DNA from: Planctomycetota bacterium
Lineage (GTDB): Bacteria; Planctomycetota; UBA1135; UBA2386
DNA: 64,000 bases
Assembly: GCA_965228735.1 (NCBI GenBank)
Contig: OZ245838.1
Coordinates: forward strand, 3,232,001-3,296,000
Direction: 5' to 3'
Shown here: piece after piece, positions 1 through 64,000 of the stretch
Layout of the letters: each line of letters opens with the position of its first letter
Numbering within the stretch: the first letter of the stretch is position 1
The notes under the pieces: model-generated
The model's database searches: none
Told to the model about the DNA's origin: nothing
What the model saw: only the letters and a program-made list of their open reading frames with translations
Made by a program: the position numbers and the translations under genes

Positions 1-76
1 TGCGTCACCGCCCTTCGTTACGTACCGACCGCTGCCGCCCGACGGCTCATCGCCGTTGCGGTATCCTGGGCATCCT

Positions 77-1210
77 ATGCGCCCGGCCAGTCGACTCGTT
101 CTCGGTTGCCTGTTCGCGATCCCGGCCACGGCGCAGGGCGAGGCCGACGCAGCGCTGCGCGACCTCCGGTCGGAGAACGTCGAGACCCGGTTGGCGGCGC
201 TCCTGCGATTGCGGGAGGTCGAACCGACGCGCGCGGTGCAGGAGGCCGTCGTGGCCGCGATCCCCGACGACGATCCGGTCGTGCGGGCCCGCGCCATCGC
301 CACGCTCGTGCATCTGCGGCCGGATCTGAAACCGGCGCAGAAGGCCCTGCGCCAGAGTGCCCCGTCGCCGCAGATCCAACTCGCGCTCGGGCGCAGAGGC
401 CGGTGGATCCTGCCTGCCGTGGGCGACCCGCGGCGCGCCCAGGACCTCGGATCGGCGGACCCGCAGCTTCGGATTCGCGCGATCCAGGAAGTCTGTGCGA
501 TGGGCGAAGCCGCTGCCACGTTCCGCGCGACCGTGCTGGCGCTGATCGACGACGAGAACGCGGACGTTCGGGCAGCCGTCGCGCGCAGCATGGCCAATCT
601 CGCATGGGACGCCGAGGTGCGCCGCCGCGTTGCCGCCGCGCTCAAGGACCCGGCAGCGGCGGTGCGCGGCGCGGCCGCGGAAGGGCTGCGGATCAAGACG
701 ATCGATCGAGAGAGCGTCAGCGCGCTCCGGGGCGCGATCCAGGACCCCGACGTCGACGTCCGCCGGCAGGTGCTGCAAAGTCTCGGCGAGAGCACGGACG
801 GGGCGGCCGCCGCCGACATCGTCGCCTCGCTGCGGGACCGCGAAGCGAAGGTGCGCGTCGCCGCTCTCGACGCGTTGCGCACCACGAAGCTGCGCACCGA
901 CCGCGCACCGCGCGAGATCATCCGCTGCCTCGCCGATCCCGATCGCAAGGTGCTGCTCGCGGCGCTGCGAGCGACGGGCGCCCTCGGACCCGACGGGGCC
1001 GCCGCCGCGGCACGGGTGCTGGAGCTGACCCGCCACGCCCGCGACGACGTCCGCGGCCGGGCGATCGAGGCGCTCTGGCCGATCACGGCCGAGTCCCGTC
1101 CGGGTTTCGGGCCGCTGCGCGCGGTCGAGATGACCGTCGAAGAGGGCAAGGAGTCGAAGGAGCGCGCCGCGGCCGTCATCCGTGCGTTCCTCTGGCCCGC
1201 GGACGGCTGA
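77..1210 (+). CDS. Secreted HEAT/PBS-lyase repeat protein
   Basis: Signal peptide ending ATA-Q; repeated D-x-D-x-x-VR-x-x-A helical motifs (DDDPVVRARAI, DENADVRAAVA, DPAAAVRGAAA, DPDVDVRRQVL); ATG at 77 preferred over TTG at 56. Confidence 0.8.
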   Translation: MRPASRLVLGCLFAIPATAQGEADAALRDLRSENVETRLAALLRLREVEPTRAVQEAVVAAIPDDDPVVRARAIATLVHLRPDLKPAQKALRQSAPSPQIQLALGRRGRWILPAVGDPRRAQDLGSADPQLRIRAIQEVCAMGEAAATFRATVLALIDDENADVRAAVARSMANLAWDAEVRRRVAAALKDPAAAVRGAAAEGLRIKTIDRESVSALRGAIQDPDVDVRRQVLQSLGESTDGAAAADIVASLRDREAKVRVAALDALRTTKLRTDRAPREIIRCLADPDRKVLLAALRATGALGPDGAAAAARVLELTRHARDDVRGRAIEALWPITAESRPGFGPLRAVEMTVEEGKESKERAAAVIRAFLWPADG

Positions 1211-1271
1211 TCTCCTGTCCGGAATCGCCTGAATCCAGTCGGATCCGGTCCGACCGCGACACTGCCTCGCC

Positions 1272-3605
1272 ATGAAGTCACTCGCGCTCGGTCTGGTTCC
1301 CGGCTCGCTGCTCCTCGTGGCCGGTCTGTCCGCCCAAGGCCTCCCCGAATCGATCCAGTCCGACCTGCAGCCGGCCACGTCGGCCTTGCCGCGCGTGCCG
1401 ATCCACACGGCGGCTCCCGAGGGCGTCACGGCCTACGGCACCTGGGCTGCCGGCGACGCCTACAAGTGCTCGTTCCACGACGGCATGACGTTCGTGCCCT
1501 ACCTCGGCGACTACCCGCAGAACCAGCCGTGGTCGTGGCGGACGACTTCGGTCCGCGCCGGCGAGGTCGAGCTGCTCGCCGCGAACGAGGACGGCCCGCT
1601 GCCGGCCGCGCACTGGCACGACGAATGGCGCTACGAGTATCGCATGGGTGCGTTCACCGAAGCCTACGACGTGCTGCACGAGGGTCTGGAGCAGACGTTC
1701 GTCGTCACCCAGCTGCCGGCCGCCGGCGACCTCGTCGTGCGCGGCGCGGTGACGTCGGATCTCTCGACGCGGGACGCGGCCGCGGCGCAACAAGAACTGA
1801 CCTTCGCCGATCGCGACGGGCTCGCGATCCTGCGCTACGGCCAGGCGCTCGCGTTCGACGCGGCCGGCAACACGACGCCGGTGACGACAGCGTTCGCCGG
1901 CGGCGAGATCACGCTGACCGTCCCCGGCGCCTGGCTCGCGCACGCGACGCTGCCGGTGACGGTCGACCCGTTGCTGACCCCCGCGATCGTCGGCTCGGCG
2001 CTCGCGAAGATCACGGACATCGGGCACGACGACCGCGCCACGACGAAGAACGTGATGTACGCGATCACGATGCGGGTCTCCAACTTCGACGACGACGTGC
2101 GGGCCTACCTGTCCGACCACGACCACACGAACAGCAACTCGGTGTTCGCGGACATCACGTCGGGGTGGGACAGTGACGACGCCTCCTGCGCGTTCGTCGG
2201 TGGCACGGATCGCTGGGTCATCGCGCTGCGCCGCTACTTCCCGACGTGGGGCATCCGCCGCAGCCACCTGCGGGCGCACCTGCACGACAGCGCCGACCCC
2301 CAGTTCCTCACGAACGTGATCTACATGAGCACGCCGACCGGTCACAACGACTGGCGCCCGGACGTCGGCGGCGTCGAGGGCAACGCGAGCGGCAACAACG
2401 CGCTCGTCGTGTTCCAGCGCGAGGACAACGCGATCTCGCCGTACACCGGCAACTTCCGCGACACGGATACGAGCGCGACGTGGGCCGTGCTGCTCGAGAC
2501 CGCGTCCCCGAGCGGCTCGTTCGGCACGCCGACGCGTTACCTGAGCGGACCATCGCAGGACGCGGAACGGCCGTCGGTCCAGCCGATGGCCGAGGGTGGC
2601 TCGCAGTTCTTCTGGGTCGTCGGCGCGCAGCATTACGCCAGCTTCCTGCCGGACGACGACTGGGACGTGTTCGTCGCGCGCATCGACCAATCGGGCAACC
2701 TGCTGCCGGGCTACTGGAAGCCCGAGATGCACGCCGCCGACACGCACCACCAGCTCGGCGTGCAGCTCGACGGCCAGGACGGACGCTACCTCGCGTGCTA
2801 CTCCACCGTGCAACGGCCGACGACGCCCGCGAAGTACGGCAACGTGCGCGGGGAACGTCTCTGCGTCGAACGCTTCGACTGGAGTCAGAGTTCGTCGGCG
2901 ACGCCCGTGACCTACCCGATGGTCGAGATCGAGACCGCGAGCACGCCCGTGTTCGAACCGGGTGGGGTCGCGTTCGACAGCAACGATCGCTCGCACTTCG
3001 CCATCGGCTACCGCGACATGACAGCGACGCTGCGGGCGGTCAAGTACGCGCGCGTCGGCTACACCGGCAACGTCACCGAAGGCCCAGCGTTGCTCTTCGC
3101 AGCGGCCGGCATGACGCCGTCGAACGCGAGCTGCATCTACATCGGCGATCTTCGTCGCTTCGCGTTCTGCTACAGCGCGCCGCTCGCGACGCCGCGGATC
3201 TACGGCCGTTCGCTCGCGGACGCCCCGGCGCCGCCGGTCAGCGCGACCGGCTTCGGCTGCAGCCCGGCCACCATCAGCTGGAGCGGCCGCCGCCAGATCG
3301 GTTCGGAGTTCGAGACGATCCGCATCCAGGGCGCCGGCAACGGCGCGGGCAACTTCATGCTCGTGTCCCTCGCCAGCGCCGATCAGCTGATGATCTACCC
3401 GGGCGTCGCGAGCGGCTGCCGCCTGCTCGTCGACAACGGTCCGGCGTTCCTCGGAACGATGCCGTTCCGCGCCGGCAACAACGCGTCGTGGCGCTTCCCG
3501 CTGCCCGAATGGCTGCCGACCACGACGCTCTACTTCCAGGACTGGATCCTCAGCGGCCACTCGTTCGAGAGCTCGCGCCGGCTCGCGGTCACCGTCGTCA
3601 AGTAG
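1272..3605 (+). CDS. Large secreted beta-rich protein with shared C-terminal domain
   Basis: 777-aa ORF; signal peptide ending LSA-Q; N-terminal domain ending VTVDP; C-terminus GFGC...GC...LYFQDW...SSRRL. Confidence 0.8.
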   Translation: MKSLALGLVPGSLLLVAGLSAQGLPESIQSDLQPATSALPRVPIHTAAPEGVTAYGTWAAGDAYKCSFHDGMTFVPYLGDYPQNQPWSWRTTSVRAGEVELLAANEDGPLPAAHWHDEWRYEYRMGAFTEAYDVLHEGLEQTFVVTQLPAAGDLVVRGAVTSDLSTRDAAAAQQELTFADRDGLAILRYGQALAFDAAGNTTPVTTAFAGGEITLTVPGAWLAHATLPVTVDPLLTPAIVGSALAKITDIGHDDRATTKNVMYAITMRVSNFDDDVRAYLSDHDHTNSNSVFADITSGWDSDDASCAFVGGTDRWVIALRRYFPTWGIRRSHLRAHLHDSADPQFLTNVIYMSTPTGHNDWRPDVGGVEGNASGNNALVVFQREDNAISPYTGNFRDTDTSATWAVLLETASPSGSFGTPTRYLSGPSQDAERPSVQPMAEGGSQFFWVVGAQHYASFLPDDDWDVFVARIDQSGNLLPGYWKPEMHAADTHHQLGVQLDGQDGRYLACYSTVQRPTTPAKYGNVRGERLCVERFDWSQSSSATPVTYPMVEIETASTPVFEPGGVAFDSNDRSHFAIGYRDMTATLRAVKYARVGYTGNVTEGPALLFAAAGMTPSNASCIYIGDLRRFAFCYSAPLATPRIYGRSLADAPAPPVSATGFGCSPATISWSGRRQIGSEFETIRIQGAGNGAGNFMLVSLASADQLMIYPGVASGCRLLVDNGPAFLGTMPFRAGNNASWRFPLPEWLPTTTLYFQDWILSGHSFESSRRLAVTVVK

Positions 3606-3677
3606 GGCGACGAGGCAGCGGGTTCGGTGAGGGATTTCGTGGTGGGGAACGGGCAGCCGATCCCGTTCCCTGCCGAC

Positions 3678-4700
3678 ATGAGACGAATGCTCGGATCCCC
3701 CGGCCGGACGGAGCGGCGGCTCGCCATCGCGCTGGTTGCCGGCCTCGCCGTCACGTTGCCGGCCGAACGCGGCCGCACGCAGGGGCCGCCGCGCCCCGGT
3801 GTCACGGCGGACTGGGGGCAGATCGAGCGCCGGATCGCCTGGCACGGTACGTGGGCGGGCGCGCTCGAGGCCGCCGCCGCGACGAAGCGCCCGATCCTGC
3901 TGGTCGCCGCCGCGCCGCACTGCGGACTCGTGCCGGGGATGTGGTGACCCGGCAAGCAGGAGATGGACAGGAGTTACCTGTCCGACCCCGCGGTCGTCGC
4001 CGTGTCGCGTGATTTCGTCTGCGTGAGGCTGCTGACCTACGAGAACGCAGCCGAAGCCGAGATGTTGCAGCAGGTGTTCCGCGGCCGCGACGGCCTCGAG
4101 AACTCCGTGTTCGCGCTGCTCGACCCCGAGGGCCGGCGGCCGCTCGCGCGCACGGGTCGCAGCCCGTCGTTCGCGTTCCGCGATGCCGCGGCGTTGGCCG
4201 TGAAGATGGGTGGAATCGCCGAGCGCTACCCGGGCCGCAGGAACGCGAACGAGCAGCTCGACCTGCCGCTGCTAGTCGACGTGCGCCGCGCGCTCAACGT
4301 CGCGGCCGCGGATCAGCAACAGCTGATCATCGTCTGCGGCCAGGGCAAGGCGCGCGATCAGCTCCAGTCCGAACTGAGCCGACTGGCGTGGTCCGACGAC
4401 CTCGTCGGCCGCTTTCTCTACGTCGCCGCGAGCGACCGGACCGACTGGGACACGATCCGGGGCAGCGCGGATCGCCCGGAGTCCGGGCTGCTGGTCGTGC
4501 AGGCCGGCGAGTTCGGCACGACGGGCCGCGTCGTCGCCACGTTCGCCGGGGTGCCGAGCCAGCAGGAACTGCTCGCGGTGCACGACGAGCGCGAGGCCAA
4601 GGCCATCGACACCCAGCAGCTGCGGCGCCGCGGCATCCGCCGGGGTCTGCGCTGGCAGACCGAGATTCCGGTCACGGACCGCGGCGGCCGGCGCCCCTGA
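3678..4700 (+). CDS. Thioredoxin-fold protein, probable selenoprotein (in-frame TGA at 3945-3947 read as Sec)
   Basis: ORFs 3627-3947 and 3963-4700 are in the same frame, separated only by TGA + CCC GGC AAG CAG GAG; the joined sequence IAWHGTWAGALEAAAATKRPILLV...HCGLVPGMW-U-PGKQEMDRSYLSDPAVVAVSRDFVCVRL reads as one Trx-like domain; hairpin downstream of TGA. Confidence 0.8.
3965..3983 (+). promoter_or_regulatory. Candidate bacterial SECIS hairpin
   Basis: GGACAGG-AGTTA-CCTGTCC: perfect 7-bp stem with a G-containing 5-nt loop, starting 17 nt after the in-frame TGA. Confidence 0.7.
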
Positions 4701-4834
4701 GGCACCCGCCCATTCGCCCGTCCGGGCCGTGCCAGGGCCGCCCGAAGGCCGGAACGGGGTCCGGGCGAAATCCGCTAGGATTTCGTGTCGCCGCCGGTCG
4801 ACCCGCGACATGGGTCTGAGCCGCCGGCCCACCC

Positions 4835-7531
4835 GTGAGCAGCTCCTCCGAATCCAGCCCCTCGACCGTCGCGATCGAGTTCCTCACCGTGTTCCTGCAG
4901 GACCGGGAGGACGGCAGGAAGCGCACGCTCGAGGAGTACCAGGCGATGTTTCCGCACGCCGAGGCGGTCATCGCCCGGGAGTACGACGCCGTCATGGCAC
5001 CGGGCGCGGCGACGCGGGACGCCGCCCTCGAGGCCGTCTCCCGGGCCGATCGCTACGAGGAGATCGAGGTCGTCGCGCGCGGCGGCATGGGGACGGTGCA
5101 CCGGGTGCGCGATTCGGCGCTCGGCCGACTCGTCGCGATGAAGCTGCTCGGCGACGGCAAGGGCAGCACGACGCTGCCGGCTCCCGAAGCGCTGTCCCGC
5201 TTCCTCCACGAGGCCCGCATCACGGCGCGCCTCCAGCACCCGAGCATCGTGCCCGTTCTCGACCTCGGCGTGGACGCGCAGCAGCGGCCCTACTACACGA
5301 TGCCGCTGATCGCCGGCGAGAACCTCGCGGCCTGGATCCGGGGCAACGACGTCGCCGACCCGCGCTGCCTCGCGCGCGGCGTCGCCATCCTCGAACGCGT
5401 GAGCGACGCGATGGCGCACGCCCATTCCAGGCACGTGATCCATCGGGATCTCAAGCCGGCGAACGTGATGCTCGACCACGACGGCGCGGTCTACGTCGTC
5501 GACTGGGGCGTCGCGCGGGCGCGTGACGACGAGCACGAAGCGGTCCACCCCGATCGCGCCGGAACCAACGGACGGGTCGATGCCTCGCGGCAACGATCGA
5601 CGGGGTCGGCGATCTTCGCGGGCGTCCGCACCCAGGCCGGCGACGTCGTCGGCACCCCGGCCTACATGGCGCCGGAGCAGGCGCGGGGCGAAGCCGTCGA
5701 CGAACGCAGCGACGTCTACGCGCTCGGCGCGATCCTCTATCACCTGCTGACGCGACGCCCGCCGTACGCCGGGCAGGCCGACACCGCGACGCCCGAACTC
5801 GTGCGCCAGGGCCCACCGACCGCGCTCGCGATCTGCGCGCGTACCGCGCCGCCGGCGCTCGCGGCGATCTGTGAACGTGCCATGGCGCGAACGGCGGCGG
5901 ACCGGTATCCGACGGCGCGGGAGTTCGCGGCCGAGCTGCGCGCGTTCCTCGACAATCGCGTCGTGCAGGCCTACGCGACGGGGCCCGTCGCCGAGCTCTT
6001 CACGTGGACCCGGCGCAACCGCGGCCTCGCGGCCGCGAGCCTGCTCACGGTTGCGGCCCTCGTCGCCGGCATTGGAGTGAGTCTGCAGCAGAAGTTCGCG
6101 GCCGACGCGAACGCGAACCTCGCGGAGCAGAACCTCGAGATGGCGTTCGCCGCGGCCGAGGGCCTACTCGTCGAGTTCGGTGAGCACACCCTGGCGAACG
6201 ATCCCGCTGCCGACCCGCTCCGTCGGGCGCTCGCCGACCGCGCGCTCGCGTACTACCGGCGCTTCACGGAGCTGCGCGGCGATGACCCGCGCGTGCACGA
6301 GCTCGTCGCACGATCGCACTTCCGAATCGGCCTGCTCGAGGCCCGGCTCGGCCAGAACGAGCGCTCCACAGCGGCGCTCGAGCGGGCGCACGAGGCCTAC
6401 AGCGCACTCGCGCGCGCATTGCCGGACGTGCCGGCCATCCGCAACTGGCTCGCCAGGGTCGAGACCGAACAGCAGATCCACACGCTGCGCCGCGGCGCGT
6501 TGGACGAGGCCGCCGCGGGCTTCCGCGCGATCATCGGCCGGGCCGAGGAAGCGCTCGCCGCGATCCCGGCGACGGCGGATCGGGAGGAGACCGAGATCGA
6601 GCTGCTGCACACGATCGCGTGCGCGAAACACAACCTCGGACTCGCGCTCATTCGGAAGCGCCAACCCGAGGCGGCGCTTTCGGTGGCGAAGGAGAAGGTC
6701 GCGATCGGGCAACGGCTCGTGGCCAGGCAGCCGGACAGTCCGCTCGCGCAACACCGTCTCGCGACCGGCCAGCTGCAGGTCGCGTCCGTTCTGCGCGACC
6801 TCGAGCGTTTCGAGTCCGCGGACGCGGTGCTCGCCGCAGCGTCGAAGCGCATCGGTCCGATCGTCGAGGCGATCGACAACCGCGGCCTGCGGACCGTGCT
6901 GGCCGAGATCGAGAACCTGCGCGGCACGATCCTGCGGCAACTGCGACGCCCGACGGATGCGATCGCGGCGTTCGAACGCGCGATCGCGGTGCAGCAACGC
7001 CTCGTCGCCGCGAATCCGAACGTGCTGGACCACCAGACCCACCTCGCGGGCTCGTTGTGCAACCTCGGAGTGATGCGGCTCGGCCGCCGACAGATCGAGG
7101 AGGCGCACGACCTGATGCAACGGGCGCTCGAACACATCCGGCGCGCGCTGGCGATCGACCCGAACGCGCCGGTCGCGCGCGACTACCGCCGCATCATCGC
7201 GCGCGAGTTCAACAACGTCGGCTTCGCCCTGGCGCTCTACGACGACATCGCGCGCCAGACGCTCGAGTTCGTGGGCGAGCAGCCGGACGAACACGACTGG
7301 TTCGCGGCCTACGCGCTCGCCGGCTGCACGACGCTGGCGGCGCGCGACGCGACCCTGTCCGATGCGGAGCGCTCCGAGAAGGTCGGCACCTACGGCGACG
7401 CCACGATGCGTCATCTCGAGGCCGCGAAGGCGAGCAACACGCTGCAGCCAGGACGGCTCGGCCACGAGACGTTCGCCGGGCTGCGCGACCGCGAGGACTT
7501 CCTCGAGTTCCTGGCCGAACTCGGCCGGTAG
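4835..7531 (+). CDS. Membrane Ser/Thr protein kinase with C-terminal TPR region
   Basis: ARGGMG, VAMK, HRDLKPAN, DWG, GTPAYMAPEQ, SDVYALG motifs; TM segment; TPR-like helices. Confidence 0.93.
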   Translation: MSSSSESSPSTVAIEFLTVFLQDREDGRKRTLEEYQAMFPHAEAVIAREYDAVMAPGAATRDAALEAVSRADRYEEIEVVARGGMGTVHRVRDSALGRLVAMKLLGDGKGSTTLPAPEALSRFLHEARITARLQHPSIVPVLDLGVDAQQRPYYTMPLIAGENLAAWIRGNDVADPRCLARGVAILERVSDAMAHAHSRHVIHRDLKPANVMLDHDGAVYVVDWGVARARDDEHEAVHPDRAGTNGRVDASRQRSTGSAIFAGVRTQAGDVVGTPAYMAPEQARGEAVDERSDVYALGAILYHLLTRRPPYAGQADTATPELVRQGPPTALAICARTAPPALAAICERAMARTAADRYPTAREFAAELRAFLDNRVVQAYATGPVAELFTWTRRNRGLAAASLLTVAALVAGIGVSLQQKFAADANANLAEQNLEMAFAAAEGLLVEFGEHTLANDPAADPLRRALADRALAYYRRFTELRGDDPRVHELVARSHFRIGLLEARLGQNERSTAALERAHEAYSALARALPDVPAIRNWLARVETEQQIHTLRRGALDEAAAGFRAIIGRAEEALAAIPATADREETEIELLHTIACAKHNLGLALIRKRQPEAALSVAKEKVAIGQRLVARQPDSPLAQHRLATGQLQVASVLRDLERFESADAVLAAASKRIGPIVEAIDNRGLRTVLAEIENLRGTILRQLRRPTDAIAAFERAIAVQQRLVAANPNVLDHQTHLAGSLCNLGVMRLGRRQIEEAHDLMQRALEHIRRALAIDPNAPVARDYRRIIAREFNNVGFALALYDDIARQTLEFVGEQPDEHDWFAAYALAGCTTLAARDATLSDAERSEKVGTYGDATMRHLEAAKASNTLQPGRLGHETFAGLRDREDFLEFLAELGR

Positions 7532-7543
7532 CAGGAGTCACCG

Positions 7544-8212
7544 ATGGCAGAATCACACGATCCTCAGGTCAGCGGCACCGAGACCGGCAACGGATCGGCG
7601 ATGCCGTCCGACGAGATCACGAGCCTGCACGTTCGCCGCGCCGTCGACGGCAACCAGGCGAGCGTCTCGTGGCTCGTGGAGCGTCTCAATCCGCTCCTCC
7701 TGATGCAGGCGCGGTGGCGCATGCGCGGCCAGCTCGCCGGCATCTGCGAACCTGCCGATCTCGTGCAGGAGGCCTGGATCGTCCTGCTGCCGCGACTGCC
7801 CGAACTCGAGCACCGCGACGGCCGGCTGACGCCGGTGCTCCTGCGGTTCCTCACGTCGTCGATCGTTCGCAAGCTGCACAACCTGCTGCGGCGCGAAGCC
7901 CGCCGCCGGATCCACAACGGCAACGACGACGACAACCGCAGCGATCCCGACCCGATCCACCCCGCGACCGGCGTCGTCTCGGGCATCGTCCGAGGCGAAC
8001 GCCAATGCCAGGTCCGCGACGCGCTCGACCGCCTGACGGCCGACGACCGCGCCGCGATCGTGATGCGGGGCATCGAGCAGCAGGAACTCCCGAACGTGGC
8101 CGCCCACTTCGGAGTCACGGTCAAGGCGATGTCCAAGCGCTACACCCGCGCGCTCGCGCGGCTGCGCGAGCGCCTGCCCGAATCAGTCTTCGCCGAACTA
8201 GCGGACGAGTAA
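7544..8212 (+). CDS. ECF RNA polymerase sigma factor
   Basis: Region 2 (DLVQEAW) and region 4 (ALDRL...AIVMRGIEQ...VAAHFGVT...RAL); AGGAG RBS upstream. Confidence 0.85.
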   Translation: MAESHDPQVSGTETGNGSAMPSDEITSLHVRRAVDGNQASVSWLVERLNPLLLMQARWRMRGQLAGICEPADLVQEAWIVLLPRLPELEHRDGRLTPVLLRFLTSSIVRKLHNLLRREARRRIHNGNDDDNRSDPDPIHPATGVVSGIVRGERQCQVRDALDRLTADDRAAIVMRGIEQQELPNVAAHFGVTVKAMSKRYTRALARLRERLPESVFAELADE

Positions 8213-8218
8213 CCCCGA

Positions 8219-8251
8219 GGATGTTGGGTACGGTGCCAGGCACCAACATCC
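8219..8251. terminator. Hairpin between convergent genes (possible bidirectional terminator or REP-like)
   Basis: GGATGTTGG...CCAACATCC inverted repeat overlapping a GGTGCCAGGCACC palindrome. Confidence 0.45.
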
Positions 8252-8255
8252 GAGC

Positions 8256-10793
8256 TCAGTAGTCGCCGATCGTGACTTCGAGGCCGTTGCTGGCCGCGAG
8301 TCCGTAGGGGTTGAGGCCCGGCACGAACGCGCCGGCCTGGGCGAAGATCGGGAGTCCGAGGAAGCTCGGGTCGCCCGGCATCGTGAGGCTGTAGATCGGG
8401 TCCGGGAACGGCGGCAGCATCAGCAGCGACACCGCGCCACCCGTATAGGCCACGCAGCCGGGCGCGTTCGAGCCGAGCGGCAACGCCGGGTTCACGAAGT
8501 CGAGCTGCACGAAGCCGAGCACGACGCCGTTTGGCAGGCCGGTGAGGCGGAGGTTCCAGTCACGGCAGAGGACCGGCCGCGTGTAGGACGTCAGCTGCGG
8601 GCCGTTGCAACCCGAGCCGACCGTCTGCACCGTCGCCGGCGTGACCTGGGTCGCGTTCGTCAGGCACTGCAGCGTGAAACGGCCGTCCCACGGCGAGCCC
8701 GTCGCGTTCCAGACCTGGACGATGACCTGCATGCCGGACGGACCGTTGCCGTCGAACGACTCGATCGAAGCGTAGGTCGAGTCGAGCGTGTGACCGCTGA
8801 CCTTGACGGTCGGGTTCGCGGTCGGGTCGATGTCGGGCAGGTTGACGCGGTAGCGCCCGGTCGAGAGGCGATCGATCGTCTCGGCCCCGCTCGGGCCGAA
8901 CCGGCCGTTGCTGTCCGTGTAGGCACTGTGCGGCGTGTAGCTCGTCGCGGTCGGCTGGTCCGCCCAGACGTGCGCGCCGGAGCCGTGCTCGACGGCGATC
9001 GGCGCCGCGACCTCGCTGTAGCTCACGATGAACCGGCCATCCGTGAGGTTGCCGAAGACGTCCCGAACGCGAATCAGCGCGACCAGGTCGCCCGTCCCGC
9101 TGGACCACGACGTCACCTTCGGGCGCGTCAGCGACGTGCCGTACGGAGTGACCTGGACGTTGCCGTACTCCGGCCCCGTGGACCCGAGGTTCGGGAACGT
9201 CACCGTGTAGGAGCCGATCGCCGTCCGCGCGACCGTGGGCGCACCCCGATCACCGTTCCAGCTGTAGGCGCCCAGCGGCGTGTAGCTGGACGCCGTCGCG
9301 TTGTTGGCCCAACAGTAGGCCTCGCGCGCGGTCGGGTTGCCGCCGTAACGCCACTGCATCGTGAAGTCGCGATCGCCGGCCGGGTTGCCGAACGCGTCGA
9401 ACAGCAGCACGTTGACCTGGGCCTCGTCGCCGATCTGGAACCAGCTCTTGACGACCGCCGTGTGGTTGCCATCGACGGCCGTGAGGTGCGGCACGCCGCC
9501 GACCGACGGTGCGCCGCCCGGCACGTGAACCGTGAACGCGTTGCTCGAGCTGCCCCGCGTGACGTTCAACGGATCACCTTCGGTCGAGAACTGCTGCCCC
9601 GCTGCCGGCACGAACGACTGACCCTGACCGAGCGGTTCGACGTTGGCCCACGCGACGATCGGCGTCGCCGCCGGACGGTTGGTCAGGAACAGCAGCACGA
9701 ATCGCGTATCCGTCGCACCCCCGGTTGCATCGAAGGTCGTGACGATCACGTTCGTCCCGCCGCAGCCATCGCTGTCCCACGAGTCGACGGTCGCATAGTC
9801 GGCCCCCGAACCCTGCGCGGTGACCAGCGCGGTCGCGCTGCCCGACGGCGCGACGTTGGGCAGGTTGACCAGGTAGCGCCCGACACCGAGGCGTCGCACG
9901 GTCTCGGCATCCGGCGGCCCCTCGCGGCCGTTGCTGTCCGTGTACGTGCCGTTCGGCCGATAGAACGACCCGATCGGATCGTTGGCGTAGACGTACGCGC
10001 CGGAGCCATCGCGCTCGTTGATCGGCGCCGCGGACTCACAATACGAACAGATGAACCGCGAGTCGGTCGGCTGACCCGTCATGTCGAAGCAGCGCACGTT
10101 CACGACCGTGTCGCCGGCGCTGTTGCCCCAGTTGAACACCTTCGCGCGGACCGGCAACGCGCCGTACGGCGTGATCTCGACGCAGCCGCGCTCGTCACCG
10201 AGAGCCGCCAGCCCCGGGAACCGCACCTGATACGTCCCCACGGCACTGCGCGTGACCGTCGGGTTGCCGCGATTGCCGTTCCAGCTGTAGCTCGTCGACG
10301 GCGTGTAGCTCGCGGCCGTCGCGTTGTTCGCGAAGACGTAGGCCTCGCGGCGCGCGAACGGACCTTCGTAGCGCCAGTGCACGGTGAACCTGGCATCGTT
10401 GGCCGGACCGCCGAGGCTGTCGTAGAGCGCGACGCGAGCCTGGACATCACCAGTCGCGGTGAGCCAGCTCTGCACGACGGCCGTGTGGTTGCCGTTCAAC
10501 GCCGTCGCGTGCACGCAGCCGCCAATGGCCGGCGCGGCGCCCGGAATCGTCACCTGGAACTCGTTGTTGCTCGCGCCGCGGGCCACGAGGATCGTGCCGC
10601 CGGCGGTCGAACACTGGTAGGAAGTCGACGGCGTGAAGACGAGGCCCTGCCCGGCGGGCGAGACCCGCGCCCACGCAACCTCTTGCGCCGTGACATCGGG
10701 AGTCGTCGCGCCCAACGCGGCAGCGACCAGGAATGCGAGGCCACACCGACGCAGCGGCGGACCGGAGGAGAGCCGGAGATCAGGATCGTTCAT
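8256..10793 (-). CDS. Secreted protein with six tandem ~110-aa beta repeats and shared C-terminal domain
   Basis: Start ATG 10793 gives a signal peptide ending VTA-Q; (ABC)x2 repeat layout; C-terminus GSGC...PGC...IFAQ...SNGLEVTIG. Confidence 0.8.
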   Translation of the reverse strand: MNDPDLRLSSGPPLRRCGLAFLVAAALGATTPDVTAQEVAWARVSPAGQGLVFTPSTSYQCSTAGGTILVARGASNNEFQVTIPGAAPAIGGCVHATALNGNHTAVVQSWLTATGDVQARVALYDSLGGPANDARFTVHWRYEGPFARREAYVFANNATAASYTPSTSYSWNGNRGNPTVTRSAVGTYQVRFPGLAALGDERGCVEITPYGALPVRAKVFNWGNSAGDTVVNVRCFDMTGQPTDSRFICSYCESAAPINERDGSGAYVYANDPIGSFYRPNGTYTDSNGREGPPDAETVRRLGVGRYLVNLPNVAPSGSATALVTAQGSGADYATVDSWDSDGCGGTNVIVTTFDATGGATDTRFVLLFLTNRPAATPIVAWANVEPLGQGQSFVPAAGQQFSTEGDPLNVTRGSSSNAFTVHVPGGAPSVGGVPHLTAVDGNHTAVVKSWFQIGDEAQVNVLLFDAFGNPAGDRDFTMQWRYGGNPTAREAYCWANNATASSYTPLGAYSWNGDRGAPTVARTAIGSYTVTFPNLGSTGPEYGNVQVTPYGTSLTRPKVTSWSSGTGDLVALIRVRDVFGNLTDGRFIVSYSEVAAPIAVEHGSGAHVWADQPTATSYTPHSAYTDSNGRFGPSGAETIDRLSTGRYRVNLPDIDPTANPTVKVSGHTLDSTYASIESFDGNGPSGMQVIVQVWNATGSPWDGRFTLQCLTNATQVTPATVQTVGSGCNGPQLTSYTRPVLCRDWNLRLTGLPNGVVLGFVQLDFVNPALPLGSNAPGCVAYTGGAVSLLMLPPFPDPIYSLTMPGDPSFLGLPIFAQAGAFVPGLNPYGLAASNGLEVTIGDY

Positions 10794-10958
10794 GCCCGCC
10801 CATGTCGCGCGCCCGGCGTCGGCGACGATGAACTCGAAAAACCCGGACGGCCAGAACCCGCGTACCGGGGGCGAAGGCCCTTCACAGGGCAGGTCCATCC
10901 CCGTCGACGCTATCCTGGAACGAAGTCCGCAACCGCCCTCCCCGTTCCACCGACCCTC

Positions 10959-12716
10959 GTGCAACTCGCCCGCCTCTGTTTCGCGTTCGCGGCCTTCGGC
11001 ACCGCTGGCAGCGCCCAAACCGTCGAGATCGTCCGTGACCTGCTGCCGAACGGCAGCGGCGCAGCGTACTGGTCGCTGATCGGGCACCTGCCCGGGCAAC
11101 GCGAGGTTCTCGTCGCGCTCGACGACGGCATCCACGGGTTCGAGTTGTGGCGCACGGACGGCACGGCCGCGGGCACGACGCTGTTCTATGAGTTCGCTCC
11201 CGGACCAGCCGGCACGTTCTTCCGCGGCGGCACGGTCCTCACCGATCACACCTGGTTCGTGCTCGACGTCGGCGCGGGCGAAGAACTGTGGCGCACCGAT
11301 GGCACGGTAACCGGCACGACCCGCGTCAGGACGGCGGGTGCCCTCGGCGTCGCCTCGATCAGCCGCCCGCTCGCCCACCTGGACGGCCGCTTCCTGTTCA
11401 ACACGGACAACGCGCTCTGGAGCACCGACGGGACGCACGCCGGCACCGTCAACCTCGGTTGCCCGCCCGCCTATCGCGTCGACCCAGCCGGCGCGTTCCT
11501 GCTCGTGCACGCCACGCCCGACGACATCTGGCTCACCGACGGCAACCAGGCGACGCTGCTGCGCCAGAACGCCGACGTTCGTTTCGCCGATGGAAGGGTG
11601 CTGTTGAACGAGCGCATCGTGTCCGGTGGCTCGACGGCTGCGAACCGCTTCACGATTCTCAGCGACCCGAGCCAACCGTCGGTCGTCATCAACAGCACCG
11701 TCGTCATCGCGCTGAGTCTGCCGTCGACGGTCCTGCTGCTCGACGTCAGCTTCGCCGGGTCGAGTCTCATGGCGTGGGACGGCACCGGCCCACCGCAGGT
11801 GCTGCGGACGTTCCCTTTCCTCGCGCCACTCGCGCGTCGCATCGGCGACCGCTGGGTGTTCTCCGCGTTCGATCTCACGCTGGGCGAAGAGCCGTGCTTC
11901 ACCGACGGCACCGTCCAGGGCACGCAGATCCTCGACCTCTACCCGGGCCCCGCGGGTTCGCAGCCCGACATCGTCGGCGAACTCGACGGCAAACTCCTGT
12001 TCTGGGCGCTGACGCCGGGAGCCGGCGGCGAACCCTGGGTGACCGACGGCACGATCGCCGGCACGACCCTGTTCGGTGAGACGGTCGCCGGCCCTGCCGG
12101 CACGCTGCCCGATCCCTACGGCGCGCCGATGCAGGCGGGCGACCGCCGACTGCTCTTGTCCGTGAGCGGGCGACCCTGGCTCGTCGGCGGCCCTCAGGGT
12201 CTGCAGCAGGTCGGCGGCGTGAATCTGCTCTCCGCGTGGCGGGCCGTGCCGATCGGCGACACGTGGGTGTTCCTCGCCGACGACGGCGTGCGAGGGCTCG
12301 AGCTCTATCGCCTGCGCACGACGGGCACCGCGATCCCGTTGCCGGACTGCGCCGAGTTCGACCTGTTCGGTGACGGTCGCGAGTTCACCGTCGACGACCC
12401 GGTCCTCGGTGCGACCATCCATGCCCGCGCAACGGGTCTCCAGCCGACCGACCTCGGTGTCGCCATGCTCGGCCACCCGGCAATGTCGCCGGCCTACCTC
12501 GGCGACAACTGCTATCTGCAATTCGACCCGACGGTCGCTATCCCGCTCGCCGTCATCGCCGATCGCGGCAACGGCTCCTGGTCGCTGCCGTTCTACGTTA
12601 CGAACACACCGGGGCTCACTGGCATCGAGCTCGTCGCGCAACCGCTGTTCCTCGACCCGGGAACGACGCCCGGGTGGGCCGGCGGGCGGGCGATATGGCT
12701 GTCGCCCGGACGGTAG
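10959..12716 (+). CDS. ELWxxDGT-repeat beta-propeller secreted protein with shared C-terminal domain
   Basis: GTG start gives a signal peptide ending GSA-Q; ELWRTDGT, ALWSTDGT, EPWVTDGT repeats; C-terminal DPVLG...NC...GIELVAQ. Confidence 0.85.
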   Translation: MQLARLCFAFAAFGTAGSAQTVEIVRDLLPNGSGAAYWSLIGHLPGQREVLVALDDGIHGFELWRTDGTAAGTTLFYEFAPGPAGTFFRGGTVLTDHTWFVLDVGAGEELWRTDGTVTGTTRVRTAGALGVASISRPLAHLDGRFLFNTDNALWSTDGTHAGTVNLGCPPAYRVDPAGAFLLVHATPDDIWLTDGNQATLLRQNADVRFADGRVLLNERIVSGGSTAANRFTILSDPSQPSVVINSTVVIALSLPSTVLLLDVSFAGSSLMAWDGTGPPQVLRTFPFLAPLARRIGDRWVFSAFDLTLGEEPCFTDGTVQGTQILDLYPGPAGSQPDIVGELDGKLLFWALTPGAGGEPWVTDGTIAGTTLFGETVAGPAGTLPDPYGAPMQAGDRRLLLSVSGRPWLVGGPQGLQQVGGVNLLSAWRAVPIGDTWVFLADDGVRGLELYRLRTTGTAIPLPDCAEFDLFGDGREFTVDDPVLGATIHARATGLQPTDLGVAMLGHPAMSPAYLGDNCYLQFDPTVAIPLAVIADRGNGSWSLPFYVTNTPGLTGIELVAQPLFLDPGTTPGWAGGRAIWLSPGR

Positions 12717-12816
12717 GATCGTGTTGGATGCGTGCGGGTGTGTTGCCCCGGCCGAGCGCTGGGCTACCTACCCCCGTTCCCGGGCATCCGCCCCGACACC
12801 ACCAATCGAGCCCACA

Positions 12817-13752
12817 ATGCCTCCTCGCGCCTATTCGTTCGCCCTGGTGACGGCAGTCACCGCGCTGCCACTCACTGCCCAGTCCGCGAGCCTCACCGCC
12901 GCGACACCAATCACGGTCTCCGCGCAGCACGGAGCGCAGACCGCGAGCCAGACGCTACCGGCCGGGCCCCTGCCAGCGGTGCTGCAGCACAGCGCCGGAA
13001 CGCCGGCTGCGCTCGGCAGCTCCGCGACGTTGTGGACCGAGTTCCAGTCCAGCCAGGTGTCGCTCGGCGCGAACGTCCGCTTCGCGCTCCTCGTGCCCGC
13101 CACGAACAGTTCCGCGGCGATCTCGCCGAGTGAATTGGTGCTCGACCTCAGCTCGCCCGCGGGCCAGCCGATGTGGCTCCACATCGAAGGCGACTACTAC
13201 GCCTCGGCCGGGCTGCCGACGCCGCTCTTGATCGTCGACGTGTTCGATGACGGCGTGCCGGACTACTCGCTGCAATTTCCGGCCACGCCGGGCCCGATCG
13301 GTCTGCCGGGCGGCGTGAACGTGCCGACCCGGATCACCCTGAGCTCCAGCACCGTGATGTCCGGGCGCCTCGAGGTCGGCGTTCGACTGACCGCGGTGCC
13401 CGCCAACACCGTCATCAACTCGTCCGGCGGGCAGTGCGCCCTCCTCCAGTACGGTCTGCAGCCGCGCTTCGACGGCGGTCTCTCGTACTCCGCTTCGGCG
13501 CCGTCACAGTTCACGCCCGTCGCGGTCGTCTTCGGCCTCGCGCCGATGCCGCAGCTGCTCGGCAGCGCGGTCGGAATTCCGTGCATCGGACTGCCGCGCC
13601 CCGACATCGTGATCCTGCACCCGTTCGGCGGCGGCGACGGCACGCTCGCGATCCCGCAGGCCGCCCGCCCGATCCGGCTGTACACCCAGGCCATCATGCC
13701 GTCCGGGAACGCGATCCGCACGAGCGAGGCGTTCACCATCAACGCGAACTGA
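12817..13752 (+). CDS. Secreted hypothetical protein (paralog of 55928 and 56986 genes) with shared C-terminal domain
   Basis: Signal peptide ending LTA-Q; motifs LPAGPLP, DVFDDG, PRFDGG, PC..LPRPD, LYTQA shared with the two paralogs. Confidence 0.8.
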   Translation: MPPRAYSFALVTAVTALPLTAQSASLTAATPITVSAQHGAQTASQTLPAGPLPAVLQHSAGTPAALGSSATLWTEFQSSQVSLGANVRFALLVPATNSSAAISPSELVLDLSSPAGQPMWLHIEGDYYASAGLPTPLLIVDVFDDGVPDYSLQFPATPGPIGLPGGVNVPTRITLSSSTVMSGRLEVGVRLTAVPANTVINSSGGQCALLQYGLQPRFDGGLSYSASAPSQFTPVAVVFGLAPMPQLLGSAVGIPCIGLPRPDIVILHPFGGGDGTLAIPQAARPIRLYTQAIMPSGNAIRTSEAFTINAN

Positions 13753-13854
13753 GAACCCCACGCGCGGGCGATCGACTTGCATCGTCGCGGCGCGAACAAT
13801 GTCGAGAACCGAGTGCGGCAGTCGCAGTCGTTCTCGCCCGATCCGACCAGTTCT

Positions 13855-16800
13855 CTACCGCACGACGTGCAGCGTCCCGTGGATCACGGGCCGCAGGACC
13901 TGTTCGTCCGGCGTCTCGACGTTGCACCGGATCTCGAGCCCCATCGTCGGGGCGAGGTCGGGTATCCGCAGCCTCACGGTGCGACCGTCCGCCTGCAGTT
14001 CGGCTGCCGGCACAGTCAACGTGCGCTCGTCCACGTGCTTGCTGCCGTAGCGCGCCGACCGCGTGAGCTGCCACGTCTTGACGCCGTAGCTCTCGGGATC
14101 GTTCGCCGTCTCGGGGTCGAGCCTCGTGCCGAACTGCAGTTCGAGGCCGCCCTCGATCGTGCGCATTCCGACCGGCATCGCGACCGGGCCGCCCGTGTAG
14201 CGCACGCGATAGAACCCGCCCGGTCGCGTCCGCGCCCCGGACCAACCGTAGAGGCCGCAGCAGAACAGCTGCCCTGATGGCGCATGGAATCGACCACGCA
14301 TGATGCCGGTCGGGAAGGCGGCGATCGGCAGCGCCGTCATGCCACCCTGCCAGACCTCGCCGACCTGATCCTCGAGCACGAGGAAGACGCGGCCCATGCC
14401 GTAGCTCAGCTGGAGCAGCGCGCCCGCGGGCAGCCCCCAGCGCGAACCCTCGACCCGCACGAGCTCCGCGGGCGACCGATCGAACGCGTTCGTGAGCCAG
14501 CACAGCGGCGGCTCCATGTCCTCGTCCGCGGTGCTCTCGCGGTCGTGATAGCCCATCATGTTGCCGTAGAACCCGCCGGGCACGACGCGGTTGATGCGGT
14601 TCTTCGGCGTCCAGTTGCCTTCCTGATCCGTGACGAAGAACGAGCCGTCGTCGTTGACGCACACGCCGTTGGCGGCGCGGAAGCCGTTCGCCACGATCTC
14701 GGTGCGTGATCCGTCCCGCGTCACCTTGAGCAACGTGCCGTGGTGCGGCACGAGCGCCGTCTTCGCGTGGCGCGCTGACTTGCAGTAGTAGAAGTCGCCG
14801 AGAGCGTCCGTCTGCAGCCCCATGGCGAACTCATGGAAGTGCTCGGTGACCTGATGGTCGTTGTTGAAGCAGCGGTAGAAGTCGGTCTCGCCGTCGCCGT
14901 TGCGATCCTCGAGCACGCAGATCTGATCGCGGCAGCTGACGTAGATCGTCTCGTCCACGATGCGCACCCCGAGCGGCTGGAACAGCCCGGCCGCGATGCG
15001 GCGCCACGTCACCTCGGTCATCGCGTCACCGATGCCGCTCACGATCCAGACGTCGCCGTTCCACGTCGACACGGCCGCGCGGGTGCCATCGGCGAAGAAG
15101 TCGAAGCCGCCGAGGCGCAGCCAGCTGTGCCACGGGTTCTTGCCGAGGTCCGGCAGCACGAGCTCGTCGACCGCGTAGGCGCCCGCCCTCTCGCCCTCGC
15201 CCCGACGCACGGGCATCGTCACCGTCTCACGCCACTGCGCGGGCCCGCCGCCGACGAAGTCGGACGGCCACTCATCGGTCGCGAGCACCGCCCACGCGTC
15301 GAGCAGCTCGCGCCGCCCGTTCGACATCAGCAGCCGACATCGCAGGGCGTCGCCGGCCGCGATTCGCAGGACGTGGAAGCCCGCCTCCTGCTCGAGTCGC
15401 GCGCCCGGCACCGCCGTGTCGAGCCGAACGGAGACCGCCGCGGGCGCGACCCGCATCGCGAGCGCGTTCGCGCCGGCGCCGACCTCGAGGGTGCGCGTGA
15501 CGACCTCCACCCCCGCGGTGCCGACGAGCCCGGGCAACTCGAGCACCGTGCGGTCGCCGACCGTGTACTCGAACACCGACCGGCCACCGTGCTGGTGGCG
15601 ACCGAGGAAGCGAGCCCACGCGCGCGGCAGCGGTCCGTAGGGGCGACCGTCCCGATCGAGCGGGCGCGGATCGTCGAAGGTCCCGGTCGCGGGATCGGCC
15701 CAACCAGGCCCGACCGGATTGGTGAACACCGCGTCGCCGGCGATGTGCGCGTGCGTGTTGTGCGAACCGTCGAACGCGACGCCCTTCCAGTCGATGAAGC
15801 CCTCGCCGCGCCACACCGCCGCGACGTTCATCAGGTCGTGGTCGAACGCGAGGAACGTGTTGCCGCGCGCGAGGCCGCCGGCCCCGTCGTCGAGTCGCAC
15901 CCCGATCGCCTTCTGCGCGATGTTCTGGCGCGCGACCTCGTAGGTCCAATGCAGCGCGTTGCCGTAGTCCATGCGGCGATACGGCGGCAGATCGTCGGTG
16001 CTCGCGTTCTCGGCCGGGGCGTTGGCCATTCCCGGCGGCAGCGTCGCGAGGTAGTCCGCATCGCTGCCCACCTCCGGCAACCCGAGCTCCGCGCGCAGCC
16101 AGTGGATCACGTCGTAGCGCGGCCCCGTCGGGATCCAGTCCATCGCGGCCTTGTCGCCGAAGCCTTCTTCGAGTGTCCGGTAGAGCGCGAGCGGGTCGTC
16201 GCCACGCTGCAAACCGCTCGCGAACGCTTCGCGCGGCTCGGAGTGACACGAACTGCACAGCGCCGCATAGAGCTTCCGGCCCCGCGCGAGTGCCATGTCA
16301 TCGCAACCGAGGATCGCCGTTCGGTGGTCGACCGTCGCGAGCGGTCGCAGCCAGACGTTGGCGAAGCGCACGGGGGAGCTGTCCGCCTGCAGCCGAATCG
16401 GCGACTGCACGACGACGCGATCGGACGCGGGTTCGTCGCCAGCTTCGTCGGCCTTGGGTGTCCAGGTCAGCGCCACGTCACCGAGATCGACGACCTCGCC
16501 GCGCGACCACTGCTTCGCCTTGGCGTTGGTGATGCCGTGTTCGAGCACGAGCACGTCCGAGATCCGGCCCTGGAACGCGCCGCCGAAGTCCGTCGCCGTC
16601 GCGCCGATCTTGAAGACGTGACCGGGCTCGTCGGGCGCCACGAAGTCCGCGCGGGTCGCGACGAGCTGACCGTCGACGAACATCCGCGCTTCGCCGGCGT
16701 CATGGGTCAGCACGACGCGGTGCCACCTGCCGTCGTCGAACCTCCGCCTGCTCTGCATCATCCCGACCCAGCCGATGTCGTAGACGAGGCGCCCGCCGCG

Positions 16801-18330
16801 CAGGAACAGCGTCTTGCCGTTCGGCTGCCACTCACCGGACGGCGGCGCCTTGCTGGCCACCGTCCCGCCCTTCCTCGTCCGGAAGCGCCCGGCGATCGTG
16901 AACTCGCCGTCGCCGAAGTCGAACGACTCCGCGGGTGATCGCGCGTAACGCACGCCACCACCGGCCGCGACCGAACGGGCTCCGGGTGGTTCCGCGCGGA
17001 AGCCGTACGCCGTGCGCTCGCGCAATCGCACGCGGTCGTGGATCGGCACGCCGTTGAGCCATGCGCTCAGGACCGGATCCTGGTCCTGCAGGTGGCGGTA
17101 GTGGAGGTCGAGCGACTGCCAGGTACCGGCCGCTCGACTCGCGTCGGCCTCCGGCGCGGTCTGCCCGTAGACCGCGCCGCAGGCCAGCTCCGCCGGCACA
17201 TCACCGCGGTCGGCGATCTGCACCTCGTAGCGGCCACCGAGATAGATACCGCTCTGACCGCGGAACGCCGCCGGGCTGCCGGGCTCGACCGGAACGCAGA
17301 AGTCGACGTGCAGGTGATAGTCGCCGAACGACTCGCGCGTCATGACGTCGCCGAAGCCGGGACGCGCGACGAGCGCACCGTTCTCGACGTGCCACCGCGC
17401 CGCGTCGTAGACCGGGCCACCGCTGGAGCTGTCGGCGCGGCGGTCGATGCCGATCGCGAGCGGTTCGACGCTCGGGTCGTAGTGCCGCCACGCTGCGGCG
17501 TCGCTGCCGTCGAACAACACCGTCGCATCCGCGGGGGCAGCCAACGCGGGCGGCGCCGGGATCGGAGCGGCTGCGGGCACGGGCCTTCTCAGCACGTCCG
17601 CCGGCGCGAACATGCCGTTCGTCGGCACCTCGCGCTCGAGGCACCAGAGCACCGCGTTGCCGAGCAACCGCTGGAAGTCCGCACGCTCGAAGTTCTCGCG
17701 GCTGCCGAGCGACGTGTAGAAGATCCGCGACTCGGGCCGGTAGCGGTTGAGCCACGCGATCGGCTCCGCCGGCAGCCGACCGGTCCGCCCCAGCAGCAAC
17801 ACCGTCGCTTCGTCACCGAGCGGCTGCGCGTTGTACGTGCCGCCGTGCCCCATCGCGACGGTCGTCGCCACGCCACGCACGACCGGATGCGCCGCCGCAG
17901 CCATTGGCACGTAGCTCACCGTGCCCTGACCGTTCGGCGCGTGCGCCTTGTAGTGCCCGCCGAAGAACGGCGGAAACCAGCCCTTCTGGTCCTGGAACGC
18001 GTGACTCGTCGTGCGCAGCGCGACGCACGGCTTGCCCGCATCGAACCACGCGCGCAACCGCGCGAACTGCGCGTCGGTCGCGGTCCGAAACCGCAGGAAC
18101 AGCACGAGCAGGTCCGCAGTGTCGAGCGCGTCGAGCGCGGGCAGCTCGTTGCGTTCACTCTCGAGGACCGTGACACGCAGGCCGAGCTCAGCGCGGAGTC
18201 GCTGCGCGAACGCGGGCATGGTTTCGTCCGACCCGTACTCCCGTTCGCCGACGAGGAAGACGACGTGCGACCGGCCGGCCTGCGCGAACACGGCTGCGGC
18301 GAGGACGAGAACGGCGACGAGGGTCCGCAT
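13855..18330 (-). CDS. Multidomain secreted protein: ThuA-like + DUF1080 (with LamG-like insert) + cytochrome c + DUF6797/sugar-dehydrogenase-like propeller
   Basis: GEREY...LRTTSHAF...RIFYTSLG (ThuA-like); LFDG...SGIYLGGRYEVQI (DUF1080); DDGRWH (LamG); CSSCH heme motif; AGLFQPLG...HFHEF...GFRAANG...TDQEGNWTP...RGRF. Confidence 0.85.
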   Translation of the reverse strand: MRTLVAVLVLAAAVFAQAGRSHVVFLVGEREYGSDETMPAFAQRLRAELGLRVTVLESERNELPALDALDTADLLVLFLRFRTATDAQFARLRAWFDAGKPCVALRTTSHAFQDQKGWFPPFFGGHYKAHAPNGQGTVSYVPMAAAAHPVVRGVATTVAMGHGGTYNAQPLGDEATVLLLGRTGRLPAEPIAWLNRYRPESRIFYTSLGSRENFERADFQRLLGNAVLWCLEREVPTNGMFAPADVLRRPVPAAAPIPAPPALAAPADATVLFDGSDAAAWRHYDPSVEPLAIGIDRRADSSSGGPVYDAARWHVENGALVARPGFGDVMTRESFGDYHLHVDFCVPVEPGSPAAFRGQSGIYLGGRYEVQIADRGDVPAELACGAVYGQTAPEADASRAAGTWQSLDLHYRHLQDQDPVLSAWLNGVPIHDRVRLRERTAYGFRAEPPGARSVAAGGGVRYARSPAESFDFGDGEFTIAGRFRTRKGGTVASKAPPSGEWQPNGKTLFLRGGRLVYDIGWVGMMQSRRRFDDGRWHRVVLTHDAGEARMFVDGQLVATRADFVAPDEPGHVFKIGATATDFGGAFQGRISDVLVLEHGITNAKAKQWSRGEVVDLGDVALTWTPKADEAGDEPASDRVVVQSPIRLQADSSPVRFANVWLRPLATVDHRTAILGCDDMALARGRKLYAALCSSCHSEPREAFASGLQRGDDPLALYRTLEEGFGDKAAMDWIPTGPRYDVIHWLRAELGLPEVGSDADYLATLPPGMANAPAENASTDDLPPYRRMDYGNALHWTYEVARQNIAQKAIGVRLDDGAGGLARGNTFLAFDHDLMNVAAVWRGEGFIDWKGVAFDGSHNTHAHIAGDAVFTNPVGPGWADPATGTFDDPRPLDRDGRPYGPLPRAWARFLGRHQHGGRSVFEYTVGDRTVLELPGLVGTAGVEVVTRTLEVGAGANALAMRVAPAAVSVRLDTAVPGARLEQEAGFHVLRIAAGDALRCRLLMSNGRRELLDAWAVLATDEWPSDFVGGGPAQWRETVTMPVRRGEGERAGAYAVDELVLPDLGKNPWHSWLRLGGFDFFADGTRAAVSTWNGDVWIVSGIGDAMTEVTWRRIAAGLFQPLGVRIVDETIYVSCRDQICVLEDRNGDGETDFYRCFNNDHQVTEHFHEFAMGLQTDALGDFYYCKSARHAKTALVPHHGTLLKVTRDGSRTEIVANGFRAANGVCVNDDGSFFVTDQEGNWTPKNRINRVVPGGFYGNMMGYHDRESTADEDMEPPLCWLTNAFDRSPAELVRVEGSRWGLPAGALLQLSYGMGRVFLVLEDQVGEVWQGGMTALPIAAFPTGIMRGRFHAPSGQLFCCGLYGWSGARTRPGGFYRVRYTGGPVAMPVGMRTIEGGLELQFGTRLDPETANDPESYGVKTWQLTRSARYGSKHVDERTLTVPAAELQADGRTVRLRIPDLAPTMGLEIRCNVETPDEQVLRPVIHGTLHVVR

Positions 18331-18377
18331 CCGCGCGAACATACCGACCCCGCGACAACAGCCGTCCGGTACCTGGT

Positions 18378-19649
18378 TCAAACTGCAACGATCGACGACA
18401 CGTCGATCACGTGCATCTGCCGCCCCCCGCCGGCGTGCGGGGAGTCGATGCAGACCGTGCGTCCGTCGTTGCTCGTGCGCGGGTGCAGATCGCACCGCCA
18501 CTCGCCGCGGTAGGCCTTCGGCAGCTCGAACGCGCCGAGCTCGTGGCGTTTGCCCGTCGGCACGTGGAACAGGTACGGGCGCTGCTTGCGTTCGCGATCG
18601 GGATACGTGTCGCAGAGGATCCAGTCGGTGTCGGTCGGCAGGTAGGTGTTGTGGCCGTCGCGCGTCATCACGCCGGCACCCACGGCTTCGATGTCTCGCG
18701 TTCGATCGCGATAGACGTAGAAGCCGCTCGGCTTGCCCGCGGGCCGGGTCCACATGCAGACGTGCTCGGGGTCGCGCCAGATGAAGTGCGACACGAGCCC
18801 GGCCGGGTTGAGCAGGAACACGTCGCTGCCGTCCTCGGCGTTCGCCGTGATCATGCGCGTACGAAAGCCGCCCGTCGGTCGACCGGTCTTCGCATGGCGC
18901 TGGCGCCACCGATGCAGCGCGATGAAGCGCGCGCCGTCCGGACTCACGAGCAGGTGGTTGAAGTAGTGCCAGACGTCGTCGAGCACCTCGCCGTCGTGCG
19001 GGATCTTCGCGATGTCCGCGAGCGCCAGGATCGTGCGATGCTCGCCGGTCTCGAGGTCGAGCCGGACGATGCCCGTGCCGGCCGGCGCGAGCTCGTCGGC
19101 GAACGGATCCGCCACGCCGACGTAACCGTAGCCGGGTCGCATGACCTGCAGCCGCGCGAAGTCGAGCGTGAGCGCGAAGCGCCCGTCGGGGCTCACGGCA
19201 TAGATCGGCTGCTCCAGCTCGCGCATCGTCTCGTTCTCGACGTCGAGCACGCGGCAGACGAAACGGTCGCCCGCGCGGTCGTTCCACAGCACCTCACGTC
19301 GAGAACCCGGCCGCCACTGCAGCATGCAGCCCTGCTGCCAGCCCCACGCGCGACTCGCGCCGAGCTCGATCCACGCGTCGTCCTTCTCGAGGTCGACCAT
19401 GCCGACCCGGATCACGTCGTCGGGGCGCGGGGTGCGGTGCTCGAACGTGACCTCGTTGCCGAGCACGAAACGGTCGGTCGGGTCGAACTGCAGCTTGTCG
19501 TAGTAGCCGAACCAGTGATGGCGCGGCCCGCGGGTGATCGTGCGAGTCGGGAGCCGAAGCGGGCCACCGGAGCGACGCGTGGAGAGCAGACAGGAACCGG
19601 TGGCGGCGGCGCCCGCGACGAGGAACTCGCGCCGATCGAGGGATCCCAT
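18378..19649 (-). CDS. Tat-exported TolB/oligogalacturonate-lyase-like beta-propeller protein
   Basis: DRREFL twin-arginine signal; HHWFGYYDK, WGWQQG, DTYPD, RCDLHPR motifs. Confidence 0.8.
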   Translation of the reverse strand: MGSLDRREFLVAGAAATGSCLLSTRRSGGPLRLPTRTITRGPRHHWFGYYDKLQFDPTDRFVLGNEVTFEHRTPRPDDVIRVGMVDLEKDDAWIELGASRAWGWQQGCMLQWRPGSRREVLWNDRAGDRFVCRVLDVENETMRELEQPIYAVSPDGRFALTLDFARLQVMRPGYGYVGVADPFADELAPAGTGIVRLDLETGEHRTILALADIAKIPHDGEVLDDVWHYFNHLLVSPDGARFIALHRWRQRHAKTGRPTGGFRTRMITANAEDGSDVFLLNPAGLVSHFIWRDPEHVCMWTRPAGKPSGFYVYRDRTRDIEAVGAGVMTRDGHNTYLPTDTDWILCDTYPDRERKQRPYLFHVPTGKRHELGAFELPKAYRGEWRCDLHPRTSNDGRTVCIDSPHAGGGRQMHVIDVSSIVAV

Positions 19650-19700
19650 CGCGGCATGCTATCCAACGCGGCCGCCCGGTGGTGGTATCGTTCTCGCCCG

Positions 19701-22268
19701 GTGTCGTCGTTGCCTCCCGAAGACCGAATCGAACAGCTCGTCGCGGATTGCCTCGACGCCGACGATCCCCTGGCCGCGCTGACAGCGGGCGCTGCGGACT
19801 GGACCGACGCCGATCGCGCGCGAGCCCGCCGCGTGCTCGAGGCCGTACTCGAGCACGAACGCGAGGGCGACGCGAACGCCACGCCGTCGCCGGCGATGCC
19901 GGAGATCGAGGGGTTCCGCGTGGTGCGAACCCTCGCCTCGGGCGGCATGGGCACGGTCTATCTCGCGCGCCAGGAGGCGCCCGTGCGGCGCAACGTCGCG
20001 ATCAAGGTCATCCGGGACGATCTGACCGCGGGCCAGGTGCGCCAGCGCTTCGAGCTCGAACGCCGCGCGCTCGCGCTCATGGAGCACGACAGCATCGCGC
20101 GGATCTACCACACGGGCACGACGGCCGACGGCCGCCCCTACCTCGTGATGGAGTACGTGCCCGGACAGCCGATCACGGGCTACTGCGACGCCGTGCGGCT
20201 CGACACCCGTTCGCGCCTCGCGCTGTTCGAGAAGGTCTGCCTCGCGATCCAGCACGCCCACCACCGCGGCATCATCCACCGCGACCTCAAGCCGTCGAAC
20301 ATCCTCGTCAGCGACACGGGCGAGCAGCCGCTGCCGAAGGTGATCGACTTCGGCCTCGCGCGGCCGACGAGTTCGCAGCTCATGGATGTCTCGATCCACA
20401 CGCAGCACGGCGCGCTCGTCGGCACCCCGGCCTACATGAGCCCCGAGCAGGCCGAGAACGCGGCCGAAGAGGTCGACACCAGGACGGACATCTACTCGCT
20501 CGGCGCGATCCTCTACGAGTTGCTGACCGGCGCGCTGCCGCTCGGGGCGGAGGAGCTGCGGGGCACACCGGCGGACGTGCAGCGCAAGATCAAGGACAGC
20601 GACGTGCCGCGCCCGAGCTCGCGCGTGTCCTCGGGCGATGCGACCTCGGACGAAGTCGCGAAGAGGCGCGGTGCGAACGCGGCGGCGCTCTCGCGCAAGC
20701 TGCGCGGCGAGCTCGACTGGATCGTGCTCAAGGCGATGGAACGCGATCGCTCGCGGCGCTACCAGACGGCCAACGAGTTCGCCGCGGACATCAGGCGCTA
20801 CCTCACGGACGAGCCCGTCGCGGCCGGCCCGCCGACGCTCGGCTACCGGCTGCAGAAGCTCATCGTTCGGCATCGCCGCACCGCGATGACGGCCGCGCTC
20901 TTCGTGCTGCTCCTCGTCGTCGGAGTGATCGTCAGCACGACGTTCTACTTCGAATCGCAGCGCAACCTCGCCCAGTTCGACCTCGTGCGCTACCGCATCG
21001 AGCTCGACGACGCGATCGCTGCGGCCGGCGAGTTGTATCCGGCGCAGCCCGACAACATCGACGCGTTGCGCAGTTGGCTCGCCCAACGCGCGGAGCCATT
21101 GCGCGGCGCGCGCAAGCTCGTCGAGGCCGCGCTCGCCGATCGCCCCGAAGTCCTCGACGACAGCCGGCAACGATTCTTGTTCGAAACGATGACGCGGCTG
21201 CAGACGGACCTCGATACGTTCCTCGCGCCCGCGACCGGGCTGGTCGCCGACGTGCAGGAACGGCTGGAATGGGCCGGCAAGGTCCACTCACTGAGCATCG
21301 AGCGGCATCGTGAACGGTGGGCCGAAGCCAGCGCCGCGCTGCGGCAGCCTGGCCCGGAGCTGCATGCCGGCTACCGCGCGCAACCGATCGAGCTGCAACC
21401 GCAGATCGGGCTCGTGCCGATCGGTCGCAACCCCGTTACCGGGCTTTGGGAGTTCTATCACCTGCGATCCGCGGCCAACCCGGACGTCGTGCCCGAGCAC
21501 CGCTCGGACGGCTCGATCCGCCTGACACCGGACACCGGCATCGTCTTCGTTCTCGTCCCGGGCGGCACGGACTGGATCGGCGTGCAGTCCGCCGACCCCA
21601 ACGCGCCGAACCACGATCCGATGTCGGTCGCGGCTGGCGGCGAGGGGCCGCCGCGCGAGGCCACGTTCGATCCGTTCTTCGTCGCGCGCCACGAGGTCAC
21701 CCAGGGCCAGTGGCAGCGGCTCACGCGCGGCGATCTGCCGGCGTACTACAAGGTCGGGACCCAACCCGCGGGCATGACGGTTCCGATCTCGCCGTGCCAC
21801 CCGGTGGAGACGGTCTCGCAGGCGCGGAGCGAGCGGGTGCTCGAGCAGCACGGCTTGCTGCTGCCGAGCGAGATCGAGTGGGCCTACTGCTGCCGCGCTG
21901 GTTCCGACACGCCGTGGTATCCCGGCAGTTCGAGCGAGGACCTCGAGGGGCACGCCAACGTCCACGACCAGACCTCGGCGGCGAAGTACCCGGGCCTCGG
22001 CCCCGGCGCACCGTTCCACGACGGCTTTCTGTATCACGCCCCGGTCGGCTCGTTCAGCGCGAATGCGTTCGGGCTGTTCGACGTCCACGGCAACGTGTTC
22101 GAGTGGTGCCGGCGCCGCAGCGGCGAGGAGCGGGCGTGCGCACGCGGCGGCGCGTTCAACGTGATGCCGCGATACGCGCGCTGCGGGATGCGGCATCGGC
22201 TGCTGCCCGACTACAAGAACCACCTGATGGGCGTCCGCGCGATCCGTAGGATCGGAGGACAATCGTGA
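19701..22268 (+). CDS. Ser/Thr protein kinase with C-terminal formylglycine-generating-enzyme (SUMF1)-like domain
   Basis: SGGMG, VAIK, HRDLKPSN, DFG, GTPAYMSPEQ; TM helix; RHEVTQ, LPSEIEW, ANAFGLFDVHGNVFEWC, RGG; GTG start inferred. Confidence 0.92.
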   Translation: MSSLPPEDRIEQLVADCLDADDPLAALTAGAADWTDADRARARRVLEAVLEHEREGDANATPSPAMPEIEGFRVVRTLASGGMGTVYLARQEAPVRRNVAIKVIRDDLTAGQVRQRFELERRALALMEHDSIARIYHTGTTADGRPYLVMEYVPGQPITGYCDAVRLDTRSRLALFEKVCLAIQHAHHRGIIHRDLKPSNILVSDTGEQPLPKVIDFGLARPTSSQLMDVSIHTQHGALVGTPAYMSPEQAENAAEEVDTRTDIYSLGAILYELLTGALPLGAEELRGTPADVQRKIKDSDVPRPSSRVSSGDATSDEVAKRRGANAAALSRKLRGELDWIVLKAMERDRSRRYQTANEFAADIRRYLTDEPVAAGPPTLGYRLQKLIVRHRRTAMTAALFVLLLVVGVIVSTTFYFESQRNLAQFDLVRYRIELDDAIAAAGELYPAQPDNIDALRSWLAQRAEPLRGARKLVEAALADRPEVLDDSRQRFLFETMTRLQTDLDTFLAPATGLVADVQERLEWAGKVHSLSIERHRERWAEASAALRQPGPELHAGYRAQPIELQPQIGLVPIGRNPVTGLWEFYHLRSAANPDVVPEHRSDGSIRLTPDTGIVFVLVPGGTDWIGVQSADPNAPNHDPMSVAAGGEGPPREATFDPFFVARHEVTQGQWQRLTRGDLPAYYKVGTQPAGMTVPISPCHPVETVSQARSERVLEQHGLLLPSEIEWAYCCRAGSDTPWYPGSSSEDLEGHANVHDQTSAAKYPGLGPGAPFHDGFLYHAPVGSFSANAFGLFDVHGNVFEWCRRRSGEERACARGGAFNVMPRYARCGMRHRLLPDYKNHLMGVRAIRRIGGQS

Positions 22269-22867
22269 CCGACGATGGTGCAGGTGGCAGCGGCAAAGAG
22301 CGTCTCGAACAGCTGCTCGTCGAGCACCTGCCCTACCTGCGGGCCTACATCCGCCTGCGGACCAACCGCGCGATCCGAGCACGCGAGTCGCGCACCGACC
22401 TCGTGCAGTCCGTCTGCCGCGAGTTGCTGCAGGGTTCGAGTCACTTCCAGTTCCAGGGCGACGCCGCGTTCCGCAAGTGGCTCTGCACCGCGGCGCTGCG
22501 CAAGATCGTCGAACGCGACCGGGCGATGCACCGGCAGAAGCGCGACGTCGACCGCGAGGAGCACGCCGCGACCGACTCGCGCCAGGGCGCGCTGCTCGAC
22601 GCCTACGCGACGGTGAGCACGCCGAGTGTGGTGCTCTCGCGGAAGGAGAACATCGCGGCCCTCGAAGCCGCGTTCGACCGCCTGCCCGACGAGTATCGCG
22701 AGATCATCACGCTCGCGAAGATCGTCGGCCTGTCGCACGCCGAGATCGCCGCGCAGATGGAACGCACGGAGGCCGCGACCCGGCAGTTGTTGCGGCGCGC
22801 GCTGATCCGGCTCGAGATGCTGCTCGACGACGCGGACGGCGGCGGCGGCGACGGCGGCGGAGACTGA
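22265..22867 (+). CDS. ECF RNA polymerase sigma factor
   Basis: DLVQSVC, FRKWL, LPDEYREII...GLSHAEIA...RAL; GTGA overlap with the kinase stop. Confidence 0.9.
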   Translation: MTDDGAGGSGKERLEQLLVEHLPYLRAYIRLRTNRAIRARESRTDLVQSVCRELLQGSSHFQFQGDAAFRKWLCTAALRKIVERDRAMHRQKRDVDREEHAATDSRQGALLDAYATVSTPSVVLSRKENIAALEAAFDRLPDEYREIITLAKIVGLSHAEIAAQMERTEAATRQLLRRALIRLEMLLDDADGGGGDGGGD

Positions 22868-22945
22868 GGTTTTTCCGCGAAGTCGGCGTCACACGCCGGG
22901 GAGGCTGCCCATCGGTCTGGTGAATCAACACCCGAGACACCAGCC

Positions 22946-25669
22946 ATGAGCAATCGCCAGCAGCCCTCCCAGACCTCCTCAAACCTCCTTGCCAAGGCCG
23001 CTTACGGCGCAGCTCTGGCCGTGATGTTCGCCGCCTGCAGCAGCGGCGGTGGCGGCGACGGCGGCGGCGGCCAGCCCGCCGGTCCGCAGCCGAACCCGAC
23101 CCCGGCCCCGACGCCCGCGAGCCTCGTCGTCGACCTCGACGTCCGGCCCGGCGCCGGCACGGGGTCGAGCCCCGGCGTCGAGCTCAATGGTCGACTCATC
23201 ATGCCGCTCGCGCCGCCCGAGACGGGCTCCGAGCTCTACATCACGGACGGCACCGTCGCGGGCACCGAGCTGCTCGTCGACATCGTGCCCGGCAGCAATC
23301 ACTCATCGCCGTACGAGCTCACGGTCGCCGGCACCCAGGTGTTCTTCACGGCGCAGAACGAACTCGGCCGCGAGCTCTGGGTGACCGACGGCACCGCTGC
23401 GGGAACCCGGGTGGTCGCCGATCTCAATCCGGGGGCGGGGTCGACGTCGTTCGACATCGTCGGCACGCTCGGCGACGAGATCTTCTTCTCGGCCTACATC
23501 GACTCGTTCGGCGTCGGCCGCGAGCTGTTCAAGACCAACGGCGGCGCAGTCTCGCTCGTCAAGGACATCGACCCGGGGTCGACGTCGTCGCGGCCGGGCC
23601 GAGGGTTCGAGTTCCAGGGCCGCCTCTACTTCTCGGCCGATGGGCCCGAAGGTGAAGAACTCTGGGCGACGGACGGCACCACGAATGGCACCGTGCTCGT
23701 CGCGGACATCGAACCCGGGTCGGGATCCAGCAACCCCGGCACCTTCATGCCCCTCGGCAGCCAACTGTTCTTCCGGGCGCGGACCGCGGCGACCGGCTAC
23801 GAGCTGTTCGTCACGGACGGCACGGCGGCCGGCACGACGCTCGTCGCGGACATTCGCCCCGGCGCGGATTCATCGAGCCCCTACCCGATGCGCGCCTTCG
23901 CAGGTGGCGTCCTGCTGCGGGCCGACGACGGCACCAACGGGCGCGAGCTGTGGCACAGCAACGGCACCGCGGCCGGCACGCGGCTCGTCAAGGACATCGA
24001 TCCCGGCGCCGCGACCTCGGACCCGCGCGAGGTCTTCGTGTTGACGCCCAATCTCGCCGTGTTCGTCGCGACGACGGCGTCCGCGGGCCGTGAGCTGTGG
24101 CGTACGGACGGCACGGAGTCCGGGACGTTTCAGCTGCGTGACATCCAACCCGGCGCCATCAGCTCGTCACCGGCCGAGCTGCAGCGCTCGGGCAACGTCG
24201 TGCTCTTCCGGGCGACGACGGCATCCGAAGGCCGCGAGCTGTGGATGACCGACGGCACGGCGTTCGGCACGACCCTCCTCGCCGACCTCAACCCCGGAAC
24301 CGAGGATTCGAGCCCGGCCGCCCGCGGCACCGTCAACGGCATCGCGCTCTACAATGCCACGGACGGCGTCAACGGGTATGAACTCTGGGCCGCGACGCAG
24401 GCCGGGACGACCCCGATCGATCTCACGCCGCCATCGAGCGACGGTTCGGTGCCGCGGCAGTTCGTCAAACTCGGCAGCCGCGCGATATTCACGGCCGTCG
24501 GCGGTGACGTCGGCAGCGAGCTGTTCGCGTCCGACGGCACGGCAGCAGGCACGATGCTGCTCGCCGACCTGGTCCCGGGCGGCGGCGGCAGCGCGCCGAA
24601 GAACCTCACCGTCCTCGGTGACCAGGTCCTCTTCACCGCGTCGCAGACCGGCATCGGCGAGGAGTTGTTCGTCACGGATGGCACGCCGCTCGGCACCCGC
24701 CTGCTCCGAGACATCGACCCGACCGGGAGCTCACGCCCGCGCGGCTTCGCCCGCCTCGGCGACGAAGCGGCGTTCTTCGTCGGCCTCATCGACTACGAGC
24801 TGTGGATGACGAACGGGACGACGAACGGCACGCGACGCCTCGCGCTGTCATTGCGCGATACGTCGGCCATGACCGAGTTTCAGGGCCGACTGTTCTTCGG
24901 CGCCGAGGGCGATCCGAGCACCGGCACGGAACTGTGGGTCACGGACGGCACAGCAAACGGCACGGGCCTGTTCGCGGACCTGCGGCCGGGCAGTTCGAGC
25001 AGCAGGCCGAACATGCTCGGCGTGGTCAACGACCGCCTCGTGTTCGTGGCGCGGGTCGACAACGGCTACCAGCTGTTCGTTTCCGACGGCACCCCGGCCG
25101 GCACCGTCCAACTCGATCCCAACCCGACCGGGTCCCTGAGTTCGAGCACCCAGGTCATCGCCGAACTGCCGACGGGCCTGCTGCTGCAGGTGACGACCGA
25201 CGGGCAGCCGCAGATCTGGTTCACGGACGCCACCCTGGCCGGCACCCGCAAGGTCGCGGACGCCTACTCGGTCTCCGGCAGTCCGCCCTACGGCTCGGCC
25301 GTACTCGGTGACGTTGCGTACTTCGCCGCGACCACGGGGCTCGACACCAACTACGAGCTGTGGAAGAGCGACGGCACCGTCGCCGGCACGGGTCTCGCCG
25401 CGGAGATCTTCGACGGGCCGATGTGGTCGCTGCCGCGCTACTTCGTCAAGGTCGACGAGACCCTCGCGTTCTTCCATGCCCGCGACATCGATCACGGCGG
25501 CGAATTGTGGCAGGTGACGGACACGGGCGAGATCACGCGGCGCACCGACCTGCGGCCTGGCCGCCCGGACGGGCACGGCCTGCCCGGCGTGATCCTCGGC
25601 GATCAGCTGCTGTTCACCGGCGACGACGGCGAGACCGGCGCGGAGCTCTTCAAGATCGCCGTGCGCTGA
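22946..25669 (+). CDS. ELWxxDGT-repeat lipoprotein
   Basis: Lipobox FAAC followed by a Gly/Pro linker; more than a dozen ELW/ELF-xx-DGT repeats. Confidence 0.9.
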   Translation: MSNRQQPSQTSSNLLAKAAYGAALAVMFAACSSGGGGDGGGGQPAGPQPNPTPAPTPASLVVDLDVRPGAGTGSSPGVELNGRLIMPLAPPETGSELYITDGTVAGTELLVDIVPGSNHSSPYELTVAGTQVFFTAQNELGRELWVTDGTAAGTRVVADLNPGAGSTSFDIVGTLGDEIFFSAYIDSFGVGRELFKTNGGAVSLVKDIDPGSTSSRPGRGFEFQGRLYFSADGPEGEELWATDGTTNGTVLVADIEPGSGSSNPGTFMPLGSQLFFRARTAATGYELFVTDGTAAGTTLVADIRPGADSSSPYPMRAFAGGVLLRADDGTNGRELWHSNGTAAGTRLVKDIDPGAATSDPREVFVLTPNLAVFVATTASAGRELWRTDGTESGTFQLRDIQPGAISSSPAELQRSGNVVLFRATTASEGRELWMTDGTAFGTTLLADLNPGTEDSSPAARGTVNGIALYNATDGVNGYELWAATQAGTTPIDLTPPSSDGSVPRQFVKLGSRAIFTAVGGDVGSELFASDGTAAGTMLLADLVPGGGGSAPKNLTVLGDQVLFTASQTGIGEELFVTDGTPLGTRLLRDIDPTGSSRPRGFARLGDEAAFFVGLIDYELWMTNGTTNGTRRLALSLRDTSAMTEFQGRLFFGAEGDPSTGTELWVTDGTANGTGLFADLRPGSSSSRPNMLGVVNDRLVFVARVDNGYQLFVSDGTPAGTVQLDPNPTGSLSSSTQVIAELPTGLLLQVTTDGQPQIWFTDATLAGTRKVADAYSVSGSPPYGSAVLGDVAYFAATTGLDTNYELWKSDGTVAGTGLAAEIFDGPMWSLPRYFVKVDETLAFFHARDIDHGGELWQVTDTGEITRRTDLRPGRPDGHGLPGVILGDQLLFTGDDGETGAELFKIAVR

Positions 25670-25813
25670 AGCCGTCAGGCCGGATCGCGGCGCGCGCGGA
25701 ACACACGTTTCGGAGTGTGATCGACGCTAGAGAACCGTGCGCCGGCGGCTCCGAATCGACGCCCGGGCCGGTGGCCCGTGGCGGCATCCGGGACGGCCCG
25801 TAGACTCGCGCAT

Positions 25814-27865
25814 GTGAACACCGCGCTCTCGTTTCGCCGGGTCGCCGCCGGCTGTGCGCTCATCGCGACCGCAGCGTCGGCGCCATCGCAGACCGCCCCA
25901 CGCGAGGAGCACTGGGCGTTCGTCGCGCCGACTGCAGAAGCGCTGCCGGCGGTCGAGTCGAGCTGGCCCCGCGACCCGATCGATCACTTCGTCCTCGCGC
26001 GCCTGCAGCACGAAGGACTGCAACCGAGCGCTGCGGCCGATCGCCGCACGCTCGCGCGGCGACTGCATCTCGACCTCACGGGCCTGCCGCCTTCTCCCGC
26101 CGATCTGCGGACGTTCCTCGCGGATGATTCGCCCGCCGCCTACGAGCGGCTCGTCGACCGGCTGCTCGCTTCGAAGCACTACGGCGAACACATGGCGCGC
26201 TACTGGCTGGACCTCGTGCGTTTCGCGGACACCAACGGGCGCCACCACGACCACTACCGCGAGATGAGCCCGTACCGCGATTGGGTCATCCGATCGTTCA
26301 ACGACAACCGGCCGTACGACGAGTTCGTCGTCGATCAGATCGCGGGCGACCTGCACGCGAACGCGACCCTCGACCAGCGTACCGCGTCGGGTTTCCATCG
26401 CCTGCACCTGATCATCGACGTCGGCACGGCGCTGCCCGAGGAGAGCCGCGCGCAGAACGTGATCGATCGGGTCACGGCGTACGGAACCGCGTTCCTCGGC
26501 CTAACGGTGCATTGCGCGGTCTGCCACGATCACAAGTACGACCCGATCACGCAGCGCGACTTCTTCGGGCTGTATGCGTTCTTCAACAACATCGACGCCC
26601 AGCCGGAGACCGGCCGCCGTGGGGGCCCGGACTTCCATCGCGGTCTGCAGCCGCCGTACGAGAGCCTCCCGACCGCCGCACAGCGCGAGCAGCTCGCAGC
26701 CATCGAGCAGGAACTCGCCCGCAAGAAGGACGGCGACAAGAACGCGCTGCGCGCCGTGCAGCGGCGGCGCGACGAGCTGTTGAAGTCGATCCCCGCGGCG
26801 ATGGTGATGCGGGAACGCGAGGAGATGCGCGCGACACACGTGTTCGTCCGCGGCGCGTACGACCAGCTCGGGGAGGCCGTGGCCCGCGCCACGCCAGCGT
26901 TCCTGCCGCCGCTCGAGCACGAGGGCACCCCCACCCGCATGGATCTCGCGAACTGGACCGTGGCGCGAGACAACCCGCTCACGGCGCGCGCGGCGGTCAA
27001 CCGTTTCTGGCAGCAGTTCTTCGGCACCGGCCTCGTGAAGACGTCGGAAGATCTCGGCGTGCAGGGCGAGCGGCCGAGCCACCCCGCGCTGCTGGATCAC
27101 CTCGCGATCGCGTTCGTCGACTCGAACTGGGACGTGAAAGCCCTCGTTAGGCGCATCGTGATGTCCGCGACCTACCGTCAGACATCGAAGGCGCCGGCCG
27201 CCGCGTTCGCGCGCGACCCCGACAATCGACTGCTGGCGCGCGGCGCGCGCTTCCGCCTCGATGCCGAGGTGATCCGCGACTCGGCGCTCGCGACGAGCGG
27301 CCTGCTCGATCGCACGCTGTTCGGGCGCAGCGTGAAGCCGCCGCAGCCGCCGGGGATCTGGCAGGCCGTCACGTTGCCCGACTCGCTGCCGCGCGTCTAC
27401 GTCGCGGATACGGGCGCGGCCGCCCATCGCCGCAGCATCTACACGTTCTGGAAGCGCGGGCTGCCGCCGCCGCAGCTGACGATCCTCAACGCGCCGACGC
27501 GGGAGTACTGCACCGCGCGCCGCGAACGCACCAATACGCCGCTGCAAGCGCTGCTGCTGCTGAACGACCCGCAGCAGATCGAAGCCGCCCGTGAGCTCGC
27601 GAAGGCGATTCTCGCAGGCTCGCCGATCACGGACCGGGCGCGCATCGCGAGCCTCTGGGAGGCGATCACCGGTGCGCGACCCGAGACCGCCGATGTCACG
27701 ACGCTGGAGCGGGCGTTGCGCGATCTGCGAGCCACCTACGAAGGCGACGAGGCGCTCGCTCGCGAACTCAGCGGCCCGACCGAGCTCACTCCGTCCGAGG
27801 TCGCGGCGTGGACGATGATCGCGAGCACGATCTACAACCTCGACGTCACGAAGACGCGGCAATAG
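25814..27865 (+). CDS. DUF1549/DUF1553 (PSCyt2/PSD1) protein
   Basis: HWAF, PIDHF, DLTGLPP, YGEHMARYWLDLVRFADT, CAVCHDHKYDP, NPLTAR..VNRFW, PSHPALLDHLA, TNTPLQAL. Confidence 0.93.
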   Translation: MNTALSFRRVAAGCALIATAASAPSQTAPREEHWAFVAPTAEALPAVESSWPRDPIDHFVLARLQHEGLQPSAAADRRTLARRLHLDLTGLPPSPADLRTFLADDSPAAYERLVDRLLASKHYGEHMARYWLDLVRFADTNGRHHDHYREMSPYRDWVIRSFNDNRPYDEFVVDQIAGDLHANATLDQRTASGFHRLHLIIDVGTALPEESRAQNVIDRVTAYGTAFLGLTVHCAVCHDHKYDPITQRDFFGLYAFFNNIDAQPETGRRGGPDFHRGLQPPYESLPTAAQREQLAAIEQELARKKDGDKNALRAVQRRRDELLKSIPAAMVMREREEMRATHVFVRGAYDQLGEAVARATPAFLPPLEHEGTPTRMDLANWTVARDNPLTARAAVNRFWQQFFGTGLVKTSEDLGVQGERPSHPALLDHLAIAFVDSNWDVKALVRRIVMSATYRQTSKAPAAAFARDPDNRLLARGARFRLDAEVIRDSALATSGLLDRTLFGRSVKPPQPPGIWQAVTLPDSLPRVYVADTGAAAHRRSIYTFWKRGLPPPQLTILNAPTREYCTARRERTNTPLQALLLLNDPQQIEAARELAKAILAGSPITDRARIASLWEAITGARPETADVTTLERALRDLRATYEGDEALARELSGPTELTPSEVAAWTMIASTIYNLDVTKTRQ

Positions 27866-27871
27866 ACCACC

Positions 27872-29314
27872 ATGCATCGCATCCTTCGTGATCACCTGAC
27901 GCTGCAGTCCCGCCGCGCGTTCCTCCAAGCTACGGGGATGGGCCTGGGCGCGACCGCGCTCGGCGCGCTCGCGCAACCCGCGACGGGCGACAATACGGCG
28001 GGCCCGCACCACGCACCGCGAGCCAAACGCGTGATCTTCCTGTTCATGGCGGGCGCGCCGAGCCAGCTCGACCTGTTCGACTACAAGCCCGACCTCGGCA
28101 AGCGGTTCAAGGCGCCGTTGCCCGACAGCGTGACGATGGGCCAGCGCGTGACCGCGATGACGCGCGGCCGCACCAAGCTCACCGCGCCGTCGATGTTCGG
28201 CTTCCGCCGGGCCGGCCAGAACGGCGTCTACTGGAGCGAGCTGCTGCCGCACCTCGCGGCCGTCAGCGACCGGATCTGCGTCGTCAAGTCACTCAACACG
28301 AACGCGATCAATCACGACCCGGGCAAGACGTATCTCTGCACGGGGTCCGAGATCCCCGGTAAGGCGAGCATGGGCGCCTGGCTGAGCTACGGCCTCGGGT
28401 CGATGAACCGCGACCTGCCGGACTTCGTCGTGCTCACGTCAGCGTTCTGGACGGGCGGCAAGCGCAACGTGCAGGGACTCTACGGCCGGCTGTGGAGCGC
28501 CGGCTTCCTGCCGGGGAAGCACCAGGGCACCGCGTTCCAATCGACGGGCGATCCGGTGCTCTACCTGTCGAACCCGGCCGGCGTCGACCGCTCCGTGCGA
28601 CGCCGCATGCTCGACGCGACGGCCGAGCTCAACCGGCGGCATGCGGCCGCGATCGGCGACCCCGCGATCACGACGACGATCGCGCAGCAGGAGATGGCGT
28701 TCCACATGCAGGCGTCCGTGCCGGAACTCACCGACATCGAGTCCGAACCCGCGGACGTGCGCGCGCTCTACGGTCCGGAGGTCGAGAAACCCGGCTCGTT
28801 CGCGCGCAACTGCCTGCTCGCGCGCCGCATGATCGAACGCGACGTGCGCTTCGTGCAGCTGTTCCACCGCGGCTGGGACCACCACTCGATCCTGCCGAAG
28901 CAGCTGCCGGGGCAGTGCTACGACGTCGACCAGCCCGCGGCCGCGCTGATCAGCGACCTCGAGCGGCGCGGGCTGCTCGACGACACGCTCATCGTGTTCG
29001 CCGGCGAGTTCGGCCGCACGGTCTACTGCCAGGGGCGGCTCGAACGCGACGACTACGGCCGCGACCACCACCCTCGCTGCTTCTCCGGCTGGCTCGCCGG
29101 CGGCGGTGTCCAGGGCGGCATCGAGTACGGCCGCACCGACGACTTCAGCTACAACGTCGTCGAGAACCCGGTCGCCGTGCGCGACCTGCACGCCACGATG
29201 TTGCACCTGCTCGGCCTCGACCACGAGCGACTGGTCTTCCCTTTCCAGGGCCTCGACCAGCGGCTCACGGGCGTCGAAGAACCCGCGCACGTCGTGCGCG
29301 GGATCCTGGCCTAG
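27872..29314 (+). CDS. DUF1501 domain protein (Tat-type signal)
   Basis: [51 protein letters not shown]. Confidence 0.95.
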
Positions 29315-29525
29315 ACCGCTTCGCTCACCAGGATCGCGGGCCAGTGCGTCGAAATCGGCCGTGAGCAAGGAAGGCGAGGAAAGTCCGCGGAAGCGGGTCG
29401 GTGGACCCGCTGAGCAGACTGACCGAGCCCGCCTCGCGGGCGGCCGGCGAACGCCGGCCGTCTGACGCAGCTCACGGGCGATTGCGGCGTGGTGGCGCGT
29501 GATCCTGGTGAGGGAAGCGGGCTAG
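29311..29525. mobile_element. MITE/REP-like palindromic element bounded by CTAG
   Basis: Left end CTAGACCGCTTCGCTCACCAGGATC vs reverse complement of right end CTAGCCCGCTTCCCTCACCAGGATC; internal hairpins; no transposase. Confidence 0.7.
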
Positions 29526-29538
29526 CCGCGGGGGGGGA

Positions 29539-31509
29539 TCAGTTCACGTCGACCGTGTGCCGCACGGCGTTCGACGTGATCGCGCCGAGCGTGTTGTAAC
29601 CCGGCACGAGCGCCGCGCCCTGCGACTTGATCTCGACGCCGGCGAGCGCCGGGTTGTTCACGACGGCGAGGCTGCCGGCCGCGACGCCGCCGACGGGCAC
29701 GTTCAGCTGCACCGCGTCGTTGGACGTGTACTGGAAGCAACCGGGCATGCCGAACGACGTGAGATCGATCGGCGGATTGAGCTCGTTGAGGCCGAAGACC
29801 GTCGCGACGAGGATCGCGCTGCTCGGAATCGGGAACGTCGCGAGATCCACCGATCCGCCGATGACCGGTCGGCGATCCGCACGCTGCAGGATCGCCACCT
29901 TGTCCGGCGACGTCGTCACGCTGCCGACGGTCGACAGGTCGATCGAGCCGGGATCGATCGAACCGAACCCCGGGGTCCAACCGACGAGGGTCGGCTGGTT
30001 CACGCTCGCGGCGTTCTGATACCGGTACTGCACCGTGCCGTTCGGATCGAACACGACCTGGAACGACTGCGTCGCGGCCACCGCGTTGTACTCGGGCACG
30101 TTGAGGAACGTCACGACGGCCGCGTTCGTGGTCGGATCGATGTCGAAGTGCACGCTGCCGCCGAGCGCCGGGTTGAGGTCGGACCAGTACGGGCACCAGC
30201 GCGCCGCCTGACCGCTGAACATGCGCGCCGGGTCACCATCGAACCACTGCGCCGAGCCGTCGTCGTTGTCGCTGCGGACGAAGCCGTTGCTGCTGATGTA
30301 GATGTCCGTGATGCTGCCGCCCGGGAAGTTGAGCGTGAAGCCGAGCGGCCGCACCACGACCGTCTCGTCCGTCATCGCGAGCGCCGCGGACGTCGGCGTG
30401 AACCACGGCGTCGGCCCCGGCAGCGGCAGGACCGTGTAGCCGTTGCCCGTCGGCACGAGCTGCACCCACGTGTTGTTGAGGTCGAACGTCGCGGGCGTGA
30501 AGTTCTCGTAGACCGACGCGCTCGCTTCATCGACGCAACCATCACCGAACGGGATCGACTGGGCGAAGCCGGGCTCCGGCGGCGTCTTGTAGGCCCACGT
30601 GTCGCTGCGATAGTCGCCACCGAACATCATCGTCTGCCCGCGCACGGTGTCGTAGACGAGATAGTCGTCGTAGCGCGCCGCCGGCAACGTCGCCGGGCTC
30701 CTCTGCGTCCAGTCCGTGCCGTCGAACTCCCAGGTGTCGGCGGTCAACGTACCGCCGAACAGCACGATCCGCGAACGCACCGCGTCGGTGGCCATCGTGT
30801 GATCCCAGCGACCGGTCGGCGAGTTCAAGGTCGTGCGCTGGGCCCAGTCGACGTTGTCGAAGTACCACGTGTCACTGCTCGCCCCCGGGTAGCCGCTGAA
30901 CAGCACGAGGCCACCGCCGATCGGGTCGTACGCCATGTCGGCGGCGAAGCGCAGCGGCAGCGGCCAGTTCGCGGTCACGATCTGGGTCCAATCCGTGCCG
31001 TTCCACTCCCACGTGTCGGTCAGCGTTCCGGCACCGAGACCGTTGCCGCCGTGCATGACGCACGTGCCGCGCAACGGATGCCAGACGAGCGGATGCGACA
31101 GCCGGCCGGGCGGCACCGTCGCGGGCGTTCCCGCCATCCACGTCGAGCCGTCCCACTCCCACGTGTCGGACAACGCGCCACCGACACCGATCCCGCCGAA
31201 GAGCACGACGCGACCGCGCGCCGCGTCGTAGGCGAGCGGATGCCCCGCGCGCGCCGGCGGCGACACGGCGGGCGCAGCCTGTGTCCAGGTCGTGCCATCG
31301 AACAACCAGGTGTCGTCGACGCGAACGTTGCCGGCCTGCGCCCCGCCGAACAGCACGGTCAGATCGTTGCCGGCGTCGTACGCCATCGCGTGACCGGTCA
31401 GGCCGGGCGGCGAATTGGTCGGGAAGAGCTCGAACCAGTCCTGGGCCGCCGAGGTGCCAGCGGTAAGCGTGACGGTGAGCACAGAGAGAACGTGAGCGGG
31501 GCGTGGCAA
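29539..31509 (-). CDS. Secreted Kelch-repeat protein with nidogen-like domain and shared C-terminal domain
   Basis: Repeated YD...VLFGG...DTWEWDG Kelch blades; SSNGF...PYWSDLNP...FQVVF; C-terminal RPVIG...PGC...KSQ...TSN; TTG start inferred. Confidence 0.85.
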   Translation of the reverse strand: MPRPAHVLSVLTVTLTAGTSAAQDWFELFPTNSPPGLTGHAMAYDAGNDLTVLFGGAQAGNVRVDDTWLFDGTTWTQAAPAVSPPARAGHPLAYDAARGRVVLFGGIGVGGALSDTWEWDGSTWMAGTPATVPPGRLSHPLVWHPLRGTCVMHGGNGLGAGTLTDTWEWNGTDWTQIVTANWPLPLRFAADMAYDPIGGGLVLFSGYPGASSDTWYFDNVDWAQRTTLNSPTGRWDHTMATDAVRSRIVLFGGTLTADTWEFDGTDWTQRSPATLPAARYDDYLVYDTVRGQTMMFGGDYRSDTWAYKTPPEPGFAQSIPFGDGCVDEASASVYENFTPATFDLNNTWVQLVPTGNGYTVLPLPGPTPWFTPTSAALAMTDETVVVRPLGFTLNFPGGSITDIYISSNGFVRSDNDDGSAQWFDGDPARMFSGQAARWCPYWSDLNPALGGSVHFDIDPTTNAAVVTFLNVPEYNAVAATQSFQVVFDPNGTVQYRYQNAASVNQPTLVGWTPGFGSIDPGSIDLSTVGSVTTSPDKVAILQRADRRPVIGGSVDLATFPIPSSAILVATVFGLNELNPPIDLTSFGMPGCFQYTSNDAVQLNVPVGGVAAGSLAVVNNPALAGVEIKSQGAALVPGYNTLGAITSNAVRHTVDVN

Positions 31510-31600
31510 GGGGGGCTCCGGGTAGCGAGGAAACGAGAGGGTCGGACGCCGGCGGCGACCGACGCCCGATTCTACTCGCGCGCCACGCCCACGCCGAGCA

Positions 31601-32116
31601 CTACCGCCGGCGACCGATCGCTGGCGCCGACTCCTGTGGCCGGGCGACTCGCACCAGCGCATCCTCGCGCCCGAGGTCGGGGCGCCACTTCATCTCGGTC
31701 GTGCTGCGGCTGCCGTCCGCGTGCACGTACCAGTCGACGCCGGCGTCACTGCGCTCGACGGTGACGATCGGACTCCACGGGTGCGGCCCCCACGCGGCGG
31801 CGAGGCGCATCGCGCCCGTCGCGCCGTTGAGCGCGGCGACGACGGAGCCGTCCGGCAACTCGAGCTGACCGGCAACCGCCTGTTTCTCGTCGTCAGCTCG
31901 CGGCGGTTCGGCCACGCCTCCCGCGGCAGGAGCGATCACGGCGGCGCCCGACCCGGGATCCGCAGCCGAGCCCCGACCCGAATCCGCCGGCGACGACACC
32001 CCGCCGCCGGCACCTGGGTCCGCCCGCTCACCCCCACCGCCCAGCGCGACGAAACCGATGACCGCGCCGACAGCGATCGCCGCCAGCGCCACGGCGATCG
32101 CCTGCGAAGAACGCAT
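31601..32116 (-). CDS. Hypothetical membrane-anchored protein
   Basis: ATG overlaps the upstream TGA by one base; N-terminal hydrophobic helix, low-complexity linker, compact C-terminal domain. Confidence 0.65.
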   Translation of the reverse strand: MRSSQAIAVALAAIAVGAVIGFVALGGGGERADPGAGGGVSSPADSGRGSAADPGSGAAVIAPAAGGVAEPPRADDEKQAVAGQLELPDGSVVAALNGATGAMRLAAAWGPHPWSPIVTVERSDAGVDWYVHADGSRSTTEMKWRPDLGREDALVRVARPQESAPAIGRRR

Positions 32117-33195
32117 CAGAAGAACGTCGTCTGCGTGTTGGTGAAGCGACCGACACCGGCCGCGTTCGCCACGAGCGCCTGGAAGCGCAGCTCGACCCCG
32201 ACGAACGACGGGTTGATCGAACCCGGCGCGAACGCCTGCAGCTCCGCAGCACCGCCGTTCATCACGACGATGCCGAGCCCGATGTTGCCGGTGAGACTCA
32301 GATGGAACTGGCCGAGGCCCGGCAGCCCGAGCGGCGGATCGTAGGTCAGCGCACCGGCATAGATCGCGACCCCGTTGGCCGCGGAGTTGTCGTGCGCGCG
32401 CAGCGTGATGCCGTCCGACCGCGGCGCGCCGCTGATGTCGGGGAACAGCCCGCCGAGTCCGAGGTTGGACTGCGTCGTCGTCGCCCCCGTACCCTGCCGC
32501 GAGTTGTTGGGATCGAAGCCGCCGACGTGCAGCGTCGGCGCGTCGACCATGACGCCCATGATCGTCGACCAGCCGTTGCTGAAGAAGTTGCCGCCCGTCT
32601 GCACGGTCCAGTTCGCGTCCGGCGCACCCGCGCGCGGGTTCTCGCCGGGGCCGGCGGCGGTGACGGCCGCGGTGTCGGCGCGCCAGTACGAGTGCCCGTC
32701 CGACGCCGGCCACGCCGGGTTGGCCGGGAAGTCGATGCCCATGAACCACGAATCGGTGCACGGCACCGCGACCGGCGTCGTGAACGTGTCGGTCATGATC
32801 CACGACCCGCGGCCACCGGCGGCGTTCGTCGGCAGCGTCAGCGGCGAGACCCGCAGGATCTCACCCGCGGCCGTCGTGTCGATCATGCCGCCCGGATCCG
32901 CGCTGCGCAGGATGATGCCGTAGGTCTCCGACGTCGACACGTTCTCGTCCGCGCCCCAGTGATAGAAACCCGTGACCTGACAGATCGTGTCCGTGCCGCC
33001 GACACCGCGGAACCACTCGGCGCCGACCTCCTGGTGGCCTTCGCCCTGGTTGTTCCAGTCCGGGCGTCCCACGAACGTGGCGCACGTGATCGTCTGACGT
33101 TCGGGATCCTGGGGGAAGAAGACGAACGGGTTGGTCTGGGCGACGACCATCGCGGTCGAGCCGAGCACTGCCGACAAGAGACAGGTGGTGTTCAT
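32116..33195 (-). CDS. Secreted hypothetical protein with divergent shared C-terminal domain
   Basis: Signal peptide ending VVA-Q; C-terminus ...SFVGVELRFQALV...RFTN. Confidence 0.8.
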   Translation of the reverse strand: MNTTCLLSAVLGSTAMVVAQTNPFVFFPQDPERQTITCATFVGRPDWNNQGEGHQEVGAEWFRGVGGTDTICQVTGFYHWGADENVSTSETYGIILRSADPGGMIDTTAAGEILRVSPLTLPTNAAGGRGSWIMTDTFTTPVAVPCTDSWFMGIDFPANPAWPASDGHSYWRADTAAVTAAGPGENPRAGAPDANWTVQTGGNFFSNGWSTIMGVMVDAPTLHVGGFDPNNSRQGTGATTTQSNLGLGGLFPDISGAPRSDGITLRAHDNSAANGVAIYAGALTYDPPLGLPGLGQFHLSLTGNIGLGIVVMNGGAAELQAFAPGSINPSFVGVELRFQALVANAAGVGRFTNTQTTFF

Positions 33196-33454
33196 GGGGC
33201 GTCAGGATAGCGGCCACGGCAGCGGCCGAAACGGGGACCGAGCCGGATGGGAAAAGTGGGACGCCGATTTCGACCCGGGTGACCCGACGGCCGCGAATGC
33301 GCAACCGAAAAGCGACGCGCCCCGCCGCTTCGAAATGCGGTCCGCCGCAGCCCGGCACCGGAAGGCCTCCCCACGGTCCACGTTCCCCTCTAGACTCCCC
33401 CCGCGTCGCGGAACTCAAAGTCCGCCCCTACCAGAGAAACAGAGAAACCACAGC

Positions 33455-34708
33455 ATGCAACTCTCGCGACTTCTTCTTGCCTCAACCGCCACCCTCATCG
33501 CCACCGGCGCTGCCACAGCGCAAGCGAACTACGCCGAAGGCTTCGACAGCCAGGCCGGCGCCGACGTCCAGATCTGGAACGAGACCGACACCATCGTCAC
33601 GTTCGTCGACTACGGGAACATGACGGTCGGTGCGACCTCGTTCAACATCCCCGAGGCGCCGCGCCAGATCCCCGGTTCCGCGCCGACGCGCGGCGTCCTG
33701 ATGCAGTGCAACCTGACGCTCGGCTCGCGCGCCGGCGTCAACATCCTCGCGGGCGCGACCCCGATCACGTTCAGCGGGCGCTACCGCCTGTCGTACGACT
33801 GCTACATCAAGGTCGCCAACCCGGTCCCGAGCGGCGGCACGGAGCAGTGCCTGTTCGGCGTCGGCACGGACGGCAGCGACGGCACGACGACCAACCCGAT
33901 CGAGTCGCGCGGCAACCGCGGCACGGGTGCCCAGGGCGTCTACGGCTGGATCACGGGCGAGAACGGCTACTCGTTCGAGGACGCGTCGATCAACGAAGGC
34001 GCGACCAACCTCGAGCAGTACGGCGACCTGCAGCCCGGCGAAGACGTCTACTTCAACGAGGCGTTCAACCAGCCCGTCGCGGGCGGCACGAACAACGCGG
34101 CCGGCAACCAGTGGGTCCGCGTCGACGTCGACGTCGACGGCAACAACGTGCGCGTCTACTACAACGGCATCCTGTTCTTCGACGAAGCGGCGACGCTCGC
34201 GCCGACCGGCTTCGCGATGATCGGCTACGAGGATCCGTTCAACTCGATCAGCGCCTCGCCGGACGAGCAGTGGTGCATCGTCGACAACTTCCGCGTCGTC
34301 GATCCGACCGGCTGCGCGGCGGCCGGCGTGTCGGCCATCCAGGGCGCCGCCAGCGGTGCGACGGAGATCCTCAACGGTGGCGGTGAGCCGATCATCGGCC
34401 ACCCGTTCACCATCCGTCTGCGCGGCGGCACGAGCAGCGGCTTCGCGCTCCTCAACGCCGGCCTGCCGTCCCCGGTCACGATCCCGCTGCCGTTCGCCGG
34501 CTGCACGCTCAACACCGAGGTCGTCGGCACGTTCTTCAACCTGCTGATCGGCACGGACGCGCTCGGCAACGGCGAGTTCACGATCAACGTCCCGCTCGAC
34601 ACCAACTTCTGCGGCGCCGCGTTCGGCTTCCAGTTCTACTCGACGAGCGCCGCCACGCCGTGCGGCGTCGAGCACTCGGCCGGCCTGTCGATGACGATCG
34701 GCTCCTGA
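33455..34708 (+). CDS. Secreted ConA/lectin-like protein with shared C-terminal domain
   Basis: Signal peptide ending ATA-Q; beta-sandwich-like core; C-terminal PIIG...GC...FGFQF...SAGLSMTIG; followed by a terminator. Confidence 0.8.
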   Translation: MQLSRLLLASTATLIATGAATAQANYAEGFDSQAGADVQIWNETDTIVTFVDYGNMTVGATSFNIPEAPRQIPGSAPTRGVLMQCNLTLGSRAGVNILAGATPITFSGRYRLSYDCYIKVANPVPSGGTEQCLFGVGTDGSDGTTTNPIESRGNRGTGAQGVYGWITGENGYSFEDASINEGATNLEQYGDLQPGEDVYFNEAFNQPVAGGTNNAAGNQWVRVDVDVDGNNVRVYYNGILFFDEAATLAPTGFAMIGYEDPFNSISASPDEQWCIVDNFRVVDPTGCAAAGVSAIQGAASGATEILNGGGEPIIGHPFTIRLRGGTSSGFALLNAGLPSPVTIPLPFAGCTLNTEVVGTFFNLLIGTDALGNGEFTINVPLDTNFCGAAFGFQFYSTSAATPCGVEHSAGLSMTIGS

Positions 34709-34749
34709 TCGAACCGACAAGCGCGACGACCCGCTGGTCGTCGCAGCTC

Positions 34750-34793
34750 GCGGGGGCGGGTGACGCACGGCGTCGCCCGCCCCCGTTTGCGTT
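34750..34793 (+). terminator. Rho-independent terminator
   Basis: CGGGGGCGGGTGACGC-ACG-GCGTCGCCCGCCCCCG 16-bp stem (one G-U pair) followed by TTTGCGTT. Confidence 0.7.
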
Positions 34794-34904
34794 GGGGGCC
34801 GATGGCCAGCCCACGACGACGGTGCCTTGGCTACAATGGGCAGCCGGCGCAGCGACAGGGAAGGTCGCGCGCAACCCCACCACCGATTCGAAGGAGAGAC
34901 TCCG

Positions 34905-36164
34905 ATGGCATTCGAAGGTACGACCCTGCAGGCCCCGCTCGTGAGCGTCGTCGACGGCGACACGATCAAGGTGCAACTGCCGAGCGGCGAAGAGAACATC
35001 CGCATCCTCGCGCTCGACACCGAGGAGAAGCCCGGCAGCGGCGGCTCCAAACCGAAGACGCCGTTCGGCGAGGCCGCGACCCAACGCGCCGCGCAGTTCT
35101 TCGACGGCGCGACCGACGTCACGCTCGAACTGCCAGGCACCGAACCCGTCGACGAGGCGCTCGCGAAGTACCGCGGCAACTTCGGGCGCGTGCTCGCGTT
35201 CGTCTACCGCGGCAACCAGGACTTCCAGGAGACGATGATCGAGGAGGGGTTCAGCCCCTACTTCACCAAGTACGGCAACGCGCAGTTTTCGAGCAACCAT
35301 CAACGCTACCGGCAGGCCGAACGCGCGGCGCAGATGACGCATGCCGGCGTGTGGAACCAGGAGCTCGTCAACGGCTCCGAGCGCCGCAACTACGCGGTGC
35401 TGTCGACGTGGTGGAACCTGCGTGCGGAGATCATCGATCGCTACCGCGCACTCAAACAAGCGGGCCGGCCGATCCTCAACACGCGCCTCGACTACGACAC
35501 GATCGCGACCAAGGCGGCGCAGGGCGCGACCGTCACGGTCTTCACCGAGGTGAGCCGCGTCACGACGATCAACAACGACGCGGTCGGCTTCGCCGACATC
35601 GGTTCGCAGGCCCAGCCGTTCACGCTGTTCCTCCCGGGCCTCGCCGCGAACGCGGGCCGGCAGGTTCTCGACCTGCTGCGCCATCGCTACGTCAGCACGG
35701 GCAGTGACAGCGACCACCCGCGCCGGAGCTACCTCTACGTGACGGGCGCGCTCAGCCAGCACCAGGGCGAGCCGCAGATGGTCGTGACATCCGTCGATCA
35801 GATCACGGACGAGTTCCCCGGCCCGGTCATCCAGCCGACGCCACCGACCGGCAGCGTGCGCATCGTCGCGCTGCTGCCGAACCCCGTGGGCCAGGATGCG
35901 GGCAGCGAAACGGTGACGCTGCGCAACGACTCCGGCAACGTCGTCGATCTGACCAACTGGACGCTGCGCGACCGCAGCGGCAACGCGATGCCGCTCGGCG
36001 GCTCGATCGCGCCGGGCGCCACCCTCGAGATCACGGCCGCCAACCGACTGTCGCTCAACAACGACGGCGACGAGATCGCGCTGCTCGACGGCCAGAGCGC
36101 CGAACGCAGCAAGGTCGACTACGACGGCTCGGAGGTGCAGTCCGGACAACCGCTGTTCTTCTGA
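34905..36164 (+). CDS. Thermonuclease (SNase) family protein with C-terminal lamin-tail domain
   Basis: VVDGDT, IRILALDTEE, FGRVLAFV; C-terminal LPNPVG...ETVTLRN...VDLTNWTLRD...LNNDGD; AAGGAG RBS. Confidence 0.88.
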   Translation: MAFEGTTLQAPLVSVVDGDTIKVQLPSGEENIRILALDTEEKPGSGGSKPKTPFGEAATQRAAQFFDGATDVTLELPGTEPVDEALAKYRGNFGRVLAFVYRGNQDFQETMIEEGFSPYFTKYGNAQFSSNHQRYRQAERAAQMTHAGVWNQELVNGSERRNYAVLSTWWNLRAEIIDRYRALKQAGRPILNTRLDYDTIATKAAQGATVTVFTEVSRVTTINNDAVGFADIGSQAQPFTLFLPGLAANAGRQVLDLLRHRYVSTGSDSDHPRRSYLYVTGALSQHQGEPQMVVTSVDQITDEFPGPVIQPTPPTGSVRIVALLPNPVGQDAGSETVTLRNDSGNVVDLTNWTLRDRSGNAMPLGGSIAPGATLEITAANRLSLNNDGDEIALLDGQSAERSKVDYDGSEVQSGQPLFF

Positions 36165-36198
36165 CGGGTGGCCCGGGAGGAGGCGGCGCGCTTCAATC

Positions 36199-37491
36199 GT
36201 GACCCTGATGCCGCGCCTCCTCGCCGCCCTGCTGCTGTTCTTCACCGCCGCTCCCGGGCAGGCGACGCCGACAACCGGGCGTCCGCCCAACGTCCTCCTC
36301 ATCATCTCCGACGACCAGGCGTGGACCGACTTCGGGTTCATGGAGCATCCGGTGATCGCGACGCCGCATCTCGACGCGTTGGCGGCAAGGAGTGCTGCGT
36401 TCGAGCACGGCTACGTGCCGACGAGCCTCTGCCGGCCGAGCCTCGCGACCATGATCACGGGGCTCTATCCGCACGAGCACCAGATCACGGGCAACGACCC
36501 GCCGAAGGGCACGCCGCGCGAGCGCATGCTGCGGCACATCGAGGCGGCGCAGACGCTGCCCGAACTGCTCGCACAGCGCGGCTACCGCAGCCTGCAGACG
36601 GGCAAGTGGTGGGAAGGCAACTGCACGTGCGGCGGCTTCACGGCCGGCATGACGCACGGTGACCCGAAGCGCGGCGGCCGCCACGGCGACGTCGGGCTTC
36701 GGATCGGCCGCGAGACGATGCAGCCGATCCGGGACTTCCTCGCCGAGTGCGACGAGGCGGAAGCACCGTTCTTTCTCTGGTATGCCCCGTTCCTGCCGCA
36801 CACGCCGCACAACCCGCCCGAAAGGCTGCTGAAGAAGTACCGCAGCGATGGCCGCAGCATCCCCGTCGCCAAGTACTTCGCGATGTGCGAGTGGTTCGAC
36901 GAGACGTGCGGGCAGCTGCTCGCGATGCTCGACGAGCACGGGATGACGAACGACACGCTCGTGCTCTTCGTCGTCGACAACGGCTGGATCCAGCGCGAGA
37001 ACGGCCGCTCCTTCGCACCGCGGAGCAAGCGGTCGCCGTACGAGGGCGGCATCCGCACGCCGATCCTCGTGTCGTGGCCGGGGCGGGTCGAACCCGGTCG
37101 CCGTGACGCACTCGCGAGCAGCGTCGACCTCGCCCCGACCGTACTGGCGGCGTGCGGCGTCGAGCGACCCGGCGCGATGACGGGTCAGGACCTGCTCGCG
37201 GTATGCCGTGGCGACGTCGAAGCGCGGGACGCGGCGTTCGGCGCGACGTTCACGCACGACGTCGTCGAGGTCGGGGTCCCCGCGAGGAGCCTGCGCCACC
37301 GTTGGATCGTCCACGACGGCTGGAAGCTCATCGTCGCGAAGGACGCTGCAGGCGGTTCTGGCGAGTTGTTTCACCTGGCCGCGGATCCGCACGAGACGAA
37401 GGACCTCGCTAGTGCGAACCCGGATAGGGTCACCGCGCTGCGCCGGCGACTCGATGCCTGGTGGAACGGCCAACCCGACGCGCCGAAGTAG
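36199..37491 (+). CDS. Sulfatase family protein
   Basis: PNVLLIISDD, TPHLD, SLCRPSLATMITG, TGKWW, PHTPH, DNG, YEGGIRTP. Confidence 0.92.
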   Translation: MTLMPRLLAALLLFFTAAPGQATPTTGRPPNVLLIISDDQAWTDFGFMEHPVIATPHLDALAARSAAFEHGYVPTSLCRPSLATMITGLYPHEHQITGNDPPKGTPRERMLRHIEAAQTLPELLAQRGYRSLQTGKWWEGNCTCGGFTAGMTHGDPKRGGRHGDVGLRIGRETMQPIRDFLAECDEAEAPFFLWYAPFLPHTPHNPPERLLKKYRSDGRSIPVAKYFAMCEWFDETCGQLLAMLDEHGMTNDTLVLFVVDNGWIQRENGRSFAPRSKRSPYEGGIRTPILVSWPGRVEPGRRDALASSVDLAPTVLAACGVERPGAMTGQDLLAVCRGDVEARDAAFGATFTHDVVEVGVPARSLRHRWIVHDGWKLIVAKDAAGGSGELFHLAADPHETKDLASANPDRVTALRRRLDAWWNGQPDAPK

Positions 37492-37529
37492 CCGCCGCCG
37501 CGAAACGCCACCGCAACCGCCCCTGATCC

Positions 37530-38234
37530 ATGAACGCCAACCGTCTTGCTGCCGCCTCGTTGCTCCTGCTCGTCATTCCGACCGGATGCGGCAGCAAGCC
37601 GATGGCCGTTGCCGCCGCCGCCGCGACGCTGCCGGATCCCGTCGCTGGACCGCTTCCCGAGATCGGCACGTACCGGTTGCGATGGATCCAGGACCACGTG
37701 CACCCCGTGACCGCGGACGTGCCCGGCATCCGCATGGGTGCCGGCCTGCTGCCACGACGCGCCTGGGTGCAGGTCGACTATCAGGGTCAGAAGACCCGCG
37801 CGGAACTCGTCGTCCGCAACACGGTCGACGGCGAAGCAGGCGAACCGATCGTCATCTACGACGAACCGTTCGGCGCCGCCGACCTCGAGATCCGCGGCAA
37901 CAACGCGCGCTACTTCGACGGCGAACCGTTGAGCCGCCCGCAGCAGACGTTCGTGATCGACGTCTTCGCGCTCTCGGGCGACCGGCCCAACGCGTTCGCG
38001 AGCATCATGACGTTCGACTCCGAGCGCCGTGACTTCCACCGCGCGGAGAAGGCCGAGTTCTACGCTGCGCCATGGGACAGCAGCTATCGCGACACCTCGT
38101 CCAGGTTCGGCGACGGTATGCCTGAGTGGAACAAGGTCCCCGGGCCGTCGGAGTTCTCGGACAACGACACGACGTCGCTGTTCTACTTCGGGAACAAGCG
38201 CACGCTCACCGAGATCCAGCTGCGCTTCCGGTAG
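37530..38234 (+). CDS. Hypothetical lipoprotein
   Basis: Hydrophobic N-terminus with PTGC lipobox-like site; protein-like composition. Confidence 0.65.
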   Translation: MNANRLAAASLLLLVIPTGCGSKPMAVAAAAATLPDPVAGPLPEIGTYRLRWIQDHVHPVTADVPGIRMGAGLLPRRAWVQVDYQGQKTRAELVVRNTVDGEAGEPIVIYDEPFGAADLEIRGNNARYFDGEPLSRPQQTFVIDVFALSGDRPNAFASIMTFDSERRDFHRAEKAEFYAAPWDSSYRDTSSRFGDGMPEWNKVPGPSEFSDNDTTSLFYFGNKRTLTEIQLRFR

Positions 38235-38467
38235 CCGCCTACGGCAGCAGCAGCTCGCGCAGCGCGTCGCCGAGCCCGGCGTCCCACAGCGCGCGGGCAC
38301 CGGCCCGCATGGCCTCCGCGTCGCCGGAGGCATCCGCGATGACGACACTGGCCAACGGATCGGCGCGCCAATTGGCGACGATCGCGGAGCGCAGTTCATC
38401 TGCGTGCGGCAGGAGCGCCGCGATCGCGGCGACGAACGACCTGGTCGTTCGGGCCCGAGAAAGACCG

Positions 38468-39538
38468 TCAGCGGCGCTTGCCGAGTTCCCAGATCCGCAC
38501 CGTCCCGTCCATCGAACCGGTGAACAGCCGCGGCGCGGTCGGGTGGAAGCGCACTTCCATCACGAGGCCGTCGTGGCCGGTCAGCCGTTCGCGCTCGCGC
38601 CCGCGCTTGCTCTCGAGCAGGCGCACGACGTTGCCGACGTCAGCGACCGCGACGCGCTTGCCGTCGGGTGACACGTCGAAGGTCACGATCTCGGCCGGGT
38701 TGTCGTGCTTCAGCGTGGGGCGCGAGCGGCCGGGGCGGTAGGCGCGCAACGACTGCTTGCCGATCAAGGCGAACAGACGGCCCGCGGCCGCGGACCAGAC
38801 GATGCGCTGCACCTGCTCACCCGCCTCGATCGTCGACTCTGGCTCGGGCGGATCCGCGTCGGCCTTGCCGTCGATCAGGACGTCACGCGCGAACGCGCGG
38901 ATCATCCCGTCGACCCCGCCGGACCACAGCTGCCCTTCGGAATCCACGGTCAACGTCGTCACGGCCTTGTCGTGCGCCGCGAACCGCCGCCGCAGAACGC
39001 CAGCGCGGTCTCCTTCCGCGGCCGAACGATCGATCGCGTGCACCGCGATCGAACCGTCGGCGTAGGCCCCGGCGATCTCGGTGGGCGACACCCAGCACAG
39101 ATCCATGAGGCCAGCGGCGGCGCCGGCGAGCCGCCAACCGTCGGTCGGGCGCGCGGGGTCGAGCACCAACACGTCGTCGCGTTGGTTGCTCGGCACGAAC
39201 GCTACGAGGCCGTTCGCCGTCGCGCCTTCGACCGCTGGCGCGTAGCAGAGCTCGCCCGCGAACGTCCGCACCACGGCTCGCTGCTGCCCGCTCGTCGCGT
39301 CGAGCACGCGCAGCGCCATGTCGCCGTCCGCGACCGCCACGACGCCACCGCCGGGCGCGACGTCGAGCGCGTCGACACCGTCCGTGAAGCCGCGCAGCAC
39401 CGTGACCTTGCGGCCGTCGAGCTCGAGTACTTCCCGCTCTGGCGGCTGCTGCGCCCGGATCGATGTCACGGAAAGCGCGGGTGCGAGCACGACGAGCAGA
39501 AGGGCAAGAAACGTTTGGTGCAGCGAGGGTCGGTTCAC
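38468..39538 (-). CDS. Secreted WD40-repeat protein
   Basis: AHDKAV...SGGVDGMIR and GHDGLV...TGSMDGTVRIW repeats; signal peptide ending IRA-Q. Confidence 0.88.
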   Translation of the reverse strand: MNRPSLHQTFLALLLVVLAPALSVTSIRAQQPPEREVLELDGRKVTVLRGFTDGVDALDVAPGGGVVAVADGDMALRVLDATSGQQRAVVRTFAGELCYAPAVEGATANGLVAFVPSNQRDDVLVLDPARPTDGWRLAGAAAGLMDLCWVSPTEIAGAYADGSIAVHAIDRSAAEGDRAGVLRRRFAAHDKAVTTLTVDSEGQLWSGGVDGMIRAFARDVLIDGKADADPPEPESTIEAGEQVQRIVWSAAAGRLFALIGKQSLRAYRPGRSRPTLKHDNPAEIVTFDVSPDGKRVAVADVGNVVRLLESKRGRERERLTGHDGLVMEVRFHPTAPRLFTGSMDGTVRIWELGKRR

Positions 39539-39650
39539 GGTGGGGTCCAGGGTTCGGAGCGGCCGCGGGGGTCAGAGCGGCCGGACGTCGACGCGGTCGA
39601 GTCGCCACGACGCGGCGACCGGACTCACGATTCCCGCGAATCCGCGACGC

Positions 39651-40301
39651 TCACGCCAACCCGAGTCGCGCAGCGAGGAACGCGCGGATCGCCGGGAACT
39701 CGCCGACGGGATCGATCGTGTGCCCCTTCTCGTAGCTCGCGAAGCGCACCGGAAAACCGCCGGCCGCGAGCGCCTGCATCTGCGTCGCCGTCGTCCGATA
39801 CGGCAGCACCTCGTCGTGCGTGCCGTGCGTGACGAACCAGCGGCCCGGGTCGTTCGCCCGGTTGCGTTCGGCGAGCAGCGCGGGGGCATCGAGGCAGTAG
39901 CCCGAGATCCCGACGTAGCCCGCGAGCACGCAGGAACTGCGCAGCCCCCACTCCAGCGTCATGAGGCAACCCTGCGAAAACCCGAGCAACGCGATGTCCG
40001 CCGGCGCGTGGCCGTGCTCGACGAGCTCGGCGAACAGTCGATCGAGCAACCCGCGCGAACGCGCGACGCCGGCGGCCTGGTTCGGCGGCAGGTCGTACCA
40101 GCTGCGTCCGGGCGGCCACGGGTCGGGCGCGTTCACGAGCAGATGGTCGAGCCCCTCGAACTGCAGCGCCTCGGGCAGCCAATGGAAGCCAGCCGAGCTG
40201 TCGCCGCGACCGTGCAGCACGACGAGCAGCTTGCCGGCCGGCGCACGGGAGGGGAACCACTCCGTGTCGAGCGCGGTGACGGCAGGCCGAGGGGTCGTCA
40301 T
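39651..40301 (-). CDS. Phospholipase/carboxylesterase (alpha/beta hydrolase)
   Basis: LHGRG, GFSQG nucleophile motif, HGTHDEV, GH. Confidence 0.92.
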   Translation of the reverse strand: MTTPRPAVTALDTEWFPSRAPAGKLLVVLHGRGDSSAGFHWLPEALQFEGLDHLLVNAPDPWPPGRSWYDLPPNQAAGVARSRGLLDRLFAELVEHGHAPADIALLGFSQGCLMTLEWGLRSSCVLAGYVGISGYCLDAPALLAERNRANDPGRWFVTHGTHDEVLPYRTTATQMQALAAGGFPVRFASYEKGHTIDPVGEFPAIRAFLAARLGLA

Positions 40302-40386
40302 GCCGCCACCTTGCCATCGTCCCGGGGAGAATCCAGAAAGCGTCATCACCACCGGGCGCGCGACCGCGCGAGTTAGGATGCCGACC

Positions 40387-41823
40387 ATGCGGACCATCCT
40401 GCTCACCGCGCTCGCCCTGCCGGTTGCCCTGCCGCCCGCCGCGCTTCCGGCTCAGGACAGGGACACCCTCGAACGCGCCGACGGCTATCGCGGCATCTGG
40501 TACTCGAACCAGCCGTCGAAGGACGAGTACCGCTACAAGTACTCGGGCGGCCTCGGCACCTACTGCGCGAAGCACCGCCCGTTCGCCGTCTACTGCGAGG
40601 AGGTCGACAAGACGTTCTTCTGCTACGGCGGCGCGCCCGCCGACGACCCGCGCCGGTTGCTGCACATGGTGTCGTTCTTCGATCACGCGACCGGCACCGT
40701 GCCGCGACCCGTCGTGCTGCTCGACAAGCAGACCGGCGACGCGCACGACAACCCGGTGATCGCGGTCGACGACGCCGGGCACGTCTGGATCTTCTCGACG
40801 TCGCACGGGCGCGCGCGGCCGTCGTTCGTGCACAAGAGCGTGCAGCCGTGGTCGATCGCCGCGTTCGACCGCATCGACGCGACCTACGAGACCGACGCCG
40901 GCGAACGCGCAGCGCTCGACAACTTCTCGTACTTCCAGGTGCGACACGTCGCGGGCCGCGGGTTCGTCGCGTTCTTCACGCGCTACGGCGACCCGGCCAA
41001 GCGTACGAGCATGTTCATGACGAGCCGCGACGGCGTGCGCTGGTCCCGGCGGCAGCGCCTCGCGGCGATCGAGGCGGGGCACTACCAGATCAGCGAGGTC
41101 ACGGCGCAGAAGGCCGCGACGATGTTCAACTACCACCCCGCGAAGAAGGGCCTCAACTGGCGAACCAACCTCTACTACCTCGAGACGGTCGACCACGGTG
41201 AGAGCTGGCAGAACGCAGCCGGAGAACGGATCCCCGTGCCGCTCACCCGACCGGAATCGGCCGCGCTCGTGCACGACTACGCCGCGGATGGCCGGCTCGT
41301 CTACCTCAAGGACCTGCGGTTCGATTCCCGCGGCCACCCGATCCTCGTCTACATCACGAGCCGCGGTTATCGCGCCGGCCCGGACTCGGGCCCGCGCACG
41401 TGGACGACGGCACGGTGGACGGGTGAGCGGTGGTCGATCCACCCGATCACCGAGTCCGACAACAACTACGACATGGGGTCACTCGCGCTGTTGAGCGATA
41501 CGCACTGGCAGCTCGTGGCGCCGACGGAGCCCGGGCCGCAGCGCTTCAACCCCGGCGGCGAGGTCGCGGCCTGGGAGACCGAGGACGCGGGCGCCACCTG
41601 GCGGAAGCGCGCCGTTCTGACGTCGGGCAGCGACCACAACCACACCTACGTGCGACGACCGGTGCGCGCGCACGACGACTTCTGGATGCTCTGGGCCGAC
41701 GGTCACGGGCGGCAGCCCTCGCAGTCGCGACTGCTGTTCTGCGACCGCACGGGCGCGACGTTCGTTCTGCCGGAGACGATGGCCGACGACTCGGTCAAAC
41801 CAACGGCAGCAAGAGCCCGCTAG
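40387..41823 (+). CDS. Secreted BNR-repeat (BNR_4-like) beta-propeller protein
   Basis: Signal peptide ending LPA-Q; YSGGLGTY, DAHDNP, S/TxDxGxxW Asp-boxes, HNHTYVRRP. Confidence 0.85.
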   Translation: MRTILLTALALPVALPPAALPAQDRDTLERADGYRGIWYSNQPSKDEYRYKYSGGLGTYCAKHRPFAVYCEEVDKTFFCYGGAPADDPRRLLHMVSFFDHATGTVPRPVVLLDKQTGDAHDNPVIAVDDAGHVWIFSTSHGRARPSFVHKSVQPWSIAAFDRIDATYETDAGERAALDNFSYFQVRHVAGRGFVAFFTRYGDPAKRTSMFMTSRDGVRWSRRQRLAAIEAGHYQISEVTAQKAATMFNYHPAKKGLNWRTNLYYLETVDHGESWQNAAGERIPVPLTRPESAALVHDYAADGRLVYLKDLRFDSRGHPILVYITSRGYRAGPDSGPRTWTTARWTGERWSIHPITESDNNYDMGSLALLSDTHWQLVAPTEPGPQRFNPGGEVAAWETEDAGATWRKRAVLTSGSDHNHTYVRRPVRAHDDFWMLWADGHGRQPSQSRLLFCDRTGATFVLPETMADDSVKPTAARAR

Positions 41824-41985
41824 TGCGGTGTGTCCGAAGTTCGCATCGAAAGTCCGCGCCCCTGGACGCCGTCCGCGGCGTTGCGCCTCCTCGCCATATC
41901 CACCGATATCCCTGCGTCGCCGCGCCTTGCGGACGACGCCCAGGAACGCGGACTTCTGATCCGAACTTCGGACACACCGCACTAG
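41820..41985. mobile_element. MITE/REP-like palindromic element bounded by CTAG
   Basis: Perfect 24-bp terminal inverted repeat CTAGTGCGGTGTGTCCGAAGTTCG / CGAACTTCGGACACACCGCACTAG, extending imperfectly inward; lies between convergent genes. Confidence 0.8.
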
Positions 41986-42609
41986 CTACTTCTTGATCTC
42001 GAACGTGACCTCGAGCACCGACGCCATGCCGTCGGGCCGCGGCCCGGAGATCGGCCCGGCCGGCACGGCGTCCGAGCGAACCCAGCGCCATAGGACGACA
42101 GGCTGGTCGGGCGCCAGCGGCAGCGTCGTCCGTTCGCGCCGTTCCTGGAACAGGGTGCCCTCGTTCTCGCCATCGAGGGCGTCCCATTCCGGCAGCGGGA
42201 CCGAGCGGTGCAGCCGCGTGCCGCCGAAGTCGAGGGCAACGAACAGCTCGCGAGGTCGCGACGACTCGACCTTGCGACCGGGCCCCAGTTGTTCACGCGG
42301 ATCGAGCATCAGCATCGCGAGGTCGAACTCGGTATCCGCCGGCAGGACGAACGTCGCGAGCGCGCGCTGCACCGCCCGCTCGCCGTTGTGCCAGATGGAC
42401 ACCCGCACGACGGCTCCCGCCTCCGGCCCGGACCGCCGCAACGAATACATGACGCTGTCGCCGAGCATGGTGCCGAGCAGGCCATGATGCTCGCCGCCGA
42501 ACTCGATCGGTTCGATCGTGACGCTCGGCCCCGTGACGGCGCTCTCGCCGCCGCAACCGGAGAACGCGGCGAGCATGGCGAGCGGAAGCAGACGCAGCAC
42601 GGATCGCAT
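41986..42609 (-). CDS. Hypothetical lipoprotein
   Basis: MRSVLRLLPLAMLAAFSGC lipobox. Confidence 0.7.
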   Translation of the reverse strand: MRSVLRLLPLAMLAAFSGCGGESAVTGPSVTIEPIEFGGEHHGLLGTMLGDSVMYSLRRSGPEAGAVVRVSIWHNGERAVQRALATFVLPADTEFDLAMLMLDPREQLGPGRKVESSRPRELFVALDFGGTRLHRSVPLPEWDALDGENEGTLFQERRERTTLPLAPDQPVVLWRWVRSDAVPAGPISGPRPDGMASVLEVTFEIKK

Positions 42610-42706
42610 CGGACGATTGCAGCCGCGCACAGCGACGAACGCAAGCTGCGCCCATCGCGCGCGATTCCCGGTCACTCGACCGACCAGCGCAGGTAGCCTG
42701 CGGTGA

Positions 42707-43447
42707 ATGGCCAAGACGACCCTGATCCTCGGCGCGACGTCGGCCGTCGCGATGGAGGTCGCCAGACTCTGCGGCGCGCGCGGAGACCGGCTCTACCTCG
42801 TCGGCCGCGATCCGGCCAAGCTCGCGCCGCTGCTCGCCGAACTCGGCGACGCGGTGGTCGGCCACGAGAGCTGCGACCTCAACGAGTTCGACGAGGCCGG
42901 CCCGCGAGTCGAGCGGGCGATCCGCGCCCTCGGCGGCATCGACCGCGCGCTGATCGCGCATGGCTATCTCGGCGACCAGCAACGCAGCGAGCGCGAGTTC
43001 GACTACGCGAGCAGCATCATCGACACGAACTTCAAGAGCGCAGTCGCGCTGCTGCTGCCGCTCGCCGACCACTTCGAAGCGCAGGGCCACGGCCACCTCG
43101 CCGCGATCACCTCGGTCGCCGGCGTACGCGGCCGCCCGCGCAACTACACCTACGGTGCGTCCAAGTCGGCGCTCTCGACCTACCTCGAGGGCCTCCGCAG
43201 CCGGCTCTACCCGCGCGTTCGCGTGCACGACATCAAGCTCGGCCCCGTCGACACGCCGATGTCGGCCGGCCACCCGCAGAACTTCCTCTGGGGCGAGAAA
43301 CGCACTGTTGCCCGCGGCATCGTGCGTGCGCTCGAACGGCGCTGGCACGCGGTGTACCTGCCGCGCCACTGGTTCCTCGTCATGACCGTCGTGCGACTGC
43401 TGCCCGAGTTCGTGTTCCAGCGCTTCGGCTTCCTCGCGGGGCGGTAG
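42707..43447 (+). CDS. SDR family oxidoreductase (DprE2-like subfamily)
   Basis: LILGATSAVA, SVAGVRGR, YGASK, GPVDTPM. Confidence 0.92.
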   Translation: MAKTTLILGATSAVAMEVARLCGARGDRLYLVGRDPAKLAPLLAELGDAVVGHESCDLNEFDEAGPRVERAIRALGGIDRALIAHGYLGDQQRSEREFDYASSIIDTNFKSAVALLLPLADHFEAQGHGHLAAITSVAGVRGRPRNYTYGASKSALSTYLEGLRSRLYPRVRVHDIKLGPVDTPMSAGHPQNFLWGEKRTVARGIVRALERRWHAVYLPRHWFLVMTVVRLLPEFVFQRFGFLAGR

Positions 43448-43615
43448 GCGGCCGGCGGCGCCGATCGCGCTGGATTCCCGGTTTTCCGGGTACGATCGCC
43501 TGGGCGCGGTCGGTAGGCCTGCATGACCGCCTTTGGCCCACCGCGACGCTGGACCGTGTCCGACATTCCACGCTCTCCCGTACCCGACGCGCCCCCTTTC
43601 GAACGCGAACCCGAC

Positions 43616-44146
43616 ATGGCCGACCAGGACGTCGAGGTGTTCGTGCGGGCGCACCAGACCGGGGTGTGGCGCTATCTGCGTCTGCTCGGCGCCGAGTCCG
43701 CGGATGCCGAGGACCTGCTGCAGGAGACGTTCCTGCGCTTCTTCCGCACCTCGACGCCGGAGCCCGAGAACCTGCCGCTCCTGCGGCGCATCGCGCGCGG
43801 GCTATGGGTCGATCGACAGCGGTGGCTGAAACGACGCCGCACGATCGTGTGGGCGGATCACGTCGACAGCGCGCTCGCCGAGCAGGCGTTCGCGGGGCGG
43901 GCGTTTGCCGGGTCGGGCGACGCGCTCGAAGGCCCGTGGCTCGACGCGCTCGCCGCCTGTCGCGAGCGGCTGCCCGCACGGTCGCGCCGCGCGGTCGAGC
44001 TGTGCTATCGCGACGGGCTGGATCGCAGCGCGATCGGTCGCGAGCTCGGTCTCGCCGACAACACGGTGCGCAACGTGCTCGCCAAGGCGCGCGTGAGCCT
44101 GCGCGGTTGCATCGAACAACGACTCACGGAGACGAACGATGAGTGA
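43616..44146 (+). CDS. ECF RNA polymerase sigma factor
   Basis: VWRYLR...DAEDLLQETFL; LPARSRRAVELCY.DGL...IG.ELG...TV; the start could be further upstream (43556 or 43523). Confidence 0.9.
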   Translation: MADQDVEVFVRAHQTGVWRYLRLLGAESADAEDLLQETFLRFFRTSTPEPENLPLLRRIARGLWVDRQRWLKRRRTIVWADHVDSALAEQAFAGRAFAGSGDALEGPWLDALAACRERLPARSRRAVELCYRDGLDRSAIGRELGLADNTVRNVLAKARVSLRGCIEQRLTETNDE

Positions 44147-45344
44147 CTCCACGACTACCCGCGACGACGTCTTCGCCGCCCGCGTCGGTCTCGGATTGCG
44201 CGAGCTCGACGGCACCGAGCGCGCGCCCGACGTGGCCCACCTCGTCGCCGACGAGCTCGATCGCGACACCACCCCGGCAACACCCGGGTCGCCGCGCGGC
44301 TCACGCCGCCTCGTGCTCGCCGCCGCCCTCCTCGGCCTCGCCGTCACCGCCACGCTGCTCGTCGAGCGCCAGCTCGGCGGCCCGACGACCGATCCCGCGG
44401 CGCAGGATCCGCAGGGCGCGTGGCGCCTCGTCTACGAGCTGCCGCTGCTCGCGATCCTGCAGGACATGCCAGCCGGCAGCGATCCGGACACCGAGGTCGC
44501 GAGCTACCTGGACACCGTTCGAAAGCGCGTTGGTGATGACTCTGCCGTCACCCGACTCGACGAACGGACGTTCGCCGTCGACTTCACCGCGACGGGCGAC
44601 GAAAGCGTCGCACGGATGCGCGCATTGCTCGAACGGGGCGATCACCTCGCGATGCGCATCGTCGCGAGCCCCGGGTATTGGGCCGAGGGTGTGCGATTCG
44701 ATCTCGCCGCCGAGACGAAGCGACTGCGCACCTGGCTCGACGGCGGCGGCCGTGATCGCGTCCTGGACGATCCGCGCGCGCTCTCGGGGTATCGCTCCGG
44801 CACGACCGCGATCCGCTGGTTCCTGCATCGCGTGCGCCCGGACGAACGGGCCCCGGGCTCATGGCGCGCGCGATTCACGGGCCGACCCCAGATGAAGGCG
44901 GTGCCGCTGCACTCCGAGGACGACTGGAACCAGGGCAAGGTCCCACAGCGGATCGAGGCACTGGAACCGACGCAACGGCAGCTCCTCGAGCTCGTGGCCA
45001 TCAACATGCACGAGGTCGCGTTCGCCGGCGAGGACTTCGATCCGGAGCGAACCGTGATCACGAACGACCGCGAGCGGGATCTCGGCTACGAACTCGACTA
45101 CAGCGTGGTCGGCGCTCGAGCCGGCCTTTACGGCGAATTCTCGGAGAAGCACATCGGTCAGGCCTGCGCGATCCTCGTGAACAACGAGGTGTTGAGCGCG
45201 CCGATCTTCGAGTCGCGAATCCCCGGCGTCGGCCGGCTGAGCGGCCTCAGTCGAGCCGCGGCGAACGCGATCGCCCACGCCATGCGGGCGCCACTCGAAG
45301 CCACGCCGAGGCTCGTGCGCTCGTCGCCCCGCCAGGCGAAGTGA
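44139..45344 (+). CDS. Putative anti-sigma membrane protein with SecD/SecF P1-head-like periplasmic domain
   Basis: Overlaps the sigma stop; short N-terminus, one TM; C-terminal IGQACAILVNNEVLSAPIFESRIPGVGRLSG resembles the SecD head motif. Confidence 0.65.
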   Translation: MSDSTTTRDDVFAARVGLGLRELDGTERAPDVAHLVADELDRDTTPATPGSPRGSRRLVLAAALLGLAVTATLLVERQLGGPTTDPAAQDPQGAWRLVYELPLLAILQDMPAGSDPDTEVASYLDTVRKRVGDDSAVTRLDERTFAVDFTATGDESVARMRALLERGDHLAMRIVASPGYWAEGVRFDLAAETKRLRTWLDGGGRDRVLDDPRALSGYRSGTTAIRWFLHRVRPDERAPGSWRARFTGRPQMKAVPLHSEDDWNQGKVPQRIEALEPTQRQLLELVAINMHEVAFAGEDFDPERTVITNDRERDLGYELDYSVVGARAGLYGEFSEKHIGQACAILVNNEVLSAPIFESRIPGVGRLSGLSRAAANAIAHAMRAPLEATPRLVRSSPRQAK

Positions 45345-45369
45345 CGCGCGGTGACCGGCCGGGCCGCCG

Positions 45370-46599
45370 TCACGCCCGGAACGGTCGCCCGGCCGCGAGG
45401 CACTCGGCGAGTTCCTGGTAGACCGCGACGAGCACTTCGTGGCCCGGACGCGGTCCGACGGCCCGCGCGATGCGTTCGGCGAGCGTGCCGGTCCGCAGGA
45501 TGTTGGCCACGTGGATCTCGAGCGCGACGGGTCCGGCGAACGATTCCTCGACGAGCCACTCCCAGAGCCGGCCTGCGGTCGTCACTTCGACGGGGTCCGC
45601 TCCGAACAGCGCGGCGAGCTCGGGATCGATCGCCGCCGTCGACCCCGACGTCGCGCAGCGATCGAGCTGCGCCCGCAGTTCTTCCGTCGAGCGACGAGCC
45701 TGGTCCGGGAACGCCGACCATCGTTCTTCGACGAGACCCGCGATCGCGCCCGAAACCGCAGCCACGACCGCGAGGTCCGCGAACGGACATTCCTGCCCGC
45801 CGATGAGCGTGAGCTCGATGACCGAGCGATCGAGCCGCGCCACCGCGCCGCGCGCGTTCGAGAGTTCGTGATCGAACAGGATCGGATCACCGCCGGCCCT
45901 CTCGAGCTCGCTCTGGATCGGCGCGAGCACCTCGGCGCGATACCGATCGAACTCGTAGACCGGTTCGGGGATCAGCGACCCGACCACCGCCGGCGTGGCT
46001 GCCGCGCGCGTCGCCCACCACGCGATGCGGTTGTCGAGCGCGGCGCCGCGCTCGCCCTCGACGACGGGCGAACTCGCAGCGAGGGCGGGGATCAACGGCA
46101 GCACGAGACGCACCGCTGCCATCAAGCGACCGAACTCGGACTCATCCGCGAACGGCAACTCGAAATGCACCCCCGAAACGTTGGCCCAACCGTGCGTTCG
46201 GCAGTTGAACAGCGCATCGATCTCGCGATACACCCGGCCGCTCGCGCGCGGCCAGACATGCGTTTCGTCGACGGGCACCATCCACGGATGCATGCCGCCC
46301 GGCAGCAGACGCGCGGACCGCGACCCGAGGAGTCGCGTGAGCTTCTTGACGCTGCGTTCGAACGGCTCGACGAGTTCGCCGAGCGTCGCTGCCGGCGCCA
46401 CGTTGCCGATCCGCAGCAGATGGCCGGCGAGATCGTGGGACCACACGACGGAGCCGTCGTCGACGCGTTCGGCCTGCTCATCGTCGCCGACCTCCGCGAG
46501 CAGATCCTCCGCGGCCGGCAGCACATCGAGCGACTCACGGTGGACGATCATGCAGCCGACATCGACGGTCCAGGCAGCGGACGGACCGGACGAACTCAT
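45370..46599 (-). CDS. Glutamate-cysteine ligase (GCS2)-like protein, catalytic residues degenerate
   Basis: HPWM, CRTHGW, ALAASSP, LDNR, NARGAVARLDR, QECP motifs; expected metal-binding Glu positions replaced. Confidence 0.8.
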   Translation of the reverse strand: MSSSGPSAAWTVDVGCMIVHRESLDVLPAAEDLLAEVGDDEQAERVDDGSVVWSHDLAGHLLRIGNVAPAATLGELVEPFERSVKKLTRLLGSRSARLLPGGMHPWMVPVDETHVWPRASGRVYREIDALFNCRTHGWANVSGVHFELPFADESEFGRLMAAVRLVLPLIPALAASSPVVEGERGAALDNRIAWWATRAAATPAVVGSLIPEPVYEFDRYRAEVLAPIQSELERAGGDPILFDHELSNARGAVARLDRSVIELTLIGGQECPFADLAVVAAVSGAIAGLVEERWSAFPDQARRSTEELRAQLDRCATSGSTAAIDPELAALFGADPVEVTTAGRLWEWLVEESFAGPVALEIHVANILRTGTLAERIARAVGPRPGHEVLVAVYQELAECLAAGRPFRA

Positions 46600-46800
46600 C
46601 GGCGTACCTCCAGCCCGGCTGGCTGGCTCGCGACCGCAGCGTTGTGTGAAGATTCGGAAAGGGGGCCCACGTCGGATGGCGTAACGGAAATGCAACGGGA
46701 GGACTGCGGCCCTCCCCACAGATTCTACGCACTTCGACCCAGTGGCGCCCCACAACGTCCGGCATGACCGGACTTTGGCGCCCGCACGGCGCTGCCCGAA

Positions 46801-48039
46801 TCAGCCGAAGAACAGATACGCCAGGCAGATACCGGCGATCACCGCCGTCAGGTCCGCGAGCAGCCCGCACGGCACCGCGTAGCGCGTGCGGCGGATCCCG
46901 ACGGAGCCGAAGTAGACCGCGATGACGTAGAACGTCGTGTCCGTCGCGCCCTGGAACGTGCACGCGAGTCGCCCGATGAACGAGTCGGCGCCGTGGGTCC
47001 GCATCGCGTCGAGCATCATCCCGCGCGCCCCGCTCCCCGACAGCGGCTTCATCAGCCCGGTCGGCAGCGCCTCGACGAACCGCGTGTCGCCGACGAACCA
47101 ACCGGCCACGACCCGAATCGCGTCGACGAGATAGTCGAGCGCGCCCGACTCGCGGAAGACGCCGATCGCCACGAGCATCGCGACGAGGTAGGGCAGGATC
47201 TTCACGGTGACGTGGAAGCCCTCCTTCGCGCCCTCGATGAACGACTCGTAGACGTTGACCCGGCGCAGCGCGGCGAGCCCGACGAAGCCGACGATCACGG
47301 AGTAGAGCGTGACGTTCGCGATCAGCGTCGAGACGACCTCGACCCGTTCTCGCGGCATGCTGAGGAAGAGCGCGATGAGCAGCGCGACGGCCGCGCCGAG
47401 ACCGACGAGCCAGGCCAGCACGACCTTGTCGAGGAGGCGGGTGCGCTGCAGGAGCGCCACGACGACGAGCCCGACGATCGTCGAGAAGAACGTCGTGAGC
47501 AGGATCGGCAGGAACACGTCGGCCGGATTCGCCGCCGCGAACTCCTCGCTCGAACGGTAGGCCATGATCGTGACGGGGATCAGCGTCAGCCCCGACGTGT
47601 TGAGCACGAGGAACATGATCTGCGCGTTCGACGCGGTCTCCTTGTCCTCGTTGAGCTCCTGCAGCTGCTGCATCGCCTTGAGGCCGAACGGTGTCGCGGC
47701 GTTGTCGAGCCCGAGCATGTTGGCCGAGAAGTTGAGCACCATCGTGCCGTGCACCGGATGATCACCCGGCACACCGGGGAACAACCGCCGGAAGAACGGC
47801 CGCACGAGCCGCGCCAGGATCGCGACGGCGCCGGCCTTCTCACCGACGCGCATGATCCCTAGCCACAGCGTCAGCACTCCGAACAGCGTGATGCAGATGT
47901 CGAACGACGTCTTCGCCATCCCGAACGTGCTCTCGACGATCCTGGAGAAGATCTCGACATCGCCGAGCACGACGAGCTTGAAGAGCGCGACGAGATACGC
48001 GATCACGAAGAACGCGACCCAGATGATGTTGAGTGCCAT
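46801..48039 (-). CDS. spmAB: Fused SpmA/SpmB (nucleoside-recognition Gate domain) membrane protein
   Basis: ANMLGLDNAATPFGLKAM, FLVLNTS, YESFIEGAKEGF, KPLSGSGA, TDTTFYVIAVYFGSV. Confidence 0.92.
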   Translation of the reverse strand: MALNIIWVAFFVIAYLVALFKLVVLGDVEIFSRIVESTFGMAKTSFDICITLFGVLTLWLGIMRVGEKAGAVAILARLVRPFFRRLFPGVPGDHPVHGTMVLNFSANMLGLDNAATPFGLKAMQQLQELNEDKETASNAQIMFLVLNTSGLTLIPVTIMAYRSSEEFAAANPADVFLPILLTTFFSTIVGLVVVALLQRTRLLDKVVLAWLVGLGAAVALLIALFLSMPRERVEVVSTLIANVTLYSVIVGFVGLAALRRVNVYESFIEGAKEGFHVTVKILPYLVAMLVAIGVFRESGALDYLVDAIRVVAGWFVGDTRFVEALPTGLMKPLSGSGARGMMLDAMRTHGADSFIGRLACTFQGATDTTFYVIAVYFGSVGIRRTRYAVPCGLLADLTAVIAGICLAYLFFG

Positions 48040-48049
48040 CGCGGCCCGC

Positions 48050-48748
48050 TCAGAGATCGGTGCGGGTCAGCAGCTCGCGGAACACCGGCGCGATCGTGCG
48101 CAGGTGATGCTCGAGCGACGCGACCGCGAGTTCATAGGTGATCACGTGGCAGCCGTGCTCGGGCGCCCACGACCCGAAGGAGCCGGGCGTGGCGTAGCCC
48201 ACCGAGTCGACGAGCGGCAGCTCCGACTGCTCCGCGAGCCAGCGACCCAGGTCGGTCGCGCCCGGATCCTCGACGCACGCGAGCGGCGCGTGCACGGCGA
48301 CCGCGGTCGCGGGCTGCAGCTCCTGGATCAGCTGCATCAACGCCTGCGTCTCCGGCTCCGAACCCGCGGCGTCGCCCGTCGACAGTTCGATGTCGCGCGG
48401 ATCCTCGGAGAACACGCGATGGCACACCGGCTCGGGGCTCCAGTTTTGCGCCGGCCAGTTGCGGTTGAGGTCGACGCCGTTCGCGTTGGCCCGCGTGCCG
48501 CGCGCGAGTCCGTCGGGATTGGCCGCGAGCACGACGGCGCAGTGCGGCGGCGGCTCGGCGAGATGCCGCAACGCCCACGACAGCGTCGTCGTCGATTCGG
48601 GCTCGTCGCCGTGGATGCCGGCGAAGACGAGCACGCGGCATTCGCCCGCAGGCCGAAAGACCTCGAGCGGCGCACCGAGGCGGCTCTTGCCGTAGACGTC
48701 GGACGGCAGCGCGACGGTGCCGCGCGCACTCCGGGGGCGGGTGGACAT
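48050..48748 (-). CDS. mpaA: Murein tripeptide amidase (M14 zinc peptidase)
   Basis: GIHGDE, NPDG, RANANGVDLNRNW, SEPE, YATPGSFGSW. Confidence 0.9.
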   Translation of the reverse strand: MSTRPRSARGTVALPSDVYGKSRLGAPLEVFRPAGECRVLVFAGIHGDEPESTTTLSWALRHLAEPPPHCAVVLAANPDGLARGTRANANGVDLNRNWPAQNWSPEPVCHRVFSEDPRDIELSTGDAAGSEPETQALMQLIQELQPATAVAVHAPLACVEDPGATDLGRWLAEQSELPLVDSVGYATPGSFGSWAPEHGCHVITYELAVASLEHHLRTIAPVFRELLTRTDL

Positions 48749-48759
48749 GGCGCGGGATG

Positions 48760-49797
48760 TTAGGCGAGGTCCGCTCGCGGCTCGACCCCGATCCCGGGTC
48801 GATCCGTCGCGAGCACGCAGCCGTCCTCGAACGGCAGCGCGTGGAACGGGTCGTTGGCGACGAGCAGCGCGCCGTCGAGATCGGCCCAGTCCGCGAGGCT
48901 CTGCAACTGGCACGCGGCCGCGATCGCGCACGACGTCTCGGTCATGCAGCCGAGCATCACGCGCAGGTCGAGCTCCTTGGCCAGTCCGATCATCGCGTGG
49001 GCTTCGCGCAGGCCGGTGCACTTCATGAGCTTGACGTTGATGCCGTCGTAGACGCCGCGCGCAGCGGCAACGTCCGCGAGCCGCTGCACGCCCTCGTCGG
49101 CGACGATCGGCAGGGGGCTGCGTTCGCGCAGCCATGCGAGGTCGTCCAGTCGTTCCTTCGGCATCGGCTGCTCGACGAGCTCGACCGCGTGCTCCGTCAA
49201 CCACTCGATCTCGCGCAGCGCGTGCTCGCGGTCCGACCAGCCCTGGTTGACGTCGACGCGCACTGGCACGGCGGTCACTGCTTGGATCGCCGCGATCATC
49301 GCGCGGTCGGCGGCGCTGCCGAGCTTGATCTTGAGCACGCGGTAGCCGGCGGCGTCGGCGTCGGCCGCGCGCTGCCGCACGTCATCGGGTTCGCCGATGC
49401 CGATCGTGAACGACGTCGGCCGGGCGCTCGTGCGATCGAGCCCGAGCCACTGCCAGTGCGGCTGCCCGCGCTGCTTGCCCTGCCAGTCGTGCAGCGCGAT
49501 GTCGAACGCCGCCTTGGCCGCCGTGTTGCCAACCGCGACCGCGTCGACCGCGGCGAGGATCGTTCCGGTGTCGAACGGGTCGTCGAACGCGGTCACGTCG
49601 ATCCGCTGCAAGAACGCCTGCGCCGACTCCTGCGTCTCGCAGAGGTACGGCGGCATCGACGCCTCGCCGTAGCCCGTCACGCCGTCGCGCTCGAGCTCGA
49701 CGAGCAGCGTCGGCGTCGTCGTGCGCGAGCTGTTCGCCAGCGTGAAGCGATGGCGCAGCTCGAGCGTGAACGGGATGCAGCGCAGCGCGAACGTCAT
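48760..49797 (-). CDS. ycjG: L-Ala-D/L-Glu dipeptide epimerase (enolase superfamily)
   Basis: KIKLG, DVNQGW, EQP, ADE, KLMK, GCMTE, DLDG. Confidence 0.9.
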   Translation of the reverse strand: MTFALRCIPFTLELRHRFTLANSSRTTTPTLLVELERDGVTGYGEASMPPYLCETQESAQAFLQRIDVTAFDDPFDTGTILAAVDAVAVGNTAAKAAFDIALHDWQGKQRGQPHWQWLGLDRTSARPTSFTIGIGEPDDVRQRAADADAAGYRVLKIKLGSAADRAMIAAIQAVTAVPVRVDVNQGWSDREHALREIEWLTEHAVELVEQPMPKERLDDLAWLRERSPLPIVADEGVQRLADVAAARGVYDGINVKLMKCTGLREAHAMIGLAKELDLRVMLGCMTETSCAIAAACQLQSLADWADLDGALLVANDPFHALPFEDGCVLATDRPGIGVEPRADLA

Positions 49798-50765
49798 CGC
49801 ACCGCGGGGTCGAGCAGTTCGAGGGTCGCGGGACCGGCTGCCGCCCCCGCCACGAGTCGCGCCCGCCCGCCGAAAGGCAGAGTCCACGAACCGGGTCGAT
49901 GACCGAACGGGAAGCCCATGGCGACGGGCACGTCGAGATCCCCGAGGCGATCCGCTAGCACGGCCGTCATCGGCGGGTGCGCGCTCGCGAGTTCGGTCTC
50001 GTCGACGTGGAAGTCGCCGAGCACGACGCCGGCGACGCGCTCGAAGAGCCCGGTCTGGCGCAGCTGCGTGAGCATGCGATCGACGCGGTACGGCACCTCG
50101 CCGATGTCCTCGAGGAAGAGCAGGACATCGTCGCCGTCACGCCCGATCTCCCACGGCGTGCCGATGAGCCCCTGCAGGACCGCGAGGTTGCCGCCGACGA
50201 GGCGACCGGTCGCGGTGCCGACGGCGAGCGCGCGAGCCGCGGGCGCCGGCGGCAATGGCGTGGCCTGATCCGACCGCGTGAGCAGACCGTGCTGCAGTTC
50301 CCAGCCAGCTGTCAGGGGATCCATCGCGGGCGTCGTCGCGACCATCGGACCGTGGAACGACAGGACGCCGGCCCCCACCCGAGCACCCGCGAGCAGCGCC
50401 GTGATGTCGCTGTAGCCGACGATCGGTTTGGGATCCTCGCGAAGCGGCTCCCAGTCGAGATCAGGCAACAACCGCGCCGCGCCGTAGCCGCCGCGGCCGC
50501 AGAAGACGGCGCGGAATCGCGGCTCCGCGATGGCCTGCTGGAACGCGGCGAGACGGTCGGCGTCGGGCGCCGCGACCGTGCAACCCTCGGGCCAGTCCAC
50601 GCCGGCGTCGACGGCGCCGCTCGACAGCACGTGCGGCCGGAGCTGCCATTCCCGCAGCCGCTCGAGGCCATGCTCGAACGCGGCGAGATCGCGCACCGCG
50701 CTCGATGGCAACACGACGGCGACCTCGTCACCGGGCTGCAGGGCCTTGGGCAGCTGCCAGTCCAT
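49794..50765 (-). CDS. ldcA: LD-carboxypeptidase (S66)
   Basis: RGGYG, GYSDIT, HGPM, GGNL, LEDIGE, FGH. Confidence 0.93.
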   Translation of the reverse strand: MDWQLPKALQPGDEVAVVLPSSAVRDLAAFEHGLERLREWQLRPHVLSSGAVDAGVDWPEGCTVAAPDADRLAAFQQAIAEPRFRAVFCGRGGYGAARLLPDLDWEPLREDPKPIVGYSDITALLAGARVGAGVLSFHGPMVATTPAMDPLTAGWELQHGLLTRSDQATPLPPAPAARALAVGTATGRLVGGNLAVLQGLIGTPWEIGRDGDDVLLFLEDIGEVPYRVDRMLTQLRQTGLFERVAGVVLGDFHVDETELASAHPPMTAVLADRLGDLDVPVAMGFPFGHRPGSWTLPFGGRARLVAGAAAGPATLELLDPAVR

Positions 50766-50837
50766 CGTGGCACTCTCGGCGGCGGATCAGCGCTTTGCAA
50801 CCGTGGCGCGAGAACGGGCCATGGCATGATGCACCGC

Positions 50838-52223
50838 ATGAAGTCGTTTGCCCTGCCGCTCGCCGGCTTGCTGCTCCATGCCTGCGCAACGTCGCCGCTC
50901 GACGAGCTGGCCGCGGAGCTTCGGCAGTATGACGACCACCCGGTCCAGGTCGCGGTGATGGTCGTCGATCTCGACAGCGGCGAGACGCTGCTCGCCCGCG
51001 AAGCGCAACGGCTGTTCCGGCCCGCGTCGACGATGAAGCTGCTGACGACGTCGGCGATCTGTCAGCGCGATCCCGACGGCGAGTTCGTCACCGAGGTGCG
51101 GGTCGACGCGGTACCGACGGGCCGCGTGACGCTGGTCGGCGGTGGCGACCCGCTGCTGTCGACCGCGGAGCTGCACGCGCTCGCGAAGCAGCTGCACGAG
51201 CACGGCGTGCGCGAGATCACCGGCCCGATCCGCATCGTCGATCCACTCCTGCACGGCAACCGCTTCGGGATCGGCTGGATGTGGGACGACGAGCCGGCGA
51301 CGTTCCAGCCCGCGATTTCGGCGGCGATCGTCGACGGCGGCTGCGTCACCGTCGAAGCTGCGGGCAACGGTGAGTCGCTCGATGCCAGCCTGCTCGGCGT
51401 TCCCGGGGAGCTCGAGCTTCACGTCGAGGCGAGTGCGGCCCGGCTGGCCGTCACCCGGGGGCGCTACCGCGACCCGAACGTGATCACCGTCCGCGGCCGC
51501 ACGCGGGAAGGACGGCAGGAACGGCGGACCATCACCGTCCCGGACCCGGCGCGCTACACCGGGCACGTTCTCGCGGACGCGCTGCGGCACGCCGGCATCA
51601 CCATCGCGGACAGCGGAGTCGAGGTCGTCGCGACCAACCCGGACGCGAACGCCCCAGCGGCCAAAGCGAGACTGAATCGACCGATGGCCGACGTCGTGAT
51701 CCACACCAACAAGGTCAGCGACAACCTCGGAGCCGAGCTGCTGCTGCGGCGGCTGGCCACGCTGCGGGAGGCCAATCCGAGCCCGCTGGGCCCTCTTGCC
51801 GAGTCCAGCGGCCTGACGACACTCGAAGGCGATGTCGACCGAAACCTTGACGAACCCGTCGACTACCGCCTCGCGGATGGCTCCGGGGTATCGCACTACA
51901 ACCTCGTGAGCGCCGGCCTGCTCTGGAGTCGCCTCGGCCTCATGCACCGGTCTGACGCCGACGCGGCGAGCCTGTTTCGCCGAAGCCTTCCGATCGCCGG
52001 CGTCGACGGCACGCTGAGGAACCGCATGAAAGGCACGGCCGCCGAGGGCCGGGTCTTCGCCAAGACCGGCACCGTATCCGGAGTCAGCAATCTCGCGGGC
52101 TACGTCGAGACCGAGTCGGGGCGCAACCTCGCGTTCGTGATCCTGTGTCAGAACTTCGTCGGTTCGTCGCGACCGTGGCGCGAACTGCAGGATCGGATCT
52201 GCGCGACGCTCGCGGCGATGTAG
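50838..52223 (+). CDS. dacB: D-Ala-D-Ala carboxypeptidase/endopeptidase PBP4 (S13), lipoprotein-like
   Basis: PASTMK (SxxK), GGDP, SDN, DGSG, AGVDGTL, AKTG; LHAC lipobox-like site. Confidence 0.93.
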   Translation: MKSFALPLAGLLLHACATSPLDELAAELRQYDDHPVQVAVMVVDLDSGETLLAREAQRLFRPASTMKLLTTSAICQRDPDGEFVTEVRVDAVPTGRVTLVGGGDPLLSTAELHALAKQLHEHGVREITGPIRIVDPLLHGNRFGIGWMWDDEPATFQPAISAAIVDGGCVTVEAAGNGESLDASLLGVPGELELHVEASAARLAVTRGRYRDPNVITVRGRTREGRQERRTITVPDPARYTGHVLADALRHAGITIADSGVEVVATNPDANAPAAKARLNRPMADVVIHTNKVSDNLGAELLLRRLATLREANPSPLGPLAESSGLTTLEGDVDRNLDEPVDYRLADGSGVSHYNLVSAGLLWSRLGLMHRSDADAASLFRRSLPIAGVDGTLRNRMKGTAAEGRVFAKTGTVSGVSNLAGYVETESGRNLAFVILCQNFVGSSRPWRELQDRICATLAAM

Positions 52224-52281
52224 CGCCCGAATCCTCTCCAACGGGGTTGCAAAGCGCCGACCGGAAGCGTCCCGTCGCGCC

Positions 52282-52617
52282 ATGCCGGCCACCCCACGCT
52301 TCGCCCACAACGTCTACTTCGAACTGCGGGACAGCTCGCCGGCGGCGCAGGACCGCCTGATCGCGGCGTGCTACGACAAGCTCGGCGGCATCGAGTGCGT
52401 CGATTTCCTCGCGGCCGGGCCGCGCGACCGCGAACTGCAACGCGACGTGAACGATCAGGGCTTCGACGTGGCGCTGCACGTGTTCTTCGCCGACCGCGCC
52501 GCGCACGACGCGTATCAGAACGCGCCGGCGCACCTCGAGTTCATCCACGACAACCAGGACAACTGGCGATCGGTGCGCGTCTTCGACTCGACGCTCGTGA
52601 CCAACGAACCGCGCTGA
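52282..52617 (+). CDS. Dabb family (stress-responsive A/B barrel) protein
   Basis: AHNVYF...FDVALHVFF...HDAYQ..PAHLEFI...VRVFDS. Confidence 0.88.
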   Translation: MPATPRFAHNVYFELRDSSPAAQDRLIAACYDKLGGIECVDFLAAGPRDRELQRDVNDQGFDVALHVFFADRAAHDAYQNAPAHLEFIHDNQDNWRSVRVFDSTLVTNEPR

Positions 52618-52625
52618 CGAAGACC

Positions 52626-54479
52626 TCAGCCGCCGGTCCGGAACGACTCGAGGCGCTGCTCCATCCGGGCCCGATCGAACTTCGCGGGCGGCGGGAAGTC
52701 CTGATCCCGCAGCAGCGCGTCGAGGCCCGGCGTCACGGACTGCACGCCGCCCGCCGGCACGTCGAGGTGCGCGCACCAGACGATCGCGTTGAGCACGAGC
52801 CGACGGCAGTCGTCGTGCCCCCAGTTCCAGTGCACGTGGCCGCCGGTGAAACCGAACCCGCGGCCGCCGTCGGGCCGCTGCACCGCCCACGCGACGTGCT
52901 GCGGCTTCTGGGCCGCGACCGCCCGGCGCACGTGCGGGTTGCCGCTGTGACGACCGTCCTTGCGCGCCATCGTCGAGGCGGGCGCGATCGCCGAGAGGAT
53001 CGGCGTCACGGCCTCGAGCCGCGGCCGGAAGCGCATGTGGAAGTACCACTCGTCGTTCAGCTCGAATGGCCCGACGCCGCGCGTGATCGGATGTTCCGGC
53101 AGCTCGGTGAACGCCGCGGTCCAGTGCGGATTGACCGACCAATCGGTCTCGAAGTAGCCGCCGAGCCAGTTCACGAAACGGTCACCGGGCACGCCCTTCG
53201 GCACCTCGACCGCGTAGTGCAGGCAGACGAACCCGACCCCGCGCGCGAGCAGTTCATCCACGGCGCCGAGATGCCGAACGAGCGGATGCCCGCGCCCACC
53301 ATCGGAGTACACGACGAGCACGTCGGCATCGGCGAGCTCTTTCGGATCCTCCGGCCAGCCGCGGATCACCTCGACGTCGATGTCGAGACCGCAACGCTCG
53401 AGCGCCCGCGCGAGCAGCAGACAGCCGGCGTGGTGTTCGTGCGCGCCGAAGCCGTGACTGCGGCGGCCCGCGAGCATCACGACCTTGCGCGTGCGCCACG
53501 GGTCGTCCTCGACAACCCAGATGTTGCGGTAGACCACGGGGTTGCCGTGGTCCTGCAGCACGAGCCCGCCGGGCTCCGACCCCTCACGGCGCTTGCTCGC
53601 CGTCGTCCGCCGCGGCACCACAACGTCGTCCTGCACGAGGATGCCGTTGAGGTGCACGGTCATGCGCGCCGGCGCGATCTTCTCGTCGCCGCGATAGCGC
53701 GCCGCCGTGAAGCGGATGTCGTAGGTCTGCCACGTCGCCGGCGGCAGGCACGCGTTCACGATCGGATCACTGATGGAGTAGATGCCGCCGCACTCGTTGT
53801 TCTTGCCGACGAGCCCGAACGAGTCGAGCACCTGGCACTCGTAGCGCCCCTGCACGTAGACGCCGCTGTTGCCGCGCTTCTGCCCCCGGTGGTGCGGCTC
53901 GAACGGCGTCCTGAACTCGAGGTGGATGCGCTGGTCGCCGAACGCGCGCCTGCTGTCGCAACCGACGGCGAGGTGCCCGTCCTCGGTCAGGCGGCCGTTC
54001 TCGAACGCGTCGGCCGAGCTGCCGTCGAACAGCACGATCGCGCCCGGCGGCGGCGTGGCGCCGAGCGTCGGGCTCGCCCGCGTGACGCGCTGCAACTCAC
54101 CGAGCTCGTCGCCCGCCGTCGAACGGAACCGGATCGCGCCGTCGCCGAGCGTCGCCCGCCAACCGGACTCGAACGTCGCCACACCAGCCGTGAACGCCGC
54201 TTCGACCTCGACCCGGGGATCGCCGCGCCGCCAGCCGTCACCGGGCAGGCCGCCGTCCAGCAGCACGAGTCGCAGCCGGGAACCGTCGTCCCCGGAGAAC
54301 GCGACGACCTGGGCGCCGAACGGCCGCTCGACCGGCGTCGCCCCCGCCGCCGGAATCGTCAACACCCCGCGATACTCGCCCTGCGCGGCGAGCAGGTCAG
54401 CACGCATCGGCGTTGCCTGACCCGCGGCGGGGTCAGCGAAGGGCAGGGCGGCGAGGAGTCCGGCGAGCATTCGGATCAT
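52626..54479 (-). CDS. Secreted DUF1080 + ThuA-like protein
   Basis: LFDG, HLEF, RGNSGVY.QGRYE.QVLDS, WQTYDI, LQDHGNPVVYRNIW; then SHGFGAHEH, DEWYFHM, FTGGH.HWNW. Confidence 0.9.
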   Translation of the reverse strand: MIRMLAGLLAALPFADPAAGQATPMRADLLAAQGEYRGVLTIPAAGATPVERPFGAQVVAFSGDDGSRLRLVLLDGGLPGDGWRRGDPRVEVEAAFTAGVATFESGWRATLGDGAIRFRSTAGDELGELQRVTRASPTLGATPPPGAIVLFDGSSADAFENGRLTEDGHLAVGCDSRRAFGDQRIHLEFRTPFEPHHRGQKRGNSGVYVQGRYECQVLDSFGLVGKNNECGGIYSISDPIVNACLPPATWQTYDIRFTAARYRGDEKIAPARMTVHLNGILVQDDVVVPRRTTASKRREGSEPGGLVLQDHGNPVVYRNIWVVEDDPWRTRKVVMLAGRRSHGFGAHEHHAGCLLLARALERCGLDIDVEVIRGWPEDPKELADADVLVVYSDGGRGHPLVRHLGAVDELLARGVGFVCLHYAVEVPKGVPGDRFVNWLGGYFETDWSVNPHWTAAFTELPEHPITRGVGPFELNDEWYFHMRFRPRLEAVTPILSAIAPASTMARKDGRHSGNPHVRRAVAAQKPQHVAWAVQRPDGGRGFGFTGGHVHWNWGHDDCRRLVLNAIVWCAHLDVPAGGVQSVTPGLDALLRDQDFPPPAKFDRARMEQRLESFRTGG

Positions 54480-54538
54480 CGCTGCCGATTAGAGAGCGTG
54501 GCCGCCCGCGAGGACAACGTGAGCTGTCCGAACGCCCG

Positions 54539-55783
54539 TCAAAAACGGGCGACGAACTGCACGCCGCCACCGCCGAAGGCCGCCTCGTCGAGCTGGGTCG
54601 TGACCTGCACGGTCATGCGCGCGTGTTCGCTGAAGTCCCAGAGCGTGTTGAACGCGAGCTTGCCCTCGAAGCGGTCGGCGAACTCGTCATTCATCGCGTC
54701 GCGCGCGATCCGTCGCACGTTGCCGGCGAGCACCTGGGGTTCGAACGACAGCCGGCCGGAGAACGGCAGGTGGATGCGCGCGATGCCGAACCACTCCTCC
54801 CGCCGACCGCGCAGTCGGTTGTCGAGATTCTGCGTGATGCCGTCCTCCTCGAGCACGAGGTGCGAGACGCCGAGCGACCACGGCGTCTCCGGGTCGTCGT
54901 GCCAGTACTCGACGCGGAACTCACGGAAGTCGCGCCGGAAGTCCTCGGGCTCGACCGTGCCGCCGGTGAGCGGTGCCCGCGACTTGTCCGTCCATTCGAC
55001 CTCGGCCGCCCCCACGAGCCAGCTGCGCTCGCCGAGTCGCACGTGCGATTCGACGCTGCCGATCCAGCGCTGCAGCTCGTAGGCCGCAGCACCCGGCACG
55101 TCGTGAACCTCGAACGGCAACTGGCCAGAGACCTCGAACGCGACCCGATGACTCTCCGGATCGCCGAACGCCCCGGCCACCATGAGTGCGTACGCATCGG
55201 TCTGGTATTCGAGGTCCGCGTTCTTCGCCGACGGCGCGTCGACGGCGGTCAGCATGACGCGCAGCGCTTCATGCTCGTTCCGCAGCAACCAGGCCCCGAC
55301 CGAGGCGTCGACGACCGCCTTCTCCGCGAACAGCTCCGCCTGCGCGAAGACGGCGGTGCCCGGCCCGAGCTCGTACTCGAGTTCGAGCGCGGTCCGCAGG
55401 AAGCGCGTGTCCCGCGTCTCCGATTGCAGCATGTGGAAGCCCGCGGACCAGCCGCTGCCGAGCCTCTTCGTGACATCGAGCTGCCCTTCCAGCGTGAGCT
55501 CCGCGGTGCGCACCGAACCGCCGCGATACGACAGCTGATCGTGGAAGCGCGGCAGCCCGCGATTCCACCACGGCGGCAGCACGACGTAGGACGCGCGGTC
55601 CATGAAGTACTCGACCCCGCGACGGAAGTCGGAGCGGATCCCTTCGCGCTCGACGCCGAGCCAGGTCGCCCGGTTGAGGAACTGCGCGGGCAGCAGGCCA
55701 GCGCTCATCGCGCCGAAGGCCAGGATACCGAGCGCGGCGCGGACGCGGGTCGCGGTCGAACATGGCGAGGGTGTCGGTGGCAC
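54539..55783 (-). CDS. Putative outer-membrane beta-barrel protein
   Basis: Signal peptide ending LPA-Q; alternating amphipathic strands; terminal GVQFVARF; start uncertain. Confidence 0.6.
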   Translation of the reverse strand: MPPTPSPCSTATRVRAALGILAFGAMSAGLLPAQFLNRATWLGVEREGIRSDFRRGVEYFMDRASYVVLPPWWNRGLPRFHDQLSYRGGSVRTAELTLEGQLDVTKRLGSGWSAGFHMLQSETRDTRFLRTALELEYELGPGTAVFAQAELFAEKAVVDASVGAWLLRNEHEALRVMLTAVDAPSAKNADLEYQTDAYALMVAGAFGDPESHRVAFEVSGQLPFEVHDVPGAAAYELQRWIGSVESHVRLGERSWLVGAAEVEWTDKSRAPLTGGTVEPEDFRRDFREFRVEYWHDDPETPWSLGVSHLVLEEDGITQNLDNRLRGRREEWFGIARIHLPFSGRLSFEPQVLAGNVRRIARDAMNDEFADRFEGKLAFNTLWDFSEHARMTVQVTTQLDEAAFGGGGVQFVARF

Positions 55784-55927
55784 GCTGCGCCGAGCATAGC
55801 GAGTCCGCTTTCGGTGCGCTGGGGCGACGTCGAGCAGCGGTTCTGCCGTTGCCCTGCCTCGCGGCGCGGCTAGGTGACTGCAGACACACGCCCGACGGCG
55901 GTTGCCGTCATGACCAAGACCTGACCG

Positions 55928-56896
55928 ATGCCGATTCGTTCCCGCACTCTCCCCCTGTTCGCGCTGGTCCTCGGGCCGGTCGTCGACCTCGCGTCCCCGC
56001 TGCAGGCCCAGACGTTTCAGATGAGCGCGGTCAACCCGGTGACGGTCCAGGCGCAGGACGCCACGCAGGTGCATACCGCCTGGCAGCCGGCTGGTCCGAT
56101 CCCGCCGTGGACGCAGCTCGCGGCCACGATCCAGGTTCCGAACTCATCGAGCCTCGCGGCCCGCGCCTATCTGGCGATGAACGCATCCCACCAGCCGCAC
56201 GTCGCACGCGGCGACCTCCAGCTCTACCTCACTGCCACCGCCGGGGCACTGGCAGAGCTCCAACCCAGCGAGTTCCTGGTCGACTTCACGAACCCGACGG
56301 CGAGCCCGGTGATGTTCACGTTCTCTCGGACGATCACCGGCACCGCCGGCACGCCGTTGCCGCTGCTCGAGGTCGACCTCATGGACGACGGCAGCGTCGA
56401 CTACACGCTCGCGGGCCCACAGCCGGAATGGCAGCGGATCGTGGCCGCCAGCGCGAACGTCCCGACTCGGATTCGACTGAGCGGCGTCCTGGCCAGTCCA
56501 GGCAGCATCGGTCTCGAGTTCCGGATCAGGGTCACGCCGGCCTACACCACGGTGACGAACACGGTCAGCGGCTGCTTCGGCGTGAACCTCGACATGCAGC
56601 CCCGGCTCGACGGCGACCTCGGCTACACCGTCGGGCTCGGCGGACTGACGGGCCCCACCGCCGTGGTGTTCGGGCTCACTCCGCAACCGCAGCTTCTCGG
56701 CACGATGTCGCAATCGAACGCCCCGTGCATGCTGTGGCCGCGGCCCGATGCCGTGATGCTGTGGCCGCAGGGGTTCGGCTCCGCAACGCTCCCGATTCCG
56801 CCAGCCGTCCGACCGATCAAGGTCCACGCGCAGAGCGTCGTGGCGTTCACCCCCTTGCTCGTGACGAGTCACGGGTATCTCGTCGATATGCGATGA
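55928..56896 (+). CDS. Secreted hypothetical protein (paralog family) with shared C-terminal domain
   Basis: LQA-Q; AGPIP, DLMDDG, SGC, PRLDG, PC..WPRPD, VHAQ. Confidence 0.8.
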   Translation: MPIRSRTLPLFALVLGPVVDLASPLQAQTFQMSAVNPVTVQAQDATQVHTAWQPAGPIPPWTQLAATIQVPNSSSLAARAYLAMNASHQPHVARGDLQLYLTATAGALAELQPSEFLVDFTNPTASPVMFTFSRTITGTAGTPLPLLEVDLMDDGSVDYTLAGPQPEWQRIVAASANVPTRIRLSGVLASPGSIGLEFRIRVTPAYTTVTNTVSGCFGVNLDMQPRLDGDLGYTVGLGGLTGPTAVVFGLTPQPQLLGTMSQSNAPCMLWPRPDAVMLWPQGFGSATLPIPPAVRPIKVHAQSVVAFTPLLVTSHGYLVDMR

Positions 56897-56985
56897 GGCT
56901 GACGCGTAACCAACCGCTGTCAGAGCGGTAGTTCTCGGCAGACCCCTGACGGCCCGACACCGTCGTAACCCAAAGCCCTCTCCAG

Positions 56986-57930
56986 ATGCTGCGACCGACC
57001 CTGTCCCGCACGCTGATCACTACCGTGATCGGCGCCTTCTCCTGTTCCTCGGCCGAGCTCACCGCGCAGTCGGCCCAGCTGACCGCGGTCACGCCGGTGA
57101 CCGTGACCGCCCAGTCCGGCGCGCAGACGATCAGCAACACGCTGCCGGCCGGTCCGCTGCCGGCCTCGAGCAACGTCCAGGCGGTCGTGGCGAACGTCGC
57201 GCGCGTCCTCGCCAGAACCGAAGCGATCGCATCGACGCACACGATCGGCGCCATTCTCGACCTCGACCTCATCGTGCCGCCCGCCGGCATGGCCGAGCTC
57301 GCACCTTGCGAACTCACGCTCGACCTGGCGAACCCGACGACGGACTTCCTGCACTACACGATCACGCGTGAACTGACGGGTTCGCCCGGCATGCCGATGC
57401 CGACGCTTTCGATCGACGTGCAGGACGACGGCACCCCCGACTTCAACCTCGTCCACTCACAGTCGACGGGGACGTTCCTGCTCTCCGGCAACACGAGCAT
57501 CCGGTCCCGCATTCAGTTGGCCGGCAGCTCGGTCGTGGCCGGAACCCAGTCCCTGCGCGTGACGATCCAGGTCACCCCGGCGACCGCGACGGTCACGAGC
57601 GCTGGCGGTCAGTGCACGTTGTTCGACTTCGGCACGACGCCGCGGTTCGACGGCGGGGTCGATGTCCAGGCGTACTCGGGTTCGGCGAGCATCCCCGCGG
57701 CCATCGTGCTCGGCCTCGGCATCCAGCCGCAGATCCTCGGCACGTTGGCCGGCGGCCCGTGCCTGCTGCTGCCGCGGCCGGACGCTCTCGTGCTGCTGCC
57801 GCAGGGCTTCGGGACGACGACGATTCCGGTTCCACAGGCGGTGCGACCGCTGCGGCTCTACACGCAAGCCGTGATGCCGGCCGGCCCCGTCATCGCGACC
57901 AGCCAGGCGTATTCGGTCTACTTCCTGTAG
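56986..57930 (+). CDS. Secreted hypothetical protein (paralog family) with shared C-terminal domain
   Basis: LTA-Q; LPAGPLP, DVQDDG, GQC, PRFDGG, PCLLLPRPD, LYTQA. Confidence 0.8.
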   Translation: MLRPTLSRTLITTVIGAFSCSSAELTAQSAQLTAVTPVTVTAQSGAQTISNTLPAGPLPASSNVQAVVANVARVLARTEAIASTHTIGAILDLDLIVPPAGMAELAPCELTLDLANPTTDFLHYTITRELTGSPGMPMPTLSIDVQDDGTPDFNLVHSQSTGTFLLSGNTSIRSRIQLAGSSVVAGTQSLRVTIQVTPATATVTSAGGQCTLFDFGTTPRFDGGVDVQAYSGSASIPAAIVLGLGIQPQILGTLAGGPCLLLPRPDALVLLPQGFGTTTIPVPQAVRPLRLYTQAVMPAGPVIATSQAYSVYFL

Positions 57931-57947
57931 ACCCGCTGCCCGCAGCG

Positions 57948-59183
57948 CTACTGCACGATCCCGCCCGCGAGCGGTGACGCGTAGACCGTGGCGCCGTCGA
58001 GCTGCGCGGCCTGCAGCCAGACCTCGACGTAGAGCAACGTCGGCGATGCGGGCAGCGTCACGCCATGAACGAACGGCGTGCCCGCAGCCGGCGCCCCCGT
58101 CGCGAGCACGAACGTCGGCCCCGCGAGTCCGAACACGGGGCCGACGACGCCGGGCAACGTCGCTACCGTCCGGTCGAACGTCGCCGCGAGCGCGAGCAGC
58201 TGACCCGATGTTCCAGGAGTCGCGGTCGCGGTCGTCGTCTGGCCGAGCTGCCAACGCGAGTCGAGCGCGAGGCCGACGAGCTCCGGCGTCGGCTGCATGT
58301 TGCCGACGAACAGCGGACCGTTCGGGATGCCGACACCGCCGGTGAGCGTCGTGCGCGCGAGCCGCGCGTTCACCGTGCCGGCGAGCGCCGCTGCGCCTGG
58401 CAGCTGGCAGGCGCTCGTGGGCGGCTGACCTGCCCCGCCCGTGACATCCGAGTCCGTGAGATGCAGCACGCCGCTGCCCGCGACCTCGACCCCGGGCGAC
58501 GGCGGCAGCATCGGCGACGGCGTGCCCATCGGACACGCCGCGTCGCCACCGATCGCGACGAGATCCGTCGCCACGACGATCCCGTCTTCGACCGTCAACG
58601 CGGTGGACGATGCGACGAGGCCCGAAGCCGCGCTCGTTGCGATGGCGCCCGCAAGGAAACAGCGCGTGAGTGACACGGTGCCACCTTGCACGGCGAGCCC
58701 GCCGCCGCCCGGCTGACCGAACACGACGCACTCGTGCGCGATCACCGTGCCGCCCGTGATCGTCACCGTGCGCGTCGGCGTCGACGTCTGGCCGGCGAGC
58801 GACCGAAACCGGCAGCCCTCGAGCGCGACGTCGCCGTCGATCGCGATGAACTGGCCGGCCGGGCCGCCGAAGAAGAGGTCGACGAGCCGCGCGCGCTGGC
58901 CGGGCGGGATCGCGATGCGCGAGTGTGACGCCGCCGTGGTCTGGCGCAGCACGGGCGCGGGACCGACCATCGTCAGCCCCTTCGTGAGCACGAACGGCGG
59001 AAAGTTGCCCGTGCCCTGGACGAACTGCAGCACGTCGCCGGGCGTGGCCTGCGCGATCACGGCGAGCAGATTGTCGCTGCCGGTGTCGCCCTCGACCTGC
59101 CAGGTCGTCTGGGCAGCTCCTACGGTGGCGAGAAACGTGATCGGCAGCAGCGCGGCGAGAACGGGTCGCATCGCCGCGAGCAT
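57948..59183 (-). CDS. Secreted beta-helix-like protein with divergent shared C-terminal domain
   Basis: AA-Q signal junction; AVIAQATPGDVL pectin-lyase-like start; Gly-rich repeats; C-terminal LPASPTL...VWLQA...ASP. Confidence 0.75.
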   Translation of the reverse strand: MLAAMRPVLAALLPITFLATVGAAQTTWQVEGDTGSDNLLAVIAQATPGDVLQFVQGTGNFPPFVLTKGLTMVGPAPVLRQTTAASHSRIAIPPGQRARLVDLFFGGPAGQFIAIDGDVALEGCRFRSLAGQTSTPTRTVTITGGTVIAHECVVFGQPGGGGLAVQGGTVSLTRCFLAGAIATSAASGLVASSTALTVEDGIVVATDLVAIGGDAACPMGTPSPMLPPSPGVEVAGSGVLHLTDSDVTGGAGQPPTSACQLPGAAALAGTVNARLARTTLTGGVGIPNGPLFVGNMQPTPELVGLALDSRWQLGQTTTATATPGTSGQLLALAATFDRTVATLPGVVGPVFGLAGPTFVLATGAPAAGTPFVHGVTLPASPTLLYVEVWLQAAQLDGATVYASPLAGGIVQ

Positions 59184-59210
59184 AGCGCGTTCCGCGCTAC
59201 GCTGTTCGCG

Positions 59211-59411
59211 ATGCCCGGCCGCCTCCTCGCCCTCCTGTCGCTCATGCTCCTCGCGCTCACGGGCGACCGCATCGGCGCCCAGACCGAGCTGCGCGGTACC
59301 TGGGTCGCGCGCGACGGGCTCACGTCGCGAGCGAAGATCATCGCGACGCTCGACCAGCTCGCGGCGGCCAACATCAACCTCGTCTGCGCCGTCGGCACCG
59401 TGCTGCCGTAG
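59211..59411 (+). pseudogene. Truncated N-terminal fragment of a GHL10/YddW-like glycoside hydrolase
   Basis: Signal peptide IGA-Q then ELRGTWV...LDQLAAANINLV, ending after 66 aa against a convergent gene. Confidence 0.6.
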
Positions 59412-59418
59412 CTCTTGC

Positions 59419-60603
59419 TCACCGCGCGATCGTCACCCGCCGCCCGCTCGCCGCGCTCTCGTACGCGCTGTAGATCAACCGCACGACCTCGAGGCCGAGC
59501 TCGCCGTCGACCTCGTTCTTCGCGCCGCCGACGAGGCAGTCGGACACCGCCTGCACGAGGCCCTGCTGGCCCGACGTCCAGTCCTCATCGGGCATCGGCG
59601 TGGACCAGCCGGCCTGGCCCGCGAGCTTCTCCATCAGGTATTCGTCGCCGAACGCGTCGTCCTTCACCGCGTAGGCCTTGAGCGTGTCGACCGGCGTCAG
59701 CGAACACTCGAAGCGGTGGTCGCTCGCGAGCACGGTCAGATGACTCTGCATGCCGCCGAGCAGCGTGTCGCTGCCGTACGCGATGCCGCGCGAGCCGTCG
59801 TCGAAGTGCAGGATGCACGTGCCCCAGTTCTCGACGTCGTGCCAGTCGCGCGCGACGTGACATTCCGCCTCGCCGACCGCCTGCGAGATGTCGGCGACCT
59901 CGGCCGTGACCGCGACGACGCGGATCGGACTGCCGCGCCGGCGCCGCCCTTCGCGGTTCTTGAGCCACACCATCGCGCCGATCGGATGGGCGCCGAGCCG
60001 CAGCAACGCGCCGCCGCCGGCGTGGCGCCAGTCGCGCGCATACTCCGCGTGCGAACCCGAATGGCTCTCCCACCCGCGCATCTCGAGCGCGACACCGCCG
60101 CTGCTCGCGCCGAGTTCGGCCGCGCGCCGGATCGCCGGGGCGAACGGCCAGTTCTCGCCGTAGAACAGCTGCACGCCCGCCTGCTTGCACGCATCGACCA
60201 TCGCCTGCGCATCGGCGACGGCCGCGCGCAGCATCGTGCTCCGATCGGTGCCCGCAACATCGGCCGCGCTCGCGTCCGCCGGCAACCCCTGGCCCCAGAA
60301 CGCGGTCAGCGGCTTGGTGCAGAGCACGTGCTTGCCGGCGCCCGCGGCGCGCGCGGTCAGCGGTCCGTGCGCGTGGTTCGGCACGCAGAGATCGAGCAGG
60401 TCGACGGTGTCGTCGGCCAGGATCTCGTCCAACGATGCGCCGCGCCCGGCACCGTGTTCCCGGGCGAACGCGTCGGCCCGGGCCCGGTCACGGCTCGCGA
60501 TCAGGATCGAGACCGTCGCGCCGTGCACACGACGCCAGCACCGCAGCCGGGTGCGCGCGAGGAATCCCGTGCCGACGATGGCGACGGTGAGGGGGCGGTT
60601 CAT
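59419..60603 (-). CDS. Gfo/Idh/MocA family oxidoreductase
   Basis: IVGTGF, CVPNHAH, GKHVLCTKP, GGGALLRLGAH. Confidence 0.92.
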   Translation of the reverse strand: MNRPLTVAIVGTGFLARTRLRCWRRVHGATVSILIASRDRARADAFAREHGAGRGASLDEILADDTVDLLDLCVPNHAHGPLTARAAGAGKHVLCTKPLTAFWGQGLPADASAADVAGTDRSTMLRAAVADAQAMVDACKQAGVQLFYGENWPFAPAIRRAAELGASSGGVALEMRGWESHSGSHAEYARDWRHAGGGALLRLGAHPIGAMVWLKNREGRRRRGSPIRVVAVTAEVADISQAVGEAECHVARDWHDVENWGTCILHFDDGSRGIAYGSDTLLGGMQSHLTVLASDHRFECSLTPVDTLKAYAVKDDAFGDEYLMEKLAGQAGWSTPMPDEDWTSGQQGLVQAVSDCLVGGAKNEVDGELGLEVVRLIYSAYESAASGRRVTIAR

Positions 60604-60676
60604 GCGGAGATCTCAGGAGATCGGCCGGGCACAAGCAAGGACTCCGCAGCCGCTGCGATTGCGGCTGCGGCTGCGG

Positions 60677-61930
60677 CTATTGGCGCCAGGCCTCGTCGTC
60701 GATCTGCTTCTGGTCCCGCCGGAACAGCTTGCGGAACGTCGAAGCCTGCCCCTTGCCGGCCGCCGCATCGCGCAGGTACTGGGTGAAGCGATCGCGCAGG
60801 CCCGGATCCGGGTTCTCGCGCAGGTAGCGAAACAGCGCCCACGCCTGCGCGTACTTGACCGACTGCTTCGACGACGCGAAGAAGTCGGAGGTCTTGAAGT
60901 TGAGCACGCGGTGGACGCCGTAGAGGTCCTTGCTCCGCTGCGCCTGCGCGAGCGTCGCGAAGTGCCCGGGCTGCATGCTCGCCGCGAGCAGGGTCGGTTT
61001 GCCCGGCACGCGCGTCTGGATCCGACCGCTCATGTACTCGGCCCAGCCTTCGTCGAGCCAGGCCGGAATCGTTCCGCGGCTGCCGGCCGCGCGCACGAAG
61101 AAGAAGTGCAGCAGGCCGTGCGTGCCCTCGTGGATGAGCGCGTACGGCCGCCCGTTCTCGTAGCACGTGAACAGCTCGCGCTCGCTGACGGAGAAGTACG
61201 CGCCGGACGTGTTGCTGATCTTCGGCATCTGCTCGCGCGAGCGATAGACGCGCACGCCGATCGGCTCGACGAGCTCCTGCAGCTCGAGGTCACTGCCGAA
61301 GAGGTCATGCATCGTCCAGTACGCGAACTCGAGCTCCATGAGCGTGTCGAGCGCGACCTTCAACCCTGCGGCGCAGCGGATCTGGAAGTGCTCGGAGCGC
61401 AGCTCCCAGGCGTCGTCGAAGTCCTCGCCGAGCGCGTCGGCCTTCTCGAACGGCACCCAGCGGCCGTCGATCTGCACCGCGTAGCCGTTCCGTCGTTTGC
61501 GGTTGCCGAGCGCCTCGTGGATCGTCGCGTCGGCCGGTCGCTGCAGGGCCGCATACCAGCGCATCAGCCGCGCCTCGTGCGGCAGCCCAATGTCGTCGGC
61601 GTGCAGCGCGAGCGCGAGCAGCGCCATGACGTCGGTGGCCTTCGTGCCGCGCCACGTCGACAACAGCTTGCGTTGCTTCTCCGCGACGCTGTCGAACGAC
61701 TCCACCCGCGCGCGCTCGATCGTGCGATCCCGCGAGCCGACCCGCAGGACGATCTCCTCGTCGTCGACGCGGATGATGCGCCCACGCATCTCCTTGCCGT
61801 CCGTGAGCACGACGGTGTCGCGCGACTCCACGGTCTGGGCACGCACACTACCGAGCGCGGCGAACAGTCCGAGGAAGAGCAGGCCAGCGCGCCGGCGGGC
61901 GGCGCGGCGCTCGTGCGGGTTCCCGTTCAT
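60677..61930 (-). CDS. Secreted DUF1570-like putative zinc metallopeptidase
   Basis: VRA-Q signal junction; HEGTH...PAWLDEGWAEY; YAQAW. Confidence 0.8.
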   Translation of the reverse strand: MNGNPHERRAARRRAGLLFLGLFAALGSVRAQTVESRDTVVLTDGKEMRGRIIRVDDEEIVLRVGSRDRTIERARVESFDSVAEKQRKLLSTWRGTKATDVMALLALALHADDIGLPHEARLMRWYAALQRPADATIHEALGNRKRRNGYAVQIDGRWVPFEKADALGEDFDDAWELRSEHFQIRCAAGLKVALDTLMELEFAYWTMHDLFGSDLELQELVEPIGVRVYRSREQMPKISNTSGAYFSVSERELFTCYENGRPYALIHEGTHGLLHFFFVRAAGSRGTIPAWLDEGWAEYMSGRIQTRVPGKPTLLAASMQPGHFATLAQAQRSKDLYGVHRVLNFKTSDFFASSKQSVKYAQAWALFRYLRENPDPGLRDRFTQYLRDAAAGKGQASTFRKLFRRDQKQIDDEAWRQ

Positions 61931-62038
61931 TCGGACCAGGATACTCGGTCCGATCCGTCGATTGGCGACAACCCCGTCGGCGCGCCGAAAGGCGTGAATG
62001 CGGCCGGGCCTTGACGTGCGCCCGAAGTTCCGCACCCT

Positions 62039-63715
62039 GTGGCGCCGCTCGTTCCTCCCGTGCCCGCCCTCACCGAATCCGCCCAGGCCCGCATCGGCCT
62101 GCTCGGCAACCCGTCCGACATCTACGCCGGGCGAGGCCTGGGTTTCGCGGTCGCCGAACTCGGCGTGACGGTGACGCTGCGGGACACCGCGAGGACCGAG
62201 TTGCCGAACGCGTTGTTCGAAGCCGGCTGGCAGCTGTTGCGTGATCTGCTGGAGACGCGCGGCATCGACCCGAACGGGCGCCCGTTCGCACTCGAGTTCA
62301 CGAGCTCGGTGCCGTTCCAGGGCGGCCTCTCGGGCTCCAGCGCGCTGCTCGTCGCGGCGCTGCGCGGTTGGACGCGTTGGTTCGGCCTGCCGCTGCCGCC
62401 GACCGCCATTGCGGAGCTCGCCTTCCGCGCCGAGAACGACGTGCTCGGCATCCGCGCCGGCCCGCTCGACCGGCTGGTGCAGGCCCACGGCGGCCTGCTC
62501 GTGATGGACTTCGCCGAGCCGTTCCGCGCCGAGTCGATCCAGCGTCTCGACCCCGCGTTGTTGCCGCCGCTGCTGCTCGCGCTGCACGGCACGCCGGGTG
62601 AGAACTCGGGCGACGTGCACGCCCCGGTCTACGAACGCTGGCAGCAGGGCGACGCCGCAGTGCAGGAGGTCATGCGCGAGCTCGCGGACAACGCGATGCG
62701 CGGTCGCGACGCGCTGGTGGCCGGCGACCGCGACGCGTTCCGCCGGTGCATCGACCACAACTTCGACCTGCGCGCGCGCGTGTTCCCGATCGCGCCCGCC
62801 GACCGCGAACTCGTCGAGCTCGGCCGCGGGCTCGGCGCCGGATGCAAGTTCCCGGGGTCGGGCGGCGCGGTGCTCATGACCTGCCGCGACGAGGACCACC
62901 GCGGAGAACTCGAGGCCGCATGCCACGCCCGCGGTCACGACACGCTGCGCCCGACGGTGCAGCCCGAACGCCCGCGACTCGCCGCGGTGTTCCTCGCTGC
63001 CGGCTTCGCCACGCGCCTCTATCCGCTGACGAAGACGAAGGCCAAGCCGCTGCTCGAGGTCGGCGGTCAGGCGATGCTCACGCGCATCGTCGATCAGGTC
63101 GCGCGCATGGGCGCGGTCGAGGACGGCGTCGTGGTCACGAACGGTCGCTTTCACGCCGACTTCGTCGACTGGCAACGGCAGGTCCGACCGCAGCTGCCGC
63201 TCACGATCGTCAACGACGGCGCGGAGAACAACGAGACCCGCCTCGGCGCGATCCAGGACCTCGCGCTCGGACTGCAGCAGCGTGCCGATCGACCGGCGCC
63301 CGACGGCTGGCTCGTGCTCGCGTGCGACAACCTGTTCGAGTTCGACCTCGCGCGCGTTGCGCAGCGCTTCGCGTCGACCCGGAACGGCCAGCTCATCGTG
63401 CGTCAGGTCCCCGCGCCCGTGCCGGCGGGCCGATACAGCGAGGTGATCCTCACGGGCGATCGCGTCGAACGGTTCCGCGAGAAGCCGCAGGATCCCGAGT
63501 CCGACCTCTCGGCGATCGCGGTCTACCTGCTGCCGCAGGACCTCCCCGAACTCGTGCGCGACTACCTCGACGGCGGCGGCAACCCGGACGCCCCCGGTCA
63601 CTTCCTCGCGTGGCTCAGCGAGCGCCGACCGCTCGAGGCGACCCGACTCGACGGGCGCTGGCTCGACATCGGCAGCGCCGCGGATCTGATCCGCGCGCAG
63701 ACCGCATTCGACTGA
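62039..63715 (+). CDS. Fused glucuronokinase-like GHMP kinase / sugar-1-phosphate nucleotidyltransferase
   Basis: ARIGLLGNPSD, PFQGGLSGSSA, NFDLR, KFPGSGGA; then LAAGFATRLYPLT..AKPLL, EKP, WLDIG. Confidence 0.88.
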   Translation: MAPLVPPVPALTESAQARIGLLGNPSDIYAGRGLGFAVAELGVTVTLRDTARTELPNALFEAGWQLLRDLLETRGIDPNGRPFALEFTSSVPFQGGLSGSSALLVAALRGWTRWFGLPLPPTAIAELAFRAENDVLGIRAGPLDRLVQAHGGLLVMDFAEPFRAESIQRLDPALLPPLLLALHGTPGENSGDVHAPVYERWQQGDAAVQEVMRELADNAMRGRDALVAGDRDAFRRCIDHNFDLRARVFPIAPADRELVELGRGLGAGCKFPGSGGAVLMTCRDEDHRGELEAACHARGHDTLRPTVQPERPRLAAVFLAAGFATRLYPLTKTKAKPLLEVGGQAMLTRIVDQVARMGAVEDGVVVTNGRFHADFVDWQRQVRPQLPLTIVNDGAENNETRLGAIQDLALGLQQRADRPAPDGWLVLACDNLFEFDLARVAQRFASTRNGQLIVRQVPAPVPAGRYSEVILTGDRVERFREKPQDPESDLSAIAVYLLPQDLPELVRDYLDGGGNPDAPGHFLAWLSERRPLEATRLDGRWLDIGSAADLIRAQTAFD

Positions 63716-63770
63716 CGGCGCACTCGATCCGGCAAGACAGGGCCCGCGACTTGCCGCTATGGTGCGTGGC

Positions 63771-64000
63771 ATGCAACGCCCAGCGGCTGCCCTCGCCGCG
63801 CTCCTCCTCGTTCCCGCCTGCAGTGACCCGCCGCTCGTCCGCGGCAGCAGCGCGCCGATCGTCGCAGGTGTCGCAGCGCAGCGCGCGGTGCCGGAGCGCG
63901 CCAACCCGGCCTCGCCGAAGGCCGGCGGCGATCGTCCCGGCCTGCCCGCGCGCCTGCGCGGACTCGCGCTGCTCGACGAGCTCGGCTGCACGGCGTGTCA
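63771..64000 (+). CDS. Partial lipoprotein with probable c-type heme motif (runs off the window)
   Basis: MQRPAAALAALLLVPAC lipobox; reading frame ends LLDELGCTAC-(ca..) at the window edge. Confidence 0.6.
   Translation, partial: MQRPAAALAALLLVPACSDPPLVRGSSAPIVAGVAAQRAVPERANPASPKAGGDRPGLPARLRGLALLDELGCTAC

Follow-up and report, generated by a model that had tools for sequence, protein, structure and literature searches.

Genes carrying the domain at the locus

The window, i.e., the whole stretch of 64,000 nucleotides of Planctomycetota DNA analysed here, contains ten genes whose products share a C-terminal domain (Table 1). The ten ORFs were confirmed at the coordinates of the original prediction, with the C-terminal motifs quoted there present in all of them. 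In all ten proteins, an N-terminal hydrophobic stretch is followed by Ala-Gln; the true starts of 8256 and 29539 lie downstream of the longest-ORF starts, at about 10793 and about 31500, respectively. The last 130 aa of the ten proteins align as claimed, with one Pro and one Gln invariant and with 15-22% identity to the first row, and the module spans about 130 aa instead of the ~110-125 aa initially proposed. When the HMM was rebuilt with all sequences of the window left out (leave-out HMM), it matched eight of the ten at E<1e-3, the other two being 12817 and 32116, and its matches in the window proteins were all at the C-terminus. The final HMM, which is not a leave-out model, matched all ten (E<=3.8e-6).

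The Cys pair, expected in most copies, is in place in seven of the ten as judged by eye; in 29539, the segment with the first Cys is located ~210 aa upstream. The three proteins described as paralogs (12817, 55928 and 56986) are indeed 36-43% identical. Among the passenger labels, ELWxxDGT and Kelch were recovered by library match, the ConA-like passenger gave a weak match below the cut-off, and the beta-helix label of 57948 had no library match.

Table 1. Genes and domain segments in the window (E values from the leave-out HMM unless indicated)
Coordinates	Strand	Feature	Domain	E value
1272..3605	+	777-aa exported protein, no library match	~3213-3602	4.5e-17
8256..10793	-	845-aa exported protein, unnamed repeats (copy modelled)	~8259-8663	5e-28
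10959..12716	+	585-aa ELWxxDGT-repeat protein	~12324-12713	2.3e-10
12817..13752	+	311-aa paralog 1, short divergent domain	~13360-13749	0.019; final HMM 4.9e-8
22946..25669	+	ELWxxDGT protein, lipoprotein-type signal (internal control)	absent	
29539..31509	-	Kelch protein, start approximate	split	8e-24
about 30535-30570	-	29539, first strand and Cys of split domain		
about 29905-30534	-	29539, inserted cargo domain of ~210 aa		insert family 8e-44
29542-29904	-	29539, remainder of split domain		
32116..33195	-	359-aa exported protein, Cys-less divergent domain, weakest copy	~32119-32508	0.11; final HMM 3.8e-6
33455..34708	+	417-aa exported protein, weak ConA/LamG-like match	~34316-34705	3e-15
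55928..56896	+	322-aa paralog 2	~56504-56893	8.6e-5
56986..57930	+	314-aa paralog 3	~57538-57927	3.9e-6
57948..59183	-	411-aa exported protein, Cys-less domain	~57951-58340	9.6e-6

Predicted fold

The 8256 copy is predicted to adopt an Ig/FnIII-like sandwich (pLDDT 94). The strongest residue coupling joins Cys11 and Cys68 (5.9, versus 2.3 for the next), and the two positions tend to be occupied together (both 358, neither 42, mixed 18). Further couplings link two apolar loops to each other and pair the first strand with the last. The strands are apolar on both faces, and Lys and Asp/Glu make up 0.2% and 5.9% of the domain, respectively. As originally noted, the C-terminus has no transmembrane helix followed by a basic tail; it is a folded, soluble, all-beta domain. 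Its last residue is varied, with no conserved terminal residue, and a search for a cleavage motif ahead of the domain found none.

The best fold match among those listed was TEP1r (2pn5, Z 8.7), along with Dscam FnIII (7y6e, Z 8.1) and Pel3 (4u49, Z 7.9); the top two align over ~89 of 135 residues at 2.5-2.7 Å. Identities are 7-14%, and the Z scores fall in the range that the tool calls common. No T9SS CTD appeared among the 50 fold-match rows listed, and Foldseek returned no match to the model at E<=1e-3 in the PDB and viral sets. The ML lipid-recognition domain (PF02221) was considered on account of weak Foldseek rows for GM2A, MD-2 and NPC2 (E>1e-3, rmsd 7-15 Å) and gained no support; a PF02221 search of genome G000 gave no match.

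Size and spread of the family

As expected by the original prediction, the profile found many carriers in the genome: at least 364 of its 5,468 called genes (6.7%). In a search against decoys, 286 genome proteins and 0 of 61,526 reversed ORFs were matched, which excludes chance. Expansion of the domain was seen in 61 of the 301 Planctomycetota genomes, its presence is all-or-none by family, and single copies occur in five genomes without expansion. Copies are strongly divergent (mean column identity 22%), and the family exceeds 30,000 clusters at 50% identity. We found no real match in Pfam and NCBIfam (0 of 64 members at E<=0.1) or by PDB sequence search (best E=0.19); the nearest ESM Atlas clusters were unnamed in 30 of 30 cases, and a literature search yielded no published description. 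A search for longer homologs gave 14 proteins, with uninformative names. Although the domain libraries searched contain no entry for a family of this size, about one gene in fifteen of this genome carries it. The results support the view that diverse Sec-exported passengers share a tag that is lineage-specific and uncatalogued. For this lineage of largely uncultured Planctomycetota, the domain offers a ready marker of proteins that are secreted or at the surface.

Position of the copies and their use across the secretome

The domain is nearly always C-terminal, as proposed: 263 of 287 matches (~92%) end within 7 aa of the stop. It is not always so, since 12 of 310 copies are N-terminal, 13 of 310 precede a C-terminal extension of 30 aa, about 12 proteins consist of a signal peptide and the domain alone (for example G000:864600-865034), and 22 copies, including that of 29539, are split by a cargo domain of 155-210 aa between the two cysteines (far-match control, 0 of 101). 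The single-sequence fold of a protein of the extended class had a pLDDT of 33. No protein carries two copies (0 of 285), tandem copies are absent, and two outside genomes have the domain followed by a second tail of another kind.

The passengers number 290 and belong to 125 families. Among signal-Gln proteins whose bodies are poor in K/R/E, 188 of 223 carry the domain, versus 24 of 389 others; this composition filter is a proxy for extracellular location and may track beta-rich folds. Ten of the 11 ELWxxDGT proteins of the genome carry it, the sole exception being the lipoprotein 22946..25669. Among lipobox proteins of at least 330 aa it was found on 2 of 75, one of these being a miscalled signal-Gln protein.

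Homologous passengers end in different tails. For one passenger, 120 close homologs were compared: 94 terminate with the domain, 14 have a Cys-rich tail instead, and the remaining 12 carry other tails, a few of which are dockerin-like. Among Kelch relatives from other lineages, 2 of 13 have a Dockerin_1 tail over the cut-off and 1 of 14 a dockerin_GC tail; no NF041540 match was found in five genomes. These sequence comparisons assign the domain to the terminal slot that other lineages fill with dockerins and other tails. The domain behaves like a tag: it occurs in single copy, on extracellular-type proteins, in the dockerin slot and almost never on lipoproteins.

Export machinery and candidate partners

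The dedicated machinery of the original prediction was not borne out: we found no T9SS core and no shared large barrel, and four candidate partners did not track the domain one-to-one. SprA and GldN were not found in any of three carrier genomes (G000 being 93% complete) and were detected in both Bacteroidales controls; PorV was not found in any of five genomes, with one positive control. A C25 peptidase, a possible PorU-type sortase, is present in four of five carrier genomes and absent from G142. No large barrel is held in common with the small, distant carrier genome G160, of whose 86%-complete sequence 2.31 Mb was read; the multi-TM proteins in common with it came to 125 listed. GspD/E/F-like genes, pseudopilins and five secretins are present in both genomes examined.

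None of the four candidates profiled passed the presence/absence comparison. The paired TPR-secretin, unlike the domain, occurs throughout the phylum (77 of 80). Ig-like/Gly-rich lipoproteins were detected in 37 of 40 genomes with the expansion, in 3 of 5 with a single copy and in 2 of 35 negative ones; some of these matches are to low-complexity Gly stretches, and no such lipoprotein is present in the three genomes of family f70. Of the expanded genomes, 20 of 24 encode a 722-aa thioredoxin-like protein in full length, as do 4 of 18 others, and the window barrel at 54539 was found in 2 of 42. Since the carriers are kin, presence/absence profiles cannot tell a partner from a clade marker. A domain-like ORF in a secretin locus (G000:6774252) was also discarded, as an apparent fragment that lacks a signal peptide.

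A proposed retained envelope anchor and its alternatives

We propose, with a probability of roughly one half, that the domain is retained on the mature protein as a non-covalent outer-envelope anchor that replaces a lipid anchor, its cargo being delivered by a secretin system. Proteins would be exported by Sec, mostly with Gln at +1 according to a heuristic signal pattern, and would fold in the periplasm, where the coupled cysteines may form a bond. The folded protein would then cross a secretin-based, T2SS-type channel, a route suggested by the presence of secretins and the absence of T9SS. Finally, the predicted apolar end, where the GxGC, PFG(M/A)PG and DPxAN loops meet, may dock to an outer-membrane lipid or glycan or to a lineage-specific lipoprotein layer.

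The near-exclusion from lipoproteins, seen in the ELWxxDGT exception and the lipobox proteins, points to an alternative to lipidation. The split, N-terminal, extended and signal-plus-domain-only architectures speak for an anchor that is retained rather than for an export signal that is cleaved. Were the 22 split copies cut once, before their first strand, the inserted cargo would be lost as well; in split copies with further cargo upstream, such a cut is possible. Against the anchor stands the ~92% occurrence at the very C-terminus, which a translocation signal predicts. The lack of a partner among the four candidates also counts against it, as do the five di-haem cytochrome c peroxidases among the carriers of a second genome, enzymes of a class usually located in the periplasm.

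The least improbable of the alternatives, although we regard it as unlikely, is that the domain directs export through an outer-membrane translocon of its own, analogous to T9SS and so far undescribed, and is perhaps cleaved off afterwards. This reading would account for the C-terminal bias, the single copy per protein, the all-or-none presence by family, the coverage of most of the extracellular-type secretome and an Ig-like fold such as that of the T9SS CTD, but it is at odds with the non-terminal architectures, the lack of a conserved terminal residue or cleavage motif, and the missing SprA, GldN, PorV and barrel common with G160. Slightly less probable is a portable recognition handle for an ordinary T2SS or paired secretin system that releases its cargo unanchored. 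The T2SS-type genes are there, T2SS moves folded proteins, and an Fn3 loop is part of the signal of Pel3 (PMC7949064), itself among our fold matches; nevertheless, dozens of generic FnIII/Ig chains score as well as Pel3, secretins are phylum-wide while the domain is not, and the exclusion from lipoproteins and the dockerin swap are left unexplained.

We consider it improbable that the domain self-assembles and displays the passengers on a coat, S-layer-like lattice or fibre: the signal-plus-domain-only proteins, the very high copy number and the doubly apolar strands would suit it, while 22% mean column identity is hard to fit to one lattice and tandem copies are lacking. Most doubtful is the view of a generic Ig-like module that serves stability or substrate binding, has no targeting role and was spread by domain shuffling, for which the common fold and the single copies in five genomes speak, but which conflicts with the strict single copy, the terminal bias, the compositional partition, the exclusion from lipoproteins, the slot swap with dockerins and the second tails of the two outside genomes.

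Beyond the retained anchor itself, a wider and more tentative proposal is that the domain may be both address and anchor of an undescribed display system which, in a deep-branching lineage of Planctomycetota, would handle almost all of the outer secretome. In this view the domain is folded, uncleaved, placed at either end of or around its cargo, and recognised by a partner that is related neither to T9SS nor to sortases or cohesins. An uncleaved anchor, if confirmed, would give diderms a further solution for surface display besides lipidation, T9SS/A-LPS, dockerins and PEP-CTERM. Whether the domain is anchor or signal can be tested directly on the split and stand-alone copies.

Comparison with known systems

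The T9SS type A CTD of Bacteroidota (TIGR04183/PF18962) is an Ig-like beta-sandwich (PMC11285876), as is predicted for the present domain, and both are C-terminal tags found once per protein on many unrelated Sec-exported proteins. The domain differs from it in its length of about 130 aa (72 positions in the T9SS model), its Cys pair and its N-terminal, extended, stand-alone and split forms. When 64 members were searched against Pfam and NCBIfam (E<=0.1), neither T9SS model gave a match, nor did either match any of the ten window proteins. Membership was rejected on this lack of sequence match, the negative searches for SprA/GldN/PorV and a position that is not strictly C-terminal; the domain is not a T9SS-type cleavable tail.

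The logic of many proteins with one type of C-terminal tag is shared with PEP-CTERM/exosortase and GlyGly-CTERM/rhombosortase (PMC1569441, PMC3237569). Membership in the PEP-CTERM, GlyGly-CTERM or MYXO-CTERM classes was rejected, as their motif, transmembrane helix and basic tail are absent.

Type I (PF00404) and GC-type (NF041540) dockerins of other Planctomycetota occupy the same terminal slot on homologous passengers, and a dockerin is a retained docking module. Unlike dockerins, the domain is all-beta and far more divergent and lacks Asp-rich EF-hand repeats; it showed neither a match to the dockerin HMMs nor duplicated Ca-binding EF-hand-like repeats. No cohesin-like partner was identified; the candidate lipoprotein family is only co-distributed with the domain.

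FnIII, macroglobulin and Ig-like domains have the core sandwich in common with the domain, which differs from these matches by an extra first strand, the GxGC loop and a disulfide-tied insertion, all outside the aligned range.

Identification of the domain in the window and in the genome

Translation of the window ORFs recovered the ten genes (1272, 8256, 10959, 12817, 29539, 32116, 33455, 55928, 56986 and 57948) with the C-terminal motifs originally described; the tails of all ten align, Pro and Gln being invariant, so that the shared C-terminal module stands. A profile built without window sequences matched eight of the ten proteins at E<1e-3 and the remaining two weakly (E 0.019 and 0.11), in every case at the C-terminus. 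The genome holding the window (G000) is a single contig of 7.19 Mb with 69% GC. Its membership of the 'Saltatorellus' clade, for which the accessible sections of PMC11032199 give about 70% GC, is suggested by GC content alone; the closest full-length relatives of one window gene carry Planctomycetota labels.

The 5,468 genes of G000 came from our own hexamer-based caller, and gene starts are therefore approximate. A starting profile of the ten sequences matched 146 ORFs, 142 of them at most 15 aa from the stop, and the many genome matches expected were obtained, since the iterated profile settled at 286 proteins against 0 of 61,526 reversed ORFs. The union of profiles gave 310 carriers and a C-terminal-window search raised this to 364 (controls: reversed 0, internal-window 1 match); about 17 of 31 further candidates resemble members, as judged by eye. 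The 290 passengers, i.e., the remainder of the carrier proteins, fall into 125 families, including 101 singletons. The repeat passenger of gene 8256 belongs to a 7-member family in G000, with no Pfam match over cut-off.

The domain is without match in Pfam, NCBIfam and PDB sequences, and its Atlas neighbours are unnamed Planctomycetota clusters. Our literature search, outside which most subscription papers lay, found no published description, and the accessible portions of bioRxiv 10.1101/817700, bioRxiv 10.64898/2026.10.26.761892 and PMC11032199 mention no domain of this kind; the gained-family tables of PMC11032199 could contain members.

Loci discussed in the text (positions are those of the window unless a genome is named)
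Feature	Position	Strand	Description
Split-domain protein	29539		One of the 22 split-domain proteins
Repeat passenger of gene 8256	8649-10793	-	Two long unnamed repeats
Two adjacent gene pairs	4835-8212; 19656-22867		By eye, presumably Ser/Thr kinase + ECF sigma factor
Window barrel	54539-55708	-	389 aa; the terminal strand resembles that of a barrel and has Phe as last residue; no match in Pfam
Ig-like/Gly-rich lipoproteins	G000:C1:2418873, 2655148-2703361, 5166246 (L264-L267); G160 L149:2890-5592		900-1,200 aa; Ig-like N-part, long Gly-rich core; no NCBIfam match
Paired secretin locus	G000:C1:6769699-6784599 (L268); G160 L143		Two long TPR-bearing secretins flank TPR, ExbB-like and two ExbD-like genes
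722-aa unnamed protein	G000:C1:6992590-6994758 (L270)		Conserved Cys/His-rich N-part
Pseudopilin-type operon	G000:C1:1397583-1412826 (L269); G160 L153		Conserved between these two distant genomes

Use as a tag on exported proteins

The domain, with the numbers, positions and partition among exported proteins observed here, serves as a tag. By a heuristic (internal control 0/286), 257 of 310 carriers have a signal-like N-terminus, compared with 1,661 of 5,158 other genes; Sec-type signals are thus predicted on most carriers and not, as had been expected, on all, many of the misses being wrong start calls. By the same type of analysis, Gln occupies position +1 of the predicted signal cleavage site in 215/310 carriers versus 552/5,158 other genes, a pattern resembling the Q-rule of Bacteroidota. 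A K/R/E-poor body was used, as a proxy only, to indicate extracellular location. In the set of 612 signal-Gln proteins with at least 330 aa, the N-terminal domain class left out, the domain was found on 188 of the 223 that pass this filter versus 24 of the 389 that do not, a trend stable over five thresholds. No protein carries two copies (0/285). Lipoproteins avoid the domain: it occurs on 2 of 75 long lipobox proteins, one being a miscall, and of the 11 ELWxxDGT proteins in G000 the only one lacking it is the window lipoprotein 22946.

Among 120 close homologs of one passenger, 94 end in the domain, 14 in a Cys-rich tail and 12 in other tails, two of which match dockerin_GC below cut-off. 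The Cys-rich tail (P0234, P0249, P0271, P0278, P0280 and P0284; last ~160 aa, ending Q-x-W-x-R-D...S-x-G-L) takes the domain's slot and gives no more than a weak profile match to the domain's last hairpin (probability 11%, E=0.003); it is possibly a sister family. In Kelch relatives from other lineages, Dockerin_1 was found on 2 of 13 tails over cut-off and on one below, and dockerin_GC on 1 of 14. Two outside single-copy genomes (loci L261, L263) encode a haem peroxidase followed by the domain and then by a second, unrelated and unnamed module of ~330 aa at the C-terminus, which may be the tag of the lineage concerned.

Distribution across genomes

A 64-row profile matches 30,242 clusters at 50% identity, with a C-terminal end position in 149 of the best 150. 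Matches were found in 66 of 301 Planctomycetota genomes, 61 with at least five (range 5 to at least 14) and five with one, and presence is all-or-none per family among the families tallied (e.g., 8/8, 6/6 and 6/6 vs 0/16, 0/17 and 0/11). The distant small genome G160 (2.31 Mb read, 59% GC) holds 25 copies with the first profile and 39 with the final one (reversed, 0). Of 78 Kelch-passenger loci fetched, 31 have the domain; their labels name Planctomycetota groups or just 'bacterium', and in no case Myxococcota, Phycisphaerae or Bacteroidales.

Search for machinery and partners

We consider a retained envelope anchor the best reading, with a probability of about one half: the domain would stay on the mature protein and hold its cargo at the envelope after export via a secretin route. 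We infer retention and anchoring, as well as this route and the kind of partner involved. The reading is weakened by the strong C-terminal bias, by passengers of the haem-c peroxidase class, whose location may be periplasmic (five of the 23 G160 carriers that were scanned; CXXCH in 8 of 364 G000 carriers), and by the empty partner search.

The predicted dedicated machinery did not materialise: T9SS components were not found, candidate partners failed and co-distribution, because the carriers are kin, names none. Searches for SprA and GldN were negative in three carrier genomes and positive in both Bacteroidales controls, and PorV was not found in five carrier genomes; C25 peptidase occurs in four of five and is missing in the same-family genome G142. 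No SprA-sized barrel common to G000 and G160 was found in the 2.31 Mb read of G160. That the domain is an export signal read by a new translocon of its own is an unlikely alternative.

G000 and G160 share 121 exported proteins; the Pfam scan covered 96 of these, the window barrel and eight further proteins common to both genomes. Each genome has five secretins with GspE/F-like neighbours and pseudopilins. Slightly less probable still than the translocon signal is a T2SS handle from which cargo is released, a role that Fn3 loops play in Pel3 according to the part of PMC7949064 available. Both genomes also have a paired secretin-TPR-ExbB-ExbD-ExbD locus, rejected as specific partner since its TPR-secretin N-terminal part, weakly similar to Amuc_1098, is phylum-wide (77/80 Planctomycetota); the accessible text of PMC12204202 describes similar TPR/tolQ/tolR loci, of unknown function, in PVC-group bacteria. 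Among the products of the pseudopilin-type operon is a giant pilin-like protein of 1,735 aa that matched no library entry.

Phylogenetic profiling gave its best co-distribution with the Ig-like/Gly-rich lipoproteins (37/40 expanded, 2/35 negative and 3/5 single-copy genomes), a candidate surface layer or scaffold; one carrier family lacks them, and the profile does not identify them as the partner. Two further candidates failed: the 722-aa protein, full-length in 20/24 domain-rich but also 4/18 other genomes, and the window barrel, with homologs in only 2/42. The barrel gene and the domain gene at 55928 are divergently oriented.

Predicted structure

The AlphaFold2 model is a sandwich of eight strands (pLDDT 94.4), whose structural matches are generic Ig/FnIII/macroglobulin domains (top Z 8.7 over 89 residues). 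In a coupling analysis of 465 sequences, the two Cys are by far the top-ranked pair, consistent with a predicted disulfide; both occur in 358 sequences and neither in 42, and 18 are mixed. The first strand also couples with the last, and the domain termini are therefore predicted neighbours. By the same couplings the PFG(M/A)PG loop packs on the DPxAN loop, and one end of the predicted fold is probably made up of three apolar loops. The composition is charge-poor (Lys 0.2%, Asp+Glu 5.9%; median net charge -4). Self-assembly of the domain into a coat is improbable, and a generic module even more so.

Comparison with known terminal tags

The claim that the domain is always C-terminal holds for most copies, 263 of 287 matches ending within 7 aa of the stop. 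In 12 of 310 carriers the domain directly follows the signal peptide, and in 13 it is itself followed by an extension of ~30 aa; about 12 proteins (14 rows, 2 removed by eye) consist of signal and domain only. In 22 proteins, the domain is split, a cargo insert separating its first Cys segment from the rest (strict test controls: 0/101 contiguous members, 4/2,809 non-members). The inserts are two unrelated cargo domains of about 210 aa (15 proteins) or 155 aa (7 proteins).

The domain does not resemble a tail that is cleaved off. T9SS CTDs require a conserved C-terminus (PMC11285876) and PorU cleaves them (PMC4804311, PMC8545088), as stated in the sections available, whereas here the last residue varies among members and no motif was found upstream of the domain. 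It is a real, very large and uncatalogued domain that functions like the known terminal sorting and anchoring tags and belongs to none of them.

Follow-up and report, generated by a model that had tools for sequence, protein, structure and literature searches.

Screens for bacterial selenoproteins make use of Cys/Sec pairs (PMC13188914 section 6), and BSepDB, according to the available text of its description, searches only previously reported families (PMC13326102). The hairpins that accompany bacterial selenocysteine (Sec) codons are described by a set of bSECIS criteria, namely a loop of 3-9 nt with a G in its first two positions, a stem of 4-16 bp, a distance of 16-37 nt from the UGA, and an MFE <= -7.5 (PMC13188914 section 5). 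In the thioredoxin fold, the nucleophilic Cys of the CxxC motif sits where the active-site helix begins, as set out in the available text of PMC2757866. One catalogued family with a domain of this type, VPGUxxT, is listed with one Sec in a 2026 table (PMC13188914), and it includes the best relative of the gene described here among the thioredoxin-like proteins encoded in the same genome (15.8 bits, hhalign 91.7%).

This gene lies in a 64,000-nucleotide window, i.e. the whole stretch of DNA that was analysed, from a Planctomycetota genome assembled as a single contig (7.19 Mb, 69% GC). Positions 3678-4700 of the forward strand form one frame, interrupted only by TGA 3945-3947 before it ends at TGA 4698-4700. 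The original prediction held that the open reading frame track had split one selenoprotein gene in two, and both parts indeed share this frame with one internal TGA. What looks like two small genes is very likely a single one, which encodes 340 aa if Sec is inserted at TGA 3945 and terminates in a true TGA stop. The internal TGA corresponds to residue 90 of 340 (KRPILLVAAAPHCGLVPGMW-[TGA]-PGKQEMDRSYLSD, translated around U90 as PHCGLVPGMW-U-PGKQEMD). A further in-frame ATG is found at 3687, the genome holds a single copy of the family, and no promoter- or terminator-like sites were found. A sequencing or assembly error as the origin of the TGA was considered and rejected, since other assemblies repeat the TGA and homologs conserve the column. 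Specifically, no differing letter was seen over 3600-4800 in contigs from 4/4 public runs (4 studies), two near-identical runs of which may be the source sample itself.

Homologs revealed a broad and divergent family with a conserved TGA at this column. Across 401 genomes of the phylum, 51 genomes matched in a protein search (47 of them strongly), and all 53 full-length matches from a profile search of the same genomes hold one TGA, with a single broken copy also containing two TAG. No related locus was found in a search started from the single protein, and an alignment query gave 207 confirmed GTDB loci, the best 80 of which belonged by title to Planctomycetota (56), Verrucomicrobiota (18), and others (6). 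Within Verrucomicrobiota the family is rare, occurring in 1/301 genomes searched, namely the centre genome. Overall, 315 clusters at 50% identity reached E <= 1e-30. The codon at the column was TGA in 110/110 loci (97 distinct). At 90% identity these 97 sequences form 76 clusters, and at 70% they form 53, with a median pairwise amino-acid identity of 43%. Immediately after the TGA, the amino acids P-G are invariant with free third codon positions. The stop codons at the actual gene ends vary (TAG 39, TGA 31, TAA 26), and an alternative genetic code was rejected, since the gene itself and 31/97 homologs terminate in TGA. We also observed tandem full-length paralogs in a Verrucomicrobiota genome (L290/L291, G401:C275:549-2573), both with a signal peptide and TGA, and three copies (L252, L260, and L261) disrupted by a frameshift or in-frame stops shortly past the Sec region. 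These are either misassembled or pseudogenes, and L252 and L260 retain an intact hairpin.

Downstream of the TGA, the sequence contains a SECIS-type hairpin (3964-3984, forward strand) exactly as claimed originally, with the stem GGACAGG (3965-3971)/CCTGTCC (3977-3983), the loop AGTTA (3972-3976), and a spacer of 17 nt. Its G is in the second loop position, 24 nt after the UGA, and its parameters all fall within the bSECIS ranges (5-nt AGUUA loop, 7-8 bp, 24 nt, -12.3 kcal/mol). The stability of the hairpin on its own is modest (z of -2.35, -1.40, and -2.89 for three stretches), hence the case for a SECIS element rests on conservation. Over 28 distinct sequences, 93.7% of the cells of a 9-pair helix were paired and 7 cells had changed on both sides, although the helix structure was derived from these same 28 sequences, which biases the result in its favour. 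Covariation was 0.227, a value reached in 0/500 shuffles, and 25-52% of cells were paired in slid controls. Codon choice is a cleaner sign of hairpin constraint than covariation: the Arg codon inside the hairpin is AGG in 74/78 cases vs. 6.7% elsewhere in the same genes, and the Ser codon is AGT in 92/92 vs. 13.7% elsewhere in the same genes. In metagenomes, a pattern that did not constrain most of the hairpin, nor the upstream Cys at -8, returned 105 distinct matches, and all 7 stem pairs were kept in 95 of the 103 that could be scored. A genome-wide scan for similar hairpins returned the selenoprotein gene as the only credible match, and the other selenoprotein candidates of the genome carry different hairpins.

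The source genome encodes the full Sec machinery that the prediction had called for, i.e. selA (454 bits), selB (337 bits), selD (367 bits), and tRNA-Sec, the selC product (76.6 bits), all above curated cut-offs. Its selD is itself of the Sec type, with one in-frame TGA. Among Planctomycetota genomes with strong matches to the family, 46/47 hold selA vs. 288/401 overall (lists matched by eye), and selB and tRNA-Sec were found in the 47th, such that all 47 show Sec machinery, which we take as consistency and not as a statistical test since related genomes are not independent. Similarly, selB was found in 5/5 tested genomes behind non-Planctomycetota or untitled family records. Taken together, the conserved TGA column, the hairpin, and selABCD support the claim of Sec insertion, and the internal UGA is very likely decoded as selenocysteine.

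Sec use in the source genome is broad, with further Trx-like and MsrA-like genes carrying TGA at the catalytic Cys. One of these (L271, G000:C1:6693479-6694357, minus strand) is a true VPGUxxT type 2 member (NF041383, 390 bits) with two in-frame TGAs, one in VPGUKTC and the other in QTUFW, which falls within an MsrA-like segment and is accompanied by a good hairpin. Four further candidate selenoproteins, each with a downstream hairpin, are located on the same contig (G000:C1) at 4985234-4985500 (minus), 4375152-4375418 (plus), 4263392-4263568 (minus), and 5365542-5365829 (minus); three of these have Thioredoxin_7 domains (UPPC, UPHC, and UGSC) and one is MsrA-like (LGUFW). Planctomycetes are absent from the main texts, as available, of the 2026 review (PMC13188914) and of BSepDB (PMC13326102).

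Databases hold the family almost only as its C-terminal half. A single one of 41 database homologs spans the Sec site, and, as anticipated for a gene split by annotation, only 3 of the top 150 representatives cover it, the other 147 beginning past the Sec codon. NCBI names for this C-terminal half are hypothetical or thioredoxin family protein. The four database homologs that do span the site all have Cys at the column and retain C-x7-C, so that the column is TGA or Cys and never another residue. In these four, the Ser of the hairpin is replaced by Asn, Thr, Gly, or Arg, a loss that would be expected if the RNA constraint were gone, as read from proteins and not codons. When the active-site DNA pattern was recast with a Cys codon, it had 0 matches in JGI metagenomes, vs. 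at least 120 with TGA, although this pattern is narrow and 3/4 Cys-type proteins would not match it by their residues. This rarity of Cys-type homologs may explain how the family was missed by screens relying on Cys/Sec pairs. Conversely, the few that exist make the chemistry of the family testable without Sec expression.

Structural modelling suggested a two-domain protein (pLDDT 93, pTM 0.91) behind a predicted export signal (3678-3764, forward strand). The latter includes a basic N-region and hydrophobic residues 15-25 (mean hydropathy 2.8), with a cleavage site that is atypical in this member. By a hydrophobicity heuristic, an h-region was detected in 88/96 homologs vs. 3/97 for a control segment, in line with the export signal initially proposed, and export is on this basis highly probable. 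Several of the exceptions carry N-terminal fusions, e.g. with a Planctomycete cytochrome c domain. In L036, L039, and L041, such a domain (PSCyt1) is found between the signal peptide and the Sec domain, a possible hint of electron transfer. Domain 1 (3819-4241) has a Thioredoxin_7/DsbD-gamma/DsbH-type fold that contains the Sec, with a PF13899 score of 29.8 bits for a cut-off of 27, thioredoxin topology in the model, and a match to 3f9u (Z 12.5, rmsd 2.9, 123 residues aligned). Domain 2 (4257-4679; model pLDDT 95) corresponds to the second, degenerate thioredoxin-like segment of the original prediction: it has no Pfam match and no conserved active-site Cys, and the 44 rows listed by Foldseek (best E 7e-3) consist entirely of chains of the thioredoxin/PDI/AGR type, complexes or fusions that contain thioredoxin, and a designed protein. 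This domain probably serves for scaffolding or binding rather than catalysis, and is followed by a conserved C-terminal W-x-T-x-I-P-V-T-D tail.

Within domain 1, the predicted Sec90 (3945-3947) follows Trp at the thioredoxin active site (W-U-P-G-K), and in the model caps the N-terminus of the active-site helix, which is the position of the nucleophilic, N-terminal Cys of CxxC. The second Cys and the cis-proline of classical CxxC/UxxC dithiol oxidoreductases are both absent. Position +3 after Sec90 is Lys (92) or Tyr (5) across the 97 homologs, and the residue aligned to the cis-proline is Thr (86), Ser (10), or Phe (1), as placed by sequence alignment (E-N-S-V vs. N-N-P-V of the VPGU protein of the same genome). 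In this member the site corresponds to Asn142 and Ser143 (4101-4106), with the preceding Asn found in 97/97. Instead of a UxxC/CxxU pair, there is, as noted initially, a Cys at -8 (HC-x7-U). This Cys82 (3921-3923, TGC) is found on an inserted loop and is conserved in 97/97 homologs, 105/105 metagenome matches, and 4/4 Cys-type homologs; the adjacent His81 position is not (Gln 47, His 45 of 97). In gapless register against CxxC relatives, Cys82 from the N-terminal side and U90 from the C-terminal side both land on the first Cys, and hhalign against the VPGU protein displays an 8-residue gap, which suggests that an insertion doubled the nucleophile position. The C-x7-U spacing is thus, judging from these alignments, the result of an 8-residue insertion. 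Other invariant residues include the polar Thr120, Glu122, Glu126, Asn142, and Arg161, as well as Cys115 on strand beta2 (4020-4022, 97/97), which is probably structural because it is also found in several ordinary CxxC relatives (L255, L256, L257, and L259). A Cys at position 211 occurs in 63/97 homologs and is Ala in this member. Divergent subfamilies with W-U-K-G retain the upstream Cys at another spacing, i.e. C-x3-U (-4) in L251 (G247:C15:97149-98090) and C-x8-U (-9) in L262 (G364:C118).

Based on these features, we propose that SelB and tRNA-Sec, with SelB bound to the downstream hairpin, would decode the internal UGA as selenocysteine to yield what is probably an exported two-domain thioredoxin-fold redox enzyme. 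The Sec90 selenolate would attack an oxidised substrate, and Cys82 on the 8-residue inserted loop would take the resolving role lost from CxxC, forming a Cys82-Sec90 selenenylsulfide that reduction in the periplasm, e.g. through a DsbD-type pathway, could reset. That Cys82 and Sec90 act as a redox pair is, on balance, the probable reading, and a Cys on a loop before Sec presumably recalls SELENON. Since the cis-proline is missing and the polar residues are invariant, a specific small oxidant or a single partner would be likelier than general protein disulfides. Among the top 25 neighbourhood clusters of 97 loci, no conserved operon pointed to a substrate or reductant, and the neighbourhoods displayed only generic families and lineage-level synteny, as with the sulfatase that follows the gene in Verrucomicrobiota. 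In the window, the gene is preceded by a 777-aa protein (1272-3605) that starts with a signal-like segment, lacks significant matches in Pfam and NCBIfam, and ends 72 bases ahead of the gene, and is followed by a Ser/Thr kinase with TPR repeats and then an ECF-type sigma factor (4835-8212), a pairing common in Planctomycetota. There was no sign in the window of a link between the selenoprotein and these flanking genes.

Three other explanations were weighed against this mechanism. If the TGA were an ordinary stop, separating two genes or marking a pseudogene, the downstream half could start on its own, as permitted by an ATG at +6 codons in 81/97 homologs and in agreement with its annotation as a separate protein. 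Such a stop would, however, cut a thioredoxin domain at its active site, at a column that is always TGA while terminal stops vary, and ahead of a P-G that is constrained as protein and not as DNA; the +6 ATG is also absent in 16/97 homologs, and full-length Cys-type homologs exist. For a reading as Cys or Trp, the only TCA-anticodon tRNA listed by ARAGORN in this genome is tRNA-Sec, and we regard this whole set of explanations as highly improbable.

The remaining two accept Sec90 and differ in the role given to Cys82. In one, the protein is a peroxidase-, reductase-, or dehalogenase-like enzyme that works through a single selenol recycled by an outside thiol, with Cys82 engaged in a structural disulfide. 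Cys115 and the Cys at position 211 could indeed pair with Cys82 instead in an oxidising periplasm, which predicted export would provide for, and the Asn just before strand beta3 is one we take to be reminiscent of glutathione peroxidases. Sites of the Cxxc type with one catalytic residue are moreover common in the fold, based on the available text of PMC2757866. Yet Cys115 lies at the start of beta2, which fold topology puts at the end remote from the active site, and this Cys is shared with relatives devoid of Cys82, while divergent members keep a Cys near Sec despite varied spacing. In addition, fold matches are to simple thioredoxins and not peroxidases, and a single-selenol enzyme seems unlikely. 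The order of secondary-structure elements in the model is that of a simple thioredoxin, and neither peroxidases nor deiodinases are among the fold matches listed, although such folds may lie outside that list. In the other, Sec90 and Cys82, with nearby acidic residues, bind a soft metal or metalloid without redox catalysis. The invariance of the Cys, the Sec, Glu122, and Glu126 would fit such a site, and SCO1, a protein of this fold, has a copper role. The only wider dithiol spacing catalogued in the fold, CxxxC, is of the SCO1 type (available text of PMC2757866). Against metal binding, the closest folds are the DsbD-gamma, DsbH, and ERp18 oxidoreductases, metal-homeostasis genes are not recurrent in the top neighbourhood clusters, and His81 varies, which makes this role quite unlikely. 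A Cys82-Sec90 redox pair accordingly remains our preferred reading.

More broadly, the numbers of clusters and loci make this family a sizeable addition to the bacterial selenoproteome. The family also suggests that marine and freshwater Planctomycetota employ selenium beyond the cytoplasm. Tentatively, and with slightly less than even confidence in the combination as a whole, it could represent a new thioredoxin-fold active site with an insertion-duplicated nucleophile, C-x7-U in place of CxxC, no cis-proline, and a dedicated extracytoplasmic substrate, in a family that relies nearly exclusively on Sec, spans several hundred divergent clusters, and would be part of a large, missed exported selenoproteome of Planctomycetota. 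The degree of surprise is limited, as the decoding follows the usual route and no kind of selenoprotein is more common than those with a thioredoxin fold.

Compared to known systems, the locus resembles canonical bacterial UGA/SECIS decoding, with a hairpin that fits the bSECIS description and a full machinery, and departs from it in the primary sequence of the hairpin, which is unusually conserved across phyla. With VPGUxxT proteins (NF041383/NF041382; OS_HP5 in Table 1 of PMC13188914), it shares a Thioredoxin_7-type domain, Sec at the nucleophile position, a SECIS within the ORF, a V-P-G near Sec, and an Asn before strand beta3. The family nevertheless scores 16-17 bits with the VPGUxxT models for a cut-off of 275, placing it outside of them, and has V-P-G-x-W-U rather than V-P-G-U, an 8-residue insertion with an upstream Cys, neither Cys nor Thr at +3, no cis-proline, and a thioredoxin-like second domain where VPGUxxT has an MsrA-like one. 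The Trx7/PDZ (seleno)protein NF041199 is also of the Thioredoxin_7 type and weakly matched 15/31 family members (best E 2.5e-5); its catalogued motif is CxxU with a PDZ domain, in contrast to C-x7-U-P-G-K and no PDZ match here, and the protein from this gene did not match this model, for which the score cut-off is 300, and falls outside it. No sequence relative was found in the PDB. DsbD-gamma, DsbH, and ERp18/AGR2 proteins (PF13899, PF03190) share the fold of domain 1 and the exported setting (3f9u, 2ju5, 2fwf, and 1sen; Z 10.8-12.5, rmsd 2.9-3.4, 117-123 residues, 14-21% identity), but have the classical CxxC and cis-proline, whereas this family lacks the second Cys and the proline and has an extra domain. 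The PDI a-b architecture (4el1 and 2b5e, the top two-domain Foldseek matches) likewise places a Cys-free thioredoxin domain after a catalytic one, although with a different domain arrangement (whole-model TM 0.2-0.3, rmsd > 14), such that it is an analogy only. The motif C-x7-U without cis-proline is absent from the 119 families in Table 1 of PMC13188914, compared by motif and not by representative sequences, and no description of the family was found in the literature searched. Within the catalogues checked, i.e. the NCBIfam selenoprotein models and this 2026 table, the original suggestion of an undescribed family therefore holds. Overall, the locus is very probably a selenoprotein gene and represents a real new family with an unusual active-site layout, within the known kind of thioredoxin-fold selenoproteins.
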